From the NCBI RefSeq assembly GCF_044324785.1, contig NZ_CP172127.1: DNA of 64,000 bases; one strand, written 5' to 3'. Positions within the stretch are counted from its first letter, which is position 1. Every line of letters starts with the position of its first letter. Below, one piece after another: positions 1-64,000 of this stretch. The position numbers and the translations under genes were made by a program. Source of the DNA: Escherichia coli. GTDB taxonomy: Bacteria > Pseudomonadota > Gammaproteobacteria > Enterobacterales > Enterobacteriaceae. The notes beneath the pieces are model-generated. The model made no database searches. It was not told the origin of the DNA and worked only from the letters and a program-made list of their open reading frames with translations.

Positions 1-1
1 G

Positions 2-991
2 AATGTTTATCCGTTGACCCCGCGCCTGATTGATCAATTACGCCCACGACCCAACGTAGCGCGCCCCAATATGACGCTGGAAAGTGAGATCGCGAATTAC
101 CAGTATCGCGTCGGGCCGGGGGACGTTCTTAATGTCACCGTCTGGGATCACCCGGAACTCACCACGCCAGCCGGTCAGTACCGCAGCTCCAGCGACACCG
201 GCAACTGGGTACAGCCTGACGGCACTATGTTCTACCCGTATATCGGCAAGGTTCACGTCGTGGGGAAAACGCTCGCTGAAATCCGCAGTGATATTACCGG
301 GCGCTTAGCGACGTACATCGCTGACCCGCAGGTGGACGTTAATATCGCCGCCTTCCGCTCACAAAAGGCCTATATCTCCGGACAGGTGAATAAATCCGGC
401 CAACAGGCGATCACCAACGTGCCACTGACCATTCTCGATGCCATCAACGCCGCAGGTGGCCTGACCGATACTGCTGACTGGCGCAACGTGGTGCTAACAC
501 ACAATGGTCGTGAAGAGCGCATTTCTTTGCAGGCGCTGATGCAAAACGGCGACCTCAATCAGAACCGACTGCTTTATCCTGGCGATATTCTCTACGTGCC
601 GCGTAATGATGATCTGAAAGTATTTGTGATGGGTGAAGTTAAAAAACAGAGCACCCTGAAAATGGACTTTAGCGGCATGACCCTGACTGAAGCCCTGGGT
701 AATGCTGAAGGCATCGACATGACCACCTCCAACGCCAGCGGCATCTTTGTCATTCGTCCGTTGAAAGGCGAGGGCGGGCGTAACGGCAAGATTGCCAATA
801 TCTACCAGCTGGATATGTCCGATGCCACATCGCTGGTGATGGCGACAGAATTCCGCCTGCAACCTTATGACGTGGTGTATGTCACCACCGCCCCGGTTTC
901 CCGCTGGAACCGTCTGATCAATCAGTTGCTGCCAACTATTAGCGGTGTCCGTTACATGACGGATACAGCCAGCGACATTCATAACTGGTAA
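2..991 (+). CDS. wza: Wza outer-membrane polysaccharide export protein (colanic acid); 5' end lies upstream of the window
   Basis: Reading frame is open to the window edge; translation matches the C-terminal ~330 aa of E. coli Wza; followed by wzb and wzc. Confidence 0.9.
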
Positions 992-996
992 TCGTC

Positions 997-1440
997 ATGT
1001 TTAACAACATCTTAGTTGTCTGTGTCGGCAATATTTGCCGCTCCCCGACGGCGGAACGCTTACTGCAACGTTATCATCCGGAGCTAAAAGTGGAGTCCGC
1101 TGGACTCGGCGCGCTGGTCGGTAAGGGCGCTGACCCTACTGCTATCAGCGTCGCCGCAGAACATCAACTGTCTCTGGAAGGTCACTGTGCACGGCAAATC
1201 AGCCGTCGCCTGTGTCGCAACTACGACCTGATTTTGACCATGGAAAAGCGCCATATCGAACGCTTATGTGAGATGGCACCTGAGATGCGCGGCAAAGTGA
1301 TGCTGTTTGGTCACTGGGATAACGAATGTGAAATCCCCGATCCGTATCGCAAAAGCCGGGAAACGTTTGCAGCGGTGTACACATTACTTGAACGGTCTGC
1401 CCGCCAGTGGGCGCAGGCATTGAACGCAGAGCAGGTATAA
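997..1440 (+). CDS. wzb: Low-molecular-weight protein-tyrosine phosphatase Wzb
   Basis: 147 aa with N-terminal CVGNICRSP P-loop motif; position between wza and wzc. Confidence 0.9.
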   Translation: MFNNILVVCVGNICRSPTAERLLQRYHPELKVESAGLGALVGKGADPTAISVAAEHQLSLEGHCARQISRRLCRNYDLILTMEKRHIERLCEMAPEMRGKVMLFGHWDNECEIPDPYRKSRETFAAVYTLLERSARQWAQALNAEQV

Positions 1441-1442
1441 GA

Positions 1443-3605
1443 ATGACAGAAAAAGTAAAACAACATGCCGCTCCGGTAACGGGCAGTGATGAAATCGATA
1501 TTGGTCGCCTGGTCGGCACCGTCATTGAAGCGCGCTGGTGGGTAATTGGCATCACCGCCGTATTCGCCCTCTGTGCCGTGGTTTACACCTTCTTCGCCAC
1601 GCCGATATACAGCGCCGACGCACTGGTACAAATCGAACAAAGCAGCGGCAATTCGCTGGTGCAGGATATCGGATCGGCATTAGCCAACAAACCGCCTGCA
1701 TCGGACGCCGAGATCCAGTTGATTCGTTCGCGTCTGGTGCTTGGTAAAACGGTGGACGATCTCGACCTCGATATTGCGGTGAGCAAAAACACGTTCCCGA
1801 TTTTCGGTGCGGGCTGGGATCGCCTGATGGGACGTCAGAACGAGACGGTAAAAGTGACCACCTTTAACCGTCCGAAAGAGATGGCGGATCAGGTGTTTAC
1901 GCTTAATGTGCTGGACAACAAAAACTACACCCTGAGCAGCGACGGCGGCTTTAGCGCCCGTGGGCAAGCGGGCCAGATGCTGAAAAAAGAAGGCGTCACA
2001 CTGATGGTTGAAGCCATTCACGCCAGCCCGGGCAGTGAGTTTACCGTCACCAAATACTCCACGCTGGGGATGATCAATCAACTGCAAAACAGCCTGACGG
2101 TAACGGAGAACGGCAAAGATGCTGGCGTTTTGAGCCTGACTTATACTGGAGAAGATCGCGAACAGATCCGCGACATTCTTAACAGTATCGCCCGTAACTA
2201 TCAGGAACAAAATATTGAGCGCAAATCGGCGGAAGCGTCGAAAAGCCTCGCTTTCCTCGCGCAACAGTTACCGGAAGTACGTAGCCGCCTCGATGTTGCC
2301 GAAAACAAACTGAATGCCTTCCGTCAGGATAAAGATTCAGTTGATCTGCCGCTGGAAGCGAAAGCGGTGCTCGATTCGATGGTGAACATCGACGCGCAGT
2401 TGAACGAACTGACCTTTAAAGAGGCGGAAATCTCCAAGCTGTACACCAAAGTTCACCCGGCGTACCGCACGCTGCTGGAGAAACGGCAGGCGCTGGAAGA
2501 CGAAAAAGCCAAACTTAATGGTCGCGTAACGGCGATGCCGAAAACCCAGCAGGAGATTGTGCGCCTGACCCGCGATGTCGAGTCTGGTCAGCAGGTCTAT
2601 ATGCAACTGCTGAATAAAGAGCAGGAGCTGAAAATCACCGAAGCCAGCACCGTCGGCGATGTGCGCATTGTTGACCCGGCAATCACTCAGCCTGGTGTGC
2701 TGAAACCGAAGAAAGGGTTGATTATCCTCGGTGCAATTATCCTCGGCCTGATGCTCTCTATCGTGGGTGTACTGCTGCGCTCGTTGTTTAATCGCGGCAT
2801 TGAAAGCCCGCAGGTGCTGGAAGAACATGGCATCAGCGTCTATGCCAGCATCCCGCTGTCGGAGTGGCAGAAAGCGCGCGATAGCGTCAAAACCATCAAA
2901 GGGGTTAAACGCTATAAACAGAGCCAGCTACTGGCGGTGGGGAATCCAACCGATCTGGCGATTGAAGCCATCCGTAGTCTGCGTACCAGTCTGCACTTCG
3001 CGATGATGCAGGCACAGAACAATGTGTTGATGATGACCGGGGTTAGCCCGTCAATCGGTAAAACCTTTGTCTGCGCCAACCTGGCGGCGGTGATCAGCCA
3101 GACCAATAAACGGGTGTTGTTGATCGACTGCGATATGCGCAAAGGCTACACCCACGAGCTGTTGGGCACCAATAACGTCAATGGCCTGTCGGAAATTCTG
3201 ATTGGTCAGGGCGATATTACTACCGCTGCTAAACCGACCTCTATTGCCAAATTTGACCTGATCCCGCGCGGTCAGGTACCGCCAAATCCTTCTGAACTCT
3301 TGATGAGCGAACGCTTTGCCGAACTGGTGAACTGGGCGAGTAAAAACTACGACCTGGTGTTGATTGATACGCCGCCGATTCTGGCAGTGACCGATGCGGC
3401 AATTGTTGGTCGTCATGTCGGAACCACGTTAATGGTGGCGCGTTATGCGGTCAACACATTGAAAGAAGTGGAAACCAGCCTGAGCCGCTTTGAGCAAAAC
3501 GGTATTCCGGTGAAAGGGGTGATTCTGAACTCCATCTTCCGCCGCGCCAGCGCGTATCAGGATTATGGCTATTACGAATACGAATATAAGTCGGATGCGA
3601 AATAA
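1443..3605 (+). CDS. wzc: Tyrosine autokinase / polysaccharide co-polymerase Wzc
   Basis: 720 aa from ATG at 1443 (MTEKVKQ...); C-terminal Tyr-rich tail YQDYGYYEYEYKSDAK; the track ORF at 1407 is a GTG-initiated upstream extension. Confidence 0.9.
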   Translation: MTEKVKQHAAPVTGSDEIDIGRLVGTVIEARWWVIGITAVFALCAVVYTFFATPIYSADALVQIEQSSGNSLVQDIGSALANKPPASDAEIQLIRSRLVLGKTVDDLDLDIAVSKNTFPIFGAGWDRLMGRQNETVKVTTFNRPKEMADQVFTLNVLDNKNYTLSSDGGFSARGQAGQMLKKEGVTLMVEAIHASPGSEFTVTKYSTLGMINQLQNSLTVTENGKDAGVLSLTYTGEDREQIRDILNSIARNYQEQNIERKSAEASKSLAFLAQQLPEVRSRLDVAENKLNAFRQDKDSVDLPLEAKAVLDSMVNIDAQLNELTFKEAEISKLYTKVHPAYRTLLEKRQALEDEKAKLNGRVTAMPKTQQEIVRLTRDVESGQQVYMQLLNKEQELKITEASTVGDVRIVDPAITQPGVLKPKKGLIILGAIILGLMLSIVGVLLRSLFNRGIESPQVLEEHGISVYASIPLSEWQKARDSVKTIKGVKRYKQSQLLAVGNPTDLAIEAIRSLRTSLHFAMMQAQNNVLMMTGVSPSIGKTFVCANLAAVISQTNKRVLLIDCDMRKGYTHELLGTNNVNGLSEILIGQGDITTAAKPTSIAKFDLIPRGQVPPNPSELLMSERFAELVNWASKNYDLVLIDTPPILAVTDAAIVGRHVGTTLMVARYAVNTLKEVETSLSRFEQNGIPVKGVILNSIFRRASAYQDYGYYEYEYKSDAK

Positions 3606-3611
3606 CGACGC

Positions 3612-3666
3612 CTGCATTCGCACCGCCCCGTAGGCCGGATAAGGCGTTCACGCCGCATCCGGCAAG
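3612..3666. repeat. REP (repetitive extragenic palindromic) element in the wzc-wcaA intergenic region
   Basis: gccccgtaggccggataaggcgttcacgccgcatccggcaag matches the enterobacterial REP consensus. Confidence 0.6.
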
Positions 3667-3697
3667 CAAACCAGCTCATAAGCCGGGAGAACAACCT

Positions 3698-4537
3698 ATG
3701 AAAGACAATCCGCTGATCTCAATCTATATGCCGACCTGGAACCGCCAACAACTGGCGATTCGGGCGATAAAATCGGTCCTGCGCCAGGACTATAACAACT
3801 GGGAGATGATCATCGTGGATGATTGCTCCACCTCCTGGGAACAACTCCAACAGTACGTCACCGCCCTCAACGATCCGCGTATCACCTACATTCACAACGA
3901 CATTAACAGCGGGGCGTGCGCGGTACGTAACCAGGCGATTATGCTGGCGCAAGGGGAATATATCACCGGGATCGATGATGATGATGAATGGACACCCAAC
4001 CGTCTGAGCGTCTTCCTCGCCCATAAACAGCAACTGGTCACACACGCCTTTTTGTACGCTAACGACTACGTTTGCCAGGGCGAGGTCTACTCCCAGCCGG
4101 CAAGTTTGCCGCTGTATCCCAAATCGCCGTATTCACGCCGCCTGTTCTACAAACGCAATATCATTGGCAATCAGGTCTTTACCTGGGCGTGGCGTTTCAA
4201 AGAGTGTTTGTTCGATACCGAACTGAAAGCGGCACAGGATTACGACATTTTCCTGCGGATGGTGGTGGAGTACGGCGAACCGTGGAAAGTAGAAGAGGCG
4301 ACGCAGATCCTGCATATCAATCACGGTGAAATGCAGATCACCTCGTCACCGAAAAAATTCTCCGGATACTTCCACTTTTACCGCAAGCACAAAGACAAAT
4401 TTGACCGCGCCAGCAAAAAATATCAGCTGTTTACCCTCTACCAGATCCGCAATAAACGCATGACCTGGCGCACTTTGCTGACGCTGCTGTCGGTGCGTAA
4501 CGGCAAACGTCTGGCTGATGGTATTCGGGGGCGCTAA
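3698..4537 (+). CDS. wcaA: Colanic acid glycosyltransferase WcaA (GT2 family)
   Basis: 279 aa, matches K-12 WcaA; conserved position. Confidence 0.9.
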   Translation: MKDNPLISIYMPTWNRQQLAIRAIKSVLRQDYNNWEMIIVDDCSTSWEQLQQYVTALNDPRITYIHNDINSGACAVRNQAIMLAQGEYITGIDDDDEWTPNRLSVFLAHKQQLVTHAFLYANDYVCQGEVYSQPASLPLYPKSPYSRRLFYKRNIIGNQVFTWAWRFKECLFDTELKAAQDYDIFLRMVVEYGEPWKVEEATQILHINHGEMQITSSPKKFSGYFHFYRKHKDKFDRASKKYQLFTLYQIRNKRMTWRTLLTLLSVRNGKRLADGIRGR

Positions 4538-4539
4538 AG

Positions 4540-5028
4540 ATGCTGGAAGATCTGCGCGCCAACAGCTGGAGTTTACGCCCGTGCTGCATGGTTCTTGCCT
4601 ATCGCGTTGCTCATTTTTGTTCGGTGTGGCGCAAAAAGAACGTCCTCAACAATATTTGGGCGGCCCCGCTGCTGGTGCTGTATCGCATTATCACCGAATG
4701 CTTTTTCGGTTATGAAATCCAGGCAGCCGCAACCATTGGTCGCCGTTTCACTATCCATCACGGCTATGCCGTAGTGATCAATAAAAACGTGGTCGCGGGG
4801 GATGATTTCACCATTCGCCACGGCGTCACTATCGGCAATCGTGGAGCCGATAACATGGCATGTCCACACATTGGCAACGGCGTCGAACTCGGTGCCAACG
4901 TTATTATTCTTGGTGATATCACGCTTGGTAACAATGTCACCGTGGGCGCGGGCAGCGTGGTGCTCGACTCTGTCCCGGACAACGCGCTGGTGGTGGGAGA
5001 AAAAGCGCGAGTGAAGGTAATTAAATGA
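4540..5028 (+). CDS. wcaB: Colanic acid acetyltransferase WcaB (hexapeptide-repeat family)
   Basis: 162 aa, matches K-12 WcaB. Confidence 0.9.
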   Translation: MLEDLRANSWSLRPCCMVLAYRVAHFCSVWRKKNVLNNIWAAPLLVLYRIITECFFGYEIQAAATIGRRFTIHHGYAVVINKNVVAGDDFTIRHGVTIGNRGADNMACPHIGNGVELGANVIILGDITLGNNVTVGAGSVVLDSVPDNALVVGEKARVKVIK

Positions 5029-6242
5029 ATATTCTGCAATTTAATGTGCGACTGGCGGAAGGCGGGGCAGCAGGTGTGGCGTTAGATCTCCACCAGCGTG
5101 CGCTGCAACAGGGGCTGGCGTCACATTTTGTCTACGGCTACGGCAAAGGCGGCAAAGAGAGCGTCAGCCATCAAAACTATCCGCAGGTCATCAAACATAC
5201 GCCGCGGATGACCGCGATGGCGAACATTGCCCTGTTTCGTCTGTTTAATCGCGATCTGTTCGGCAATTTCAATGAGTTATATCGCACCATTACTCGCACA
5301 CCGGGTCCGGTGGTCCTGCATTTTCATGTGCTGCACAGCTACTGGTTGAATCTTAAGAGCGTGGTGCGCTTTTGCGAAAAAGTGAAAAACCACAAACCGG
5401 ATATCATTTTGGTCTGGACGTTACACGATCACTGGAGCGTTACCGGACGCTGCGCCTTTACCGACGGTTGTGAAGGCTGGAAAAAGGGCTGCCAGAAATG
5501 CCCGACCTTAAATAATTATCCGCCGGTGAAGATTGATCGCGCACACCAGCTGGTGGCGGGCAAACGCCAGTTATTCCGTGAGATGCTGGCGCTGGGCTGT
5601 CAGTTTATTTCCCCCAGCCAGCATGTGGCTGATGCTTTCAATAGTCTGTACGGTCCAGGGCGTTGCCGGATTATCAATAATGGCATTGATATGGCAACCG
5701 AAGCGATTCTGGCGGACTTGCCTCCGGTGCGCGAAACCCAGGGCAAGCCGAAAATCGCGGTGGTGGCGCATGATCTGCGTTACGACGGCAAAACTAACCA
5801 GCAACTGGTACGCGAGATGATGGCGCTGGGCGACAAAATCGAACTGCATACCTTTGGTAAGTTCTCGCCGTTCACCGCTGGCAACGTGGTTAATCACGGC
5901 TTTGAAACTGACAAGCGCAAGTTGATGAGCGCGCTCAATCAGATGGATGCGCTGGTATTCAGTTCTCGCGTCGATAACTACCCGCTGATTTTGTGTGAGG
6001 CGCTATCGATTGGCGTGCCGGTGATTGCCACCTATAGCGACGCGGCGCGGGAAGTGTTGCAAAAATCCGGCGGTAAAACCGTCAGCGAAGAAGACGTGCT
6101 GCAACTGGTGCAGTTAAGCAAACCGGAAATCGCGCAGGCGATATTTAGTACCACGCTGGCTGAGTTCAGCCAACGCAGCCGCGCCGCCTACAGTGGACAA
6201 CAGATGCTGGAGGAGTATGTCAACTTCTATCAGAATCTGTAG
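5025..6242 (+). CDS. wcaC: Colanic acid glycosyltransferase WcaC
   Basis: 405 aa, matches K-12 WcaC; 4-nt overlap with wcaB. Confidence 0.9.
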   Translation: MNILQFNVRLAEGGAAGVALDLHQRALQQGLASHFVYGYGKGGKESVSHQNYPQVIKHTPRMTAMANIALFRLFNRDLFGNFNELYRTITRTPGPVVLHFHVLHSYWLNLKSVVRFCEKVKNHKPDIILVWTLHDHWSVTGRCAFTDGCEGWKKGCQKCPTLNNYPPVKIDRAHQLVAGKRQLFREMLALGCQFISPSQHVADAFNSLYGPGRCRIINNGIDMATEAILADLPPVRETQGKPKIAVVAHDLRYDGKTNQQLVREMMALGDKIELHTFGKFSPFTAGNVVNHGFETDKRKLMSALNQMDALVFSSRVDNYPLILCEALSIGVPVIATYSDAAREVLQKSGGKTVSEEDVLQLVQLSKPEIAQAIFSTTLAEFSQRSRAAYSGQQMLEEYVNFYQNL

Positions 6243-7434
6243 CTACCTGCTGCTGCCGCTGATTTACCTGCTGGTTAACGTCAAAATCGCCCAGCTTGGC
6301 GAAAGTTTCCCCATCACCATCGTCACTTTTTTACCTGTCTTGTTACTGCTGTTTTTAGAGCGCATCAGCGTTAAAAAATTGATGATTGCCTTGGGGATTG
6401 GCGCGGGGCTCACGGCGTTCAACTATCTGTTTGGTCAGTCGTTGGATGCCAGTAAATACGTCACTTCAACCATGCTGTTTGTCTATATTGTGATCATTAT
6501 TGGCATGGTGTGGAGTATTCGCTTTAAAACGATTTCGCCACACAACCATCGCAAGATATTACGTTTCTTTTATCTGGTGGTCGGGCTGGTGGTGGCGCTG
6601 GCGGCAGTGGAGATGGCGCAAATTATCCTCACCGGTGGCAGCAGTATTATGGAGTCGATTTCGAAATATCTGATTTACAGCAACAGCTATGTGCTGAATT
6701 TCATCAAATTCGGCGGCAAGCGCACGACCGCACTTTATTTCGAACCGGCATTTTTCGCTCTGGCATTAATCTCAATTTGGCTCAGCATCAAACAGTTTGG
6801 TATCAAAACGCCTAAAACCGATGCTATGATTCTCGCAGGGATAATATTATCCGGATCGTTTTCAGGGGTTATGACCTTTATCCTGTTTTATTTGCTGGAG
6901 TGGGCATTTCAATATCTGAATAAAGAGGCGATTAAGAAAAAGTTACCGTTAGCATTGATTTCTATGGCTGTATTCCTGGTTGGTGTGGTAATTGCATTTC
7001 CTTATATTTCCACCCGTCTGGGCGATTTAGGTACGGAAGGATCGTCATCATATTATCGTATTGTCGGTCCGCTGGTGATGGTCGGTTATTCTTTGACCCA
7101 TATTGACGGTGTAGTCAGATTTGGCTCACTTTATGAATATGTCGCATCATTCGGAATATTTAACGGTGCGGATGTCGGAAAAACCATAGACAATGGTTTG
7201 TATCTGCTGATTATTTATTTTTCCTGGTTCGCGGTGTTTTTATCGCTGTGGTACATGGGGAAAGTGATAAAAATGATGATCAACGCTTTTGGTGATAACC
7301 GCAATTTTCGCGTGCAATTATATCTTTTTACTCCGGTATCGCTGTTTTTTACCGGTTCGATATTTAGCCCGGAATATGCATTTTTAATCGTCTGTCCGTT
7401 TATTTTGCGAAAAGCGTTAAATATTACGAGGTAA
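6217..7434 (+). CDS. wcaD: Colanic acid polymerase WcaD (multi-pass membrane protein)
   Basis: 405 aa from ATG at 6217 ([14 protein letters not shown]...); hydrophobic multi-TM profile; track ORF at 6193 is a GTG extension. Confidence 0.85.
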
Positions 7435-7444
7435 GAATAAGAAC

Positions 7445-8191
7445 ATGTTGCTTAGCATAATCACTGTCGCGTTTCGTAACCTCGCAGGGATAGTCAAAAC
7501 ACATGCCTCGCTGGCGCATCTGGCGCAGGCGGACGATATCAGCCTCGAATGGATTGTTGTCGATGGCGGTTCCAACGACGGTACCCGTGAGTACCTGGAA
7601 AATCTCAAGGGTATCTATAACCTACGCTTTGTCAGCGAGCCAGATAACGGTATCTACGACGCCATGAACAAGGGCATTGCGATGGCACAAGGCAAGTTCG
7701 CGTTGTTTCTCAACTCGGGCGATATTTTTCATCAGGATGCCGCAAATTTTGTCCGTAAGTTAAAAGTGCAAAAAGATAACGTGATGATCACCGGCGATGC
7801 GCTGCTGGATTTTGGCGACGGGCATAAGATTAAACGTAGCGCCAAACCGGGTTGGTATATTTATCACAGCCTGCCCGCCAGTCATCAGGCGATATTTTTC
7901 CCGGTATCCGGCTTGAAAAAATGGCGTTATGACCTGGAATATAAAGTTTCTTCCGACTACGCGCTGGCAGCCAAAATGTATAAAGCCGGTTATGCATTTA
8001 AAAAACTCAATGGCCTGGTGTCTGAATTTTCTATGGGTGGGGTATCAACCACCAATAATATGGAATTGTGTGCTGACGCGAAAAAAGTCCAACGGCAAAT
8101 ATTACATGTGCCTGGCTTTTGGGCTGAATTATCCTGGCATTTACGCCAACGTACTACCTCAAAGACGAAAGCCTTATATAACAAAAGCTGA
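7445..8191 (+). CDS. wcaE: Colanic acid glycosyltransferase WcaE (GT2)
   Basis: 248 aa, matches K-12 WcaE. Confidence 0.9.
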
Positions 8192-8206
8192 ATATAAGGG
8201 AAAACG

Positions 8207-8755
8207 ATGCAAGATTTAAGTGGATTCTCGGTGCCGAAAGGGTTCCGGGGCGGCAACGCTATTAAAGTGCAATTATGGTGGGCAGTACAGGCAACAATAT
8301 TTGCCTGGTCGCCACAAGTATTGTATCGCTGGCGGGCTTTTTTATTACGTTTATTCGGGGCAAAAATAGGAAAAAACGTAGTTATTCGTCCGTCAGTAAA
8401 AATTACCTATCCGTGGAAATTAACCTTAGGTGATTACGCGTGGGTCGGCGATGACGTCAATTTATATACCCTCGGTGAAATAACCATTGGCGCACATTCG
8501 GTGATATCGCAAAAAAGTTATTTATGCACCGGTAGCCACGACCATGCAAGTCAACATTTCACCATTAACGCCACGCCTATTGTGATTGGCGAGAAATGCT
8601 GGCTGGCGACAGATGTTTTTGTTGCCCCTGGCGTCACGATTGGCGACGGCACCGTCGTGGGTGCACGAAGCAGTGTTTTTAAATCGCTTCCGGCAAATGT
8701 GGTTTGCCGGGGGAATCCCGCAGTGGTGATACGCGAACGCGTTGAAACTGAATAA
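8207..8755 (+). CDS. wcaF: Colanic acid acetyltransferase WcaF
   Basis: 182 aa hexapeptide-repeat acyltransferase, matches K-12 WcaF. Confidence 0.9.
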   Translation: MQDLSGFSVPKGFRGGNAIKVQLWWAVQATIFAWSPQVLYRWRAFLLRLFGAKIGKNVVIRPSVKITYPWKLTLGDYAWVGDDVNLYTLGEITIGAHSVISQKSYLCTGSHDHASQHFTINATPIVIGEKCWLATDVFVAPGVTIGDGTVVGARSSVFKSLPANVVCRGNPAVVIRERVETE

Positions 8756-8781
8756 ATTCAAAAAATACAGAGGAATAAGAC

Positions 8782-9903
8782 ATGTCAAAAGTCGCTCTCA
8801 TCACCGGTGTAACCGGACAAGACGGTTCTTACCTGGCAGAGTTTCTGCTGGAAAAAGGTTACGAGGTGCATGGTATTAAGCGTCGTGCATCGTCATTCAA
8901 CACCGAGCGCGTGGATCACATTTATCAGGATCCACACACCTGCAATCCGAAATTCCACCTGCATTATGGCGACCTGAGTGATACCTCCAACCTGACGCGC
9001 ATTTTGCGTGAAGTGCAGCCGGATGAAGTGTACAACCTGGGTGCAATGAGCCACGTTGCGGTTTCTTTTGAGTCACCGGAATATACCGCAGACGTTGATG
9101 CGATGGGTACGCTGCGCCTGCTCGAGGCGATCCGCTTCCTCGGTCTGGAAAAGAAAACCCGTTTTTATCAGGCTTCTACCTCTGAACTGTACGGTCTGGT
9201 GCAGGAAATTCCGCAGAAAGAGACCACGCCGTTCTATCCACGCTCTCCGTATGCGGTCGCCAAACTGTATGCCTACTGGATCACCGTTAACTACCGCGAA
9301 TCCTACGGCATGTACGCCTGCAACGGTATTCTCTTTAACCATGAATCCCCGCGCCGCGGCGAAACCTTCGTTACCCGCAAAATCACCCGCGCAATCGCCA
9401 ACATCGCTCAGGGGCTGGAGTCGTGCCTGTACCTCGGCAATATGGATTCTCTGCGTGACTGGGGCCATGCCAAAGACTACGTAAAAATGCAGTGGATGAT
9501 GCTGCAACAGGAACAACCGGAAGATTTCGTTATTGCCACCGGCGTTCAGTACTCCGTGCGTCAGTTCGTGGAAATGGCGGCGGCACAACTGGGCATCAAA
9601 CTGCGCTTTGAAGGCACGGGTGTTGAAGAGAAGGGCATTGTGGTTTCCGTCACCGGGCATGACGCGCCGGGCGTTAAACCGGGTGATGTGATTATCGCCG
9701 TTGACCCGCGTTACTTCCGTCCGGCTGAAGTTGAAACGCTGCTCGGCGACCCGACCAAAGCGCACGAAAAACTGGGCTGGAAACCGGAAATCACCCTCAG
9801 AGAGATGGTGTCTGAAATGGTGGCTAATGACCTCGAAGCGGCGAAAAAACACTCTCTGCTGAAATCTCACGGCTACGACGTGGCGATCGCGCTGGAGTCA
9901 TAA
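8782..9903 (+). CDS. gmd: GDP-mannose 4,6-dehydratase
   Basis: 373 aa, N-terminal [11 protein letters not shown]ossmann motif; matches E. coli Gmd. Confidence 0.95.
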
Positions 9904-9905
9904 GC

Positions 9906-10871
9906 ATGAGTAAACAACGCATTTTTATTGCTGGCCATCGCGGGATGGTCGGTTCCGCCATCAGGCGGCAGCTCGAACAGCGCGGTGATGTGGAACTTGT
10001 ATTACGCACCCGCGACGAGCTGAACCTGCTGGACAGCTGGGCGGTGCATGATTTCTTTGCCAGTGAAAGCATTGACCAGGTCTATCTGGCGGCGGCGAAA
10101 GTGGGCGGCATTGTTGCCAACAACACCTATCCGGCGGATTTCATCTACCAGAACATGATGATTGAGAGCAACATCATTCACGCCGCGCATCAGAACGACG
10201 TGAACAAACTATTGTTTCTCGGATCGTCCTGTATCTATCCGAAACTGGCAAAACAGCCGATGGCAGAAAGCGAGTTGTTGCAGGGCACGCTGGAGCCGAC
10301 CAACGAACCTTATGCCATTGCCAAAATTGCCGGGATCAAACTGTGCGAATCTTACAACCGCCAGTATGGACGTGATTACCGCTCGGTCATGCCGACCAAC
10401 CTGTACGGGCCACACGACAACTTCCACCCGAGTAATTCGCATGTGATCCCTGCATTGCTGCGTCGCTTCCACGAGGCGACGGCACACAATGCGCCGGACG
10501 TGGTGGTGTGGGGCAGCGGTACACCGATGCGCGAATTTCTGCATGTCGATGATATGGCGGCGGCGAGCATTCATGTGATGGAGCTGGCGCACGAAGTCTG
10601 GCTGGAAAACACCCAGCCGATGTTGTCGCACATTAACGTCGGCACGGGCGTTGACTGCACCATCCGTGAACTGGCGCAAACCATCGCCAAAGTGGTGGGT
10701 TACAAAGGTCGGGTGGTTTTTGATGCCAGTAAACCGGATGGTACGCCGCGCAAACTACTGGATGTGACGCGCCTGCATCAGCTTGGCTGGTATCACGAAA
10801 TCTCACTGGAAGCGGGGCTGGCCAGCACTTACCAGTGGTTCCTTGAGAATCAAGACCGCTTTCGGGGGTAA
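9906..10871 (+). CDS. fcl: GDP-L-fucose synthase (GDP-4-keto-6-deoxymannose 3,5-epimerase/4-reductase)
   Basis: 321 aa, matches E. coli Fcl (WcaG); immediately downstream of gmd. Confidence 0.95.
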
Positions 10872-10873
10872 TG

Positions 10874-11353
10874 ATGTTTTTACGTCAGGAAGACTTTGCC
10901 ACGGTAGTGCGCTCCACACCGCTTGTCTCCCTCGACTTTATTGTCGAGAACAGTCGCGGCGAGTTTCTGCTTGGCAAAAGAACCAACCGCCCGGCGCAGG
11001 GTTACTGGTTTGTGCCGGGAGGGCGCGTGCAGAAAGACGAAACGCTGGAAGCCGCATTTGAGCGGCTGACGATGGCGGAACTGGGGCTGCGTCTGCCGAT
11101 AACAGCAGGCCAGTTTTACGGTGTCTGGCAGCACTTTTATGACGATAACTTCTCCGGCACGGATTTCACCACGCACTATGTGGTGCTCGGTTTTCGCTTC
11201 AGAGTCGCTGAAGAAGAGCTGTTACTGCCGGATGAGCAGCATGACGATTACCGCTGGCTGACGCCGGACGCGCTGCTCGCCAGTGACAATGTTCACGCTA
11301 ACAGCCGCGCCTATTTTCTCGCTGAGAAGCGAGCCGGAGTACCCGGATTATGA
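10874..11353 (+). CDS. gmm: GDP-mannose mannosyl hydrolase (Nudix)
   Basis: 159 aa from ATG at 10874; matches E. coli Gmm/WcaH. Confidence 0.9.
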
Positions 11354-12573
11354 AAATACTGGTCTACGGCATTAACTACTCGCCGGAGTTAACGGGCATC
11401 GGCAAATACACCGGCGAGATGGTGGAATGGCTTGCGGCACAAGGTCATGAGGTGCGGGTTATTACCGCACCGCCTTACTATCCGCAGTGGCAGGTGGGCG
11501 AGAACTATTCCGCCTGGCGGTACAAACGAGAAGAGGGGGCCGCCACGGTGTGGCGCTGCCCGCTGTACGTGCCAAAACAGCCGAGCACCCTGAAACGCCT
11601 GTTGCATCTCGGCAGTTTTGCCGTCAGCAGTTTTTTCCCGTTGATGGCGCAACGTCGCTGGAAGCCGGATCGCATTATCGGCGTAGTGCCAACGCTGTTT
11701 TGCGCGCCGGGAATGCGCCTTCTGGCGAAGCTCTCTGGTGCGCGTACCGTGCTGCATATTCAGGATTACGAAGTGGACGCCATGCTGGGGCTGGGCCTTG
11801 CCGGAAAAGGCAAAGGCGGCAAAGTGGCTCAGCTGGCAACGGCGTTCGAACGTAGCGGACTGCATAACGTTGATAACGTCTCCACGATTTCGCGTTCGAT
11901 GATGAATAAAGCCATCGAAAAAGGCGTGGCGGCGGAAAACGTCATCTTCTTCCCCAACTGGTCGGAAATCGCCCGTTTTCAACATGTCGCAGAGGCCGAT
12001 GTTGATGCCCTTCGTAACCAGCTTGGCCTGCCGGATAACAAAAAAATCATTCTTTACTCCGGCAATATTGGTGAAAAGCAGGGGCTGGAAAACGTTATTG
12101 AAGCTGCCGATCGCCTGCGCGATGAACCGCTGATTTTTGCCATTGTCGGGCAGGGCGGCGGCAAAGCGCGGCTGGAAAAAATGGCGCAGCAGCGTGGACT
12201 GCGCAACATGCAATTTTTCCCGCTGCAATCGTATGACGCTTTACCCGCACTGCTGAAGATGGGCGATTGCCATCTGGTGGTGCAAAAACGCGGCGCGGCA
12301 GATGCCGTATTGCCGTCGAAACTGACCAATATTCTGGCGGTAGGCGGTAACGCGGTGATTACCGCAGAGGCCCACACAGAACTGGGGCAGCTTTGCGAAA
12401 CCTTTCCGGGCATTGCGGTTTGCGTTGAACCGGAATCGGTCGAGGCGCTGGTGGCGGGGATTCGTCAGGCGCTCCTGCTGCCCAAACACAACACGGTGGC
12501 ACGTGAATATGCCGAACGCACGCTCGATAAAGAGAACGTGTTACGTCAATTTATAAATGATATTCGGGGATAA
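11350..12573 (+). CDS. wcaI: Colanic acid glycosyltransferase WcaI (GT4)
   Basis: 407 aa, matches K-12 WcaI. Confidence 0.9.
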
Positions 12574-12575
12574 TT

Positions 12576-14012
12576 ATGGCGCAGTCGAAACTCTATCCAG
12601 TTGTGATGGCAGGTGGCTCCGGTAGCCGCTTATGGCCGCTTTCCCGCGTACTTTACCCCAAACAGTTTTTATGCCTGAAAGGCGATCTCACCATGCTGCA
12701 AACCACCATCTGTCGCCTGAATGGCGTGGAGTGCGAAAGCCCGGTGGTGATTTGCAATGAGCAGCACCGCTTTATTGTCGCGGAACAGCTGCGTCAACTG
12801 AACAAACTCACCGAGAACATTATTCTCGAACCGGCAGGGCGTAACACTGCACCTGCCATTGCACTGGCGGCGCTGGCGGCAAAACGTCATAGCCCGGAGA
12901 GCGACCCGTTAATGCTGGTATTGGCGGCGGATCATGTGATTGCCGATGAAGACGCGTTCCGCGCCGCCGTGCGTAATGCCATGCCGTATGCCGAAGCGGG
13001 CAAGCTGGTGACCTTTGGCATTGTGCCGGATCTCCCTGAAACCGGTTATGGCTATATTCGTCGCGGTGAAGTGTCTGCGGGTGAGCAGGATACGGTGGCC
13101 TTTGAAGTGGCGCAGTTTGTCGAAAAACCGAATCTGGAAACCGCTCAGGCCTATGTGGCAAGCGGCGAATATTACTGGAACAGCGGTATGTTCCTGTTCC
13201 GCGCCGAACGCTATCTCGAAGAACTGAAAAAGTATCGTCCGGATATTCTCGATGCCTGCGAAAAAGCGATGAGCGCCGTCGATCCGGATCTCGATTTTAT
13301 TCGCGTGGATGAAGAAGCGTTTCTGGCCTGCCCGGAAGAGTCGGTGGATTACGCAGTCATGGAACGTACGGCAGATGCTGTTGTGGTGCCGATGGATGCG
13401 GGCTGGAGCGATGTCGGTTCCTGGTCTTCATTATGGGAGATCAGCGCCCACACCGCCGAGGGCAACGTTTGCCACGGCGATGTGATTAATCACAAAACTG
13501 AAAACAGCTATGTGTATGCCGAATCTGGCCTGGTCACCACCGTCGGGGTGAAAGATTTGGTGGTAGTGCAGACCAAAGATGCAGTGCTGATTGCCGACCG
13601 TAACGCGGTGCAGGATGTGAAAAAAGTGGTCGAGCAGATCAAAGCCGACGGTCGCCATGAGCATCGGGTGCATCGCGAAGTGTATCGCCCGTGGGGCAAA
13701 TATGACTCTATCGACGCAGGCGACCGCTACCAGGTGAAACGCATCACCGTGAAACCGGGCGAGGGCTTGTCGGTACAGATGCACCATCACCGCGCGGAAC
13801 ACTGGGTGGTTGTCGCAGGAACGGCAAAAGTCACTATTGACGGTGATATCAAACTGCTTGGTGAAAACGAGTCCATTTATATTCCGCTGGGGGCGACGCA
13901 CTGCCTGGAAAACCCGGGGAAAATTCCGCTCGATTTAATTGAAGTGCGCTCCGGGTCTTATCTCGAAGAGGATGATGTGGTGCGCTTCGCGGATCGCTAC
14001 GGACGGGTGTAG
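12576..14012 (+). CDS. cpsB: Mannose-1-phosphate guanylyltransferase
   Basis: 478 aa, matches E. coli CpsB/ManC. Confidence 0.9.
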
Positions 14013-14113
14013 TAGTTGAATAATCAACCGGATTAATTCTCCGGTAAATAACGACAAAAACAAAATTGGCCGTTTCGGTCAGGGCCAACTACTGCCTGAA
14101 AAAGGGTAACGAT

Positions 14114-15484
14114 ATGAAAAAATTAACCTGCTTTAAAGCCTATGATATTCGCGGGAAATTAGGCGAAGAACTGAATGAAGATATTGCCTGGCGTATTGGG
14201 CGTGCCTATGGCCAATTTCTCAAACCGAAAACCATTGTGTTAGGCGGTGATGTCCGCCTCACCAGCGAAACCTTAAAACTGGCGCTGGCGAAAGGTTTAC
14301 AGGATGCGGGCGTCGATGTGCTGGATATCGGCATGTCCGGCACCGAAGAGATCTATTTCGCCACGTTCCATCTCGGCGTGGATGGCGGCATTGAAGTTAC
14401 CGCCAGCCATAACCCGATGGATTACAACGGCATGAAACTGGTGCGCGAAGGGGCTCGCCCGATCAGCGGCGATACTGGACTGCGCGATGTCCAGCGTCTG
14501 GCAGAAGCCAACGACTTTCCTCCCGTCGATGAAACCAAACGCGGTCGCTATCAGCAAATCAATCTGCGTGGCGCTTACGTTGATCACCTGTTCGGTTATA
14601 TCAACGTCAAAAACCTCACGCCTCTCAAGCTGGTGATCAACTCCGGGAACGGCGCGGCGGGGCCGGTGGTGGACGCCATTGAAGCCCGCTTTAAAGCCCT
14701 CGGCGCACCGGTGGAATTGATCAAAGTGCACAACACGCCCGACGGCAATTTCCCCAACGGTATTCCTAACCCGCTGCTGCCGGAATGTCGCGACGACACC
14801 CGCAATGCGGTCATTAAACACGGCGCGGATATGGGCATTGCTTTTGATGGCGATTTTGACCGCTGTTTCCTGTTTGACGAAAAAGGGCAGTTTATCGAGG
14901 GCTACTACATTGTCGGCTTGCTGGCAGAAGCGTTCCTCGAAAAAAATCCCGGCGCGAAGATCATCCACGATCCACGTCTCTCCTGGAACACCGTTGATGT
15001 GGTGACTGCTGCTGGCGGCACTCCGGTGATGTCGAAAACCGGACACGCCTTTATTAAAGAACGTATGCGCAAGGAAGACGCCATCTACGGTGGCGAAATG
15101 AGCGCTCACCATTACTTCCGTGATTTCGCTTACTGCGACAGCGGCATGATCCCGTGGCTGCTGGTCGCCGAACTGGTATGCCTGAAAGGGAAAACGCTGG
15201 GCGAACTGGTGCGCGACCGGATGGCAGCGTTTCCGGCAAGCGGTGAGATCAACAGCAAACTGGCGCAACCCGTTGAGGCAATTAATCGCGTCGAACAGCA
15301 TTTTAGCCGTGAGGCGCTGGCGGTGGATCGCACCGATGGCATCAGCATGACCTTTGCCGACTGGCGCTTTAACCTGCGCTCCTCCAACACCGAACCGGTG
15401 GTGCGGTTGAATGTGGAATCGCGCGGTGATGTGCCGCTGATGGAAGCGCGAACGCGAACTCTGCTGACGTTGCTGAACGAGTAA
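14114..15484 (+). CDS. cpsG: Phosphomannomutase
   Basis: 456 aa from ATG at 14114 ([14 protein letters not shown]...); TASHNP phosphoserine-loop motif; track ORF at 14066 is an upstream extension. Confidence 0.9.
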
Positions 15485-15538
15485 TGTCGGATCTTCCCTT
15501 ACCCCACTGCGGGTAAGGGGCTAATAACAGGAACAACG

Positions 15539-16933
15539 ATGACAAATCTAAAAAAGCGCGAGCGAGCGAAAACCAATGCATCGTTAATCTCTATGGTGCA
15601 ACGCTTTTCAGATATCACCATCATGTTTGCCGGACTATGGCTGGTTTGCGAAGTCAGCGGACTGTCATTCCTCTACATGCACCTGTTGGTGGCGTTGATT
15701 ACGCTGGTGGTGTTCCAGATGCTGGGCGGCATCACCGATTTTTATCGCTCATGGCGCGGTGTTCGGGCAGCGACAGAATTTGCCCTGTTGCTACAAAACT
15801 GGACCTTAAGCGTGATTTTCAGCGCCGGACTGGTGGCGTTCAACAATGATTTCGATACGCAACTGAAAATCTGGCTGGCGTGGTATGGGCTGACCAGCAT
15901 CGGACTGGTGGTTTGCCGTTCATGTATTCGCATTGGGGCGGGCTGGCTGCGTAATCATGGCTATAACAAGCGTATGGTCGCCGTAGCGGGGGATTTAGCC
16001 GCCGGACAAATGCTGATGGAGAGCTTCCGTAATCAGCCGTGGTTAGGGTTTGAAGTGGTGGGCGTATACCACGACCCAAAACCGGGCGGCGTTTCTAACG
16101 ACTGGGCGGGCAATCTGCAACAGCTGGTAGAGGATGCAAAAGCGGGCAAGATTCATAACGTCTATATCGCGATGCAGATGTGCGACGGCGCGCGAGTGAA
16201 AAAACTGGTCCATCAACTGGCGGACACCACCTGTTCGGTGCTGCTGATCCCCGATGTCTTTACCTTCAACATTCTCCATTCCCGTATCGAAGAGATGAAC
16301 GGCGTACCGGTGGTGCCGCTTTACGACACTCCGCTTTCCGGGGTTAACCGCCTGCTCAAACGTGCGGAAGATATTGTGCTGGCAACGCTGATCCTGCTGC
16401 TGATCTCCCCGGTGCTGTGCTGCATTGCGCTGGCGGTGAAACTCAGTTCATCTGGGCCGGTTATTTTCCGCCAGACTCGCTACGGCATGGACGGCAAGCC
16501 GATCAAAGTGTGGAAGTTCCGTTCCATGAAAGTGATGGAGAACGACAAAGTGGTGACTCAGGCGACGCAGAACGATCCGCGCGTCACCAAAGTGGGGAAC
16601 TTTCTGCGCCGCACCTCGCTGGATGAATTGCCGCAGTTTATCAATGTGCTGACCGGGGGGATGTCGATTGTCGGTCCACGTCCGCACGCGGTAGCGCATA
16701 ACGAACAGTATCGCCAGCTCATTGAAGGCTACATGCTGCGCCATAAAGTGAAACCGGGCATTACCGGCTGGGCGCAGATTAATGGCTGGCGCGGCGAAAC
16801 CGACACGCTGGAGAAAATGGAAAAACGCGTCGAGTTCGACCTTGAGTACATCCGCGAGTGGAGCGTCTGGTTCGATATCAAAATCGTTTTCCTGACGGTA
16901 TTCAAAGGCTTCGTTAACAAAGCGGCATATTGA
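15539..16933 (+). CDS. wcaJ: Undecaprenyl-phosphate glucose-1-phosphate transferase WcaJ (colanic acid initiating enzyme)
   Basis: 464 aa, N-terminal TM segments plus C-terminal sugar-phosphate transferase domain; matches K-12 WcaJ. Confidence 0.9.
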   Translation: MTNLKKRERAKTNASLISMVQRFSDITIMFAGLWLVCEVSGLSFLYMHLLVALITLVVFQMLGGITDFYRSWRGVRAATEFALLLQNWTLSVIFSAGLVAFNNDFDTQLKIWLAWYGLTSIGLVVCRSCIRIGAGWLRNHGYNKRMVAVAGDLAAGQMLMESFRNQPWLGFEVVGVYHDPKPGGVSNDWAGNLQQLVEDAKAGKIHNVYIAMQMCDGARVKKLVHQLADTTCSVLLIPDVFTFNILHSRIEEMNGVPVVPLYDTPLSGVNRLLKRAEDIVLATLILLLISPVLCCIALAVKLSSSGPVIFRQTRYGMDGKPIKVWKFRSMKVMENDKVVTQATQNDPRVTKVGNFLRRTSLDELPQFINVLTGGMSIVGPRPHAVAHNEQYRQLIEGYMLRHKVKPGITGWAQINGWRGETDTLEKMEKRVEFDLEYIREWSVWFDIKIVFLTVFKGFVNKAAY

Positions 16934-16934
16934 T

Positions 16935-18413
16935 ATGAGCTTACGTGAAAAAACCATCAGCGGCGCGAAGTGGTCGGCGATTGCCACGGTGATCATCATC
17001 GGCCTCGGGCTGGTGCAGATGACCGTGCTGGCACGGATTATCGACAACCACCAGTTCGGTTTGCTTACCGTGTCGCTGGTGATCATCGCGCTGGCAGATA
17101 CGCTTTCTGACTTCGGTATCGCTAACTCGATTATTCAGCGAAAAGAAATCAGCCACCTTGAACTCACCACGCTGTACTGGCTGAACGTCGGGCTGGGGCT
17201 TGTGGTGTGTGTGGCGGTGTTTTTGTTGAGTGATCTCATCGGCGACGTGCTGAATAACCCGGACCTGGCACCGTTGATTAAAACATTGTCGCTGGCGTTT
17301 GTGGTGATCCCCCACGGGCAGCAGTTCCGCGCGTTGATGCAAAAGGAACTGGAGTTCAACAAAATCGGCATGATCGAAACCAGCGCGGTGCTGGCGGGCT
17401 TCACTTTTACTGTGGTTAGCGCCCATTTCTGGCCGCTGGCGATGACCGCGATCCTCGGTTATCTGGTCAATAGTGCGGTAAGAACGCTGCTGTTTGGCTA
17501 CTTTGGCCGCAAAATTTATCGCCCCGGTCTGCATTTCTCGCTGGCGTCGGTGGCACCAAACTTACGCTTTGGTGCCTGGCTGACGGCGGACAGCATCATC
17601 AACTATCTCAACACCAACCTTTCAACGCTGGTGCTGGCGCGTATTCTCGGCGCGGGCGTGGCAGGGGGATACAACCTGGCGTACAACGTGGCCGTTGTGC
17701 CGCCGATGAAGCTGAACCCAATCATCACCCGCGTGTTGTTTCCGGCATTTGCCAAAATTCAGGACGACACCGAAAAGCTGCGCGTCAACTTCTACAAGCT
17801 GCTGTCGGTGGTGGGGATTATCAACTTTCCGGCGCTGCTGGGGCTGATGGTGGTGTCGAATAACTTTGTACCGCTGGTCTTTGGTGAGAAGTGGAACAGC
17901 ATTATTCCGGTGCTGCAATTGCTGTGTGTGGTGGGTCTGCTGCGTTCTGTGGGTAACCCGATTGGTTCGCTGCTGATGGCGAAAGCGCGGGTCGATATCA
18001 GCTTTAAATTCAACGTATTCAAAACCTTTCTGTTTATTCCGGCGATTGTTATTGGTGGGCAGATGGCGGGCGCAATCGGCGTCACGCTCGGTTTCCTGCT
18101 GGTGCAGATTATCAACACCATTCTGAGTTACTTCGTGATGATTAAACCGGTGCTCGGTTCCAGTTATCGCCAGTACATCCTCAGTTTGTGGCTGCCGTTT
18201 TATCTCTCGCTGCCGACGCTGGTGGTCAGTTATGCGCTGGGCATTGTGCTGAAAGGGCAACTGGCGCTGGGGATGCTGCTGGCGGTGCAAATAGCCGCGG
18301 GCGTGCTGGCGTTTGTAGTGATGATTGTGCTGTCGCGCCATCCGCTGGTGGTGGAAGTAAAGCGTCAGTTTTGTCGCAGCGAAAAAATGAAAATGCTTTT
18401 ACGGGCGGGGTGA
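16935..18413 (+). CDS. wzxC: Colanic acid repeat-unit flippase WzxC
   Basis: 492 aa multi-TM protein, matches K-12 WzxC. Confidence 0.9.
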   Translation: MSLREKTISGAKWSAIATVIIIGLGLVQMTVLARIIDNHQFGLLTVSLVIIALADTLSDFGIANSIIQRKEISHLELTTLYWLNVGLGLVVCVAVFLLSDLIGDVLNNPDLAPLIKTLSLAFVVIPHGQQFRALMQKELEFNKIGMIETSAVLAGFTFTVVSAHFWPLAMTAILGYLVNSAVRTLLFGYFGRKIYRPGLHFSLASVAPNLRFGAWLTADSIINYLNTNLSTLVLARILGAGVAGGYNLAYNVAVVPPMKLNPIITRVLFPAFAKIQDDTEKLRVNFYKLLSVVGIINFPALLGLMVVSNNFVPLVFGEKWNSIIPVLQLLCVVGLLRSVGNPIGSLLMAKARVDISFKFNVFKTFLFIPAIVIGGQMAGAIGVTLGFLLVQIINTILSYFVMIKPVLGSSYRQYILSLWLPFYLSLPTLVVSYALGIVLKGQLALGMLLAVQIAAGVLAFVVMIVLSRHPLVVEVKRQFCRSEKMKMLLRAG

Positions 18414-18483
18414 ATGGCTGTTTTCGGTTCCGGCAACGAAAACAACAACTAACCTCACCTGGCATCAAATTTATGAGGAAAAA

Positions 18484-19764
18484 ATGAAATTACTTATTCT
18501 GGGCAACCACACTTGCGGCAATCGTGGCGACAGCGCCATCTTGCGCGGCTTACTTGATGCCATCAACATCCTCAATCCACACGCCGAAGTGGACGTGATG
18601 AGCCGCTATCCGGTCAGTTCTTCCTGGCTACTCAACCGCCCGGTAATGGGCGATCCTCTGTTCCTGCAAATGAAACAACACAACAGCGCGGCGGGCGTTG
18701 TCGGGCGCATTAAAAAAGTCCTCCGTCGCCGCTACCAGCATCAGGTATTGCTCTCACGCGTCACTGACACTGGCAAGCTGCGTAATATCGCCATCGCCCA
18801 GGGATTCACTGACTTCGTGCGCCTGCTGTCAGGTTACGACGCCATTATTCAGGTCGGCGGATCGTTTTTTGTCGATCTCTATGGCGTGCCGCAGTTTGAA
18901 CATGCGCTTTGCACATTTATGGCGAAAAAACCGCTGTTTATGATTGGTCACAGCGTCGGCCCCTTCCAGGATGAGCAATTTAACCAACTGGCGAACTATG
19001 TCTTTGGTCATTGCGACGCGCTGATCCTGCGCGAATCGGTCAGCCTTGATTTGATGAAACGCAGCAATATCACTACCGCAAAAGTTGAACATGGCGTCGA
19101 TACCGCGTGGCTGGTCGATCACCACACCGAAGACTTCACCGCCAGCTATGCCGTTCAACATTGGCTGGACGTTGCCGCACAACAGAAAACGGTGGCCATT
19201 ACCCTGCGCGAACTGGCACCGTTCGACAAACGCCTCGGCACCACTCAACAAGCGTATGAAAAAGCCTTTGCCGGGGTGGTCAATCGCATTCTCGACGAAG
19301 GCTATCAGGTCATTGCGCTCTCCACCTGTACGGGCATTGACAGCTATAACAAAGACGACCGCATGGTGGCGCTCAACCTGCGCCAGCACATCAGCGATCC
19401 TGCCCGTTACCACGTAGTGATGGATGAACTCAACGATCTGGAAATGGGCAAAATTCTCGGTGCCTGTGAACTCACCGTCGGTACGCGCCTGCACTCGGCT
19501 ATTATCTCGATGAACTTTGCCACTCCGGCGATTGCCATCAACTATGAACATAAATCCGCCGGGATTATGCAGCAGCTGGGACTGCCAGAGATGGCGATTG
19601 ATATCCGTCATTTACTGGACGGCAGTTTGCAAGCGATGGTTGCGGATACCTTAGGCCAGCTTCCGGCGCTGAACGCGCGACTTAACGAAGCCGTCAGTCG
19701 CGAACGTCAGACGGGAATGCGGATGGTGCAATCTGTGCTTGAGCGCATCGGGGAGGTGAAATGA
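18484..19764 (+). CDS. wcaK: Colanic acid pyruvyl transferase WcaK
   Basis: 426 aa, matches K-12 WcaK. Confidence 0.85.
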   Translation: MKLLILGNHTCGNRGDSAILRGLLDAINILNPHAEVDVMSRYPVSSSWLLNRPVMGDPLFLQMKQHNSAAGVVGRIKKVLRRRYQHQVLLSRVTDTGKLRNIAIAQGFTDFVRLLSGYDAIIQVGGSFFVDLYGVPQFEHALCTFMAKKPLFMIGHSVGPFQDEQFNQLANYVFGHCDALILRESVSLDLMKRSNITTAKVEHGVDTAWLVDHHTEDFTASYAVQHWLDVAAQQKTVAITLRELAPFDKRLGTTQQAYEKAFAGVVNRILDEGYQVIALSTCTGIDSYNKDDRMVALNLRQHISDPARYHVVMDELNDLEMGKILGACELTVGTRLHSAIISMNFATPAIAINYEHKSAGIMQQLGLPEMAIDIRHLLDGSLQAMVADTLGQLPALNARLNEAVSRERQTGMRMVQSVLERIGEVK

Positions 19765-20981
19765 AGGTCGGCTTCTTCTTATTGAAATTCCCGCTGTCGT
19801 CGGAAACCTTCGTCCTCAATCAAATTACCGCGTTTATTGATATGGGCTTTGAGGTGGAGATTGTCGCGCTGCAAAAAGGCGACACCCAGAACACCCACGC
19901 GGCATGGACGAAATACAACCTTGCCGCCAGAACCCGCTGGTTACAGGACGAACCTACGGGCAAAGTGGCGAAACTGCGCCACCGCGCCAGCCAGACCTTA
20001 CGCGGCATTCATCGTAAAAATACCTGGCAGGCGCTCAACCTCAAACGCTATGGTGCCGAGTCGCGGAACCTGATTTTATCTGCCATTTGCGGCCAGGTCG
20101 CAACACCGTTTCATGCCGATGTCTTTATCGCTCATTTTGGCCCTGCGGGGGTAACCGCAGCAAAACTACGGGAACTGGGTGTCATTCGCGGCAAAATTGC
20201 CACCATCTTCCACGGCATTGATATCTCCAGTCGGGAAGTGCTCAACCACTACACCCCCGAATATCAACAACTGTTTCGCCGTGGCGATTTGATGCTACCG
20301 ATAAGCGATCTGTGGGCCGGAAGGCTGCAAAAAATGGGCTGCCCGAGGGAAAAAATTGCCGTATCGCGTATGGGCGTGGACATGACGCGCTTTAGCCCGC
20401 GTCCGGTGAAAGCGCCCGCAACGCCGCTGGAAATCATCTCCGTCGCACGCTTAACCGAGAAAAAAGGCCTGCATGTGGCGATTGAAGCCTGCCGTCAGTT
20501 GAAAGAGCAGGGCGTGGCATTTCGCTATCGCATCCTCGGCATTGGCCCGTGGGAACGACGCCTGCGCACCCTCATCGAACAATATCAACTGGAAGATGTG
20601 GTGGAGATGCCGGGCTTTAAACCGAGCCATGAAGTGAAAGCGATGCTCGACGACGCGGATGTCTTCCTGTTGCCATCGGTTACAGGTGCGGATGGTGATA
20701 TGGAAGGCATTCCGGTGGCGCTAATGGAAGCGATGGCGGTCGGTATTCCGGTGGTTTCTACTCTGCATAGCGGAATTCCTGAACTGGTGGAGGCCGATAA
20801 ATCCGGCTGGCTGGTGCCTGAGAACGATGCTCGAGCACTGGCGCAACGACTGGCGGCGTTTAGCCAACTGGACACCGACGAACTGGCTCCGGTCGTCAAA
20901 CGTGCGCGCGATAAAGTCGAACATGATTTTAACCAGCAGGTGATCAATCGAGAACTCGCCAGCTTGCTGCAGGCTTTATAG
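19761..20981 (+). CDS. wcaL: Colanic acid glycosyltransferase WcaL (GT4)
   Basis: 406 aa, matches K-12 WcaL; 4-nt overlap with wcaK. Confidence 0.85.
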
Positions 20982-20991
20982 AGGAGAACGC

Positions 20992-22386
20992 ATGCCATTT
21001 AAAAAACTCTCCCGACGCACCTTCCTGACGGCAAGTTCCGCGCTTGCCTTCCTCCATACCCCTTTTGCCCGTGCACTTCCCGCCCGACAAATCGTTAACA
21101 TTAACGACTACAACCCACACGACTGGATCGCCTCATTTAAACAAGCCTTCAGCGAAGGGCAAACGGTCGTCGTGCCTGCCGGATTGGTTTGTGAAAATAT
21201 CAACACCGGCATCTTCATTCCTCCTGGCAAAACGTTACACATCCTTGGAAGCCTGCGCGGCAACGGCAGAGGGCGTTTTGTCTTACAAGACGGCAGCCAG
21301 GTGACAGGGGAGAGGGGCGGCCGTATGCATAACATCACCCTGGATGTGCGCGGTTCTGACTGCACCATTAAAGGGTTGGCGATGAGCGGTTTTGGCCCGG
21401 TAACGCAGATTTATATCGGCGGCAAAAATAAACGCGTCATGCGCAACTTGACCATCGATAACCTGACCGTCAGCCACGCTAATTACGCCATTTTACGCCA
21501 GGGATTTCATAACCAGATTATCGGTGCCAACATCACCAACTGTAAGTTCAGCGACTTACAGGGCGACGCTATTGAATGGAATGTGGCAATTCACGACAGT
21601 GATATTTTGATATCCGACCATCTCATTGAGCGCATTAACTGTACCAACGGCAAAATCAACTGGGGCATCGGCATAGGCCTTGCGGGAAGTACCTACGATA
21701 ATAATTATCCGGAAAACCAGGCAGTGAAAAACTTTGTCGTGGCGAATATCACGGGATCAGATTGTCGGCAACTGATCCATGTTGAAAATGGTAAACATTT
21801 TGTTATCCGTAATATCAAAGCTCGTAATATCACGCCGGATTTCAGTAAGAAAGCAGGTATTGATAACGCCACAGTTGCTATTTATGGTTGTGACAACTTT
21901 GTGATTGATAATATTGAAATGATTAATAGTGCCGGGATGTTAATCGGCTATGGGGTAATTAAAGGCAAATATCTCTCGATACCGCAGAATTTCCGGGTGA
22001 ATAATATTCAACTGGATAATACTCATCTTGCTTATAAATTGCGCGGCATTCAAATCTCCGCCGGGAATGCTCTCTCCTTTGTGGCGCTGACTAACATTGA
22101 GATGAAGCGTGCCTCGCTTGAGCTACACAATAAACCGCAACACCTTTTTATGCGTAATATCAAGGTGATGCAGGAATCCTCAGTTGGACCCGCATTGAGC
22201 ATGAACTTCGACATGCGCAAAGACGTTCGCGGCGTGTTTATGGCGAAAAAAGAAACACTGCTATCTCTTGCAAATGTTCATGCGGTGAATGAAAAAGGAC
22301 AAAGCTCCGTCGATTTCGACAGGGTTAATCACCATATTGTTAATGTGGAAAAGATTAACTTTAGATTGCCGGAACGGAGGGAGTAG
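20992..22386 (+). CDS. wcaM: Colanic acid biosynthesis protein WcaM
   Basis: 464 aa with N-terminal signal-like sequence; matches K-12 WcaM; last gene of the cluster. Confidence 0.85.
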
Positions 22387-22543
22387 ATTTACGACCATTC
22401 ATAAACTTACTGGATATAATGTTCTAAAAGATTATAATCCTCACACTAACTGTTAAAGCTGGGACTGGGCAGCATTGACTACTCAGGGAAGGTACTCATC
22501 TTTATCTTGTGTTTCTTACGTAACAACCAGACTAAAGTGATTT

Positions 22544-23539
22544 ATGAACGATAACGTTTTGCTCATAGGAGCTTCCGGATTCGTAGGAACCCGACTACTT
22601 GAAACGGCAATTGCTGACTTTAATATCAAGAACCTGGACAAACAGCAGAGCCACTTTTATCCAGAAATCACACAGATTGGCGATGTTCGCGATCAACAGG
22701 CTCTCGACCAGGCGTTAGCCGGTTTTGACACTGTTGTACTACTGGCAGCGGAACACCGCGACGACGTCAGCCCTACTTCTCTCTATTATGATGTCAACGT
22801 TCAGGGTACCCGCAATGTGCTGGCGGCCATGGAAAAAAATGGCGTTAAAAATATCATCTTTACCAGTTCCGTTGCTGTTTATGGTTTGAACAAACACAAC
22901 CCTGATGAAAACCATCCACACGATCCTTTCAACCACTACGGCAAAAGTAAGTGGCAGGCAGAGGAAGTGCTGCGTGAATGGTATAACAAAGCACCAACAG
23001 AACGTTCATTAACCATCATCCGTCCTACCGTTATCTTCGGTGAACGCAACCGCGGTAACGTCTATAACTTGCTGAAACAGATCGCTGGCGGCAAGTTTAT
23101 GATGGTGGGCGCAGGGACTAACTATAAGTCCATGGCTTATGTTGGAAACATTGTTGAGTTTATCAAGCACAAACTGAAGAATGTTGCCGCAGGTTATGAG
23201 GTTTATAACTACGTTGATAAGCCAGACCTGAACATGAACCAGTTGGTTGCTGAAGTTGAACAAAGCCTGAACAAAAAGATCCCTTCTATGCACTTGCCTT
23301 ACCCACTAGGAATGCTGGGTGGATATTGCTTTGATATCCTGAGCAAAATTACGGGCAAAAAATACGCTGTCAGCTCAGTGCGCGTGAAAAAATTCTGCGC
23401 AACAACACAGTTTGACGCAACGAAAGTGCATTCTTCAGGTTTTGTGGCACCGTATACGCTGTCGCAAGGTCTGGATCGAACTCTGCAGTATGAATTCGTT
23501 CATGCCAAAAAAGACGACATAACGTTTGTTTCTGAGTAA
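22544..23539 (+). CDS. gne: NAD-dependent epimerase of the Gne/Z3206 type (UDP-GlcNAc or Und-PP-GlcNAc 4-epimerase)
   Basis: 331 aa SDR with N-terminal GASGFVG motif; location between wcaM and galF as in O55/O86/O157-type strains; GC content lower than flanking core genes. Confidence 0.8.
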   Translation: MNDNVLLIGASGFVGTRLLETAIADFNIKNLDKQQSHFYPEITQIGDVRDQQALDQALAGFDTVVLLAAEHRDDVSPTSLYYDVNVQGTRNVLAAMEKNGVKNIIFTSSVAVYGLNKHNPDENHPHDPFNHYGKSKWQAEEVLREWYNKAPTERSLTIIRPTVIFGERNRGNVYNLLKQIAGGKFMMVGAGTNYKSMAYVGNIVEFIKHKLKNVAAGYEVYNYVDKPDLNMNQLVAEVEQSLNKKIPSMHLPYPLGMLGGYCFDILSKITGKKYAVSSVRVKKFCATTQFDATKVHSSGFVAPYTLSQGLDRTLQYEFVHAKKDDITFVSE

Positions 23540-23781
23540 TGCAGACGAGTCAGAGAAAAAAGGACCAGGTTGGACTACGATTATTCGGAAAGAGGTACTG
23601 ATTAAATTATCAGTATGCGGAATTCCGAGTAATCCGAGTAACCCAGATGCTGATGGTGTGTAGTGTTATCCTAAGGTTTAAGCAAAGTTATGCGGAACTA
23701 AGCTTTGGTATATAGCCATAACGTTTGGCTAACCTATGGCAATAATTTACGCACTATCAGCCACTTAGAGGTAGGAAAAGA

Positions 23782-34492: not shown

Positions 34493-34682
34493 TATACAAA
34501 GCGGCAGGTTATGGCCTTTTTTTATAATTTATAGTTAAAAACGCGATATAATACAGCGCCGCACAGCAGGATCGCTGCCTTGACAGTTCATCTACATCAG
34601 CGTTAAAAATCCCGCAGTAGATGAAGTTGTGGTGGTGGACTAATGACCACTCTAAATGTTTAACCGGAAGAAGTCAGAGCTA

Positions 34683-35849
34683 ATGAAAATAACAATTTCA
34701 GGAACAGGTTATGTTGGTCTTTCAAATGGTATTCTGATTGCGCAAAATCACGAAGTGGTTGCACTGGATATCGTTCAGGCCAAAGTGGACATGCTTAACA
34801 AGAAGCAGTCACCGATTGTTGATAAGGAGATTGAAGAGTATCTGGCGACTAAAGATCTCAATTTCCGCGCTACGACAGATAAGTATGACGCGTATAAAAA
34901 TGCCGATTACGTTATTATTGCCACGCCTACCGATTATGACCCGAAAACAAATTATTTTAATACCTCAAGCGTGGAAGCGGTCATTCGCGATGTGACAGAA
35001 ATTAATCCTAATGCTGTCATGGTGATTAAATCTACAATTCCGGTAGGTTTCACCAAATCAATTAAAGAACGTCTGGGTATCGATAACCTTATTTTCTCTC
35101 CGGAATTTCTCCGTGAAGGTAAAGCCCTTTACGATAATCTCCATCCTTCACGTATTGTCATTGGTGAGCGTTCAGAACGCGCAGAACGTTTTGCTGCGTT
35201 GTTACAGGAAGGGGCGATTAAGCAAAATATCCCGACCCTGTTCACCGATTCAACCGAAGCAGAAGCGATTAAACTTTTCGCTAATACCTATCTGGCGATG
35301 CGCGTAGCATACTTTAATGAACTGGATAGCTATGCAGAAAGTTTAGGTCTGAATACTCGCCAGATTATCGAAGGCGTTTGTCTCGATCCGCGTATTGGCA
35401 ACCATTACAACAATCCGTCGTTTGGTTATGGTGGTTATTGTCTGCCGAAAGATACCAAGCAGTTACTGGCGAACTACCAGTCTGTGCCGAATAACCTGAT
35501 TTCGGCAATTGTCGATGCTAACCGCACACGTAAAGACTTTATTGCCGATGCCATTTTGTCACGCAAACCGCAAGTGGTGGGTATTTATCGTCTGATTATG
35601 AAGAGCGGTTCAGATAACTTCCGTGCGTCTTCCATTCAGGGGATTATGAAGCGTATCAAGGCGAAAGGCGTTGAAGTGATCATCTACGAACCGGTGATGA
35701 AAGAAGACTCATTCTTCAACTCTCGCCTGGAACGTGATCTCGCGACCTTCAAACAACAAGCCGACGTCATTATCTCTAACCGTATGGCAGAAGAGCTTAA
35801 GGATGTGGCAGATAAGGTATACACCCGCGATCTCTTTGGCAGTGACTAA
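34683..35849 (+). CDS. ugd: UDP-glucose 6-dehydrogenase
   Basis: 388 aa from ATG at 34683 ([16 protein letters not shown]...); matches E. coli Ugd. Confidence 0.9.
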
Positions 35850-35992
35850 CATCCTGTTATCAGGGCGATTTTCGCCCTGATTCTCTTATGTTCCCTTTGT
35901 AATAATTCATTATTTTTATCATTTATCCTATAGCATTCATGGCGATTATCGCTAAACTATGGCGACTTAAAATTATTTCGTCCGTTAGGGTA

Positions 35993-36973
35993 ATGATGAG
36001 AGTAGAAAATAATAATGTTTCTGGGCAAAACCATGACCCGGAACAGATTGATTTGATTGATTTACTGGTGCAGTTGTGGCGTGGCAAGATGACAATTATC
36101 ATCTCTGTCATTGTTGCTATTGCCCTGGCTATAGGGTATCTGGCCGTTGCCAAAGAAAAGTGGACTTCCACAGCTATCGTTACTCAACCTGATGTGGGGC
36201 AAATCGCTGGTTATACCAACGCGATGAATGTGATCTACGGATCGGCTGTACCGAAAGTCTCCGACATTCAGGCTTCACTTATCGGACGTTACAGCACTGC
36301 ATTCTCAGCATTAGCGGAAACGCTGGATAACCAGGAAGAAGCAGAAAAGCTGACCATTGAGCCTACCGTTAAAAATCAGTCATTACCTTTAGCGGTTTCT
36401 TATGTGGGTGAAACACCTGAAGGTGCGCAGAAACAGCTGGCGAAGTATATCCAGCAAGTTGACGACCAGGTAAACGAAGAACTGGAAAAAGACCTGAAAG
36501 ACAACATCGCGCTGCGTATGAAAAACTTGCAGGATTCGCTGAAGACCCAGGAAGTGGTCGCGCAGGAGCAGAAAGATCTGCGTATCCGTCAGATTCAGGA
36601 AGCGTTGCAGTATGCGAATCAGGCGCAGGTGACAAAGCCACAGGTTCAGCAGACTGAAGATGTGACACAAGACACGTTGTTCCTTTTGGGGAGCGAAGCG
36701 CTGGAGTCGATGATTAAGCATGAGGCGACCCGTCCGTTGGTGTTCTCGCCAAACTACTATCAGACTCGTCAAAACCTGCTGGATATCGAAAGCTTAAAAG
36801 TTGATGATCTTGATATTCATGCTTACCGTTATGTGATGAAACCGACGTTACCTATTCGTCGCGATAGTCCGAAAAAGGCAATCACCTTGATTCTGGCGGT
36901 GCTGCTGGGCGGCATGGTTGGCGCGGGGATTGTGCTGGGGCGTAACGCTCTGCGTAATTACAACGCGAAGTAA
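35993..36973 (+). CDS. wzzB: O-antigen chain-length determinant WzzB
   Basis: 326 aa; N- and C-terminal TM segments with coiled-coil periplasmic domain; matches E. coli WzzB. Confidence 0.9.
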   Translation: MMRVENNNVSGQNHDPEQIDLIDLLVQLWRGKMTIIISVIVAIALAIGYLAVAKEKWTSTAIVTQPDVGQIAGYTNAMNVIYGSAVPKVSDIQASLIGRYSTAFSALAETLDNQEEAEKLTIEPTVKNQSLPLAVSYVGETPEGAQKQLAKYIQQVDDQVNEELEKDLKDNIALRMKNLQDSLKTQEVVAQEQKDLRIRQIQEALQYANQAQVTKPQVQQTEDVTQDTLFLLGSEALESMIKHEATRPLVFSPNYYQTRQNLLDIESLKVDDLDIHAYRYVMKPTLPIRRDSPKKAITLILAVLLGGMVGAGIVLGRNALRNYNAK

Positions 36974-36990
36974 TCTTTTCGGTTTTAAAG

Positions 36991-37028
36991 AAAAAGGGCA
37001 GGGTGGTGACACCTTGCCCGTTTTTTTT
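36991..37028. terminator. Bidirectional rho-independent terminator between convergent wzzB and hisI
   Basis: 10-bp GC-rich stem (gggcagggtg/caccttgccc) flanked by A5 upstream and T8 downstream. Confidence 0.6.
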
Positions 37029-37069
37029 GCCGGATGCGACAACAATATCGCATCCGCTTACCCCGCAAC

Positions 37070-37674
37070 TCACTGATGCCGTTTACGCAGGTTCTCAATC
37101 ACCGTCGTTAAATCCAGATCCTGATCCTGCAACAATACCAGCAGGTGATACATCAAGTCAGACGCCTCGTTGGTGAGTTCAAAGCGGTCATGTACCGTTG
37201 CTGCTAGTGCGGTTTCCACGCCTTCTTCGCCCACTTTCTGTGCAATGCGTTTGGTGCCGCTGGCATACAGTTTGGCGGTGTAGGAGGTTTCCGGGTCGGC
37301 AGATTTACGTTCGGCGAGCAGTTGTTCCAGTTGATACAGGAACAGCCACTGGTGAGCGGTGTCGCCGAAGCAGCTGCTGGTGCCTTTGTGGCAGGTTGGT
37401 CCGATAGGATTCGCCAGTACCAGTAGCGTGTCGTTGTCGCAGTCCGGCGCAATATTTACTACGTTGAGGAAATTGCCCGACGTTTCGCCTTTGGTCCACA
37501 GCCGTTGTTTAGTGCGCGAGAAGAAGGTGACTTTGCCGCTTTCGATGGTTTTGTCTAAAGCTTCCGGGTTCATATAGCCCAGCATTAGCACTTCACCGGA
37601 TACCGCGTGTTGCACAATCACCGGCATAAGTCCGTCGGTTTTTTCCCAGTCCAGTTCGCGACGTTGTTGTTCTG

Positions 37675-37681
<7 letters not shown>
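37070..37681 (-). CDS. hisI: Bifunctional phosphoribosyl-AMP cyclohydrolase / phosphoribosyl-ATP pyrophosphatase
   Basis: 203 aa, matches E. coli HisIE. Confidence 0.95.
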
Positions 37682-39759
<2,078 letters not shown>

Positions 39760-39760
<1 letters not shown>

Positions 39761-40826
39761 TACAGCACTCCTTTCGACGAGGGCAGGGTATCGCCTTCCA
39801 CGCGGATGGCCTGGCGCAGGGTGCGACCAAAGGCTTTGAACAGGCTCTCTACACGGTGGTGATCGTTTTTACCTTTGGTTTTCAGGTGCAACGTCACGCC
39901 CATGGTGTAAGAGAGCGAACGGAAGAAGTGCTCGATCATCTCGGTGCTGAGATCGCCGACGCGCTGGTAGGTAAATTCAGCTTTATATTCCAGGTGTGGG
40001 CGACCAGAGATATCCAGTGCACAGCGGGCAAGGCATTCGTCCATCGGCAGCACAAAACCAAAGCGGCAAATACCGCGTTTGTCACCGAGGGCAATTTTTA
40101 ATGCTTCGCCCAGCGCCAGGCCGGTATCTTCGACGGTGTGGTGATCGTCGATATAGAGGTCGCCTTTGACGTTGATTTCCATACGGAAACCGCCGTGGGT
40201 AGCGATCTGATCCAGCATGTGATCAAAGAAGCCAACGCCGGTGTTAATCTTGCTGCCACCTTCGCGATCCAGCCACACCTGGACGTCAATCTGCGTCTCT
40301 TTGGTGTTGCGCACTACATGGGCGTAACGGTCTCGTTTCGTGAGTTGCTCGCCAATCATCGGCCAGTTCAGGGTTTCGCGGTTGTAGCGTAAACCATTAA
40401 TGCCCATGTTTTCCGCCAGTTGAATGTCGGTCGCGCGATCGCCAATCACATAACTGTTGGCGCGATCCATCGCTTGCTCAGCCAGGTAACGCTCCACCAG
40501 TTTTACTTTCGGCTTACGGCAGTCGCACTCATCGGCGGGCAGGTGCGGACAAATCAGCACTTCATCAAACTGCACGCCTTGCGAGGTGAAGATCTGCATC
40601 ATCAGGTTGTGCGGGCCATCAAAATCCGCCTGCGGGAAACTTTGTGTTCCAAGACCATCCTGATTAGTGATCATCACCAGCTTGTAGCCCGCTTTTTGCA
40701 GCTTCAGCAGCTCCGGGATCACGCCTGGTTCAAAGGCGAGTTTGTCAAAACGGTCCACCTGAAAATCACTCGGCGGTTCGCTAATCAGGGTTCCATCGCG
40801 ATCGATAAAAAGATACTTCTGACTCA

Positions 40827-40827
<1 letters not shown>
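39760..40827 (-). CDS. hisB: Bifunctional histidinol-phosphatase / imidazoleglycerol-phosphate dehydratase
   Basis: 355 aa from ATG at 40827 ([15 protein letters not shown]...); matches E. coli HisB. Confidence 0.95.
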
Positions 40828-43198
<2,371 letters not shown>

Positions 43199-43203
43199 GG
43201 CGA

Positions 43204-44103
43204 TCACTCCATCATCTTCTCAATCGGCAGGACCAGGATTGAACTGGCACCCAGCGCTTTCAGTTTTTCCATCGTTTCCCAGAACAGGGTTTCGCTGCTG
43301 ACCATGTGCATCGCTACGCGCTGTTGATCACCCGCCAGCGGCAGAATGGTTGGGCGTTCGGCACCTGGCAGCAGGGCGATGACTTCATCCAGGCGTTCGG
43401 TCGGTGCGTGCATCATGATGTATTTTGATTCGCGCGCCTGGATCACACCCTGAATACGGGTCAGCAGTTTGTCGATCAGCTGCTGTTTAGATTCTTCCAT
43501 TTCTCCATCGCGCTGGATCAGGCAGGCTTTCGAGCGGTAGATAACTTCGACTTCGCGCAGGCCATTTGCTTCCAGCGTGGCACCGGTGGAAACCAGATCG
43601 CAAATCGCATCCGCCAGTCCGGCGCGCGGGGCGACTTCAACAGAACCGTTCAGTAAGCAGGATTTAAAAGAGATGCCTTTCTGGTCGAGATAACGCTTGA
43701 GCAGGTGAGGATAAGAGGTGGCGATACGTTTACCGTTTAAGGAGAGCGGACCGTCCCAGGCTTCATCAACCGGCGTTGCCAGCGAAAGGCGGCAGCCGCC
43801 GAAATCCAGTCGACGCAGGGTAAAGTAGCGCGGATCTTCACCCTGGGCGCGGCGGTTAAGCAGCTCTTCTTCCAGCACGTTTTCGCCGATAATCCCAAGG
43901 TCTACCACGCCGTCCATTACCAGACCGGGAATGTCGTCGTCACGCACGCGCAGAATATCAATCGGCATGTTTTCTGCCATCGCGATCAGGCGCTGGGTGT
44001 GAAGATTAATTTTAATGCCACAGCGCGCCAGTAATTCGCGTGAGTCATCACTTAAACGGCCGGATTTCTGCATAGCTATGCGTAAACGAGTGTTGTCTGT
44101 CAT
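43204..44103 (-). CDS. hisG: ATP phosphoribosyltransferase
   Basis: 299 aa from ATG at 44103 ([15 protein letters not shown]...); matches E. coli HisG. Confidence 0.95.
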
Positions 44104-44248
44104 TTTGTTATTCCTCTTTAAACCTGTCTGAACCGTTATCAACCGCGCAATAAAAAAGCCCCCGGAAGGTGATCTTCCGGGGGCTTTCTCATGCGTTCAT
44201 GCACCACTGGAAGATCTGAATGTCTTCCAGCACACATCGCCTGAAAGA
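44104..44248 (-). promoter_or_regulatory. his operon attenuator, including the rho-independent terminator hairpin (about 44150-44186)
   Basis: Between hisL and hisG; minus-strand hairpin agcccccggaag/cttccgggggct followed by TTTTTTATT. Confidence 0.85.
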
Positions 44249-44299
44249 CTAGTCAGGATGATGGTGATGATGGTGGTGTTTAAATTGAACGCGTGTCAT
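44249..44299 (-). CDS. hisL: his operon leader peptide
   Basis: Minus-strand ORF ATG ACA CGC GTT CAA TTT AAA CAC CAC CAT CAT CAC CAT CAT CCT GAC TAG = MTRVQFKHHHHHHHPD (seven consecutive His codons). Confidence 0.95.
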   Translation of the reverse strand: MTRVQFKHHHHHHHPD

Positions 44300-44519
44300 A
44301 AAAGTCTCTGTGAATGTTTATTCAACTGATGTCATTTAACCTAAACCACTTTCACGTTAGAAAGCAAGGGCTTTTTTATATATTTTATGGCGATGGATTT
44401 GTTTAATGAATGAGCGGGGAAAGGTGGGGGCCAGGAGTGACTACGTTAGAAAAGTAATCGTGAAAATATGTCTTTAAAACCCTCAAGAACATTGTGTTCT
44501 GTAACTAAAGTGGGCTTTG

Positions 44520-44620
44520 TTCCTGCCGGATGCGGCGTGAATGCCTTATCAGGTCTACAAATGTTGCCTAAATTCAATATATTGATGTTTTTGTAGGACT
44601 GATAAGCGGAGCGCATCAGT
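44520..44620. repeat. BIME-like pair of inverted REP elements in the hisL-yeeZ intergenic region
   Basis: gccggatgcggcgtgaatgccttatcaggtctac (44525-44558) and inverted partner gtaggactgataagcggagcgcatcag (44593-44619). Confidence 0.6.
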
Positions 44621-44725
44621 CAATGGTATATTTGCTAACAGTTTCGATTTCATTCATAGAATGAATTGTCAGTTTTGATACGCTAGCGTAGCCTTATAGA
44701 TCTAAGGTGTATCAGGAGATAACGG

Positions 44726-45550
44726 ATGAAAAAGGTCGCAATTGTCGGGTTAGGGTGGTTAGGCATGCCGCTGGCGATGTCACTTTCAGCGCGAGGCTGG
44801 CAAGTCACCGGGAGTAAAACCACACAAGATGGTGTCGAAGCGGCCCGAATGAGTGGCATTGATAGCTATCTGCTTCGCATGGAGCCTGAGTTAGTTTGCG
44901 ATTCTGACGATCTGGATGCCCTGATGGATGCCGATGCGCTGGTCATTACGCTTCCGGCACGTCGTAGCGGCCCCGGCGATGAGTTCTATTTACAAGCGGT
45001 ACAAGAGTTAGTGGATAGCGCGCTGGCCCATCGTATTCCCCGCATTATTTTTACCAGCTCAACATCTGTCTATGGCGACGCGCAAGGCACGGTGAAAGAA
45101 ACCACCCCGCGTAATCCGGTGACCAACAGTGGACGAGTATTAGAAGAACTCGAAGACTGGTTGCACAATTTACCCGGTACTTCGGTCGATATTCTGCGTC
45201 TTGCGGGCCTGGTCGGGCCGGGACGTCATCCCGGACGTTTCTTTGCCGGAAAAACCGCCCCTGATGGTGAACATGGTGTTAATTTAGTCCATTTAGAAGA
45301 TGTTATTGGCGCTATCACTCTGTTGTTACAGGCACCTAAAGGCGGACACATCTATAATATATGTGCGCCAGCTCACCCTGCGCGTAATGTTTTCTACCCG
45401 CAGATGGCCCGTTTACTGGGGCTGGAACCTCCGCAGTTCAGAAATAGTCTGGACAGCGGCAAAGGTAAGATTATTGATGGCAGTCGGATTTGTAATGAAC
45501 TGGGATTTGAATACCAGTATCCCGATCCGCTGGTAATGCCGCTGGAGTAA
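44726..45550 (+). CDS. yeeZ: NAD(P)-binding epimerase/dehydratase-family protein YeeZ
   Basis: 274 aa, matches K-12 YeeZ. Confidence 0.85.
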   Translation: MKKVAIVGLGWLGMPLAMSLSARGWQVTGSKTTQDGVEAARMSGIDSYLLRMEPELVCDSDDLDALMDADALVITLPARRSGPGDEFYLQAVQELVDSALAHRIPRIIFTSSTSVYGDAQGTVKETTPRNPVTNSGRVLEELEDWLHNLPGTSVDILRLAGLVGPGRHPGRFFAGKTAPDGEHGVNLVHLEDVIGAITLLLQAPKGGHIYNICAPAHPARNVFYPQMARLLGLEPPQFRNSLDSGKGKIIDGSRICNELGFEYQYPDPLVMPLE

Positions 45551-45595
45551 ACGATCACGCCAGCAGGACGCCGCATGCACTGCAAGGGGGCGTGT

Positions 45596-46525
45596 ATGAA
45601 ACCACTGCTGGATGTGTTGATGATCCTCGATGCCTTAGAAAAAGAGGGCAGTTTTGCGGCGGCGTCGGCTAAACTCTACAAGACGCCGTCCGCTCTGAGT
45701 TATACCGTTCACAAGCTGGAAAGCGACCTTAATATTCAATTGCTTGATCGTAGCGGACACCGCGCTAAATTCACCCGCACCGGAAAAATGTTATTAGAGA
45801 AAGGGCGGGAAGTTCTGCATACCGTGCGAGAACTGGAAAAGCAGGCGATCAAACTGCATGAAGGCTGGGAAAACGAGCTGGTGATTGGCGTGGACGACAC
45901 GTTTCCTTTTTCTCTGCTTGCGCCACTCATTGAAGCTTTTTATCAACATCATAGTGTGACGCGCCTGAAGTTTATCAATGGCGTACTCGGTGGCTCCTGG
46001 GATGCCCTGACTCAGGGTCGAGCGGATATTATTGTTGGCGCAATGCATGAGCCACCATCTTCCAGTGAGTTTGGTTTTTCACGGTTGGGCGATCTGGAAC
46101 AAGTCTTTGCGGTCGCGCCTCATCATCCGTTAGCCCTGGAAGAAGAACCGTTAAACCGTCGTATCATTAAACGATATCGGGCGATTGTGGTGGGGGACAC
46201 TGCACAGGCCGGCGCTTCTACGGCCTCACAACTTCTCGACGAACAAGAAGCTATTACCGTTTTCGATTTTAAAACCAAGCTGGAGCTGCAAATTAGCGGC
46301 CTCGGCTGCGGCTATTTACCCCGTTATCTGGCGCAACGTTTTCTCGATAGTGGCGCGTTAATCGAGAAGAAAGTAGTCGCCCAAACTCTCTTTGAACCCG
46401 TCTGGATTGGCTGGAACGAACAGACCGCAGGGCTTGCCAGCGGTTGGTGGCGAGATGAAATTTTAGCAAATAGTGCGATCGCCGGTGTTTATGCAAAATC
46501 TGATGACGGAAAATCAGCCATTTAA
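45596..46525 (+). CDS. yeeY: LysR-family transcriptional regulator YeeY
   Basis: 309 aa from ATG at 45596 (MKPLLDVLMILDALEKEGSF...); N-terminal HTH; matches K-12 YeeY. Confidence 0.85.
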   Translation: MKPLLDVLMILDALEKEGSFAAASAKLYKTPSALSYTVHKLESDLNIQLLDRSGHRAKFTRTGKMLLEKGREVLHTVRELEKQAIKLHEGWENELVIGVDDTFPFSLLAPLIEAFYQHHSVTRLKFINGVLGGSWDALTQGRADIIVGAMHEPPSSSEFGFSRLGDLEQVFAVAPHHPLALEEEPLNRRIIKRYRAIVVGDTAQAGASTASQLLDEQEAITVFDFKTKLELQISGLGCGYLPRYLAQRFLDSGALIEKKVVAQTLFEPVWIGWNEQTAGLASGWWRDEILANSAIAGVYAKSDDGKSAI

Positions 46526-46791
46526 AGAAAAATTATTATGACAAGCCTCTCATTCTCTTGTCATTTCCCCCCCATTTAGGCACAATGCGCCGCTGTCAAA
46601 AAATGACTAAAAACCGACGTTTCATCAGCGTCGGTTATTTTTTGCTTCAAACCAATCATTCATACCAAGAGGCCGGGCTTCGTACCGGATAGATATTTAC
46701 TAAAAATCGACAGTTGTTGTCGCTGAGGAATCCAAAAAAATGGGGCAATTTTTTGCTTACGCGACGGTTATCACCGTAAAGGAGAATGACC

Positions 46792-48150
46792 ATGTCGCAT
46801 AACGTTACTCCAAACACCTCTCGCGTGGAATTGCGTAAAACGCTTACGTTAGTTCCGGTTGTAATGATGGGTCTTGCCTATATGCAGCCGATGACGCTGT
46901 TTGATACTTTTGGTATCGTTTCAGGCCTCACGGATGGTCATGTGCCGACAGCCTATGCGTTCGCATTGATTGCGATCCTGTTTACGGCTCTGAGCTACGG
47001 GAAGCTGGTTCGCCGCTATCCTTCTGCTGGCTCTGCATACACTTACGCCCAGAAATCCATTAGCCCGACTGTCGGCTTTATGGTGGGTTGGTCTTCTCTG
47101 CTCGACTATCTGTTCGCGCCGATGATCAACATTCTGCTGGCGAAAATCTATTTTGAAGCTCTGGTGCCTTCCATCCCATCGTGGATGTTTGTGGTGGCGC
47201 TGGTGGCCTTTATGACCGCCTTTAACCTGCGTAGTCTGAAATCCGTAGCGAACTTCAACACTGTAATCGTCGTGTTGCAGGTAGTGCTGATCGCGGTGAT
47301 TCTGGGCATGGTTGTTTATGGCGTATTTGAAGGTGAAGGCGCTGGTACGCTGGCGAGCACTCGTCCGTTCTGGTCTGGCGATGCGCATGTTATCCCGATG
47401 ATTACCGGGGCGACAATCCTGTGCTTCTCCTTTACCGGCTTTGACGGCATCAGCAACCTGTCGGAAGAAACCAAAGATGCAGAGCGCGTGATCCCGCGTG
47501 CGATTTTCCTGACCGCGCTGATCGGCGGCATGATCTTCATCTTTGCAACTTACTTCCTGCAACTGTATTTCCCGGATATCTCTCGCTTTAAAGATCCGGA
47601 TGCGTCACAGCCTGAAATCATGCTGTACGTTGCGGGTAAAGCGTTCCAGGTTGGCGCGCTGATCTTCTCCACCATTACCGTACTGGCGTCCGGTATGGCG
47701 GCGCACGCAGGCGTTGCGCGTCTGATGTACGTAATGGGGCGTGACGGTGTGTTCCCGAAAAGCTTCTTCGGTTATGTACACCCGAAATGGCGTACTCCGG
47801 CAATGAACATCATCCTGGTTGGCGCGATTGCCTTGCTGGCAATCAACTTCGACCTGGTAATGGCTACGGCGCTGATTAACTTTGGTGCGCTGGTGGCGTT
47901 CACCTTCGTTAACCTGTCGGTTATTTCGCAGTTCTGGATCCGTGAGAAGCGTAACAAGACGCTGAAAGATCACTTCCAGTATCTGTTCCTGCCGATGTGT
48001 GGTGCGCTGACCGTTGGTGCGCTGTGGGTTAACCTGGAAGAAAGCTCAATGGTTCTGGGTCTGATCTGGGCGGCTATCGGCCTGATTTACCTGGCTTGCG
48101 TCACCAAGAGCTTCCGTAACCCGGTTCCGCAGTACGAAGACGTTGCATAA
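46792..48150 (+). CDS. plaP: Low-affinity putrescine importer PlaP (APC superfamily)
   Basis: 452 aa from ATG at 46792 ([10 protein letters not shown]...); 12-TM amino acid permease fold; matches K-12 PlaP/YeeF. Confidence 0.9.
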
Positions 48151-48167
48151 TCATCTTTTCTAATAAT

Positions 48168-48207
48168 AAACCGGAGTCGAATGAATATTTGGCTCCGGTT
48201 TTTTTAT
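48168..48207 (+). terminator. Rho-independent terminator downstream of plaP
   Basis: Stem aaccggag/ctccggtt followed by a T7 run. Confidence 0.55.
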
Positions 48208-48328
48208 TCTTTTTTATCGATATCCTCATTAATAACCATTTGTTCTAATTTAGAGAATTTGGTTATTGGTCTGCATTCCACCAGTCATGAATAATTTCCC
48301 TATTAACATTCATCTGGTTAATTAATTT

Positions 48329-49387
48329 ATGTTTTCAATGATATTAAGCGGGCTAATTTGTGGTGCTCTGCTGGGATTTGTCATGCAGCGTGGGCGTTTT
48401 TGCCTGACAGGTGGTTTTCGCGATATGTATATCGCAAAAAATAATCGCATGTTTTACGCCTTGCTGATTGCAATTTCGGTACAAAGCGTGGGGGTTTTTG
48501 CGTTAATTCAGGCGGGCCTACTGACTTACGAAGCCGGGGCGTTCCCGTGGCTTGGTACTGTTATAGGTGGGTATATCTTCGGGCTGGGAATTGTTCTGGC
48601 GGGTGGATGTGCCACCGGGACCTGGTATCGCGCGGGTGAGGGATTGATCGGCAGTTGGATCGCGCTTTTCACTTATATGGTGATGAGTGCGGTGATGCGT
48701 TCTCCACATGCCAGTGGTTTAAATCAAACCTTGCAGCACTACAGTACTGAACATAACTCTATTGCTGAGACTTTTAATTTGTCTGTGTGGCCGTTGGTTA
48801 CCGTTTTGCTGGTGATAACGCTCTGGGTGGTGATGAAAGAGTTGAAGAAGCCAAAACTCAAAGTCGCGACCTTACCGCCGCGCCGAACCGGGATCGCTCA
48901 TATTCTGTTTGAAAAACGCTGGCATCCCTTTGTCACTGCTGTACTCATCGGTTTGATTGCGCTTTTAGCCTGGCCCCTGAGTGAAGCAACCGGACGCATG
49001 TTTGGGTTAGGAATCACTTCCCCAACGGCCAATATTCTGCAATTTCTGGTCGCGGGTGACGTGAAATACATTAACTGGGGCGTTTTCCTGGTGTTAGGGA
49101 TCTTCGTGGGGTCATTTATTGCAGCCAAAGCGAGCCGTGAGTTCCGCGTTCGCGCAGCTGATGCACAAACAACATTACGTAGCGGGTTAGGTGGTGTACT
49201 GATGGGCTTCGGTGCCAGTATTGCAGGTGGTTGCTCTATCGGTAATGGACTGGTTATGACTGCAATGATGACCTGGCAGGGCTGGATTGGCCTTGTATTT
49301 ATGATTCTCGGAGTCTGGACTGCGTCCTGGCTTGTGTATGTTCGACCGCAGCGTAAGGCGCGACTGGCAACTGCTGCGGCAAATTAA
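48329..49387 (+). CDS. yeeE: Inner-membrane sulfur-compound (thiosulfate) transporter family protein YeeE
   Basis: 352 aa multi-TM protein, matches K-12 YeeE. Confidence 0.85.
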   Translation: MFSMILSGLICGALLGFVMQRGRFCLTGGFRDMYIAKNNRMFYALLIAISVQSVGVFALIQAGLLTYEAGAFPWLGTVIGGYIFGLGIVLAGGCATGTWYRAGEGLIGSWIALFTYMVMSAVMRSPHASGLNQTLQHYSTEHNSIAETFNLSVWPLVTVLLVITLWVVMKELKKPKLKVATLPPRRTGIAHILFEKRWHPFVTAVLIGLIALLAWPLSEATGRMFGLGITSPTANILQFLVAGDVKYINWGVFLVLGIFVGSFIAAKASREFRVRAADAQTTLRSGLGGVLMGFGASIAGGCSIGNGLVMTAMMTWQGWIGLVFMILGVWTASWLVYVRPQRKARLATAAAN

Positions 49388-49400
49388 GTAAGGTGTAAAG

Positions 49401-49628
49401 ATGGCGATTAAAAAGCTGGATGTGGTGACGCAGGTCTGTCCGTTTCCACTCATAGAAGCAAAAGCAGCACTGGCAGAAATGGCCAGCGGCGATGAGTTGG
49501 TAATTGAGTTTGATTGCACCCAGGCAACTGAAGCAATCCCACAGTGGGCGGCAGAAGAAGGACATGCCATCACCGATTATCAGCAGATTGGCGATGCAGC
49601 GTGGAGCATCACCGTTCAAAAAGCCTGA
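49401..49628 (+). CDS. yeeD: TusA-like sulfurtransferase YeeD
   Basis: 75 aa with CPxP motif (VCPFPL); matches K-12 YeeD; adjacent to yeeE. Confidence 0.85.
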   Translation: MAIKKLDVVTQVCPFPLIEAKAALAEMASGDELVIEFDCTQATEAIPQWAAEEGHAITDYQQIGDAAWSITVQKA

Positions 49629-49670
49629 CTCAACATTGTCCTCCGCCGTACCAGCGGCGGAGGCTTCAAA

Positions 49671-51098
49671 TTAGACGATCTCTTCCGCGTACTGCCAAAG
49701 CGCTTTTAACAGCGCCACTTTCTCTTTGTTATCGGCATATTGTTGTGCCAGCATCTGCAATTCATCTGCATAACCCTGTAAAAACTCTGGCGTGAAGACC
49801 TGGCGGCGGTGCTCCAGCCAGCGTTGCTGCTCGGCATAATCCAGCGTCCCCGGGAAGTTGCGCGCCCGATAATTGAACAACAGCTTTTCAATTCGTTTAT
49901 CAACAAAAGTGATATCCAGTGCCGGTAAATTACGCGGCTCGGTTTCCAGCACAATTTTCATTGCTGCACGATCGGCGTCACTGAAAAAGCCATTATAAAG
50001 CTGTGCATCCACATTATCTGAAGGTGTAAACGGTTCGGCTTCCGCGAATATCGCTACCACTTTTTCACGCACTTGCGGATTTTCACGCAGAATTTTTAGG
50101 TTATCGAGGCAATGCTGACGATTAATTCCCAGTCGGTCGGCATCTTCCGGGCGTAGCGTATTCGCCTGGGCCAGTACCGGACATTTATTGATATGCACCA
50201 GCTTAACCGGAACGGCGGCGTTATCGCCAAGATCGGCTTTTGCGGTATATAAACGCTCGCGCAATGTGTCGCTATCCAGTTCCAGTAATGGCGAAATGTC
50301 TCCTGCCAAATCCACCATAATTACGGCATTGCGATTTTCAGGATGCCACGCCAGCGGTGCTACCCAGCTGGTATTGCCGCGCCATGCCCCAAACATTCCG
50401 GAAACGTGAACCAGGGGTTTCATCTGCGGAACATCAATCAACGCCATTAGTTTGTGTTTATTACGATGGGTAAAGAGATAATCAAACAGGCGCGGCTGGC
50501 GCGTTTTTACCAGTTTTGCCATCGCAATAGTGGCGTACACATCAGCCATCGCATCGTGTGCGTTGCTATGTTCAATACCATTCGCTTTGGTTAAATGCTC
50601 AAGGCGAAAGCTCGGTAGACCGTCATCATTTTCAGGCCAGTTTATTCCTTCCGGGCGCAGGGCATAACAGGCACGCATAACATCCAGCAAATCCCAGCGC
50701 GAGTTATCATGCTGCCAGCTCCAGGCGTAAGGATCGTAGAAATTACGATAAAAAACGTTGCGTGTGACTTCGTCGTCGAAACGCACATTGTTGTAGCCCA
50801 GAATACAGGTCTTCGGTACGGTAAAAAGCGAGTGAATACGGGCGGCAAACGCGGCTTCGTTTTCTCCTTTCGCCCGTGCTTCCTGCGGGGTAATACCGGT
50901 AATTAATACTGCTCCAGGCTGGGGTAAATAGTCATCCGCGGGCTTGCAGTAAAAGACTTCGGGTTCGCCGATGACATTGAATTCGCTATCGGTGCGAATG
51001 GCTGCGAACTGTGCAGGGCGATCTAACGCGGGGTGCGTGCCAAAGGTTTCGTAATCGTGAAACAAAAAGGTAGATTGTTGCTTACCGTCATTCATCAT
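49671..51098 (-). CDS. sbcB: Exodeoxyribonuclease I
   Basis: 475 aa from ATG at 51098 (MMNDGKQQSTFLFHDYETFG...); DEDDh exonuclease motif; matches E. coli SbcB. Confidence 0.95.
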   Translation of the reverse strand: MMNDGKQQSTFLFHDYETFGTHPALDRPAQFAAIRTDSEFNVIGEPEVFYCKPADDYLPQPGAVLITGITPQEARAKGENEAAFAARIHSLFTVPKTCILGYNNVRFDDEVTRNVFYRNFYDPYAWSWQHDNSRWDLLDVMRACYALRPEGINWPENDDGLPSFRLEHLTKANGIEHSNAHDAMADVYATIAMAKLVKTRQPRLFDYLFTHRNKHKLMALIDVPQMKPLVHVSGMFGAWRGNTSWVAPLAWHPENRNAVIMVDLAGDISPLLELDSDTLRERLYTAKADLGDNAAVPVKLVHINKCPVLAQANTLRPEDADRLGINRQHCLDNLKILRENPQVREKVVAIFAEAEPFTPSDNVDAQLYNGFFSDADRAAMKIVLETEPRNLPALDITFVDKRIEKLLFNYRARNFPGTLDYAEQQRWLEHRRQVFTPEFLQGYADELQMLAQQYADNKEKVALLKALWQYAEEIV

Positions 51099-51306
51099 TA
51101 GGTTAAATCCGTTATTTCTGCTGTCTGCCAGAGTATCAAATATCACCGTGCTAATCAGCTTTAGCGCGACAATTTGACAGCGAGTGGCAACAAATCATGT
51201 CAGATAAAAATGAGAGGGTAGTCACATTTTCTTGCACTTTATTCCAGCCAGTTCATAAGTATTTCCGTAAAAAGAACAGCTATTTGAAACTCCTGAGGGT
51301 TTGCTG

Positions 51307-52473
51307 TTGAAACGCCGTCTTATTATTGCTGCTTCTTTGTTCGTTTTTAACTTATCGTCTGGTTTTGCGGCGGAAAACATTCCTTTTTCACCTCAGCCAC
51401 CAGAGATTCATGCCGGGTCCTGGGTACTGATGGATTACACCACCGGACAGATCCTCACCGCGGGTAATGAGCATCAACAGCGCAATCCCGCCAGCCTGAC
51501 AAAGCTGATGACGGGCTATGTCGTGGATCGCGCTATCGATAGTCATCGCATTACGCCAGACGATATTGTCACCGTGGGGCGCGATGCGTGGGCGAAAGAT
51601 AATCCGGTGTTTGTCGGTTCTTCACTGATGTTTTTGAAAGAGGGCGATCGCGTATCGGTACGTGATTTAAGCCGTGGTTTAATTGTGGATTCCGGAAATG
51701 ACGCTTGTGTTGCTCTGGCTGACTATATTGCCGGTGGGCAACGGCAGTTTGTTGAAATGATGAACAACTATGCCGAGAAGCTGCATCTCAAGGATACGCA
51801 TTTTGAAACAGTGCATGGTCTGGATGCACCTGACCAGCATAGCTCGGCTTATGATTTAGCCGTGCTTTCTCGCGCTATCATCCACGGCGAGCCCGAGTTT
51901 TATCATATGTACAGTGAGAAAAGCCTCACCTGGAACGGTATCACCCAGCAAAACCGTAACGGGTTATTGTGGGATAAGACCATGAATGTTGACGGCCTGA
52001 AAACGGGTCATACTTCTGGTGCCGGGTTTAATCTTATTGCTTCGGCTGTAGACGGGCAGCGTCGCCTCATTGCAGTGGTAATGGGTGCTGACAGCGCAAA
52101 AGGTCGTGAGGAAGAGGCAAGAAAATTACTGCGTTGGGGGCAACAAAACTTTACTACGGTGCAAATTTTGCACCGTGGGAAAAAGGTCGGTACGGAACGC
52201 ATCTGGTATGGTGATAAAGAAAATATCGCCCTGGGAACGGAACAAGAGTTCTGGATGGTGCTACCGAAAGCCGAAATTCCACATATCAAAGCCAAATATA
52301 CCCTTGATGGTAAAGAACTCACCGCGCCAATTAGCGCCCATCAACGGGTAGGGGAAATTGAACTTTACGACCGTGATAAACAGGTGGCGCACTGGCCGCT
52401 GGTTACCCTGGAATCTGTCGGGGAAGGCAGCATGTTTTCCCGGCTGAGTGATTATTTCCACCATAAGGCCTGA
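51307..52473 (+). CDS. dacD: D-alanyl-D-alanine carboxypeptidase (PBP6b)
   Basis: 388 aa from TTG at 51307; signal peptide; SxxK (ASLTK), SGN and KTG motifs; matches E. coli DacD. Confidence 0.9.
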   Translation: MKRRLIIAASLFVFNLSSGFAAENIPFSPQPPEIHAGSWVLMDYTTGQILTAGNEHQQRNPASLTKLMTGYVVDRAIDSHRITPDDIVTVGRDAWAKDNPVFVGSSLMFLKEGDRVSVRDLSRGLIVDSGNDACVALADYIAGGQRQFVEMMNNYAEKLHLKDTHFETVHGLDAPDQHSSAYDLAVLSRAIIHGEPEFYHMYSEKSLTWNGITQQNRNGLLWDKTMNVDGLKTGHTSGAGFNLIASAVDGQRRLIAVVMGADSAKGREEEARKLLRWGQQNFTTVQILHRGKKVGTERIWYGDKENIALGTEQEFWMVLPKAEIPHIKAKYTLDGKELTAPISAHQRVGEIELYDRDKQVAHWPLVTLESVGEGSMFSRLSDYFHHKA

Positions 52474-52559
52474 CCTTTCTTTTGCAGCAGACTGGCAGGA
52501 GTGCGAGTCTGCTCGCATAATCAACACTCATTCCTTGTGGTTTTAATATTGCAACTATA

Positions 52560-52575
52560 CTGTATATAAAAACAG
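52560..52575 (+). promoter_or_regulatory. LexA operator (SOS box) in the sbmC promoter
   Basis: CTGTATATAAAAACAG fits CTGT-N8-ACAG, 17 bp upstream of the sbmC ATG. Confidence 0.75.
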
Positions 52576-52591
52576 TATTAATGGAGGCGTC

Positions 52592-53065
52592 ATGAACTAC
52601 GAGATTAAGCAGGAAGATAAACGTACCGTTGCAGGTTTCCATCTTGTTGGCCCGTGGGAGCAGACGGTAAAGAAAGGTTTTAAGCAGTTGATGATGTGGG
52701 TAGATAGCAAAAATATCGTGCCGAAGGAGTGGGTTGCTGTCTATTACGACAATCCAGATGAAACACCCGCCGAAAAATTACGCTGCGACACCGTCGTGAC
52801 GGTACCGAATAACTTTACGCTCCCCGAAAACAGTGAGGGCGTCATTCTGACAGAAATTTCAGGTGGTCAGTATGCGGTGGCGGTGGCTCGTGTAGTCGGT
52901 GATGATTTTGCTAAACCCTGGTATCAGTTCTTTAATAGCCTCTTGCAGGACAGTGCTTATGAAATGTTACCAAAGCCCTGCTTCGAGGTTTACTTGAACA
53001 ATGGCGCGGAAGATGGGTACTGGGATATCGAAATGTATGTTGCGGTGCAGCCAAAACATCACTAA
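52592..53065 (+). CDS. sbmC: DNA gyrase inhibitor SbmC (GyrI)
   Basis: 157 aa, matches E. coli SbmC. Confidence 0.9.
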
Positions 53066-53262
53066 TTCATCTCAGGGCGGTGTGTTAACGCGAAGACCAC
53101 TCTTTTTTTGAAAGTGAAAAGAGTAAGATGCGCCTTTCAAATTTTTCGCTCCTGCCGGGAAATTACACCGTTCCCGGTATGTCCGTCGGATAACTCAGAG
53201 GCGCGCCTTCTGGCCGACAGATGTGTTATGAGCGCTTTTAATCTTCATTACGGAGTTTCTGC

Positions 53263-54321
53263 GTGCGTGCCGATAAGTCATTAAGCCCGTTTGAAATCCG
53301 GGTATACCGCCATTACCGCATTGTGCATGGTACTCGGGTCGCGCTGGCATTCCTGCTCACTTTTCTCATTATCCGCCTGTTTACTATCCCGGAAAGTACC
53401 TGGCCGCTGGTCACCATGGTGGTGATTATGGGGCCAATCTCGTTCTGGGGTAACGTTGTCCCTCGTGCCTTCGAACGTATTGGCGGTACGGTGTTGGGTT
53501 CGATATTAGGTCTTATCGCTCTGCAACTGGAGTTAATCTCGTTACCGCTGATGTTAGTCTGGTGCGCGGCGGCCATGTTCCTTTGCGGTTGGCTGGCGCT
53601 GGGCAAGAAACCGTATCAAGGTTTATTGATTGGGGTGACGCTGGCAATTGTTGTGGGTTCCCCGACAGGTGAAATTGATACGGCGTTATGGCGAAGCGGC
53701 GATGTGATCCTCGGTTCTTTACTGGCAATGTTGTTTACCGGTATCTGGCCACAACGGGCGTTCATCCACTGGCGCATTCAACTGGCAAAAAGTCTGACCG
53801 AGTATAATCGGGTCTATCAATCTGCATTCTCACCGAACTTACTCGAACGCCCGCGTCTGGAAAGCCATCTACAAAAACTCCTGACCGATGCCGTGAAAAT
53901 GCGTGGGCTGATTGCGCCCGCCAGCAAAGAAACCCGTATTCCAAAATCGATATATGAAGGTATCCAGACCATTAATCGCAATCTGGTTTGTATGCTGGAG
54001 TTGCAAATCAATGCATACTGGGCCACGCGCCCCAGCCATTTCGTGTTATTGAATGCGCAAAAACTTCGTGATACCCAGCATATGATGCAGCAAATACTGC
54101 TGAGCCTTGTTCATGCGCTGTACGAAGGTAATCCGCAGCCGGTTTTTGCCAATACGGAAAAATTGAACGATGCTGTGGAAGAGCTGCGTCAGTTGCTGAA
54201 TAACCACCATGACCTGAAGGTTGTGGAAACACCAATCTATGGTTATGTGTGGCTGAACATGGAAACGGCACATCAGCTTGAGTTGCTATCGAATCTGATT
54301 TGCCGGGCCTTGCGCAAATAA
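53263..54321 (+). CDS. yeeA: Inner-membrane protein YeeA (FUSC-like family)
   Basis: 352 aa (GTG start), matches K-12 YeeA. Confidence 0.85.
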   Translation: MRADKSLSPFEIRVYRHYRIVHGTRVALAFLLTFLIIRLFTIPESTWPLVTMVVIMGPISFWGNVVPRAFERIGGTVLGSILGLIALQLELISLPLMLVWCAAAMFLCGWLALGKKPYQGLLIGVTLAIVVGSPTGEIDTALWRSGDVILGSLLAMLFTGIWPQRAFIHWRIQLAKSLTEYNRVYQSAFSPNLLERPRLESHLQKLLTDAVKMRGLIAPASKETRIPKSIYEGIQTINRNLVCMLELQINAYWATRPSHFVLLNAQKLRDTQHMMQQILLSLVHALYEGNPQPVFANTEKLNDAVEELRQLLNNHHDLKVVETPIYGYVWLNMETAHQLELLSNLICRALRK

Positions 54322-54492
54322 TTCCTGAACTTCAGAATCATCTTGCTGCTGCTTCGATTCAGCAAGGATAAAGGGTATGATAGTGAAAAGGGATAAAAGC
54401 ATTGTCATCTGCGGCAGCTATGAGTAATGTTGGCCCTAACGAATAGCGGTTGCTTAAACGAATCCGACTCTCACATTATCAGGGGTATAAAA

Positions 54493-54822
54493 ATGGAAAC
54501 TACCAAGCCTTCATTCCAGGACGTACTGGAATTTGTTCGTCTGTTCCGTCGTAAGAACAAACTGCAACGTGAAATTCAGGACGTTGAGAAAAAGATCCGT
54601 GACAACCAGAAGCGCGTCCTGCTGCTGGACAACCTGAGCGATTACATCAAGCCGGGGATGAGCGTTGAAGCAATCCAGGGCATCATCGCCAGCATGAAAG
54701 GTGACTATGAAGATCGCGTTGACGATTACATCATCAAAAATGCCGAGCTCTCCAAAGAACGCCGCGATATCTCCAAAAAGCTGAAAGCTATGGGCGAAAT
54801 GAAAAACGGCGAAGCGAAGTAA
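54493..54822 (+). CDS. yeeX: UPF0265 family protein YeeX
   Basis: 109 aa from ATG at 54493 ([14 protein letters not shown]...); matches K-12 YeeX. Confidence 0.85.
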
Positions 54823-54922
54823 TTCCTGTTTTATTCAATGAGGGTTGCCTGGCAACCCTCATTGCTCATTGATTCTTTTCTGTGCATCACCGTCATCATT
54901 CTCATCTGAGAACCTGTCGAAA

Positions 54923-55195
54923 TTAGCGACAGCCTTCTTCTGTATGCAGCAAGGCTAAAAGTTCTGCAACTCCATTGTTATTAACCGCACTGGTTACTAA
55001 CACGTTGTGCGCTCCAGCTTCCCGTAACCAACATTTCACCAAAGATATTTGTTCCATGTTGGCTAAATCTGCTTTGGTTACTACTCCAATGACCGGGCGA
55101 TTCATTGACGAGGTAAAGCCTGGCGAAAAAGGGGACCACGGTGCGTCCGCATTAAGCACCAGGGCGATAATGTCCGCTTCGCAGGCGCTGACCAA
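54923..55195 (-). pseudogene. Remnant of a EutP/PduV-family GTPase gene (likely the yoeF-type pseudogene)
   Basis: 90-aa ORF resembling the C-terminal half of EutP/PduV (...[10 protein letters not shown]...); no N-terminal P-loop portion in frame; sits where E. coli retains only remnants of the pdu/cbi region. Confidence 0.5.
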
Positions 55196-55689
55196 CAGAG
55201 CACTGTAGAGGCTGCGGTTTTATCTGTGAGGACTGGCAGCAAGATTTCCAGCCTCTTGATGGTGGGCCTGTGCAATCGTTATCAGATGCGTATAGCGATT
55301 ATACAGTGCTGCTATTGATAGCAGCTGAAAGCGAGATATCCGTACCAGAATGGCTCGCTCATTCTGAAGGAACGACGGTAATTGTGATTGCAGAACACAA
55401 TGCCCGTTTGCTGACTGGTCCGGCTGGTGGGGCTGTAGCATTGATCCATTATCTGAATGAAATCTGTCATTCCAGAGAAACCGCTGTCAATGACGCATTT
55501 TGTCGTACGTTAACACGAGGAAGTCTGGCTATCCCGCAATGCCATCTTCTTTCGTAATGGATTGAGAATGCTGGATTTTTAATTATATTACGCGCAGTAT
55601 TAATCGCGTAAATGTTTTGCGGTCAGCAACGGTGGGGATCCATTGTTCTGTTCAATGAATACCATCATACAATTGAATCAGGAGTCGGT

Positions 55690-56235
55690 ATGATGATTTT
55701 GGTGACGGGGGGCGCACGGAGCGGGAAGAGTCGCCATGCAGAGGCGCTTATTGGGGACTCTTCACAGGTTCTGTATATCGCCACCTCTCAAATCCTTGAT
55801 GATGAGATGGCTGCACGGATAGAACATCATCGGCAAGGCCGCCCGGCGCACTGGCACACAGTGGAGCGCTGGCAACATCTTGATGAATTAATTCATGCAG
55901 ACATTAACCCGCATGAGGCTGTGTTGCTGGAATGCGTTACCACAATGGTGACTAATCTGTTGTTTGATTATGGCGGCGATAAAGACCCTGATGAATGGGA
56001 TTATCAGGCGATGGAACAGGCGATTAATGCTGAGATTCAGTCGTTGATTGCTGCCTGCCAACGTTGCCCCGCAAAGGTTGTATTAGTGACTAACGAAGTG
56101 GGAATGGGGATTGTGCCGGAGAGTCGTCTGGCACGACATTTTCGTGATATTGCCGGGCGGGTAAATCAGCAGCTGGCCGCTGCGGCAAATGAAGTGTGGC
56201 TGGTGGTTTCGGGTATTGGAGTAAAAATCAAATGA
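55690..56235 (+). CDS. cobU: Adenosylcobinamide kinase / adenosylcobinamide-phosphate guanylyltransferase
   Basis: 181 aa from ATG at 55690 ([15 protein letters not shown]-loop); matches E. coli CobU. Confidence 0.9.
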
Positions 56236-56975
56236 GTAAATTATTTTGGGCGATGCTCTCTTTTATTACGCGTCTGCCTGTGCCGCGTCGCTGGTCCCAG
56301 GGACTGGATTTCGAGCATTATTCTCGCGGTATTATTACTTTTCCTTTAATTGGTTTATTGCTTGGCGCGATTAGCGGGCTGGTCTTCATGGCGTTGCAGG
56401 CATGGTTTGGCGTACCACTGGCGGCACTGTTTAGCGTGCTGGTGCTGGCGCTTATGACCGGAGGATTCCACCTGGACGGCCTCGCCGATACCTGTGATGG
56501 CGTATTTTCTGCACGTAGCCGCGATCGCATGTTGGAAATCATGCGTGATAGCCGTTTAGGTACCCACGGCGGTCTGGCATTGATTTTTGTTGTACTGGCA
56601 AAGATTTTGGTGTTAAGCGAGTTGGCTCTGCGTGGCGAACCGATCCTTGCATCGCTGGCGGCAGCATGTGCGGTCAGCCGCGGGACTGCCGCATTATTGA
56701 TGTATCGTCATCGTTATGCCCGGGAAGAAGGGCTTGGCAATGTGTTCATTGGCAAAATTGATGGGCGACAAACCTGCGTCACACTCGGCTTAGCCGCTAT
56801 TTTTGCTGCCGTATTATTGCCGGGTATGCATGGTGTGGCTGCTATGGTGGTGACGATGATGGCGATTTTCATCCTCGGTCAGCTTCTCAAACGTACGCTG
56901 GGCGGGCAAACCGGCGATACGCTGGGAGCAGCCATAGAGCTTGGTGAACTGGTCTTCCTGCTGGCACTGCTATAA
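56232..56975 (+). CDS. cobS: Adenosylcobinamide-GDP ribazoletransferase (cobalamin synthase)
   Basis: 247 aa membrane protein from ATG at 56232 ([11 protein letters not shown]...); matches E. coli CobS; 4-nt overlap with cobU. Confidence 0.9.
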
Positions 56976-56986
56976 AGAGACGTGAC

Positions 56987-58057
56987 ATGCAAATACTTGC
57001 CGATTTACTGAATACGATCCCAGCCATCGATCCTACCGCTATGTCGCGTGCACAACGGCATATTGACGGGTTACTCAAACCTGTTGGTAGCCTGGGAAAG
57101 CTGGAGGCGCTTGCCATACAACTGGCAGGAATGCCGGGGTTGAATGGAATACCGCATGTGGGCAAAAAAGCGGTACTGGTTATGTGTGCCGATCACGGCG
57201 TCTGGGAGGAAGGGGTTGCTATTTCTCCAAAAGAAGTCACAGCCATACAGGCTGAAAATATGACACGCGGAACAACCGGCGTGTGTGTGCTGGCAGCACA
57301 AGCGGGCGCTAACGTCCACGTAATTGATGTTGGTATTGATACTGCTGAGCCTATCCCCGGGCTTATCAACATGCGTGTCGCACGAGGTAGCGGCAATATT
57401 GCTTCAGCTCCGGCAATGAGTCGCCGTCAGGCTGAAAAGTTGCTTTTGGACGTCATATATTATACGCGGGAGCTGGCAAAAAACGGTGTCACGCTGTTTG
57501 GTGTAGGTGAACTGGGGATGGCAAACACGACACCGGCAGCGGCAATAGTCAGCACAATCACTGGCCGGGATCCTGAAGAAGTGGTTGGGATTGGCGCAAA
57601 CCTGCCGACAGATAAACTGGCTAATAAAATTTATGTTGTGCGTCGGGCGATTACGTTGAATCAACCAAATCCTCAGGATGGTGTTGATGTCCTGGCAAAA
57701 GTGGGTGGATTTGATTTGGTCGGAATAGCTGGAGTGATGTTAGGTGCTGCTTCCTGCGGTTTACCCGTGTTGCTGGATGGATTTCTTTCTTATGCTGCTG
57801 CGCTCGCAGCCTGCCAGATGTCTCCTGCAATCAAACCGTATCTCATTCCTTCTCACTTGTCGGCAGAAAAAGGGGCGCGTATAGCGCTGTCGCATTTGGG
57901 GCTGGAGCCTTTTCTCAATATGGATATGCGTTTAGGTGAGGGAAGTGGCGCAGCTCTGGCGATGCCCATCATCGAAGCTGCCTGTGCGATATACAACAGC
58001 ATGGGCGAACTTGCTGCCAGTAATATTGTTCTACCGGGGAATACGACTTCTGATTAG
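56987..58057 (+). CDS. cobT: Nicotinate-nucleotide--dimethylbenzimidazole phosphoribosyltransferase
   Basis: 356 aa, matches E. coli CobT. Confidence 0.9.
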
Positions 58058-58130
58058 AACAGTTAAAAACGAAAAGTCTGATAAAAGCTATACTTAACGG
58101 ATAGCTTTCGCGACATAGGAAAGGGACATG

Positions 58131-59063
58131 ATGCGTCGTGTAAATATTCTTTGCTCATTTGCTCTGCTTTTTGCCAGCCATACTAGCCTGGCGGTAACTT
58201 ATCCATTACCTCCAGAGGGTAGCCGTTTAGTGGGGCAGTCGCTTACTGTAACTGTTCCTGATCACAATACCCAGCCGCTGGAGACTTTTGCCGCACAATA
58301 CGGGCAAGGGTTAAGTAACATGCTGGAAGCGAATCCGGGCGCTGATGTCTTCTTACCGAAGTCAGGTTCGCAACTCACCATTCCGCAGCAACTGATTTTG
58401 CCCGCCACTGTTCGTAAAGGGATTGTGGTTAACGTCGCTGAGATGCGTCTTTATTACTACCCACCAGACAGTAATACTGTGGAAGTCTTTCCTATTGGTA
58501 TCGGCCAGGCTGGGCGAGAAACCCCGCGTAACTGGGTGACTACCGTTGAACGTAAACAAGAAGCACCAACCTGGACGCCAACGCCGAACACCCGGCGCGA
58601 ATATGCGAAACGAGGGGAGAGTTTGCCCGCATTTGTTCCTGCGGGGCCCGATAATCCCATGGGGCTGTACGCGATTTATATTGGCAGGTTGTATGCCATC
58701 CACGGTACCAATGCCAATTTTGGTATTGGGCTCCGGGTAAGTCAGGGCTGTATTCGTCTGCGCAATGACGATATCAAATATCTGTTTGATAATGTTCCTG
58801 TAGGTACTCGTGTACAAATTATTGATCAGCCAGTGAAATACACAACGGAACCGGATGGTTCAAAGTGGCTGGAAGTTCATGAGCCGCTGTCGCGCAATCG
58901 TGCTGAATATGAGTCTGACCGAAAAGTGCCATTGCCGGTAACCCCATCTTTGCGGGCGTTTATCAACGGGCAAGAAGTTGATGTGAATCGCGCAAATGCT
59001 GCGTTGCAACGTCGATCGGGAATGCCTGTGCAAATTAGTTCTGGTTCAAGACAGATGTTTTAA
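58131..59063 (+). CDS. ldtA: L,D-transpeptidase LdtA (ErfK)
   Basis: 310 aa; signal peptide; YkuD-domain catalytic motif ...[20 protein letters not shown]...; matches E. coli ErfK. Confidence 0.9.
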
Positions 59064-59085
59064 GAACGTTGGTAATTAGAAAGCA

Positions 59086-59113
59086 AAAAGCCTGCTTGAA
59101 AGCAGGCTTTTTT
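59086..59113. terminator. Bidirectional terminator between ldtA and the convergent tRNA-Asn
   Basis: Stem agcctgctt/aagcaggct flanked by A5 and T6. Confidence 0.6.
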
Positions 59114-59118
59114 GAATT

Positions 59119-59194
59119 TGGCTCCTCTGACTGGACTCGAACCAGTGACATACGGATTAACAGTCCGCCGTTCTACCGACTGAACTACAGAGGA
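59119..59194 (-). tRNA. asnV: tRNA-Asn (GUU anticodon), asnV-equivalent by synteny
   Basis: 76 nt, reverse complement equals TCCTCTGTAGTTCAGTCGGTAGAACGGCGGACTGTTAATCCGTATGTCACTGGTTCGAGTCCAGTCAGAGGAGCCA; cloverleaf with GTT anticodon and encoded CCA. Confidence 0.95.
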
Positions 59195-59449
59195 ATCGTG
59201 TGAACGGGGCGCATATTAATGGCAGTGCATGGTGATGTCAAAGGGTGAAATGCATTTTTTTGTTTGTTTGCTGTCAATTTCAACAAAGTGGTGAGCTTTC
59301 AATCTTATTGGGTAATGAACCATCGTGGTGCATACCCTCCTTTTATAGGGCAGGGGAACGCGACAGCTGATTAAAGGAGCCAATGACGAATCTATCATAA
59401 TCTCTTATTTGACAGTTGGTTAGCTTGTACATCAACGCCAAAATAAAAC

Positions 59450-59465
59450 TGGCAAGCATCTTGCA
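59450..59465 (+). promoter_or_regulatory. Sigma-54 (RpoN) -24/-12 promoter of nac
   Basis: TGGCAAGCATCTTGCA = GG-N10-GC with TGGCA/TTGCA elements, ~55 bp upstream of the nac ATG; nac is known to be NtrC/sigma-54 dependent. Confidence 0.75.
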
Positions 59466-59520
59466 ATCTGGTTGTAAGTAATGGCGGCACTTGGGCCGAT
59501 TCTTAAAAACCGGAGGCAAC

Positions 59521-60438
59521 ATGAACTTCAGACGCCTGAAATACTTCGTAAAAATTGTAGATATTGGTAGCCTGACCCAGGCTGCTGAAGTATTGCATAT
59601 CGCACAACCAGCGCTCAGTCAGCAGGTTGCCACACTGGAAGGTGAGTTAAATCAACAACTTTTGATTCGCACAAAACGGGGCGTTACGCCAACTGACGCC
59701 GGAAAAATTCTCTATACCCATGCGCGGGCCATTTTACGTCAGTGTGAGCAGGCCCAACTGGCGGTGCATAACGTTGGTCAGGCATTATCGGGGCAAGTCT
59801 CGATTGGCTTTGCGCCAGGAACCGCTGCGTCATCCATCACCATGCCCTTATTACAGGCGGTTCGCGCTGAATTTCCGGAGGTTGTTATCTATCTTCATGA
59901 AAATAGCGGTGCAGTGCTTAACGAAAAACTGATAAATCACCAACTCGATATGGCGGTGATTTATGAGCATTCCCCTGTGGCTGGTGTATCCAGTCAAGCT
60001 TTACTGAAAGAAGATCTTTTTCTGGTAGGAACTCAAGATTGCCCGGGGCAAAGCGTTGATGTTAATGCTATTGCGCAAATGAACCTCTTTCTCCCAAGTG
60101 ATTACAGTGCTATTAGACTTCGTGTTGATGAGGCTTTTTCCCTACGGCGACTCACGGCAAAAGTCATTGGTGAAATTGAGTCTATTGCCACGCTTACCGC
60201 AGCGATTGCCAGCGGCATGGGCGTTGCAGTATTACCCGAATCGGCCGCGCGTTCGTTATGTGGCGCAGTAAATGGTTGGATGTCACGCATTACCACTCCT
60301 TCCATGAGTCTCTCTTTGTCATTAAATTTACCCGCCAGAGCGAACTTATCGCCACAGGCACAGGCAGTGAAAGAGTTGTTAATGTCAGTGATGAGTTCTC
60401 CAGTGATGGAAAAAAGGCAGTGGCAATTGGTGAGCTAA
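59521..60438 (+). CDS. nac: Nitrogen assimilation control protein Nac (LysR family)
   Basis: 305 aa from ATG at 59521 (MNFRRLKYFVKIVDIGSLTQAAEVLHIAQPALSQQV... HTH); matches E. coli Nac. Confidence 0.9.
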   Translation: MNFRRLKYFVKIVDIGSLTQAAEVLHIAQPALSQQVATLEGELNQQLLIRTKRGVTPTDAGKILYTHARAILRQCEQAQLAVHNVGQALSGQVSIGFAPGTAASSITMPLLQAVRAEFPEVVIYLHENSGAVLNEKLINHQLDMAVIYEHSPVAGVSSQALLKEDLFLVGTQDCPGQSVDVNAIAQMNLFLPSDYSAIRLRVDEAFSLRRLTAKVIGEIESIATLTAAIASGMGVAVLPESAARSLCGAVNGWMSRITTPSMSLSLSLNLPARANLSPQAQAVKELLMSVMSSPVMEKRQWQLVS

Positions 60439-60539
60439 GCATTATATCGGGATGGAATAAGATGCGGGTTTTTATTATTTGTTATGCCGGGCATTAGACT
60501 TTAACAATAACGGGAAATCTGAACTGCCCGGAGTTTACC

Positions 60540-64000: not shown

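Follow-up and report, generated by a model that had tools for sequence, protein, structure and literature searches.

The colanic acid gene cluster of an Escherichia coli contig is of the ordinary K-12 type and very probably functional

Does Escherichia coli contig NZ_CP172127.1 (assembly GCF_044324785.1) carry an intact colanic acid pathway next to an O-antigen cluster that contains frameshifts? Colanic acid, the polysaccharide of a slime capsule, is built from a hexasaccharide repeat of fucose, glucose, galactose and glucuronate bearing acetyl and pyruvyl groups. In the stretch of 64,000 nucleotides analysed here (the window), 20 colanic acid genes run from wza to wcaM between positions 2 and 22386, the latter being the end of the wcaM stop codon, all on the + strand and in the K-12 order. 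This region is almost certainly the canonical E. coli colanic acid (M-antigen) cluster and, as far as its sequence tells, it looks functional and under purifying selection. The genes and the roles of their products are those listed for wza, wzb, wzc, wcaA-F, gmd, fcl, gmm, wcaI, cpsB, cpsG, wcaJ, wzxC, wcaK and wcaL, as well as wcaM (PMC9143390). The presence of an intact colanic acid cluster is ordinary: this is the standard set of 20 genes, arranged as it generally is, and most E. coli genomes have it. The cluster is well characterised and near-universal in the E. coli chromosome, its intactness is expected and matters little, and its use here lies in annotation and as an internal control.

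The first-pass annotation had identified the colanic acid cluster from the letters alone and had called it complete, with all 20 genes in K-12 order and with intact reading frames. The identification was borne out by matches to 20 curated NCBIfam models, all 20 proteins scoring above the cut-offs and covering the full profile, except for Wza, which covers positions 51-379 of 380 because the window edge truncates the gene. Order, orientation, spacing and gene lengths agree with those of K-12 MG1655, in which wza-wcaM (b2062-b2043) consists of the same 20 genes. When the alignment with the K-12 wza-wcaM region that had been proposed as a check was run, it revealed no internal stop and no indel inside the genes. 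The 19 whole genes have the lengths of their MG1655 counterparts, ATG starts and proper stops, and are free of internal stops and gaps; likewise, the 330 wza codons present in the window contain no indel or internal stop when aligned to MG1655 at the gene level. Blastn of the whole region was collinear in a single orientation and showed an uninterrupted cluster with no inserted DNA, and all of its gaps could be assigned to intergenic DNA since the gene-level alignments were gap-free. No insertion sequence was listed in the annotated E. coli genomes across the compared, collinear part of the window, and Shigella is on these grounds an unlikely source of the DNA. Each of the 20 genes was thus found, but wza is represented only by codons 51-379, the window starting inside the gene; with 990 of 1140 nt of wza present, completeness is not demonstrable from the window alone.

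In the description of the genes that follows, substitutions are counted relative to K-12 and scores are given in bits with the model cut-off. The outer-membrane polysaccharide export channel gene wza (2..991) is present as its 3' 990 nt, the 5' 150 nt lying outside the window, and the 329 residues encoded are 100% identical to K-12 residues 51-379 (NF011658, 661.6 against 333). It is followed by wzb (997..1440), encoding a low-molecular-weight protein-tyrosine phosphatase of 147 aa that is 100% identical to K-12 (NF007520, 329 against 243), and by wzc (1443..3605), encoding the tyrosine autokinase and co-polymerase (720 aa, 3 substitutions; NF008568, 1516 against 1068). Then come the glucuronosyltransferase gene wcaA (3698..4537; 279 aa, 2 substitutions; TIGR04017, 644 against 496), the acetyltransferase gene wcaB (4540..5028; 162 aa, 1 substitution; NF007564, 363 against 196), the galactosyltransferase gene wcaC (5025..6242; 405 aa, 7 substitutions; TIGR04015, 888 against 785) and wcaD, for the Wzy-type colanic acid polymerase (6217..7434; 405 aa, 1 substitution; TIGR04010, 872 against 590). 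The fucosyltransferase encoded by wcaE (7445..8191; 248 aa; TIGR04009, 508 against 369) has 9 substitutions, 7 of which are K-12-specific, and the second acetyltransferase, from wcaF (8207..8755; 182 aa; TIGR04008, 401 against 326), is identical to that of K-12.

The same identity to K-12 was found for gmd, the GDP-mannose 4,6-dehydratase gene (8782..9903; 373 aa; TIGR01472, 587 against 415). Downstream of it lie fcl (wcaG), for GDP-L-fucose synthase (9906..10871; 321 aa, 4 substitutions; NF047922, 549 against 500), gmm (wcaH), for GDP-mannose mannosyl hydrolase (10874..11353; 159 aa, 3 substitutions; NF011963, 326 against 146), the fucosyltransferase gene wcaI (11350..12573; 407 aa, 3 substitutions; TIGR04007, 898 against 800), cpsB (manC), for mannose-1-phosphate guanylyltransferase (12576..14012; 478 aa, 3 substitutions; NF012004, 1114 against 859), and cpsG (manB), for phosphomannomutase (14114..15484; 456 aa, 4 substitutions; NF011943, 1053 against 801). 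The distal part of the cluster consists of wcaJ (15539..16933; 464 aa, 3 substitutions; NF007518, 990 against 684), the repeat-unit flippase gene wzxC (16935..18413; 492 aa, 3 substitutions; NF007773, 834 against 273), the pyruvyl transferase gene wcaK (18484..19764; 426 aa, 4 substitutions; TIGR04006, 934 against 727), the glycosyltransferase gene wcaL (19761..20981; 406 aa, 3 substitutions; TIGR04005, 881 against 538) and wcaM (20992..22386; 464 aa; NF007517, 1019 against 808). The latter encodes a colanic acid biosynthesis protein whose role is not established; with 17 substitutions and 93.7% nucleotide identity to K-12, it is the most diverged gene.

By analogy with K-12, these products would form a whole pathway. 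CpsG, CpsB, Gmd and Fcl would lead from mannose-6-phosphate to GDP-L-fucose, and Gmm would trim the GDP-mannose pool. WcaJ would start the repeat unit by transferring glucose-1-phosphate onto undecaprenyl phosphate, to which fucose, fucose, galactose, glucuronate and galactose would be added by WcaI, WcaE, WcaC, WcaA and WcaL, respectively. The unit would be acetylated by WcaF and WcaB and pyruvylated by WcaK, and the lipid-linked hexasaccharide would then be flipped across the inner membrane by WzxC and polymerised by WcaD, Wza, Wzb and Wzc being the likely agents of polymerisation control and of export through the outer membrane. The Rcs phosphorelay (RcsA/RcsB), whose regulators would be encoded elsewhere in the genome, would control transcription from a start site that precedes wza and falls outside the window. 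Inside the window, a consensus scan of positions 18300-25000 found 9 promoter-like and 6 terminator-like sites, against 7.7 of each in shuffled sequence; as there was no excess in either case, the scan is uninformative on internal transcription signals and on a terminator 3' of wcaM.

The short overlaps expected between neighbouring genes were compared with those of K-12. Those of wcaB/wcaC and wcaK/wcaL, announced by the first-pass annotation, are present and measure 4 nt each, and two further overlaps missing from its list were observed, of 26 nt for wcaC/wcaD and of 4 nt for gmm/wcaI. All four are the same in K-12, as are most spacers. The claimed fcl/gmm overlap depends on the start codon chosen: it amounts to 1 nt with the older gmm ATG at 10871 and gives way to a 2-nt gap with the current K-12 start at 10874, as it does in K-12 itself. 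Among the spacers, wcaF-gmd differs from K-12 by 1 nt and cpsB-cpsG by 3 nt, whereas the wzxC-wcaK spacer is 70 nt long in the window and 275 nt long in K-12 MG1655, where about 205 bp of REP-type repeats, lacking in the window, separate the two genes.

The 5' end of wza could be followed in a public contig, L006, which overlaps the window by 8.6 kb and is 100% identical to its positions 1-8605. In this contig wza is full length, with 379 of 379 residues identical to K-12 Wza, and the 658 nt upstream are about 98% identical to K-12 and keep the sequence GGCGGTAGCGTG, which we take to be the ops element of the leader; further upstream are asmA and a yegH-type gene of the TerC family. The integrity of the promoter and of the 150 nt at the start of wza is assumed here through L006, taken as a member of the same lineage.

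For the 19 whole genes, the identity with K-12 MG1655 ranges from 93.7 to 98.4% at the DNA level (a divergence of 1.6-6.3% per gene) and from 96.3 to 100% at the protein level. Overall, dS is 0.13 and dN 0.0045, and the resulting dN/dS of 0.034, with values of at most 0.27 for each gene, indicates purifying selection. In a three-way comparison with K-12 and strain SCU-102, 33 amino-acid changes were specific to the window, 35 to K-12 and 30 to SCU-102; this even split means that the window copy has no excess of protein changes. The window-specific substitutions include three in Fcl (R45W, R55S and Q194H) and four in WcaC, none of which, to our knowledge, affects a known catalytic residue.

Downstream of wcaM, the cluster is bordered as expected by galF (23782..24675) and then by the O-antigen cluster. 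An undecaprenyl-PP-GlcNAc 4-epimerase gene at 22544..23539 lies between wcaM and galF, where K-12 has none. The contrast that had been drawn between intact colanic acid genes and two frameshifts in the O-antigen cluster holds, as both frameshifts are real when set against an intact O22 cluster. Relative to the latter, the O22-type cluster of the window has single-base deletions in an A8 tract (at about 25527), reduced to A7 in a gene for a family 4 glycosyltransferase, and in a T7 tract (at about 29166), reduced to T6 in an acyltransferase gene. Both deletions were reproduced in an independent read-set assembly of identical sequence, which confirms them, and the absence of frameshifts from some 22 kb of adjoining colanic acid DNA further supports mutation rather than general assembly error. 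Ligation of colanic acid to the lipopolysaccharide core has been reported for K-12. One could imagine, as a rather improbable scenario, that a small subclone of a diverged lineage lost its O22 O-antigen by two slipped-strand deletions while the adjoining colanic acid pathway stayed under strict purifying selection, so that colanic acid, possibly core-ligated, would be left as the principal variable polysaccharide at the surface, and that the homopolymer tracts could serve as reversible on/off switches.

A cluster with intact reading frames might still be non-working in this strain, owing to damaging missense changes or to a defect outside the window. Examples of the former would be Fcl R45W or R55S and WcaC T154K; the latter could affect the promoter, the 5' end of wza, or one of rcsA, rcsB and rfaH. 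Some of the 33 window-specific substitutions are indeed non-conservative, the wza 5' end and promoter fall beyond the window edge, and the adjacent O-antigen cluster shows that the strain tolerates the loss of a surface polysaccharide. Nevertheless, such a defect appears very unlikely in view of the low dN/dS and of a count of lineage-specific changes equal to those of K-12 and SCU-102. Moreover, the exact WcaM protein of the window occurs in 503 blocks of a public collection and its Wzc allele in 421, and L006, identical in the overlap, possesses an intact wza and leader.

In E. coli and Klebsiella, group 1 (K30-type) cps loci also contain a Wza-Wzb-Wzc module, are Wzx/Wzy-dependent and lie near galF. 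That the locus would be such a capsule cluster, or that of another Wzy-dependent polysaccharide at the same chromosomal site, is scarcely credible: both locus types share Wza, Wzb and Wzc and adjoin galF and the O-antigen cluster, and Wzc of the window also matches a paralogous tyrosine-kinase model with 899 bits, but this score falls short of the 1248-bit cut-off whereas that of the Wzc model is exceeded, the proteins are 96-100% identical to those of K-12, and the serotype-specific transferases that replace wcaA-wcaM in group 1 loci are missing, the region being filled by equivalogs specific to colanic acid (WcaA, B, C, D, E, F, I, K, L and M), each above its cut-off. The group 1 reading was rejected on these family-model scores, in favour of the colanic acid cluster.

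Of the 5,426 complete genomes of E. coli in RefSeq, 4657 (about 86%) carry 80% or more of the 23-kb region contiguously. The whole region is absent from this set at an identity above about 97.2%, so the source genome does not belong to it, the best match being 97.1% over 23 kb (97.9% for the first 9 kb and 96.9% for positions 14000-23600). To judge from these identities, the lineage of the strain differs by about 3% in the colanic acid region from all complete E. coli genomes in RefSeq. A lineage with about 97% identity to E. coli would be placed within that species' own cluster in GTDB. The best complete-genome match, SCU-102 (NZ_CP051753.1), aligns collinearly along 24.7 kb, with gaps at only 9 positions. 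As in the window, its wzxC and wcaK are separated by the same short spacer and the epimerase gene stands between wcaM and galF, but its DNA identity of only 97.1% is no closer than that of K-12. Draft contigs with 100% identity were retrieved by exact-protein look-up from GCA_037978695.1, GCA_958309045.1, GCA_044681775.1 and SRR31073010.

The first-pass annotation had described a complete colanic acid (wca/cps) cluster at window positions 2-22386, with all 20 genes from wza to wcaM in K-12 order and with intact reading frames. In the ORF list for window 1-24000, the + strand reading frames formed an unbroken series, and whole-region blastn showed that the cluster was collinear both with E. coli K-12 MG1655 and with strain SCU-102 (NZ_CP051753.1), which gave the top megablast match among complete genomes. 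Global alignments were made between every K-12 gene and the corresponding gene of the window, at the DNA and protein levels. The 19 genes from wzb to wcaM had exactly the K-12 length, and each of them started with ATG, ended with a stop codon and contained neither an internal stop nor an alignment gap. Their DNA identity to K-12 ranged from 93.7% (wcaM) to 98.4% (wcaD), and their protein identity from 96.3% to 100%. Since the gene-level alignments hold no gap, all gaps of the whole-region alignment are intergenic. The reading frames from wzb to wcaM and the gene order were thus borne out by the alignments, and completeness holds for these 19 genes; wza is cut by the window start, which leaves 990 of its 1140 nt (codons 51-379), encoding a part 100% identical to the K-12 protein. 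The same 20 genes appear in a published list of the cluster (PMC9143390).

An exact-sequence look-up of the window Wzc led to a contig of GCA_037978695.1 that is 100% identical to window 1-8605. In this contig, wza encodes 379 amino acids identical to K-12 Wza, and the 658 nt upstream of the gene are about 98% identical to K-12, including the motif GGCGGTAGCGTG, which we take to be the ops/JUMPStart element. The usual neighbours, a TerC-family gene (yegH in K-12) and asmA, lie farther upstream. Given this full-length wza, whose 5' end lies outside the window as does its K-12-like leader, wza is very likely intact in the source lineage.

In a search of the 20 translated products against NCBIfam with curated cut-offs, each scored above the cut-off of the model bearing its own name and covered the full profile, except Wza, whose match to positions 51-379 of 380 reflects its truncation. 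The colanic-acid-specific equivalogs WcaA, B, C, D, E, F, I, K, L and M all passed, which ruled out a group 1 capsule locus, whose only genes in common with the colanic acid cluster are wza-wzb-wzc. By analogy with the K-12 system, CpsG, CpsB, Gmd and Fcl would supply GDP-fucose, while Gmm would act on the GDP-mannose pool. The repeat unit would be started on undecaprenyl phosphate by WcaJ, extended by WcaI, WcaE, WcaC, WcaA and WcaL, acetylated by WcaF and WcaB, and pyruvylated by WcaK. WzxC would then flip this unit and WcaD polymerise it, with Wza, Wzb and Wzc ensuring polymerisation control and export, and the whole cluster is probably under Rcs control.

Four overlaps were found, all identical in K-12: wcaB/wcaC (4 nt), wcaC/wcaD (26 nt), gmm/wcaI (4 nt) and wcaK/wcaL (4 nt). 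The first and last had been listed initially, together with fcl/gmm, an overlap that requires the ATG at 10871 (sequence TAATGATG) to be the start codon of gmm; with the equivalent of the current K-12 start, at 10874, a 2-nt gap separates the two genes, as in K-12. Apart from the truncated wza and these details of the overlap list, the initial description was correct. The sole sizeable spacer difference concerned wzxC-wcaK (18414..18483), 70 nt long versus 275 nt in K-12, where the alignment attributed the extra ~205 bp to two tandem copies of a REP-type palindromic unit. SCU-102, like the window, is devoid of these units.

For the whole cluster compared with K-12, Nei-Gojobori counts gave a dS of 0.13, a dN of 0.0045 and a dN/dS of 0.034. 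The highest single-gene ratio was that of wcaE (0.27), and 7 of the 9 WcaE differences were K-12-specific in a three-way comparison with SCU-102. Over all genes, this comparison assigned 33 lineage-specific amino-acid changes to the window, 35 to K-12 and 30 to SCU-102, evenly spread; no sign of relaxed constraint was apparent in the window copy. The cluster is well known and nearly universal in E. coli: by megablast of window 1-23000, the wza to wcaM region was matched in essentially all 5,426 complete RefSeq genomes of the species, and at least 80% of the query was found in one place in 4,657 of them.

Downstream, a gene encoding a 331-residue epimerase (22544..23539) lies between wcaM and galF (23782..24675), at a position where K-12 has no gene. 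It is annotated in RefSeq relatives as N-acetyl-alpha-D-glucosaminyl-diphospho-undecaprenol 4-epimerase (undecaprenyl-PP-GlcNAc 4-epimerase), and it presumably serves the O-antigen pathway, not colanic acid. Across 20992..24675, divergence from K-12 increases towards the O-antigen cluster: DNA identity is 93.7% for wcaM and 94.1% for galF versus about 97% for the rest, although the GalF protein is 100% identical. The gradient is consistent with recombination or hitch-hiking near the O-antigen locus.

Beyond galF, the O-antigen cluster is AT-rich (~30% GC) and 99.6% identical to annotated O22 clusters. Alignment to strain STEC711, whose O22 cluster is intact, revealed two coding single-base homopolymer deletions in the window, confirming the contrast initially drawn between an intact colanic acid cluster and a frameshifted O-antigen cluster: A8 to A7 at ~25527 splits a family 4 glycosyltransferase gene (24993..26083), and T7 to T6 at ~29166 splits an acyltransferase gene (28939..29523). 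Both deletions recur in the Logan assembly of run SRR31073010, which matches window 19993-30634 at 100% identity; this shows them to be genuine mutations of a small subclone and rules out an error confined to a single assembly. Only 5 contigs are recorded with the truncated 213-aa glycosyltransferase product, versus 503 blocks with the WcaM allele. The contrast is the same in kind in K-12, where a disrupted O16 cluster lies beside the intact colanic acid cluster.

No complete RefSeq E. coli genome among the 5,426 searched exceeded ~97-98% identity in the colanic region, nor did any match exceed 98.1% in the his-cob region. Over window 1..60000, the top complete-genome matches (~97-98%) were nearly equidistant from the window. 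The strain therefore seems to come from a lineage with few complete genomes, which may be cryptic clade I; several draft assemblies match the window at 100%. Alternatively, divergence may be elevated around the O-antigen recombination hotspot.

The remainder of the window has the usual E. coli backbone genes (gnd, ugd, wzzB, the his operon, sbcB, dacD, cobUST, nac and cbl), and no insertion sequence was listed for the region in the E. coli annotations compared with it. The yeeA and cobU genes are only ~1.3 kb apart (54321..55612); the K-12 interval presumably carries the CP4-44 prophage. A similarly short interval is present in strain STEC719, where it holds tmaR and a eutP/pduV-family pseudogene remnant.

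Follow-up and report, generated by a model that had tools for sequence, protein, structure and literature searches.

A very probable reading of the 96-bp spacer between the stop codons of the convergent genes wzzB (+) and hisIE (−) of Escherichia coli is that it contains a bidirectional intrinsic (Rho-independent) terminator, common to the ugd/wzzB transcripts on the plus strand and to those of the his operon on the minus strand. Coordinates are given within the 64,000-nucleotide stretch of DNA that was analysed (the window). According to the proposed mechanism, one GC-rich inverted repeat would be transcribed by RNA polymerase arriving from either side. As the RNA emerges, its hairpin would fold in the exit channel at a moment when only a weak rU:dA hybrid (G-U8 in the wzzB direction and U5-C-U3 in the his direction) remains in the enzyme, and release of the transcript would follow 5-6 nt beyond the stem. 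A run of A upstream of the stem on one strand would thereby serve as the U-run downstream of it on the opposite strand. A second palindrome in the spacer (palindrome 2) is predicted to form an independent, REP-type hairpin within the 3' untranslated region (UTR) of the his transcript and to play no part in termination.

The feature is already known, as it is present in published K-12 3'-end maps and its Salmonella counterpart was characterized in 1985. The terminator itself is thus nothing new and the site answers no open question. Its importance lies in preventing the antisense RNA that would arise if transcription of the his operon continued into the ugd/wzzB end of the O-antigen region or the reverse, and it is useful for annotation and as a compact part for two-way termination.

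Anatomy of the wzzB-hisIE spacer

The region belongs to the E. coli chromosome, as the 251 bases around the site match 4564 of 5426 complete E. coli genomes, where they lie under annotated wzzB and hisIE. The wzzB coding sequence, which specifies the O-antigen chain length determinant, extends over 35996..36973 (+), and its product matches the NCBIfam WzzB equivalog NF012015 with 604.8 bits over profile positions 1-325 of 325, in agreement with the RefSeq annotation of the matching E. coli genomes. The start was taken from the profile alignment, the mechanical open reading frame (ORF) beginning farther upstream, at 35939. The upstream gene product is Ugd (827 bits against the NCBIfam equivalog). 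On the opposite strand hisIE, the final gene of the his operon, occupies 37070..37681 (−), and was assigned by the HisIE equivalog NF002747 (310 bits) and by RefSeq annotation. Between the two genes lies an inverted repeat, GGGCAGGGTG-GTGA-CACCTTGCCC (36996..37019), which can form a hairpin on both strands and was identified from the sequence, a consensus scan and folding. It is located just beyond the stop codon that ends each transcription unit, 22 nt downstream of the wzzB TAA (36971-36973, +) and 50 nt from the hisIE stop codon (37072-37070, −).

The flanks of the hairpin differ between the two directions. In the wzzB direction the stem is followed by G (37020) and then T8 (37021-37028), together 37020..37028 (+), which become G-U8 in the RNA. 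In the his direction the template of the U-tract (36985..36995, −) reads TTAAAGAAAAA on the plus strand, ending with A5 (36991-36995 in plus-strand letters), such that the his RNA carries UUUUUCUUUAA directly after the stem. Both strands therefore display a GC-rich stem, a 4-nt loop and a U-rich tract immediately 3' of the stem, the features of an intrinsic terminator. A preliminary reading made from the sequence alone had described a single 10-bp GC-rich hairpin with A5 on one side and T8 on the other. The sequence agrees with this description, although the figure of ten base pairs is appropriate for the wzzB RNA only, as pair 6 is G·T (37001/37014) and becomes an A·C mismatch in the his RNA. 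Folding reflects this asymmetry. The wzzB RNA forms 10 pairs including a G·U wobble (−19.3 kcal/mol, followed by G-U8), whereas the his RNA forms 5+4 pairs around the mismatch (−13.9 kcal/mol, followed by U5-C-U3). The signal on the his side is thus weaker in both stem and U-tract. Indeed, the consensus scan called a 10-pair, 7-GC terminator-like site on the plus strand, and did not list the site on the minus strand because of the A·C mismatch in the his-sense stem.

The pattern of A-run, hairpin and T-run is far beyond what is expected by chance. The 111-nt region folds with −45.3 kcal/mol on the plus strand (z = −5.9) and −44.7 kcal/mol on the minus strand (z = −5.2), and none of 200 shuffled sequences folded as stably. 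A scan for two-way sites returned 4 in the window, whereas 200 dinucleotide shuffles yielded 0.115 on average. To qualify, a site needed five or more A among the 8 nt before the stem, five or more T among the 8 nt after it, and a stem of seven or more pairs with no more than one mismatch. When the 96-nt spacer alone was shuffled 20,000 times, the two-way motif appeared in 14 of the shuffles and a perfect 9-bp inverted repeat, such as that in palindrome 2, in 114. The other three sites in the window are located at 44158-44184 (−), 46613-46635 and 59086-59111. The first of these is the his attenuator, the sequence of which matches a K-12 3' end at 2090132; the second lies between two plus-strand ORFs (45575-46525 and 46786-48150), and the third just past an ORF that ends at 59063. 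Assignment to a known RNA family was rejected, as Rfam, searched at a permissive E-value, gave only STnc40, DapZ and microRNA models that scored 16-18 bits compared with gathering scores of 45-200, which is attributed to a generic terminator shape.

Transcript 3' ends at the K-12 site

The corresponding site in K-12 occupies the same locus between the same flanking genes, and its 24-nt hairpin (2097275-2097298) is identical to that of the window. K-12 likewise has the A-run, the T-run and palindrome 2. The differences are confined to the length of the T-run (T8 in the window, T7 in K-12), one base of palindrome 2 (A in the window rather than G at the last base of the left arm) and the neighbouring WzzB protein, which is ~91% identical. 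By this sequence comparison the window holds an allelic copy of the K-12 site and not a different thing.

Published K-12 transcript ends are available for both strands. In the wzzB direction, which is the minus strand in K-12, Term-seq (Adams et al. 2021, PMC7815308, supplementary file 1) places an end at 2097270 in two of three conditions, corresponding to the fourth U of the wzzB-direction tract. Similarly, SMRT-Cappable-seq (Yan et al. 2018, PMC6131387, supplementary file 3) reports a full-length transcript, 2098331-2097269, that contains b2027 (wzzB) only and was seen in both conditions, its end being labelled a novel termination site. Both data sets thus put the end of the wzzB transcript 5-6 nt beyond the stem. 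In the his direction the K-12 plus-strand end is at 2097303, the fifth U past the stem. This end derives from a published list of 306 bidirectional terminators, of which entry 173 is the wzzB/his site. The table used is the copy in a 2026 preprint supplement, and we infer its origin in a SEnd-seq study from the layout and from bioRxiv 10.1101/2022.10.23.513370. Entry 173 describes convergent transcripts that overlap by 35 nt (2097269-2097303) around one hairpin, with a dG of −14.2, the fold (((((.((((....)))).))))) and flanks AAAAAAAC and UUUUUCUU (7 A and 7 U). The entry covers log and stationary phase, carries the labels gene_convergent_transcription and gap_region, and names hisD, hisC, hisB, hisH, hisA, hisF and hisI together with ugd and wzzB as the affected genes. 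In window coordinates the K-12 ends fall at 37024-37025 (+) and 36991 (−).

The sequence-only reading had proposed that the hairpin terminates both the wzzB-side and the his transcripts, and had named 3'-end mapping on both strands as the check. The K-12 ends at 2097269/2097270 and 2097303 lie at the hairpin on the two strands and support the proposal, the his end being absent from one Term-seq data set. Specifically, the lists of Adams et al. (PMC7815308) contain no plus-strand (his) end at 20972xx-20973xx in any of the three conditions, while the his attenuator end at 2090132 appears in all three. The supplement of Brophy and Voigt likewise has no entry for the wzzB/his hairpin. It should be emphasized that the mapped ends lie within the U-tracts in vivo in K-12, on an identical hairpin rather than in the strain of the window, and that 3'-end maps cannot separate termination from exonuclease trimming back to a hairpin. 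We infer that the ends arise from intrinsic termination and not from processing, that this termination is Rho-independent, and that the strain of the window behaves as K-12 does.

The presence of the site in a list of overlapping convergent 3' ends raises the question of whether the hairpin is the primary cause of termination. It could be argued that head-on collision of the converging polymerases drives the process, with the hairpin chiefly stalling the polymerase and setting the ends. Indeed, the authors who defined the bidirectional class propose collision-driven termination (bioRxiv 10.1101/2022.10.23.513370). The same preprint, however, states that the class is unlike intrinsic terminators, whereas the wzzB/his site resembles one on both strands, with its flanks of 7 A and 7 U. 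Furthermore, the wzzB-strand end was mapped in rich medium, a condition that attenuates his transcription, and thus collisions are not needed in the wzzB direction. We consider the collision model improbable, and intrinsic termination at the shared hairpin is retained as the explanation for the ends.

The K-12 Term-seq data (PMC7815308) also contain 3' ends inside wzzB, at 2098243 (~58 nt into the gene), 2098289 and 2097849. The end at 2098243 is classed as not Rho-dependent and its flank is identical in the window (36038-36064), where the end would fall at ~36054 (+). An end of this type near the start of wzzB could be a premature transcript end or a processing site.

Conservation of the two-way design

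Variation at the junction within E. coli was explored in 81 sequences sampled from genomes and metagenomes. Opposite G6 of the stem, this set, which was chosen on the left arm so that only the right arm was free to vary, has T, A or G and never C. The stem is thus never perfect and the his-sense hairpin is always mismatched in these sequences. Nearly all 81 have 6-9 consecutive T as the wzzB-side tail. The his-side tail starts with U in 17 of the 81; in the remaining 64 it starts with A or G (17 of these reading GUUUCUCUU), making the tract weaker than that of the window. Judged from these sequences, the wzzB direction looks to be the stronger and better conserved signal.

The design extends to other genera. 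One genome per species was scanned with HisIE, which returned 80 loci, and in 13 of these wzzB converges on hisIE. When these 13 loci were read by eye, an A-run, a GC-rich hairpin and a T-run were found between the stop codons in every case. The genera with convergent wzzB include Citrobacter, Enterobacter, Pseudocitrobacter, Pseudescherichia and Rahnella. The junction reads AAAAAAACCGGGCTTGCCCGGTTTTTTT in Citrobacter werkmanii, AAAAAAACCGGGCAAGCCCGGTTTTTTT in Pseudocitrobacter and an Escherichia sp., AAAAAAGGCCGCTAATGCGGCCTTTTT in Enterobacter sp. Ag1 and AAAAAAGCCGCC...GGCGGCTTTTT in Rahnella. From Citrobacter to Rahnella the same junction therefore displays the same two-way design as in E. 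coli, while the stems outside E. coli are unrelated to the E. coli stem in sequence. They are short (5-9 bp), perfect and symmetric, exemplified by CCGGG-CAAG-CCCGG with A7 and T7, whereas that of E. coli is longer and has an imperfection at pair 6 in every case, and only Escherichia adds REP-type sequence. In these loci the two-way design is conserved and its sequence replaced, as selection on function predicts.

A comparable element is the his terminator of Salmonella typhimurium, which is cited (PMC3148252, PMC1590033) under the title 'convergently functional, Rho-independent terminator' (Carlomagno, Riccio and Bruni 1985, J Bacteriol 163:362). This terminator has been employed as a strong terminator part, 'His-T' (PMC3148252), and serves as the cited example of a two-way terminator (PMC1590033). 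It is likewise located at the end of the his operon, belongs to the same class of element and, as judged from the title, is reported to work both ways. The HisIE scan of one genome per species returned no Salmonella locus. The Salmonella hairpin is probably analogous to that of E. coli rather than the same sequence, since the other genera have unrelated stems at the hisIE-wzzB junction.

The imbalance between the two directions could indicate that the element is a terminator for wzzB alone. Here, the hairpin and U8 would end the wzzB transcript, while his transcripts would read through, be ended later by Rho or otherwise, and be trimmed by exonucleases back to the hairpin, generating an apparent 3' end. 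This would fit with the lack of the his-strand end in the Term-seq lists, the weaker his-sense stem, and a his U-tract that is variable and often imperfect across strains at junctions where the T6-T9 run on the wzzB side is nearly always kept. Against such a one-way model, the K-12 plus-strand end at 2097303 lies exactly where intrinsic termination predicts it, and a U5-C-U3 tract directly after a stem of −13.9 kcal/mol is within the usual range. In addition, the relatives retain a symmetric A-run and T-run at the junction, and the Salmonella his terminator is reported, in the title cited in PMC3148252 and PMC1590033, to function from both sides. As the his end falls exactly on the last U of the U5 run, and as both runs are retained in the relatives, one-way termination is unlikely, and termination of both transcripts at the hairpin remains the preferred reading.

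Palindrome 2 and the polymorphic spacer

The second palindrome lies between the hisIE stop codon and the terminator, in the his 3' UTR. It consists of CGGATGCGA (37031-37039), the 8-nt loop CAACAATA (37040-37047) and TCGCATCCG (37048-37056), identified from sequence and folding and able to form on both strands. The palindrome had been noticed in the initial reading, which set its limits at 37030-37057, one base too wide on each side; the arms span 37031..37056. It could be proposed that palindrome 2 is a second functional terminator or an attenuator for one of the two transcription units, as its hairpin is stable (−14.9 kcal/mol on the plus strand and −18.9 kcal/mol on the minus strand) and its pairing has been kept through compensatory changes. 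The palindrome, however, is followed by CUUACCCC on the plus strand and GCAAAAAAAA on the minus strand; as neither provides a U-tract, it is not an intrinsic terminator. Furthermore, no ends are mapped at K-12 2097239-2097264 in the Term-seq, SMRT-Cappable-seq or bidirectional lists, and the palindrome is absent from the other genera. A role in ending or attenuating transcription is thus highly improbable, and palindrome 2 is treated below as an extragenic repeat.

Comparison with canonical REP sequences reveals both similarities and differences. Palindrome 2 starts with the REP head GCCGGATGCG (10 of 10 positions) and its tail agrees at ~10 of 12, while the interior differs. Its end reads ...ATCCG-CTTAC compared with ...ATCCGGCCTAC in a canonical REP of the window (3631-3665); the final bases are CTTAC in the window and TCAGC in strains with the long form of the spacer described below, not CCTAC. 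Thus, in common with canonical REP/BIME elements, palindrome 2 has the head and an extragenic position, in the 96-bp spacer, and in many strains it adjoins two canonical inverted REPs, whereas it departs from them in its interior, in its perfect stem and in the loss of the terminal CTAC. A 41-nt query comprising palindrome 2 and its flanks was single-copy (a median of 1 and a maximum of 2 places per genome) in a BLAST search against 28 Gb that is blind to the 10-nt head alone. No REP feature is present at this site in the K-12 RefSeq record, which is uninformative because the record is devoid of any REP features (REP144 is missing from its known position). On these sequence features we call palindrome 2 REP-like or REP-derived.

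The pairing of palindrome 2 has been preserved as its sequence changed. Among 26 distinct variants 88% of cells pair, and in two pairs both partners have changed (A-U to G-C and C-G to U-A). The covariation score lies above that of all 500 shuffles; these changes, however, go together in a few lineages, and template switching can also let a DNA palindrome correct itself. The loop (37040-37047) was also seen to occur in both orientations. Either CAACAACA or CAACAATA is common, and the exact reverse complement, TGTTGTTG, occurs in two loci (L008, L136) as well as in 18 of 5426 complete genomes. The flipped loop fits an inversion in which strands switch between the inverted arms.

The spacer is also polymorphic in length. 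Exactly between the T-run and palindrome 2, at the point 37028/37029 of the window, 23 of 75 sampled junctions contain a BIME of 86-89 bp that comprises two canonical inverted REPs, which palindrome 2 then abuts. This long form was seen in L003, L004, L007 and L009 and in many metagenome loci. A 10-nt direct repeat, CCGGATGCGA, flanks the segment on both sides, so that loss of the DNA between its two copies could convert the long form into the short one that the window and K-12 have. The window may therefore carry a deletion derivative. Escherichia albertii also has the long form, which suggests, on this distribution, that the long form is the older of the two. In at least five loci an element of the IS200 type lies directly after the T-run of the terminator (~37028), the same point as the BIME polymorphism, and splits the hairpin from palindrome 2. 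These loci are L005, where positions 1-600 hold an annotated IS200C transposase, and the metagenome loci L111, L125, L159 and L203, which share the end GTGCACAGAAAACCCCCAGCTAGGCTGGGGG.

A tentative proposal, which we regard as possible but doubtful, is that the point after the T-run is a recurrent entry and exit site for elements mobilized by HUH-type transposases (the REP pair was seen in about one in three sampled junctions, IS200 in no fewer than five), and that palindrome 2 is kept paired by selection, for example as a stabilizer of the his mRNA 3' end. Alternatively, palindrome 2 may stay paired through templated self-correction; the two compensatory changes and the rare loop inversion are consistent with both possibilities. 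Canonical REP/BIME sequences are also present elsewhere in the window, at 3590-3665 and 44524-44620; GTAGGCCGGATAAGGCGTTCACGCCGCATCCGGC (3631-3664) is one example, and the stretch 44524-44620 holds an inverted pair.

Follow-up and report, generated by a model that had tools for sequence, protein, structure and literature searches.

Does the stretch that separates the start codon of a short His-rich reading frame from the start codon of hisG in an Escherichia coli chromosome hold an intact transcription attenuator, and can its RNA choose between terminator and antiterminator according to the position of the ribosome? We addressed these two questions for the minus strand of positions 44104-44299 in a stretch of 64,000 nt (contig NZ_CP172127.1; the whole stretch is hereafter called the window). 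A sequence-only reading had described this part of the window as the textbook his attenuation element, "fully intact", in which a 16-codon leader with seven consecutive His codons is followed by alternative pairing segments and by a terminator hairpin plus U-tract ahead of hisG. The his operon has no repressor, and attenuation is its only specific control (PMC1183508). Our own analysis supplies the sequence elements, their identity to K-12, the match to the RNA family and, in silico, the way in which the nascent fold depends on where the ribosome sits. For pausing and termination as such, and for the response to charging of His-tRNA, we draw on published work on K-12 and Salmonella, whose sequence is identical.

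The hisL reading frame and the terminator ahead of hisG

The 196 nt of 44104-44299 reach from the hisL ATG (44299) to the base preceding the hisG ATG (44104). Translation of the minus strand from that first ATG gives the peptide MTRVQFKHHHHHHHPD, encoded by 16 codons and followed by a stop (ATG ACA CGC GTT CAA TTT AAA CAC CAC CAT CAT CAC CAT CAT CCT GAC TAG), and the leader with its seven consecutive His codons was thereby recovered on the strand and at the positions that had been given for it (Table 1). The (CAY)7 run occurs a single time in the 64-kb window, with 0 occurrences expected from 100 dinucleotide-preserving shuffles. In form, the predicted ORF is a short leader that carries, one after another, codons of the amino acid made by the operon. 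RefSeq labels the matching E. coli DNA as hisL, "his operon leader peptide", together with "His leader region", followed by hisG.

Folding of the complete 196 nt yields a structure of -72.3 kcal/mol, compared to -47.3 +/- 4.55 kcal/mol in dinucleotide shuffles (z = -5.49; no shuffle out of 200 reached that energy), which is made up of the three hairpins A:B, C:D and E:F. When the whole window was scanned against Rfam, the minus strand at 44273..44150 matched the full length of the RF00514 (His_leader) model, positions 1-126 of 126, with 131.6 bits against a gathering score of 49 (E = 1.4e-21). His_leader is the sole Rfam family to reach its gathering score within 44104-44330; no riboswitch or T-box model matched there, and control by a T-box or a riboswitch was rejected on this ground. 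The hairpin and U-tract proposed as the terminator are found in E:F (44192..44150), which carries the U-tract in its 3' arm. Its G+C-rich stem of 19 bp (44192..44174 / 44168..44150), with the 3' arm entering UUUUUUAU, is worth -32.2 kcal/mol alone and ends at 44150, 46 nt ahead of the hisG ATG, which places an intrinsic terminator after the leader ORF and before the first structural gene. A simple consensus terminator scan did not list E:F, likely because no T-rich tail remains beyond a stem that already reaches into the U-tract. The one terminator-like match of the scan, at 43979..43963, was discarded, being internal to hisG and no more than chance would give (0.6 +/- 0.8 expected).

The gene downstream of this hairpin, which encodes 299 aa, matches the NCBIfam equivalog TIGR00070 with 193.4 bits (cutoff 75.75) and the HisG C-terminal domain model TIGR03455 with 114.2 bits. 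The attenuator stands directly upstream of, and co-oriented with, the complete his operon hisGDCBHAFI. On strain N3 (NZ_CP031609.1), which is colinear with the window and identical to it over 42001-48000 (with 1 mismatch), the downstream order is hisG, hisD, hisC, hisB, hisH, hisA, hisF and hisIE, then wzzB, ugd and gnd.

From the hisL ATG to the hisG ATG the window is 100% identical to K-12 MG1655, which bears out the description of the element as fully intact; the identity begins 35 nt ahead of the hisL ATG and holds as far as the hisG start, and two differences lie farther upstream. Among complete E. coli genomes, 5,423 of 5,426 carry the 196-nt element, and a 701-nt query that includes its surroundings gave the same count (5,423/5,426). 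The match to RF00514, the identity to K-12, the RefSeq annotation and the site upstream of hisGDCBHAFI all agree with the assignment as the textbook his attenuation element. In other words, the element is almost certainly the hisL leader and ribosome-mediated transcription attenuator of the hisLGDCBHAFI operon.

Table 1. Features of the his leader region in the window, in the order of transcription (all on the minus strand).
Feature	Position	Strand	Basis or energy
Single-base variant, T where K-12 has A	44334	(-)	Alignment with K-12 MG1655
Inferred transcription start (+1, A)	44330	(-)	Inferred
hisL, MTRVQFKHHHHHHHPD + UAG	44249..44299	(-)	ORF translation; RefSeq hisL (WP_001364200.1) on identical DNA
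Seven consecutive His codons (CAC CAC CAU CAU CAC CAU CAU), regulatory codons	44258..44278	(-)	Translation
Segment A, 5' arm of A:B, within the hisL reading frame (final His codons, Pro and Asp)	44253..44266	(-)	MFE folds; Rfam consensus helix 1
his pause hairpin, apical part of A:B; 5-bp stem CCUGA (44257..44253) / UCAGG (44244..44240), 8-nt loop CUAGUCUU	44240..44257	(-)	-4.6 kcal/mol
Segment B; partners A (via 44244..44231) or C (via 44249..44241)	44231..44249	(-)	MFE folds
Pause-site consensus: G-10 (44238), U-1 (44229, pause position), G+1 (44228)	44228..44238	(-)	Sequence letters
Segment C, CUGGAAGAC; partners B or D	44222..44232	(-)	B:C -10.6, C:D -12.7 kcal/mol
Segment D, AUCUUCCAGUGGU; partners C, or E (antiterminator)	44203..44215	(-)	D:E -12.3 kcal/mol
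Segment E, terminator 5' arm; alternative partner D	44172..44192	(-)	MFE folds
Segment F, terminator 3' arm including the U-tract CUUCCGGGGGCUUUUUUAU	44150..44168	(-)	Rfam match; E:F 19 bp, -32.2 kcal/mol
hisG Shine-Dalgarno core GAGG, 9 nt before the ATG	44113..44116	(-)	Sequence reading, inferred
hisG, ATP phosphoribosyltransferase, first structural gene under attenuator control (ATG 44103, end 43204)	43204..44103	(-)	TIGR00070, TIGR03455

Ribosome position and the choice between alternative pairings

The hisL pause has been defined by a hairpin with a 5-bp stem and an 8-nt loop, a distance of 10 nt from the stem to the pause site, and the consensus G-10 Y-1 G+1 (PMC9291695). In the window, the apical part of A:B has the stem and loop of these dimensions, a 10-nt spacer leads from the hairpin to the pause site, and the three consensus positions are occupied as listed in Table 1. 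The predicted signature of a hairpin-dependent pause is complete and agrees with the published criteria. Experiments showed that the hairpin and the consensus are both needed for the hisL pause and that NusA prolongs it (PMC9291695).

Alternative pairing segments had been proposed for the RNA downstream of the leader ORF, and folding found both a terminator and an antiterminator that exclude one another. The core of D:E (44215..44209 : 44178..44172), together with its extensions, occupies the 5' arm of the terminator (44184..44172 of E), and B:C competes with C:D for segment C. The energies of the individual hairpins are -11.8 kcal/mol for A:B, -10.6 for B:C, -12.7 for C:D, -12.3 for D:E and -32.2 for E:F, so that A:B, B:C, C:D and D:E are nearly isoenergetic. 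In the folding model, a switch that works by occlusion of one arm would require just such near-equal energies of the four intermediate hairpins.

When the complete leader was folded at equilibrium with a ribosome mask of about 30 nt, the terminator was present in the minimum free energy structure for every masked codon position, because E:F alone is worth -32.2 kcal/mol. This approach was unable to reveal the switch and was replaced by folding of the nascent transcript without F. The switch would accordingly exist in the model only as a kinetic, co-transcriptional choice, decided before F leaves the polymerase. For the nascent fold we used the transcript from 44330, the inferred start, to 44172, at which point E is out and F has not been made, and placed a 28-nt ribosome mask at each A-site codon; the model is crude in that both footprint (28 nt) and 3' end are fixed.

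In the absence of a ribosome, the nascent transcript folds into A:B (12 pairs) and C:D (7), and E is free. With the A site on His codons 8-13, it folds into B:C (9 bp) and D:E (14 pairs), E is sequestered and C:D is not formed. In this antiterminated fold, GUCUUUCAG (44249..44241) pairs with CUGGAAGAC (44230..44222), and AUCUUCC (44215..44209) pairs with GGAAGAU (44178..44172), a core beyond which the helix is extended. Once the A site is on codons 14-17, from the last His codon to the stop, C:D (7-10 bp) forms, D:E does not, and E is free again. The antiterminator also formed with the A site on codon 5, and codon 14 as A site, on the last His codon, gave C:D rather than the antiterminator; in the model, the exact codon boundaries of the switch depend on the assumed footprint and 3' end. 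Pairing of E gains about 3 kcal/mol when, and only when, the ribosome occupies the His codons; at other times the gain is about 1.2 kcal/mol and comes from unrelated weak pairs. Within this model, the choice of pairing follows the position of the ribosome on the leader ORF, as in the six-segment model.

Read in terms of the six-segment model, RNA polymerase would pause at U44229, right after the small A:B pause hairpin has been made, and the pause would give time for a ribosome to load on hisL, by which transcription and translation would become coupled. When charged tRNA-His is plentiful, the ribosome would translate all seven His codons, reach the end of the ORF and cover A and B; C:D would then pair and leave E free for F, and E:F with its U-tract would terminate transcription before hisG. 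When charged tRNA-His is scarce, the ribosome would stall on the His codons and cover only A, allowing B:C and D:E to form; E would be unavailable when F emerges, no terminator would arise, and transcription would read through into hisG. Where there is no translation, A:B, C:D and E:F would all form and termination would be maximal. The mechanism of the his attenuator has been described in several studies (PMC1183508, PMC9291695, PMC5371410), and the response of termination and read-through to charged tRNA-His is known for the identical K-12 and Salmonella sequence (PMC1183508, PMC9291695).

Relatives of the leader and rival explanations

The hisL attenuator of K-12 and Salmonella Typhimurium (RF00514, with the model of segments A-F) has the same peptide, pairings, pause hairpin, pause consensus and site as the element in the window. 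The E. coli trpL attenuator works on the same principle: its leader ORF is translated and holds regulatory codons, a pause hairpin brings ribosome and polymerase into step, and antiterminator and terminator exclude one another; trpL differs in having two Trp codons and four segments (1-4), compared to seven His codons and six segments in the his leader (PMC1183508). The extra C:D hairpin of the his leader is thought to lower basal read-through and to keep it low, as is discussed in the same work together with the coupling of ribosome and polymerase by the pause (PMC1183508).

In order to place the element among its relatives, we scanned one genome per species for a reading frame ending in His7-Pro-Asp-stop and obtained 76 loci, all from Enterobacteriaceae or from unclassified 'Proteobacteria' MAGs. 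From these, 57 distinct, untruncated leaders of about 25 genera were aligned, a comparative set in which selection by His7-Pro-Asp-stop predetermines some of segment A. Across the alignment, segments B-F show little or no variation. Changes fall in the loops of C:D and of the terminator, in the spacer that separates D from E, and at the base of the terminator stem; among non-coding columns, 14 of 22 unpaired ones vary, against 23 of 77 paired ones (Fisher p = 0.006). Across the 57 leaders, 98.5% of the cells are paired in the terminated form and 99.6% in the antiterminated form, compared to 44-56% after a shift of the partners by 1-3 columns. The stems hardly vary at all, with a two-sided change in one pair only and with shuffled controls equal to the observed values, and covariation analysis is uninformative for this reason. 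Both conformations would be kept by near-invariance and not by covariation, a pattern of conservation that is consistent with each segment serving two pairings. The only common substitution in a stem, A to G at 44226 in segment C (16/57 leaders), gives a G.U pair with both alternative partners, a U in B and a U in D.

The leaders of other Enterobacteriaceae resemble the one in the window in their His7-Pro-Asp-stop and in near-invariant segments B-F, and differ from it in loops, spacers and the N-termini of the peptide (MTR, MSR, MNR, MKS, MIS and others). Two variants of the reading frame were seen alongside. In hisL of Trabulsiella odontotermitis (L060:1179-1345), a 9-nt in-frame expansion gives ten consecutive His codons, with the downstream pairing segments unchanged. 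In two leaders of Pseudocitrobacter (L011, L015) and two of Trabulsiella (L054, L062), the ATG lies one codon downstream (ATT ATG TGC..., TTT ATG AGC...), which gives a leader peptide of 15 residues with the same His7-Pro-Asp end.

Against this background, three other explanations of the element can be weighed. The arrangement of a His-rich ORF and hairpins could be fortuitous, or a decayed remnant that regulates nothing; the probability of this is close to nil, as a (CAY)7 run is expected 0 times, the fold has a z of -5.49 and the Rfam match an E of 1.4e-21, and both versions are further refuted by the identity to the functional K-12 element, its near-universal presence in E. coli and its conservation across Enterobacteriaceae. 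A role in trans, in which the terminated leader transcript of about 180 nt would act as a small regulatory RNA as well, or through its His-rich peptide, would fit an abundant and highly structured RNA with an intrinsic terminator. RNase III cleaves this RNA within E:F, and accumulation of the leader has been shown in an rnc mutant (PMC5371410), both of which point to a dedicated route for its turnover. The cleavage is, however, read as mere recycling of the terminated leader (PMC5371410), the pattern of leader conservation is fully explained by the overlapping cis pairings, and neither a target nor a seed-like conserved unpaired stretch was found for a leader acting in trans; we regard such a role as very improbable.

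A proposal published in 2023 for the E. coli his leader would add a further layer over the classical attenuator, in which formation of E:F is promoted by DnaA and tRNA-His through binding to "rDnaA boxes" of the leader RNA (PMC10989985). Attenuation of hisG was found to depend on DnaA and on the hisL stem-loop region, and boxes were proposed before A:B, between C:D and E:F, and after E:F (PMC10989985). The window equals K-12 across all of them, and the behaviour of K-12 would apply equally here, the boxes being present by identity only. On the other hand, the authors themselves term their model "possible" and report RNA binding in vivo, not in vitro (PMC10989985), and each box has two mismatches to the 9-nt consensus, which amounts to weak specificity. 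Ribosome position alone already explains the switch in silico, and our sequence analysis requires no protein factor. We consider a contribution of DnaA to this leader unlikely; the proposal would in any case supplement and not replace the classical mechanism, and ribosome-mediated attenuation remains our reading of the element.

Chromosomal surroundings and the promoter region

Relative to K-12, the window has no difference within the element, and upstream of it two single-base differences (44392 and 44334) and no yefM-yoeB. These toxin-antitoxin genes, which K-12 carries between yeeZ and hisL, are missing here (window 44400-44660), and about 215 nt of unrelated sequence take their place, in which two REP-like palindromic units lie inverted to each other (arms 44545-44561 / 44590-44606). 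An exact REP core, GCCGGATGCGGCGTGAA, lies at 44525-44541, and a second exact copy of it at 3647-3663 (-). A contiguous yeeZ-hisL stretch as in the window is found in 1,193 of 5,423 E. coli genomes (about 22%).

Comparison to strain N3 revealed a divergence of 2-4% per kb over 33001-42000, across gnd-ugd-wzzB and hisIE through hisC, next to the nearly identical 42001-48000. The 701-nt query is 100% identical in N3, but in view of this divergence an origin of the window from N3 itself was rejected. Judged from the sequences, this mosaic is consistent with recombination next to the O-antigen locus. An apparent insertion of 1.45 kb relative to N3 (48153-49672), considered as a possible IS element, turned out to be yeeE/yeeD, which is also present in K-12, and the deletion is that of N3. 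The segment holds an ORF for a membrane protein of 352 aa (48329-49387) at the yeeE/yeeD position between plaP and sbcB, as in K-12.

Several further RNA features were noted in the window. Between yeeY and plaP, Rfam matched the enterobacterial sRNA STnc240 at 46571-46645 (+) with 68.2 bits (gathering score 55); the small gene yoeI (46740-46802, from the colinear N3 annotation) follows about 100 nt downstream. Other Rfam matches are an 'algC RNA' at 14060-14109 (+, 74.2 bits) and a JUMPstart RNA at 24933-24971 (+, 57.6 bits), the latter a marker of where a gene cluster for a polysaccharide (O-antigen or colanic acid) begins upstream of gnd. Three tRNA genes with 72.6 bits each lie at 59122-59194 (-), 61531-61603 (-) and 63352-63424 (+). 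The first of these has the anticodon loop CUGUUAA, hence the anticodon GUU of tRNA-Asn, and the three are likely to be the copies of asn tRNA that lie clustered in E. coli.

Upstream of hisL, we take TTGCTT (44362..44367, minus strand) to be the -35 hexamer and TAGGTT (44338..44343, minus strand), which is unchanged in K-12, to be the -10 hexamer of the his promoter, an assignment made from general knowledge of this promoter. The two hexamers are spaced by 18 nt, and the inferred transcription start lies about 31 nt 5' of hisL. A consensus promoter scan did not list the his promoter, whose presumed -35 hexamer has 3 of the 6 bases of TTGACA. Of the two single-base differences from K-12 found 5' of hisL, the one at 44334 falls between the -10 hexamer and the inferred start, 4 nt downstream of TAGGTT and about 4 nt upstream of +1 (about -4). 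The allele is rare, since the surrounding 61 nt (44304-44364) are 100% identical in just 5 of 5,354 complete E. coli genomes.

The attenuator itself is already known and adds no new biology, the copy in the window being identical to the reference; it anchors the window in the E. coli chromosome along yeeZ-hisL-hisG...wzzB-ugd-gnd. There is a slim chance that the A-to-T change at 44334 alters the strength of the his promoter or its response to ppGpp in this lineage; if it does, a different amount of transcription would reach the attenuator.

What the first reader, a model, noticed from the sequence alone, without database searches (positions are those of the whole stretch)
44300..44725. yefM-yoeB toxin-antitoxin module absent between hisL and yeeZ
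In K-12 this intergenic position carries the yefM-yoeB type II toxin-antitoxin pair. Here the 426-bp interval has no ORF of that kind and instead holds a BIME-like pair of inverted REP elements. This is a presence/absence polymorphism at a known variable spot.
Basis: partly seen in the sequence, partly recalled or inferred. Interest (0 to 1): 0.3.

Follow-up and report, generated by a model that had tools for sequence, protein, structure and literature searches.

The report
Toxin-antitoxin-free hisL–yeeZ spacer allele
This E. coli strain carries the common, already published version of the hisL–yeeZ spacer that lacks the yefM-yoeB toxin-antitoxin genes and has a short repeat element (a BIME-1) in their place, so the finding is correct but ordinary.

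Summary
Window 44300-44725 is the 426-bp divergent spacer between hisL (-) and yeeZ (+). K-12 has yefM-yoeB at this site. The 64-kb window has no YefM or YoeB coding potential and no yefM operator.

It is a replacement, not a clean indel. Window 44443-44648 (206 bp) stands where K-12 has 648 bp (the yefM promoter and operator, yefM and yoeB). The flanks are 98-100% identical.

The 206 bp are a single-copy 80-bp stretch plus one BIME-1: a y REP, a 34-nt L linker with an IHF-like site, and an inverted z1 REP. The BIME-1 belongs to a repeat family with at least 40 places per E. coli genome.

Among 5,426 complete E. coli genomes, about 22% carry the window allele, including O157:H7 Sakai and EDL933 and a B-strain derivative. 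About 78% carry the toxin-antitoxin (TA) allele.

All 75 loci from other enterobacterial genera have a short hisL-yeeZ spacer (about 162-178 bp where hisL was located) with neither insert. E. albertii, E. coli strain E69 (divergent in this region) and two unnamed Escherichia species have the window allele. E. whittamii has the TA allele. The window allele is therefore probably the older Escherichia state.

Iguchi et al. 2011 already reported both the missing genes and the REPs at this site. Verdict: already known, low interest.

The parts
43204..44103 (-). hisG, the first structural gene of the his operon (flanking context)
   Evidence: The ORF list gives 43204..44142 from an upstream TTG. I take the start as the internal ATG at 44103 (MTDNTRL...). 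That protein is 92-100% identical to HisG in 79 of the 80 related loci.
44150..44273 (-). His operon leader (attenuator) RNA
   Evidence: Rfam RF00514 His_leader, 131.6 bits against a gathering score of 49, E 1.6e-23, full-length match.
44249..44299 (-). hisL leader peptide gene (MTRVQFKHHHHHHHPD plus stop)
   Evidence: tblastn of K-12 HisL: 16 of 16 residues identical at 44299..44252.
44300..44379 (-). hisL-proximal part of the spacer, conserved across Enterobacteriaceae; presumed his promoter and upstream A/T tract
   Evidence: It aligns with Citrobacter, Salmonella, Leclercia and Pseudenterobacter spacers up to '...GCAAGGGCTTTTTT'. The promoter assignment is inference from position; the scan did not flag it.
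44380..44442 (.). Escherichia-specific segment shared by both alleles (TA-bearing and TA-free); its end is the left breakpoint
   Evidence: It is present in K-12, E. whittamii and all window-type alleles and absent from other genera. The BLAST match to K-12 ends at 44442.
44443..44648 (.). Allele-specific 206-bp segment that stands where K-12 has the 648-bp yefM-yoeB cassette
   Evidence: It has no similarity to K-12. It is present at 80% coverage or more in 1,196 of 5,426 complete E. coli genomes. It is 88.8-98% identical in E. albertii, Escherichia sp. E1V33, sp. MOD1-EC7003 and E. coli E69.
44443..44522 (.). Single-copy, non-repeat part of the allele-specific segment; function unknown; contains a small hairpin AGAACATTGTGTTCT
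   Evidence: Sensitive blastn of 44436-44522 finds exactly one place per genome in 1,198 genomes and no other locus. No annotated feature lies under it in RefSeq. No Rfam match.
44525..44558 (+). y-type REP (iREP orientation, ends in CTAC): the left arm of the BIME-1
   Evidence: It matches GCCGGATGCGGCGTGAACGCCTTATCCGGCCTAC with 3 mismatches, against 0 expected by chance. It aligns with the K-12 cmoB-torZ BIME.
44559..44592 (.). 34-nt L linker of the BIME-1, with an IHF-consensus-like palindromic site at 44572-44587 (ATTCAATATATTGATG)
   Evidence: The core AATTCAATATATTG is shared with the cmoB-torZ BIME. WATCAANNNNTTR matches on both strands with one mismatch each, but the motif alone is uninformative: 96 matches in the window against about 72 expected. 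IHF binding was not tested.
44593..44622 (+). z1-type REP (begins with GTAG), inverted relative to the y REP: the right arm of the BIME-1
   Evidence: Inverted-repeat pairs I1 and I5. It aligns with TGTAGGCCTGATAAGC..GCGCATCAGGCA of the cmoB-torZ BIME. The sequence is listed.
44649..44725 (+). yeeZ-proximal part of the spacer, shared by both alleles and partly by other genera; includes the dyad ATTCATTCATAGAATGAAT and a possible yeeZ promoter
   Evidence: 100% identical to K-12. 'ATGAATTGTCAG...GCGTAGCCTTAT...CAGGAGA' is conserved in outgroups. The promoter-like match CTAACA-16-TAGAAT at 44635-44662 straddles the right breakpoint, but 3 sites found against 1.4 expected is not significant.
44726..45550 (+). 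yeeZ (SDR-family oxidoreductase / putative epimerase), flanking gene
   Evidence: ORF listed. 99% nucleotide identity to K-12 yeeZ. RefSeq annotation of matching genomes.

Best explanation
The window carries the TA-free haplotype of a two-allele locus in the divergent hisL-yeeZ spacer of Escherichia.

Shown. Other enterobacterial genera have a short spacer (about 162-178 bp where hisL was located) that holds only the sequence next to hisL and the sequence next to yeeZ. In Escherichia the middle of this spacer is expanded, and two mutually exclusive fillings exist with identical breakpoints. One is a 206-bp segment made of about 80 bp of unique sequence plus one BIME-1 (y REP, L linker, z1 REP); this is the window allele, found in about 22% of complete E. 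coli genomes. The other is a 648-bp self-contained yefM-yoeB cassette with its own promoter and operator, found in about 78%.

Inferred. The 206-bp/BIME allele is the older state in the genus. The TA cassette replaced it once, because all TA alleles share the same junctions. Both alleles have since been passed around by homologous recombination through the conserved flanks, in the recombination-prone his-O-antigen region.

Consequences for this strain. It has no YefM-YoeB at this site, so it lacks Lon-dependent YoeB mRNA cleavage from this locus and any read-through transcription from the yefM promoter into yeeZ. yeeZ must therefore rely on its own proximal promoter. The BIME-1 sits between the two divergent promoters. 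By analogy with other BIME-1 elements it may bind IHF, but no function at this site is shown.
For: Gene order in K-12.

Breakpoints at window 44442/44443 and 44648/44649, against K-12 2089854 and 2089205.

No YefM or YoeB coding potential, operator or Pfam domain in the interval.

Allele counts: 4,212 genomes hold the cassette, 1,196-1,198 hold the 206-bp segment, and together they account for 99.7% of 5,426 genomes.

BIME-1 identity: REP consensus match, end-to-end alignment with the cmoB-torZ BIME, at least 40 places per genome in 5,425 of 5,426 genomes, and the definition of BIME-1 in PMC3333891.

Outgroups: 75 non-Escherichia loci have hisG about 360 bp from yeeZ, with hisL about 162-178 bp from yeeZ where it was located, and no YefM or YoeB.

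E. albertii, Escherichia sp. E1V33, sp. MOD1-EC7003 and E. coli E69 have the window allele. The 206-bp segment is 88.8% identical in E. albertii, in line with the flanking genes there (yeeZ 92%, yeeY 86%).

E. whittamii has the TA allele with the same junctions as K-12.

Literature: PMC3158064, PMC10790755, PMC5120126.
Against: The direction of the replacement is not proven. Both alleles are old. The cassette differs by up to 4.6% within E. coli, and its non-coding part differs by 11% between K-12 and E. whittamii. The reverse history, TA first and then replaced by the 206 bp, needs the same number of events.

E. fergusonii was not sampled.

No mechanistic signature was found at the junctions: no target duplication and no IS or integrase remnant. 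The source of the unique 80 bp is unknown.

The effects on yeeZ expression and any IHF binding are inferences only. The promoter scan is not above background.
Confidence: 0.85

Rival explanations
1. The window allele is derived. An ancestor carried yefM-yoeB here, and the cassette was later deleted and replaced by, or overwritten with, the 206-bp BIME-containing segment. This would be loss of a chromosomal TA system, as described for ccdO157 decay.
For: The TA allele is the majority in E. coli at 78%. It is also found in another Escherichia species, E. whittamii. The cassette is diverse, at 95.4-100% identity, so it is not a recent arrival. BIMEs are a recognised source of intergenic indels (Bachellier et al. 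1997, cited in PMC3158064).
Against: Four of the five non-K-12-like Escherichia lineages sampled have the 206-bp allele, including E. albertii. Its divergence there (11%) matches species-level divergence of the flanks. This is most simply explained by vertical descent from the Escherichia ancestor. There is no remnant of yefM or yoeB in the window allele. No genus outside Escherichia has the TA at this site.
Confidence: 0.25
2. The BIME-1-containing segment is a functional regulatory module maintained by selection. It might act as an IHF-dependent architectural element or a supercoiling insulator between the divergent his and yeeZ promoters. On this reading the two alleles are a balanced polymorphism with different yeeZ or his regulation.
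For: Both alleles persist at appreciable frequency and across species. The BIME-1 L linker keeps an IHF-like site. REPs and BIMEs are reported to bind IHF and gyrase and to act as topological insulators (PMC3333891). A promoter-like match straddles the right junction only in this allele.
Against: There are no expression or binding data. The IHF motif is low-information, with 96 matches against about 72 expected. The promoter scan is at background. The 206-bp segment evolves about as fast as neutral sequence (88.8% in E. albertii). Persistence of both alleles is expected anyway next to the highly recombining O-antigen region.
Confidence: 0.1
3. The apparent absence is an assembly or collapse artefact in the sequence from which the window was taken.
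For: One public record (HH97, NZ_CP116409) shows an interleaved mixture of both alleles at this site that looks like a consensus artefact. Errors at this locus therefore do occur.
Against: The window's 951 bp around the site are 100% identical to a complete genome, strain N3. The same allele is found in about 1,198 independent complete genomes, including Sakai and EDL933, and in other Escherichia species.
Confidence: 0.01

Closest known systems
Published yefM-yoeB presence/absence at yeeZ-hisL in E. coli (Iguchi et al. 2011, PLoS One, PMC3158064). Also the uneven distribution of type II TA systems among phylogroups (Fiedoruk et al. 2015), horizontal transfer of chromosomal TA cassettes into intergenic regions (Ramisetty & Santhosh 2016) and YoeB absent from ST11 (PMC10790755).
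   Same: Same locus, same two states and the same observation of REP sequences in the yeeZ-hisL spacer. O157:H7 Sakai and EDL933 carry the window's allele.
   Different: Nothing essential. Added here are exact breakpoints, the 206-bp versus 648-bp replacement, allele frequencies in 5,426 genomes, BIME-1 typing and the outgroup comparison. I could not read Fiedoruk 2015 or Ramisetty & Santhosh 2016, so some of this may already be in print.
BIME-1 (also called RIP/RIB): a single y REP, L linker with IHF site, and z1 REP (Bachellier/Gilson classification, as summarised in Ton-Hoang et al. 2012, PMC3333891).
   Same: A y REP and a z1 REP in inverse orientation. A single unit at the locus. A 34-nt linker sharing the conserved AATTCAATATATTG core. 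A dispersed family with many copies per genome.
   Different: Both REPs are somewhat degenerate: 3 mismatches in y, and A and T substitutions in the z1 stem. IHF binding is untested.
ccdO157 at folA-apaH (Mine et al. 2009, cited in PMC7167474): a chromosomal TA cassette present in some E. coli and replaced by a short spacer in K-12.
   Same: A small self-contained type II TA cassette that is polymorphic within an otherwise conserved core intergenic region.
   Different: A different TA family and locus. Here K-12 is the carrier, and the TA-free allele contains unrelated sequence with a BIME rather than a minimal spacer. The details of ccdO157 are from my own knowledge, not tested here.

Membership tests
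YefM-YoeB type II toxin-antitoxin module | An ORF encoding a YefM (Phd/YefM family) antitoxin | tested here: not met
   tblastn of K-12 YefM: best E about 1 in the 64-kb window and nothing in the interval. The interval ORFs have no Pfam match at or above threshold.
YefM-YoeB type II toxin-antitoxin module | An ORF encoding a YoeB (RelE-superfamily) toxin immediately downstream of, and overlapping, the antitoxin gene | tested here: not met
   tblastn of K-12 YoeB: best E about 0.7 in the window and nothing significant in the interval. No Pfam match at or above threshold.
YefM-YoeB type II toxin-antitoxin module | Autoregulated promoter with TGTACA-containing operator palindromes upstream of yefM | tested here: not met
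   There is no TGTACA in 44300-44725 and no paired TGTACA anywhere in the window. K-12 has TTGTACAATGAACTGTACAA in the cassette.
BIME-1 (REP pair with L linker) | One y-type REP | tested here: met
   44525-44558 matches the y consensus with 3 mismatches, against 0 expected by chance.
BIME-1 (REP pair with L linker) | One z1-type REP in inverse orientation to the y REP | tested here: met
   44593-44622 begins with GTAG. It aligns with the z1 REP of the K-12 cmoB-torZ BIME and is complementary to the y REP foot.
BIME-1 (REP pair with L linker) | A long, conserved L linker between the REPs, frequently carrying an IHF site; a single unit per locus | tested here: met
   A 34-nt linker with the conserved AATTCAATATATTG core and an IHF-like site with one mismatch on each strand. 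Only one unit is present. The definition is from PMC3333891.
BIME-1 (REP pair with L linker) | Member of a dispersed intergenic repeat family in the same genome | tested here: met
BIME-1 (REP pair with L linker) | Actual binding of IHF to the L linker | not testable with these tools
   Needs a gel-shift, footprint or ChIP experiment.
His operon leader / attenuator (flank) | Match to the Rfam His_leader covariance model above the gathering score, with a His-rich leader peptide | tested here: met
   131.6 bits against 49. HisL has 7 consecutive His codons.

The most novel reading that the evidence does not exclude
The two spacer alleles (a BIME-1/IHF-site segment versus an autoregulated yefM-yoeB operon reading towards yeeZ) are an ancient polymorphism shared across Escherichia species and maintained by selection, because they wire yeeZ-yeeY and/or his expression differently. 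It would then not be a neutral by-product of recombination next to the O-antigen locus.
Probability: 0.07. Interest if true: 0.35.

Novelty: already known. Interest (0 to 1): 0.08.

Why it matters
It matters little beyond bookkeeping. It tells an annotator that this strain, like O157:H7 and B-type strains, naturally lacks YefM-YoeB, so TA-related phenotypes reported for K-12 do not transfer to it.

It also shows that the 'empty' site is not empty. The site holds a different, probably older, filling with a BIME-1. It is a tidy example of a chromosomal TA cassette behaving as an exchangeable intergenic allele, and of BIMEs marking variable spacers. Both are established ideas.

Tried and rejected
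(1) I looked for a decayed yefM-yoeB remnant in the interval and the whole window, using tblastn with word size 2 and E up to 1000, and Pfam on every ORF of 23 aa or more. Nothing was found.

(2) I looked for a structured RNA or sRNA in the spacer. Only sub-threshold REP-related hits appeared (naRNA4 at 18.7 bits against a gathering score of 59.5). I rejected them.

(3) I looked for other copies of the unique 80-bp part, to find its source. It is single-copy and occurs only at this locus.

(4) I looked for a mobility signature at the junctions: direct repeats, or IS or integrase remnants. Only short chance-level repeats turned up. The exceptions are a 5-nt AACAG shared near the right junction and, in K-12, a 23-bp palindrome at the left junction. 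Neither is diagnostic.

(5) I considered HH97 as a 'decaying TA' third allele. I rejected this because the sequence is an interleaved mixture of both alleles, which is probably a consensus artefact.

(6) The promoter and terminator scan gave 3 promoter-like sites against 1.4 expected and no terminators, so it is not informative.

(7) I tried to read Ramisetty & Santhosh 2016 by PubMed id. It is not held.

(8) Third-codon-position divergence of the cassette against yeeZ between K-12 and E. whittamii (5% versus 17%) hints that the cassette was exchanged more recently than the flanks. It is too little data to settle the polarity.

Full report
**1. What is at the coordinates.**
Window 44300-44725 is exactly the spacer between the start codon of hisL and the start codon of yeeZ. 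hisL lies on the minus strand at 44249-44299, and its peptide MTRVQFKHHHHHHHPD is 16/16 identical to K-12. yeeZ lies on the plus strand and starts at 44726. The spacer is 426 bp with 38% G+C. Downstream of hisL on the minus strand lie the His leader RNA (Rfam RF00514, 131.6 bits) and hisG. Beyond yeeZ lie yeeY and plaP. The order is the same as in K-12.

**2.
The K-12 MG1655 record lists plaP, yoeI, yeeY, yeeZ, yoeB, yefM and then hisL, hisG, so yefM-yoeB does occupy this spacer in K-12. I translated YefM and YoeB from that record and searched the window with tblastn.
- The best chance-level hits in 64 kb have E about 0.7-1, and nothing lies in the interval.
- The interval has no TGTACA operator motif.
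- None of its six small ORFs (23-56 aa, two of them running through the REPs) has a Pfam match at or above threshold.
- RefSeq annotates no gene under this segment in any matching genome.

**3. Not a simple indel.**
BLAST and MAFFT against K-12 give these relationships:
- Window 44000-44442 equals K-12 2090295-2089854 (98.4% identity).
- Window 44649-45000 equals K-12 2089205-2088854 (99.7% identity).
- Between them, window 44443-44648 (206 bp) and K-12 2089206-2089853 (648 bp) are unrelated.

The K-12 segment contains 140 bp of yefM upstream sequence with the operator palindromes, then yefM and yoeB, and ends 5 bp after the yoeB stop codon.

Comparing several alleles places the left breakpoint after '...GCTAAGAG(T)GACT'. 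The right breakpoint is near 'AACAG', followed by a 6-7-nt difference before the shared 'TTCATTCATAGAATG'. All TA alleles examined (K-12, E. whittamii) share one pair of junctions. All TA-free alleles share the other pair. This points to a single historical replacement event.

**4. What the 206 bp are.**
The right half is a BIME.
- 44525-44558 matches the y-REP consensus with 3 mismatches. Shuffles give 0 matches, and a perfect copy lies elsewhere in the window at 3630-3663.
- 44593-44622 is an inverted REP that begins with GTAG.
- The two REPs are separated by a 34-nt linker.
- The whole unit aligns end to end with the BIME between cmoB and torZ of K-12: y REP, then 'AATTCAATATATTG'-containing linker, then z1 REP.
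- As single-stranded DNA it folds better than all 200 shuffles (z = -3.5).

By the published definition, BIME-1 is a single unit of one y and one z1 REP separated by a long, conserved L linker that often carries an IHF site (PMC3333891). This element is a BIME-1. The IHF-like site at 44572-44587 has one mismatch on each strand, but the motif alone carries little information, and binding is untested.

The left 80 bp (44443-44522) are different. They are single-copy, occur only at this locus in 1,198 genomes, have no Rfam match and have no known function.

**5. Population picture.**
Counts among 5,426 complete E. coli genomes:

| Allele | Genomes | Notes |
|---|---|---|
| 648-bp yefM-yoeB cassette | 4,212 | always chromosomal, almost always one place per genome, 95.4-100% identical to K-12 |
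| 206-bp window segment | 1,196-1,198 | 96.6-100% identical to the window |

The two classes together account for 99.7% of genomes. Carriers of the window allele include O157:H7 Sakai and EDL933 and a T7Express (B-strain) derivative. The window is 100% identical over 951 bp to strain N3.

Two rare exceptions were seen.
- Strain MEI4BO-21 has a short 178-bp spacer and 85%-identical flanks, and lacks yeeY. This looks like an imported segment.
- Strain HH97 has a 649-bp spacer that is an interleaved mixture of both alleles, most likely a consensus artefact.

**6. Outgroups and polarity.**
A scan of one genome per species for YeeZ relatives returned 80 loci.
- In all 75 non-Escherichia loci (Citrobacter, Salmonella, Enterobacter, Klebsiella, Raoultella, Kluyvera, Leclercia and others), hisG lies about 360 bp from yeeZ. 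Where hisL was located it lies about 162-178 bp from yeeZ. There is no YefM or YoeB.
- These short spacers align with window 44300-44379 (next to hisL) and with roughly 44655-44725 (next to yeeZ).
- Both E. coli alleles are therefore Escherichia-specific expansions of the same short ancestral spacer. They share the extra piece 44380-44442.
- Within Escherichia, E. albertii, sp. E1V33, sp. MOD1-EC7003 and the divergent E. coli E69 carry the window-type allele. E. whittamii carries the TA allele, with YefM and YoeB 100% identical in protein to K-12.
- The 206-bp segment is 88.8% identical between the window and E. albertii. This is comparable to the flanking genes there (yeeZ 92%, yeeY 86%) and is what vertical descent from the common ancestor would give.

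I therefore infer, with about 60-70% confidence, that the BIME-containing allele is the older one and that the TA cassette replaced it.

This is not proven, because the cassette is also old.
- It differs by up to 4.6% within E. coli.
- Its non-coding part differs by 11% between K-12 and E. whittamii.
- Its coding part shows only 9 synonymous differences between those two, against 56 differences in yeeZ.

This pattern suggests exchange between lineages. E. fergusonii was not among the loci returned.

**7. How it works.**
The polymorphic segment sits between the two divergent core promoters, which are retained in both alleles.

In K-12 the cassette is a self-contained, autoregulated operon pointing towards yeeZ, with only 82 bp before yeeZ. 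Others have suggested co-transcription of yeeZ with it (PMC5120126).

In the window allele there is no such upstream operon, so yeeZ must depend on its proximal promoter. A consensus-level match, CTAACA-16-TAGAAT, straddles the right junction, but it is not above background.

The BIME-1 may bind IHF, as other BIME-1 elements do. That is an inference by analogy only.

The maintenance and spread of both alleles is most simply explained by homologous recombination through the conserved flanks in the his-gnd-O-antigen region. That region is known for frequent exchange (PMC3158064).

**8. Comparison with what is known.**
The finding is already published.
- Iguchi et al. [quoted passage not shown] They also report REP sequences in the yeeZ-hisL spacer that are involved in indels.
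- A 2023 survey (PMC10790755) found YoeB absent from ST11.
- Reviews cite Fiedoruk et al. 2015 and Ramisetty & Santhosh 2016 for the uneven distribution of chromosomal TA cassettes and their horizontal transfer into core intergenic regions.

Added here: exact breakpoints, the replacement nature of the polymorphism, BIME-1 typing, allele frequencies and the outgroup comparison.

**9. Verdict.**
It is an ordinary, already described presence/absence (strictly, replacement) polymorphism. Interest is low.

Noticed in passing
L085 (NZ_CP116409.1, E. coli HH97) 2325-2973: The hisL-yeeZ spacer of this 'complete' genome is 649 bp and reads as an interleaved mixture of the TA allele and the BIME allele. 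For example, window-type 'AAGTAATCGTGAAAATA' is followed directly by the K-12 yefM operator 'GTTAATTAACGC.CATCATTGTACAATGAACTGTACAAAAG'. It is probably a consensus or polishing artefact from mixed reads rather than a real third allele.
   Followed up: partly
L084 (NZ_CM149565.1, E. coli MEI4BO-21, soil) 2679-4087: This record has a short 178-bp hisL-yeeZ spacer like other genera. It is only about 85% identical to the window in the hisG-hisL region that matched, and has no yeeY between yeeZ and plaP. The his-yeeZ segment looks imported from a non-E. coli relative, or the strain is misassigned.
   Followed up: partly
L001 (K-12) about 4833-4855, at the left junction of the yefM-yoeB cassette: In K-12 the left junction forms a perfect 23-bp palindrome, GCTAAGAGGAC-T-GTCCTCTTAGC. 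Its left arm is shared with the TA-free alleles of E. albertii and sp. MOD1-EC7003 (GCTAAGAGTGACT), and its right arm begins the cassette-specific DNA. The palindrome is less perfect in E. whittamii. It might be a trace of how the junction formed, or it might be chance.
   Followed up: no
window 44650-44668: The dyad ATTCATTC-ATA-GAATGAAT lies just upstream of yeeZ and overlaps a TAGAAT -10-like hexamer. It is shared by both alleles in Escherichia. It could be an operator, perhaps for the adjacent LysR-type YeeY. This was not examined.
   Followed up: no
window 3630-3663 (-): A perfect copy of the y-REP consensus (0 mismatches) lies elsewhere in the window.
   Followed up: no
L002 (CP089930.1, E. 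coli E69): This strain, labelled E. coli, has yeeZ only 94.5% and yeeY about 94% identical to both K-12 and the window, so it is as distant as the unnamed Escherichia species. Its hisL start region also differs (CGCGTACCAT), and tblastn did not recover HisL there.
   Followed up: no
window 46740-46802 (+): A 20-aa ORF ([20 protein letters not shown]) overlaps the start of plaP. It corresponds in position to the annotated small protein gene yoeI of K-12.
   Followed up: no

Follow-up and report, generated by a model that had tools for sequence, protein, structure and literature searches.

The LexA operator of sbmC in an Escherichia coli genome: sequence, conservation and promoter setting

Just ahead of sbmC, in a 64,000-nucleotide stretch of Escherichia coli DNA (here ‘the window’, always meaning the whole stretch), lies a short palindrome which raises a simple question. 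Is it where LexA binds and, if so, what would its occupancy deny to RNA polymerase? A preliminary description made from the letters of the window had taken it to be a LexA operator, consistent with SOS induction of the gene that follows. The answer is not one of novelty. The palindrome is the LexA operator that sbmC has long been known to have, a textbook and quite ordinary case, and as a discovery the known operator itself matters little; sbmC was recognised as an SOS gene as long ago as 1995, and no catalogue of the E. coli SOS regulon omits its LexA box. What the exercise does provide is a genuine, experimentally supported operator located from sequence alone, which may serve as a positive control, a site that can be tied to a full promoter layout and, as the only point outside the textbooks, the finding that mobile elements have inserted into this box in other E. 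coli genomes.

The box and the gene behind it

Read directly on the + strand, the 16-mer CTGTATATAAAAACAG occupies 52560-52575 (in context, TTGCAACTATACTGTATATAAAAACAGTATTAATGGAGGCGTCATG), and 16 bases separate it from the sbmC ATG at 52592, the A of which is 17 nt beyond the final G. This confirms both positions of the preliminary description, which had put the site at 52560-52575 and 17 bp upstream of the start, and its fit to CTGT-N8-ACAG is likewise borne out, with a palindromic core and an AT-rich spacer. Taken alone that criterion is within chance, since the window has one match where 0.65 would be expected and, of 100 shuffled versions, 45 had at least one. It is here that the most sceptical view finds its footing, namely that this is an AT-rich palindrome arisen by chance, or a mere −10 or TATA-like element, devoid of LexA function in this strain; an expectation of 0.65 such matches per 64 kb and the TATA-like spacer both speak for it.

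With the full 20 bp considered there is far less latitude. The LexA operator (SOS box) TACTGTATATAAAAACAGTA, at 52558-52577 and ending 14 bp before the ATG, agrees with the consensus TACTGTATATATATACAGTA at 18 of 20 positions (two mismatches), and none of 100 shuffles yielded any match within three mismatches of that consensus. With a symmetrised weight matrix derived from 17 other E. coli LexA sites (PMC3009722 Table 4) the 20-mer scores 26.9 bits, or 26.2 bits with the identical umuD site left out, and the same matrix gives it a heterology-index-like value of 2.2. By the exact score distribution, P is ~1-2e-10 per position with ~1e-5 such sites expected per window, and the runner-up in the window reaches 13.8-14.2 bits. 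A probability of this order, ~1e-10 at any one position, counts against a chance origin, as does the identity of the 20-mer to the umuD and K-12 sbmC operators.

Two lesser matrix hits elsewhere in the window, AACTGGATAGCTATGCAGAA inside ugd (35320-35339, 13.8 bits) and TACTGATTAAATTATCAGTA, a near-perfect palindrome in the intergenic DNA ahead of galF (23596-23615, 12.1 bits), are far under known operators and are probably due to chance.

The gene downstream, described at the outset as that of a gyrase inhibitor, proves to be just that. It is sbmC (gyrI), a 157-codon coding sequence at 52592..53065 (stop included, + strand), the product of which matches the NCBIfam equivalog NF007451 over its full length (residues 1-157 of 157) with 301.3 bits, the cut-off being 179, has 1JYH, ‘DNA gyrase inhibitory protein’, as its sole PDB match (aligned 1-157, E = 4e-106) and carries the Pfam GyrI-like domain PF06445 (113 bits). 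Genome annotation agrees: the 901-bp region 52300-53200 is matched in 5,419 of 5,426 complete E. coli genomes and is annotated dacD-sbmC. Neither lexA nor recA is within the 64-kb window; E. coli as a species carries both.

The window is chromosomal E. coli DNA and its gene order is colanic-acid cluster, O-antigen cluster, gnd-ugd-wzzB, his operon, yeeZ-yeeY-plaP and sbcB, followed by dacD, sbmC, yeeA, tmaR, cobUST, ldtA, tRNA-Asn genes and nac-cbl-yeeO. No genome in the collection is identical to the window, the closest complete one having 98.5% identity over 24 kb. Strain N3, the best match around sbmC, is 100% identical over 52300-53200 and differs in the O-antigen region and at 48152-49673; the O-antigen cluster of the window (about 24.9-33 kb) bears no relation to its N3 counterpart.

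Several other features of the window deserve brief record. In the O-antigen cluster the gene for the first glycosyltransferase is broken into two open reading frames (24993-26083), overlapping and in different frames, with a GT4 N-terminal domain at 24993-25634 and a GT1 C-terminal domain at 25571-26083; this suggests a frameshift, whether of a pseudogene or from an error of sequencing. Rfam matches at gathering score comprise algC RNA in the colanic-acid cluster (14060-14109), a JUMPstart element ahead of the O-antigen genes (24933-24971), the His leader (44150-44273), the sRNA STnc240 (46571-46645) and three tRNA genes (59122-59194, 61531-61603 and 63352-63424), which are tRNA-Asn in the annotation of strain N3 and are embedded in short repeats. 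By comparison with N3, an integrase after the last tRNA-Asn, at the end of the window, is frameshifted.

What the relatives of sbmC retain

Were the palindrome fortuitous, would its arms be kept where the DNA around them is free to drift? The 300 bp upstream of 73 loci with relatives of SbmC, one genome per species, were scanned with the matrix. Two distant outliers apart, the closest of these loci are from Escherichia (98%) and the most remote from Kosakonia (58%); between them come Citrobacter, Salmonella, Enterobacter, Lelliottia, Kluyvera, Leclercia, Raoultella and Klebsiella. The best hit is of at least 10 bits in 69 of the 73 and of at least 20 bits in 47, and the box ends 15-25 bp before the ATG in 68; in 644 control windows of 300 bp, drawn from these loci too, the maximum was 9.2 and 10 bits was never reached. 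Among 65 distinct sequences aligned on the box, positions T4, G5 and A7 of TGTAT and C16, A17 and G18 of ACAG are invariant. Within the box the information averages 1.39 bits per position and in the left flank 0.2 bits, a profile in which anchoring on the best matrix hit somewhat inflates the inside-box value, though not to invariance. The box is conserved in Enterobacteriaceae, and arm positions that are invariant while flanks drift are a further argument against a chance palindrome.

The four exceptions are L075, the Intestinirhabdus locus L067, in which the box is 167 bp upstream, and the two distant homologues. L075 (Escherichia sp. MOD1-EC7003) has lost the LexA box by deletion, at about 1470-1500 of the locus (...AAACATACTGATTGGAGGCGTCATG), and the SbmC match there ends at residue 82; sbmC may be decaying in this lineage.

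The left half-site has its own variants. It is GTGT, a C to G change, in Enterobacter and Lelliottia (TAGTGTAT; loci L028-L043, L052, L061, L062 and L074, at about 1457-1486 in each), and ATGT, a C to A change, in the Klebsiella/Raoultella group (ATATGTAT; loci L044, L047, L054, L056-L058 and L063-L066, again at about 1457-1486 in each). Boxes with a variant left half-site have lower matrix scores (10-24 bits), and the Enterobacter C to G change makes the −10 hexamer TATAGT.

Experiments with K-12 bear on function. The SOS box of K-12 sbmC is printed as TATACTGTATATAAAAACAGTATCA (PMC3009722 Table 4) and is the same 20 bp as in the window. With a heterology index of 2.8, sbmC is placed among the classical LexA-box genes of K-12, where AZT induces it 5.7-fold and where its expression after AZT is 9.5-fold lower in a non-cleavable lexA3 strain (PMC11228462). 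A promoter-GFP fusion of sbmC reacts to UV in two phases, from which the involvement of a second sigma factor was suggested (PMC5999292), and in reviews, with reference to Baquero 1995, sbmC counts as an SOS gene with additional induction in stationary phase. In Salmonella a single SOS box is 21 bp from the start of sbmC and damage induces the gene 3.55-fold; in K. pneumoniae SbmC protein is increased with ciprofloxacin.

LexA-dependent induction in the strain of the window, as envisaged in the preliminary description, is supported by the literature on an identical K-12 sequence, with K-12 identity, the published lexA3 dependence and the phylogenetic footprint pointing the same way. That lexA3-dependent induction is published for the very same sequence (PMC11228462) is the last of the arguments that leave a chance palindrome, or a mere TATA-like element, with scarcely any credibility. 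The site is, almost certainly in our estimation, the LexA operator of the E. coli sbmC/gyrI promoter, with occlusion of a proximal −10 and transcript start as the proposed mode of repression.

A proposed promoter in five blocks

Alignment of 35 orthologous upstream regions gives five conserved blocks with variable DNA between them: a CRP-S motif, TTG, TAnAnT, the LexA box and GGAGG. The last of these is the Shine-Dalgarno sequence (52583..52587, + strand), present in nearly all orthologous loci. The second and third would be the −35 and −10 elements, their spacing being as expected for such a pair. In this strain the putative −35 is TTGTGG (52535..52540, + strand), its TTG being the part conserved in the 35 regions, and the putative −10 is TATACT (52556..52561, + strand), which is preceded by C at 52555 and overlaps the first four bases of the 20-mer; the spacer is of 15 nt here and of 15-18 nt across genera. 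The two bases just 5′ of the 20-mer, which are outside the LexA motif, are also kept, the T in 62 of 65 sequences and the A in 55 of 65. With that C the hexamer reads CTATACT, a type of −10 that sigma-S favours; this fits the reported input of RpoS to sbmC.

The approximate start of the DNA-damage-induced sbmC transcript, from a UV tiling array, would be at 52566..52569 (+ strand), inside the operator. The array study gives a 100-nt upstream segment that begins AGGCCTGACC, corresponding to window 52466, and from this the induced start is placed near 52566; with the −10 at 52556-52561 a start would be expected 7 nt beyond it, near 52568, which agrees. On that basis the operator would extend from about −10 to about +10, as is usual where bound LexA excludes RNA polymerase. 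The supplements of the tiling-array study make no mention of sbmC. In a genome-wide map of start sites in uninduced cells (Kim 2012) none falls in the sbmC intergenic region, and its sole sbmC entry is an uninformative 2-read start inside dacD.

Further upstream is what appears to be an activator site for CRP of the CRP-S (Sxy-dependent) type, recognised here from a motif unique in the window together with its conservation across genera. Cameron and Redfield 2006 (PMC1635313) reported a CRP-S-like site at sbmC with 6-fold induction by Sxy, for which CRP and cAMP were needed, and earlier work cited there assigned the promoter a class I mechanism. The text of PMC1635313 prints no site sequence and for that reason we infer its core to be 52502-52517, within a site at 52499..52520. 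The core, TGCGAGTCTGCTCGCA, is TGCGA-N6-TCGCA and is the only such match in the window; the 22-bp CRP site has C at position 6 and G at position 17, as is characteristic of CRP-S, and lies at a class I distance. Across genera the motif is TG(C/T)GA-N6-(T/G)C(A/G)CA, then TA-T, and the distance from its core to the −35-like TTG is fixed at 17 nt. Its centre, ~58-62 bp upstream of the putative start, agrees with the reported class I mechanism.

A different geometry has nevertheless to be weighed. The sole match of a generic promoter scan of the + strand of the region is CTGGCA-18-CATAAT (52492-52521), the proximal promoter having gone unreported because its 15-nt spacer is outside the 16-18 range scanned. 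Should that distal pair be the promoter, with a start at ~52528, the operator, though a real LexA box, would lie at ~+31 to +50 and act chiefly as a downstream roadblock. Its standing as the only consensus promoter match on that strand, together with the retention of CATA-T and TGGC across genera, gives this arrangement a certain appeal, but the block so conserved falls on the published CRP-S site, and the class I mechanism reported for sbmC needs a start ~60 bp downstream of that site. Moreover the UV-induced transcript starts near 52566, TTG and TAnAnT are conserved at the correct spacing for a proximal promoter, and the published start-site map, albeit of uninduced cells, has no start near 52528. 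It is chiefly the work of Cameron and Redfield 2006 (PMC1635313) that ranks the distal promoter below the CRP-S/class I reading, and we regard a roadblock as improbable.

In the preferred arrangement, with a proximal promoter, events may be envisaged as follows. A LexA dimer would occupy the near-consensus palindrome and, since this overlaps both the TATACT −10 and the transcript start, bound LexA should keep RNA polymerase off. With DNA damage, RecA filaments would form and promote LexA self-cleavage, and the emptied operator would permit sbmC transcription; the protein so made binds gyrase and gives protection against gyrase poisons and DNA-damaging agents. Positive input to the same promoter would come from CRP-cAMP and Sxy at the CRP-S site ~60 bp upstream of the start. 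RpoS and H-NS would be further inputs according to the literature, in which they appear as sbmC regulators (Oh 2001, as related by a paper that cites it). The precise positions of −35, −10 and start are read from sequence, and steric occlusion as the mode of repression is probable to the extent that they are.

Directly after the dacD stop codon there is also a stable hairpin (52483-52517; −22.9 kcal/mol, z = −3.35) that has no U tract and the 3′ arm of which overlaps the CRP-S site. Its 5′ arm is not kept in Salmonella and some Citrobacter, and it may be a structure of the dacD 3′ end.

Mobile elements in the box, and the known operators

The box of the window is intact; in other E. coli genomes ISL3-family elements have entered it. 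A 127-bp intergenic query matched 5,416 genomes, in 270 of which the match covered less than 80% of the query, and in two partial-match examples that were examined it ends at window 52571, inside the box. Strain 28A18CPO003A has a 1,316-bp ISKox3-type element in its sbmC box, and ETEC TW10722 and Nissle 1917 have an ISEc53-type element of 1,884/1,885 bp that carries a ClbS/DfsB-family gene; in the loci compared, the elements are at 3599-4914 (L003), 3579-5462 (L004) and 3040-4924 (L079). The insertion point corresponds to window 52564-52571 and each element is flanked by an 8-bp target duplication, ATATAAAA, which is the exact N8 spacer; the ISKox3 and ISEc53 types are in opposite orientations. 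Junction queries found the ISKox3 type in 109 genomes and the ISEc53 type in 81, among them Nissle 1917 and ATCC 25922, so that at least 190 of 5,426 complete E. coli genomes have an ISL3-family element inside the sbmC box, a figure that is the junction-query total and to which ~80 further partial-match genomes do not contribute.

Such an insertion leaves only half-sites of the operator and parts sbmC from its CRP-S site, −35 and −10. In the Nissle type the ClbS/DfsB-family gene comes to lie directly downstream of the orphaned sbmC promoter, and no outward consensus promoter toward sbmC was found in the ISEc53-type element. Whether the AT-rich N8 spacer is a recurrent landing site for ISL3-family elements, entered at least twice, seems to us evenly poised; if it is, SOS and Sxy control of sbmC would be naturally polymorphic. 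No paper that treats sbmC together with ISL3 was found in the literature searched. Both Nissle 1917 and ATCC 25922 are widely used, and in them the insertion could alter the response of sbmC to quinolones, microcin B17 and other gyrase poisons.

How does the intact operator compare with those long studied? K-12 sbmC (gyrI, yeeB) shares with the window the whole 20-bp operator, its distance to the ATG and the CRP-S core, and has the same neighbours, dacD upstream and yeeA downstream. There are only two intergenic differences, A rather than T at window 52547 and T rather than C at 52579; both are outside the box, −10 and −35, and a functional change is not expected from them.

The operator of K-12 umuDC is exactly the same 20-mer, and the umuDC box is among the tightest LexA operators. 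The published heterology indices of the two are nonetheless 2.1 for umuD and 2.8 for sbmC (PMC11228462), a gap that presumably reflects how that source computed or delimited its sites. Induction by AZT is 56-fold for umuDC versus 5.7-fold for sbmC (PMC11228462), the gene and its promoter context being different in the two cases, and beyond what umuDC has, sbmC has the CRP-S/Sxy, RpoS and H-NS inputs. In Salmonella subspecies the sbmC loci have TACTGTATATAAGTACAGTA and CACTGTATATAAATACAGTG, 17 bp before the ATG; the SOS box of Salmonella enterica sbmC differs in its spacer and outer bases and has a higher published heterology index of 6.32.

Follow-up and report, generated by a model that had tools for sequence, protein, structure and literature searches.

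The loss of the cob-pdu cluster from Escherichia coli is textbook knowledge, and Lawrence and Roth (1996) are said to have proposed a model of "loss and reacquisition." The polymorphism of pdu within E. coli has been published (PMC9997745). Salmonella bongori lost its cob-pdu cluster independently, and nothing but pieces of cobT and pduX, its terminal genes, was left behind (PMC3158058). In E. coli W and Crooks, the site between cobU and yeeX is on record as empty (PMC3032704).

Here, we analyzed the DNA between yeeX and cobU in a window of 64,000 nucleotides of E. coli (the whole stretch under study, from contig NZ_CP172127.1). A preliminary description of this DNA had proposed that two fragments in the interval were relics of the pdu and cbi operons that Salmonella retains. 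Our results support this interpretation and make it precise, in that the relics come from Escherichia's own pdu locus. Very probably, the interval is a noncoding relic, namely the scar left by a single deletion that took the propanediol-utilization (pdu) locus out of this E. coli lineage. It is a case of ordinary genome decay, already annotated, and belongs to known biology.

The interval between tmaR and cobU

The interval covers positions 54823-55689 of the window, i.e., 867 bp, close to the ~870 bp previously given. It is flanked on the left by an intact tmaR (yeeX; 54493-54822, plus strand) encoding 109 amino acids with a DUF496 domain (Pfam PF04363, E=2.3e-45), a gene annotated as tmaR in strains N3, EC6622, and K-12. 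On the right lies an intact cobU (55690-56235, plus strand; 181 amino acids; PF02283, E=2.8e-64), also annotated in these three strains; cobS and cobT follow, and the whole of cobUST is intact in the window. When the interval was compared with complete E. coli genomes, some part of it was matched in 5,423 of 5,426, and strain N3 showed 99.2% identity.

A fragment of pduV

The EutP/PduV-like C-terminal fragment placed by the preliminary description on the minus strand at 54923-55195 is indeed there. This open reading frame (ORF) matches PF10662 (PduV-EutP) with E=6e-24, in the C-terminal part alone (profile positions 59-142 of 143), and TIGR02528 with E=7e-23 (81.4 bits versus a cut-off of 138.35), so that neither family model is matched at full length. 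The homology runs past the end of the listed ORF, as far as the deletion junction at 55221 described below. The pseudogene fragment, pduV', accordingly spans 54923-55221 on the minus strand and holds the stop codon and the last 98 codons of the gene (residues 50-147 of 147). It is identical at 93 of 98 residues to the intact PduV of the pdu+ E. coli strain EC6622, which blastx also recovered from the interval (E=1e-64). In EC6622, pduV is a gene of 147 amino acids that stands tail-to-tail with tmaR.

The P-loop motif (GxxxxGK[ST]), which in the intact E. coli PduV reads GPSQCGKT at residues 8-15, is absent from the fragment of the window together with the rest of residues 1-49. Because the P-loop is lost, we expect no functional protein from pduV'. 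Judged by its sequence, it is a gene fragment and not a member protein of the EutP/PduV family. The automatic annotation (PGAP) already labels both fragments of the interval: in strain N3 the pduV' piece is given as "EutP/PduV family..., incomplete, missing N-terminus," and in strain 2013C-4282 the two are likewise annotated as incomplete genes.

A remnant of cbiG

The 95-amino-acid ORF on the plus strand, which the preliminary description reported but could not place, runs from a GTG at 55270 to 55557. It corresponds to codons 51-145 of an Escherichia ORF of 145 codons that we name cbiG'. The homology of the window to cbiG' starts at codon 33, which gives a remnant at 55217-55557 (plus strand, codons 33-145; blastn, NF004463, and blastx), and the reading frame stays open between 55195 and 55557. 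The parent ORF (145 amino acids; P0001) consists of the first ~119 residues of CbiG, a cobalt-precorrin-5A hydrolase, followed by a short tail, and it shows 42-47% identity to residues 1-119 of the CbiG proteins of Citrobacter, Salmonella, and Klebsiella. The 144/145-amino-acid form is very common, with 1,277 member sequences in one cluster.

The NCBIfam model NF004463 (CbiG) matches the parent at positions 1-126 of 351 (E=1.7e-21, 76.8 bits versus a cut-off of 546) and the 95-amino-acid ORF alone at positions 54-125 (E=0.017), and it is the only one to recognize them: Pfam gave no match to either ORF even at E<=10. Salmonella CbiG carries all three Pfam domains (CbiG_N, CbiG_mid, and CbiG_C), and neither the ORF of the window nor its parent amounts to a full-length CbiG (~351 amino acids, with N, middle, and C domains). 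Searches of a large protein database with the 95- and 145-amino-acid queries returned just Escherichia and Shigella relics and no full-length CbiG; the full-length sequences were obtained via loci anchored on pocR and one Salmonella locus. With blastx, the interval matched residues 41-119 of Salmonella CbiG (35% identity, E=9e-7). The reference set for this search comprised 21 Salmonella proteins of one locus (L092; pocR, cbiA-cbiP, and cobUST), and both in the interval and in the EC6622 region from riboswitch to cobU it found CbiG alone among the Cbi proteins, the rest having E>0.1.

Could the 95-amino-acid ORF, or the versions of 111-119 amino acids in other genomes with the scar, be a functional small gene? 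The frame is open from end to end, PGAP annotates a "hypothetical protein" at this place in both N3 and 2013C-4282, and the parent cbiG' is open across species with a dN/dS of 0.30-0.48. The truncated ORF is still open at ~3% divergence from the pdu+ allele, and decay alone does not prove that it is dead. We nevertheless regard a functional gene as very unlikely. ORF starts and lengths vary among the genomes with the scar (95, 96, 111, 113, 116, 118, and 119 amino acids), Pfam finds no domain, and in most E. coli the region has been cut further, to a broken piece of ~48 codons. The dN/dS of the truncated ORF among E. coli scar alleles is uninformative, since each pair differs by just 6-14 substitutions, too few to show constraint. 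Moreover, the native start codon, the coupled upstream ORF (cbiA'), the B12 riboswitch, and the first 32 codons have all been deleted from the copy in the window. Without a start, a leader, or more than one of the three CbiG domains, the remnant is not expected to yield a functional protein. Instead of the intact conserved gene that could have overturned the preliminary description, the ORF is the 5'-truncated piece of a 145-amino-acid relic of the CbiG N terminus.

The junction of the two fragments

The comparison with the pdu+ allele of EC6622 (locus L006) suggests how the two fragments came to be adjacent. Positions 54400-55221 of the window align with 6466-7287 of this locus (97.6% identity, blastn), and positions 55217-56300 align with 24536-25620 (97.8% identity). 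The two segments overlap at 55217-55221, where blastn and a three-way alignment place a junction of 5 bp, GTTTT, common to the pduV and cbiG' sides; the pdu+ allele has this sequence at each of its two breakpoints, and the window has a single copy. The segment missing from the window, 7288-24535, amounts to 17,248 bp and contains the 5' part of pduV and everything from there through pduA, pduF, pocR, the B12 riboswitch, cbiA', and codons 1-32 of cbiG'. Two collinear flanks of a longer allele are therefore joined at a short common sequence, which is the pattern of a microhomology deletion scar.

Our account is one deletion between the GTTTT in pduV codon ~49/50 and the GTTTT in codons 33-34 of cbiG'. 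It would have brought the 3' end of pduV (minus strand) up against the last two-thirds of cbiG' (plus strand), and a single microhomology-mediated event of this kind would account for the whole interval. We compared the junction sequences of the window, N3, 2013C-4282, and EC6622. The six bases that follow the junction are ATCTGT in the window and GTTGGT in the pdu+ allele, and another strain with the scar reads ATTGGT at the same place. These differences suggest later point mutations rather than filler DNA, but they also count against the account just given, as the microhomology join in the lineage of the window is not perfectly clean. A probe of 201 bp across the junction was continuous in 201 genomes and split at query positions 98-102 in the pdu+ genomes.

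The intact pdu locus and the direction of change

In EC6622 (NZ_CP096587), tmaR on the plus strand is followed by the pdu operon on the minus strand, in the order pduV-U-T-S-Q-P-O-N-M-L-K-J-H-G-E-D-C-B-A, and then, on the plus strand, by pduF, pocR, the riboswitch, cbiA', cbiG', cobU, cobS, and cobT. The pdu operon of Escherichia has pduV as its last gene and lacks pduW, pduX, and intact cbi genes; all that stands for the cbi operon are the relics cbiA' (an ORF of 44 codons, counting the stop) and cbiG' (145 codons). In EC6622, pocR (23043-23957 of L006), which encodes the activator of pdu, has an internal stop codon in an otherwise pdu+ strain. A complete pdu operon is thus no guarantee of inducibility.

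The arrangement of pduF, pocR, cbiG', and the cob genes downstream of pduA is also found in E. albertii, E. marmotae, and an Escherichia sp. resembling E. whittamii. Since it occupies the same site in these species, the pdu+ riboswitch-cbiG' arrangement appears to be ancestral for the genus. The opposite direction of change would make the short interval an ancestral empty site, into which the pdu locus was inserted horizontally in the pdu+ strains. The patchiness of the pdu operon in E. coli, described as gained and lost repeatedly within ST372 (PMC9997745), is what such a history would lead one to expect. It is nonetheless highly improbable. The scar contains two truncated genes, the missing parts of which are found at either end of the pdu segment, and no insertion could complete a pair of genes on opposite strands; that E. 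albertii, E. marmotae, and the E. whittamii-like strain carry the full locus at this site also speaks against it. Given these truncated genes and the sister species, we infer that deletion from a pdu+ ancestor is the sole economical reading. It is possible that the whole allele was regained in some lineages by homologous recombination, in which case the scar would still be a derived deletion allele.

The cob genes have their own history of decay. In one E. albertii genome (GCA_024394735.1; L007, 6436-7900), the 5' part of cobU is lost (the aligned sequences part ways immediately past its start codon), and cobT is not called in the stretch from cobS to ldtA. At this locus, cobUST therefore seems to be decaying while pdu, pocR, and cbiG' persist.

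Allele states in E. coli and the CP4-44 island

The junction of the window was found in 201 of the 5,426 complete E. coli genomes, which have an identical arrangement, as the alignment with prophage-free genomes proposed earlier has now shown. The deleted segment was present, at a coverage of at least 80%, in 638 genomes (about 12%), and the remaining ~4,600 have other locus states. One of these is a second scar allele, seen in E. coli 1504D004 (L005, 2501-2958) and similar genomes, where the gap between tmaR and cobU is 458 bp and window positions 54400-55099 are joined to 55504 onward with an overlap of 6 bp; this is an independent or secondary allele.

K-12 represents another state, also a derived one. 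As the preliminary description had pointed out, it carries CP4-44 and an IS5 copy at this place: the MG1655 feature spans 2066020-2078748, between cobU and tmaR, and measures 12.7 kb (L003, 5021-17749), including IS5H and IS2F. It had also noted that CP4-44 is missing here, and a blastn search of the 64-kb window with the 12.7-kb segment of K-12 gave 0 matches; none of the DNA of the island (flu, yeeR-S-T, cbeA/cbtA, IS5, and IS2) lies between cobU and tmaR. K-12-type genomes retain window positions 54400-55105 and 55386-56300, with CP4-44 and IS5 in between, and lack 55106-55385 (280 bp). Like the window, K-12 keeps a C-terminal piece of PduV, the last 60 codons of yoeF (b4538), which correspond to window positions 54923-55105, and a piece of cbiG' just upstream of cobU. 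The latter is shorter than in the window and broken (86% identity, 9 gap positions, and a premature stop).

The interval could then be conceived as what remained after a K-12-like CP4-44 island had been excised or deleted. K-12 and B have CP4-44 exactly between cobU and yeeX (PMC3032704), and both flanks of the K-12 island are subsets of the sequence of the window. But the window keeps the 280 bp absent from K-12, joined without a break to pdu+ sequence to the left and right of GTTTT, and a K-12-like ancestor could not have regenerated them. This excludes such an ancestor. The more decayed state of the cbiG' piece in K-12 and the absence of CP4-44 or IS5 sequence anywhere in the window point the same way, which leaves the excision of an island scarcely credible and deletion from a pdu+ allele as our preferred reading.

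The K-12 genes at this site merit a remark of their own. The MG1655 yoeF (L003, 17576-17932), whose product is listed as "putative uncharacterized protein YoeF," is a chimera, with its first ~58 codons derived from the CP4-44 side of the junction. We considered yeeH as the K-12 piece of cbiG' and rejected it, as its coordinates put it just outside the homologous stretch. A literature search on yoeF and yeeH returned nothing relevant.

Putative regulatory elements left in the interval

Two elements at the margins of the interval may have survived the deletion. The first is a hairpin with a perfect 13-bp stem at 54836-54864, between the convergent ends of tmaR and pduV' and immediately after the tmaR stop codon. 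Its predicted folding energy is -22.1 kcal/mol (z=-5.3), and 0 of 200 shuffled sequences were as stable. It is present in every allele examined, including the pdu+ and K-12 alleles (as a self-complementary blastn match). From its sequence and position, it is probably a bidirectional terminator of tmaR and pduV'.

The second is the spacer of 132 bp between the cbiG' stop codon and cobU (55558-55689, plus strand). Aligned among E. coli, E. marmotae, the E. whittamii-like strain, and E. albertii, it contains long stretches without a single change. It includes an inverted repeat, TTACGCG(N10)CGCGTAA (55588-55611), and the Shine-Dalgarno sequence of cobU, AGGAG (55680-55684). A promoter scan found one sigma-70-like site, TTGAGA-16-TATATT (55562-55589), versus 1.7 expected by chance, so that this site is no evidence by itself. 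The conserved spacer probably holds the promoter that now drives cobUST, or else an internal promoter/operator of cobU. The terminator hairpin and the promoter region upstream of cobU could plausibly still work in the interval.

The cobalamin riboswitch is gone: no Rfam match to RF00174 was found at E<=1 in window positions 54300-56300, versus 107.8 bits in EC6622, which served as the positive control. Hence, cobUST in this strain should escape the B12-riboswitch control present in pdu+ strains.

The cbiA' and cbiG' frames of pdu+ Escherichia

Outside the window, the relics raise a question of their own. In pdu+ Escherichia, the cbiA ATG kept downstream of the riboswitch opens the 44-codon relic ORF. 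Its TGA overlaps the ATG of the 144/145-codon cbiG' as ATGA, and cbiG' ends 132 bp before cobU (EC6622 L006, 24046-25009; L007, L009, and L010, around 5840-6435). Only the first ~15 residues of the cbiA' ORF match CbiA; the idea that its 3' part derives from the C terminus of CbiF gained no support from local alignment.

Neither cbiA' nor cbiG' is interrupted in E. coli, E. albertii, E. marmotae, or the E. whittamii-like strain. If substitutions fell at random along a star tree, cbiG' would have stayed free of stop codons in all four species with a probability of ~0.002. Its dN/dS is 0.30-0.48, versus 0.03-0.20 for pocR, pduF, and cobU. These values suggest that the cbiA' and cbiG' frames are under selection to stay open. 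One may wonder whether the relic is not junk but acts as a translational relay that passes riboswitch control on to cobUST by blocking Rho polarity, or as a CbiG N domain with an acquired role, a proposal that we find possible yet doubtful. If the relay were real, the lineage of the window would have lost riboswitch control together with pdu. Neither version concerns the truncated copy in the window, in which nothing would be novel.

Implications

The deletion has consequences for the strain and some uses for the study of the locus. The source strain cannot use 1,2-propanediol via the Pdu microcompartment, and its cobUST salvage genes lack the B12 riboswitch that its pdu+ relatives keep. E. 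coli has several alleles in which pdu was lost independently, and the junction is a handy marker of the lineage that carries this one. In addition, the relics indicate that Escherichia once had a cob-pdu cluster where Salmonella has its own, an observation that bears on the model of Lawrence and Roth.

Comparison with known systems

Our survey of loci anchored on pocR came across further states of this region. In Hafnia paralvei ATCC 29927 (L060, 10900-12983), a full-length cbiG (an ORF of ~351-372 amino acids) lies directly downstream of pocR, without cbiA-F between them and without further plus-strand cbi ORFs, an order unlike that of Salmonella. The Enterobacteriaceae bacterium RIT691 (L068, 10999-12936) has a weak CbiG-N-like remnant directly after pocR, 32% identical to residues 3-74 of cbiG'. 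The next plus-strand ORF (340 amino acids) stands at the position of ldtA in Escherichia, with no cobUST-sized ORFs between; if it marks ldtA, cobUST has been lost there too, in yet another decay state of the locus. Some entries call for caution in their labels. A contig of a metagenome-assembled genome of "Citrobacter sp." (in the set L013, L073, and L046) has an E. coli-type pocR (96%) and cbiG' (95%) and is likely a database oddity. A contig of 383 bp from "Streptomyces cahuitamycinicus" with a 96%-identical PocR is probably contamination. Finally, in "Escherichia sp. MOD1-EC7003" the genes from cbiA to a full-length cbiG follow the order of Salmonella, up to the end of the contig, and the PocR is just 83% identical, which makes the genus label doubtful.

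The closest counterpart of the window is the pdu+ locus of E. coli (EC6622, and also strains of the O127:H6 E2348/69 type). It occupies the same site with the same flanks, tmaR and cobU, and its retained parts have 97.6-97.8% nucleotide identity to the window, which differs in the absence of the central 17,248 bp. The scar of S. bongori is of the same kind, in a different lineage and with different breakpoints; there, cobUS was lost as well, whereas the window keeps cobUST intact. The cob-pdu region of Salmonella enterica (pduA-X, pduF, pocR, cbiA-P, and cobUST) has the same gene neighborhood and orientation. Its cob leader and riboswitch are 82% identical to those of pdu+ E. coli through the cbiA start codon, the PocR proteins of the two genera are 88-89% identical, and residues 1-119 of its CbiG are recognizably homologous to cbiG'. 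Salmonella has all 17 cbi genes as well as pduW and pduX, whereas Escherichia has only the relics cbiA' and cbiG' and a pdu operon that ends at pduV. The window has gone one step further and, with the exception of two fragments, has lost even these relics of Escherichia.

Follow-up and report, generated by a model that had tools for sequence, protein, structure and literature searches.

The sequence upstream of nac in an Escherichia coli chromosome is almost certainly the known sigma-54-dependent promoter nacp

We analyzed a 64,000-nucleotide stretch of an Escherichia coli chromosome (contig NZ_CP172127.1), referred to below as the window. The 17-mer CTGGCAAGCATCTTGCA at 59449..59465 on the + strand is, with very high confidence, nacp, the sigma-54-dependent (−24/−12) core promoter that serves nac, here on a chromosome of the Escherichia coli type. 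This assignment draws on direct reading of the bases, scoring with a weight matrix, identity with K-12 and conservation across related genera. The nac promoter found here is already known and has its textbook form, and for the present strain its functional role is extrapolated from K-12 and Klebsiella.

The motif TGGCAAGCATCTTGCA occurs a single time in the 64-kb window, at 59450-59465 on the + strand. To assign a site to the sigma-54 class, we required that TGGCAC-N5-TTGCW hold a GG and a GC dinucleotide separated by exactly one helical turn and two further bases. In this motif, GG occupies 59451-59452 (−25/−24) and GC occupies 59463-59464 (−13/−12), giving the canonical −24/−12 spacing, and the only mismatch to the consensus is at position 6, where A replaces C (TGGCAA, not TGGCAC). 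The initial annotation had read the motif as a sigma-54 match with correct −24/−12 spacing, and its position, strand and spacing were all verified. The end of the motif is separated by 55 nt from the nac ATG (59521). Bonocora et al. 2015 (PMC4591121) take the start as the motif centre plus 19; on this basis, the predicted nac transcription start on the + strand is the A at 59476, 12 nt past the C of the GC element. The nac transcript would start near this position and carry a 45-nt leader. Direct reading places the nac Shine-Dalgarno sequence GGAGG at 59512..59516 (+), and GGaGGCA immediately 5′ of the ATG is kept across 80 nac loci. Folding of the leaders from six loci revealed no shared structure. 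An Rfam scan of 59000-60700 returned tRNA only, with the remaining matches far under their gathering scores, and thus the nac leader contains no known RNA element.

The downstream gene (59521..60438, + strand) encodes a LysR-type nitrogen assimilation control regulator of 305 aa. Its identity as nac, as named in the initial annotation, was borne out by the NCBIfam equivalog NF008410, which matched all 305 residues with 599.5 bits against a cut-off of 309, and by the RefSeq annotation of nac in the matching genomes. The gene order around the promoter is cobS-cobT-ldtA-asnV-nac-cbl, as in E. coli; the open reading frame preceding the nac region is the L,D-transpeptidase gene ldtA, the tRNA-Asn gene asnV (59119-59194, − strand) is divergent from nac, and cbl follows at 60540..61490 on the + strand (NCBIfam NF009324, 682.5 bits). 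When we searched 5,426 complete E. coli genomes with a 1.5-kb query (59050-60600) running from the 3′ end of ldtA through asnV and nac to the 5′ end of cbl, 5,424 contained a match with identical annotation. The best match reached 99.6% identity (strain N3), at least 99% was found in four records only, and most matches were at 95-99%. In a set of one genome per species, the nearest Nac, at 99%, belonged to 'Escherichia sp. MOD1-EC7003'. Judged from these identities, the window may belong to an Escherichia lineage that has been sampled less. The 326-nt asnV-nac spacer aligns without gaps to that of K-12 MG1655 and differs by two substitutions, at 59381 (C in the window, A in K-12) and 59437 (G in the window, A in K-12), both outside every element described here.

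A pattern scan of the 101 nt that separate nac from cbl (60439-60539) found no terminator-like site, and because the two genes are not separated by such a site, co-transcription of cbl with nac by read-through is likely. The NtrC target in K-12 has likewise been given as nac-cbl (Brown et al. 2014, PMC4066584), and the sigma-54 nac promoter may also feed cbl. On the other side of the spacer, a 12-bp hairpin at 59085-59112 (AAAAAGCCTGCTT-GAAA-AGCAGGCTTTTT), with T-runs on both strands, is flanked by the 3′ ends of ldtA (+) and asnV (−) and, by its sequence, looks like a shared bidirectional terminator for these genes. In K-12, sigma-54 ChIP-seq gave a weak antisense site inside ldtA, the intragenic IA16 (CTGGTCGATAATTTGCA; fold above threshold, FAT, 1; PMC4591121). 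The orthologous bases of the window, at 58813-58829 on the − strand, are CTGATCAATAATTTGTA; both GG and GC are lost, and IA16 is therefore not conserved even within Escherichia.

To score the promoter, we derived a weight matrix from Table 1 of Bonocora et al. 2015 (PMC4591121), using its 41 intergenic sense sigma-54 sites other than nac. With this leave-one-out matrix, 59449-59465 was the best 17-mer on either strand of the window at 17.6 bits, compared with 14.2 bits for the runner-up and a median of 16.1 bits for the 41 known training promoters. The second-tier matches, at 13.3-14.2 bits, were located at 56128-56144, 8833-8849, 56497-56513 and 33260-33276, all on the + strand, and at least two of them lie inside or adjoin cobS. 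None has a counterpart among the high-stringency sites of the K-12 ChIP-seq tables (PMC4591121), and they are probably chance matches.

We then compared 80 nac loci obtained by scanning one genome per species in more than 20 enterobacterial genera, including Escherichia, Citrobacter, Enterobacter, Lelliottia, Kluyvera, Kosakonia, Klebsiella, Raoultella, Leclercia, Siccibacter, Phytobacter and Pseudocitrobacter. In all 80 loci, TGGCA-N6-TTGCA was the best matrix match within 400 nt upstream of nac (14.7-18.5 bits), ending 46-59 nt before the ATG. In the alignment of the 80 distinct upstream sequences, the ten core bases TGGCA and TTGCA were invariant, whereas the six bases between them were 46-99% conserved and the rest of the 270-nt upstream region showed a mean identity of 48% to the window. 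No other 5+6+5 window in this 270-nt alignment of 80 sequences was fully invariant. Read from the alignment, an invariant core around a variable spacer is the footprint expected under selection on the two sigma-54 contact elements.

The same comparison, extended to 81 loci, brought out a CT-rich pentamer resembling an anti-Shine-Dalgarno sequence (e.g. CCTCC) within 25 nt 3′ of the −12 element in 32 of them; those with the pentamer just 3′ of TTGCA include L008, L030, L037, L041, L066 and L068. Among the 81 loci compared, the pentamer was absent from the window and the other Escherichia loci. It recalls the CT-rich 'insulator' motifs described for some sigma-54 promoters (bioRxiv 10.1101/086108).

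Published experiments on K-12 apply to letter-identical promoter sequence. In K-12, CTGGCAAGCATCTTGCA has been mapped by sigma-54 ChIP-seq as site OS19 of nac, with a peak at 2060018, a FAT of 24, a predicted start-to-nac distance of 45 and the flag 'C' for experimental confirmation in EcoCyc (Bonocora et al. 2015, PMC4591121). That study took nac as its positive control for genes induced when nitrogen is limiting, and nac RNA rose. Genomic SELEX (gSELEX, in vitro genomic binding-site selection) also placed peaks of both the RpoN holoenzyme and NtrC in the nac/asnV spacer (Shimada et al. 2021, PMC8743547). Together with the top matrix match and the invariant core in 80 loci, the identity with OS19 upheld the proposal that a sigma-54 promoter lies upstream of nac. 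We converted K-12 coordinates by equating the motif centre, 2060021 in U00096.2, with window position 59457 in opposite orientation and without indels. On this scale, an NtrC ChIP-seq peak at 2060143 falls at window position 59335 (Aquino et al. 2017, PMC5217608 Table S1). Another NtrC ChIP-seq peak in K-12 lies at nac-cbl (Brown et al. 2014, PMC4066584); its interval, 2059941-2060021, reaches from the centre of the promoter motif a short way into the nac coding sequence and is off the enhancer described below by about 150 bp, a discrepancy that counts against the assignment. NtrC-dependent expression of nac under nitrogen limitation, the further claim of the initial annotation, was supported by K-12 NtrC binding and by the induction data. 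In synthetic enhancer circuits, moreover, the E. coli nacp has functioned as a sigma-54 promoter dependent on NtrC. That sigma-54, NtrC and Nac bind is established for K-12, and their binding would hold for the present strain by analogy. The start of nacp in E. coli K-12 was reportedly mapped by Muse & Bender (1998, J Bacteriol 180:1166), and the Klebsiella nac promoter was reportedly footprinted by Feng, Goss, Bender & Ninfa (1995, J Bacteriol 177:5523 and 5535).

An NtrC enhancer had been suggested about 100-150 bp upstream, and a site of this kind is present. NtrC enhancer site 1, TGAACCATCGTGGTGCA, occupies 59316..59332 on the + strand and has one mismatch to TGCACC-N5-GGTGCA; its centre at 59324 lies about 152 nt from the predicted start (about −152). 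The EcoCyc NtrC site at nac (K-12 2060154) converts to 59324, exactly the centre of the site that we had found independently. The best NtrC-like site was at −150 to −153 in 72 of 81 nac loci, with at most two mismatches in 68 of those. In 2,000 random 250-mers, a site with at most two mismatches appeared in 0.6%, and one with at most one mismatch in none. A conserved block, CCTCCTTTTATAGGGCA, at 59336..59352 (+), centred at about −132, is a candidate NtrC site 2, lying 20 bp, or roughly two turns of the helix, away from site 1. In other genera the consensus of this block is TACCcCTnATGGGGCA, and seven loci, Kluyvera georgiana L037 among them, have their best NtrC-like site, with one mismatch, in the element at about −130. 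In the window, 7 of its 12 specified bases are mismatched, with the right half AGGGCA alone resembling the consensus, and the site is absent among the EcoCyc sites quoted in PMC5217608 Table S1. Its conservation and spacing suggest that 59336-59352 may act as a second, low-affinity NtrC site.

Between the NtrC enhancer and the sigma-54 promoter lies a Nac operator, ATC-N9-TAT (also T-N11-A), at 59394..59408 on the + strand, with its centre at 59401 (about −75). The operator was recognized by consensus, conservation and its EcoCyc coordinate. It has one mismatch to the Nac consensus ATA-N9-TAT (PMC5217608 supplement), and AT (59394-59395) and CTTATT (59404-59409) are conserved among nac loci. 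The EcoCyc Nac site at nac (K-12 2060077) converts to 59401, the exact centre of the operator found independently. A Nac ChIP-seq peak at 2060104 converts to 59374, 27 bp off the operator centre, and is weak, with a coverage of about 5 (Additional file 3 of PMC5217608). In Klebsiella, Nac that occupies DNA between enhancer and promoter is known to repress its own gene by interfering with DNA bending or looping (PMC11495319, PMC4740811). The matching position and the weak K-12 Nac ChIP-seq peak suggest, by analogy, that Nac may likewise repress nac from the operator at 59394-59408.

A bare consensus match proves nothing in 64 kb. In shuffled windows, about 3.5 matches with at most one mismatch are expected and one was observed, and 16.5% of shuffled windows contain at least one site that equals the matrix score of nac, with a mean of 0.195 sites per ~128,000 positions. 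A functionless chance match to the sigma-54 consensus would account for such numbers, were it not for where the site lies: it is in the correct spacer and orientation, and when the shuffle mean is scaled to the 326 nt between asnV and nac, read in the nac orientation, the expectation is only about 5e-4. The significance of the motif therefore derives from its top matrix rank, the right spacer and strand, and conservation, and not from the pattern alone. The core is also invariant in 80 loci while the flanks diverge, and sigma-54 binds the identical K-12 sequence in vivo (PMC4591121). Because of this conservation and the ChIP data, we regard chance as excluded, with a probability that is negligible.

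Binding does not in itself mean firing, and Bonocora et al. emphasize that firing may never occur at many sigma-54 sites (PMC4591121). The motif might accordingly be a non-productive site that, as many intragenic ones do, holds polymerase, with nac depending on a different promoter, such as one of the sigma-70 type. However, a pattern scan found no sigma-70-like promoter on the + strand of the asnV-nac spacer, an NtrC enhancer stands at the right distance, nac RNA goes up under nitrogen limitation (PMC4591121), and nacp drives a reporter NtrC-dependently in synthetic circuits; this explanation is very improbable, if somewhat less remote than chance. A different reading starts from the inverted repeat GCAAG-CAT-CTTGC within the motif, which is followed on the minus strand by CAGTTTTATT and could form a minus-strand intrinsic terminator; the pattern scan does flag 59464-59452, with 5 pairs, as terminator-like. 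Yet the stem has merely 5 pairs around a 3-nt loop, three such sites occurred in the 1.6 kb scanned against 1.9 expected in shuffles, and no minus-strand gene reads into the hairpin. A partial palindrome is, besides, inherent in the GCA...TGC of the −24/−12 consensus. In other genera, changes in the spacer such as GCATTCATATTGC and GCAAGCAAATTGC disrupt the stem and are not compensated, while both TGGCA and TTGCA remain constant. With its pairing lost in other genera, the terminator-like hairpin inside the promoter motif was rejected, and its likelihood is as slight as that of a chance match. The motif is best read as the sigma-54 promoter of nac.

The closest known system is nacp of E. coli K-12 MG1655, which has the same CTGGCAAGCATCTTGCA and the same 55-nt gap to the ATG, NtrC and Nac sites identical in sequence and position, and the shared order ldtA-asnV-nac-cbl. 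It differs by two bases in the 326-nt spacer, and the flanking genes are more diverged. The Klebsiella pneumoniae locus of our set (L078) has the same architecture as the window: its TGGCA-N6-TTGCA promoter lies 56 nt before the ATG, its NtrC site is at −152 and the second element at about −133, the Nac region contains CTTAT, and the tRNA-Asn gene is divergent. The Klebsiella promoter spacer is AAGCAAA, whereas that of the window is AAGCATC. NtrC site 1 of Klebsiella is TGCACCGTTGTAGTGCG, and its second element, TACCCCTAATGGGGC, is nearer to a palindrome than the Escherichia one. The nac promoter of Klebsiella aerogenes/pneumoniae is repressed by Nac, and sequence comparison points to a correspondence between its sites and those of the window. 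The E. coli glnAp2 and glnK promoters have the same −24/−12 core class and the same activator, NtrC, looping from upstream sites. The quoted EcoCyc list (PMC5217608) gives five NtrC site positions for glnA and one for nac. According to one proposal, NtrC must exceed a threshold before nac and glnK fire. Unlike glnAp2 and glnK, the nac promoter carries an operator for its own product.

These elements can be arranged in a mechanism for the present strain. Sigma-54 RNA polymerase would bind the −24 GG and −12 GC at 59449-59465 and stay there as a closed complex, a state that is an established property of the sigma-54 holoenzyme. Under nitrogen limitation, phosphorylated NtrC would occupy 59316-59332 (about −152), probably aided by the weak adjacent site at about −132, whose helper role in NtrC binding is suggested by its position. 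NtrC would then oligomerise, loop the intervening DNA to the polymerase and open the promoter with ATP hydrolysis, as is established for this class of activator. Transcription would begin near the predicted start at 59476, run through the 45-nt leader and the Nac coding sequence, and probably read through into cbl. Nac in turn would pass the nitrogen signal to sigma-70 promoters, and Nac bound to ATC-N9-TAT (59394-59408) would hinder the loop and damp its own synthesis.

The asnV-nac spacer also contains the promoter of asnV, recognized by direct reading and scanning at 59213-59288 on the minus strand. Its −35 hexamer TTGACA (59241-59236), 17-nt spacer and −10 hexamer TAATAT (59218-59213) constitute the only good sigma-70 match in the asnV-nac spacer, and it has a discriminator rich in GC, GCGCCCCG, and, upstream, a stretch rich in A. 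The block at 59264-59288 is conserved, with the consensus GTTTGCTGAcaaaaTCAGCAA in 80 loci; it is an inverted repeat of 7 bp, and its centre lies about 71 nt from the likely asnV start. This block (..GA-N7-CAGCAAAC) recurs in the window upstream of asnU (61528-61603, −) and asnW (63352-63427, +), two tRNA-Asn genes that flank yeeO and have an anticodon identical to that of asnV. The three tRNA-Asn copies lie within 4.3 kb, and their promoters are paralogous. We considered 59264-59288 as a third NtrC site and rejected it, since the paralogous asnU and asnW carry the block at an equal distance from the −35 hexamer; because of this recurrence, it is a tRNA-Asn promoter element and not a nac enhancer. 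In a speculative reading, the tRNA-Asn promoter is of the growth-rate type, with 59264-59288 as its upstream activating block. Judged from its bases, the block is Fis-site-like in shape; a search for literature linking asnV with Fis yielded nothing relevant. The centre of the block is 47 bp from that of NtrC site 1, an arrangement kept in 19 of the 20 genera sampled. The 326-nt spacer may be common to two opposed regulatory programmes, and it is conceivable, albeit improbable, that a bend made by a nucleoid protein at 59264-59288 could couple growth phase to the NtrC loop. If this were true, growth-phase signals would, through the DNA bend, shift the threshold at which nac fires.

The cross-genus comparison yields a modest by-product, namely a description of the invariant core, the NtrC site at about −152, the second element at about −132 and the Nac operator. 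The biological meaning of nacp, as the link that passes the sigma-54/NtrC response to nitrogen starvation on to sigma-70 promoters by way of Nac, is textbook knowledge, and the window leaves it unchanged.
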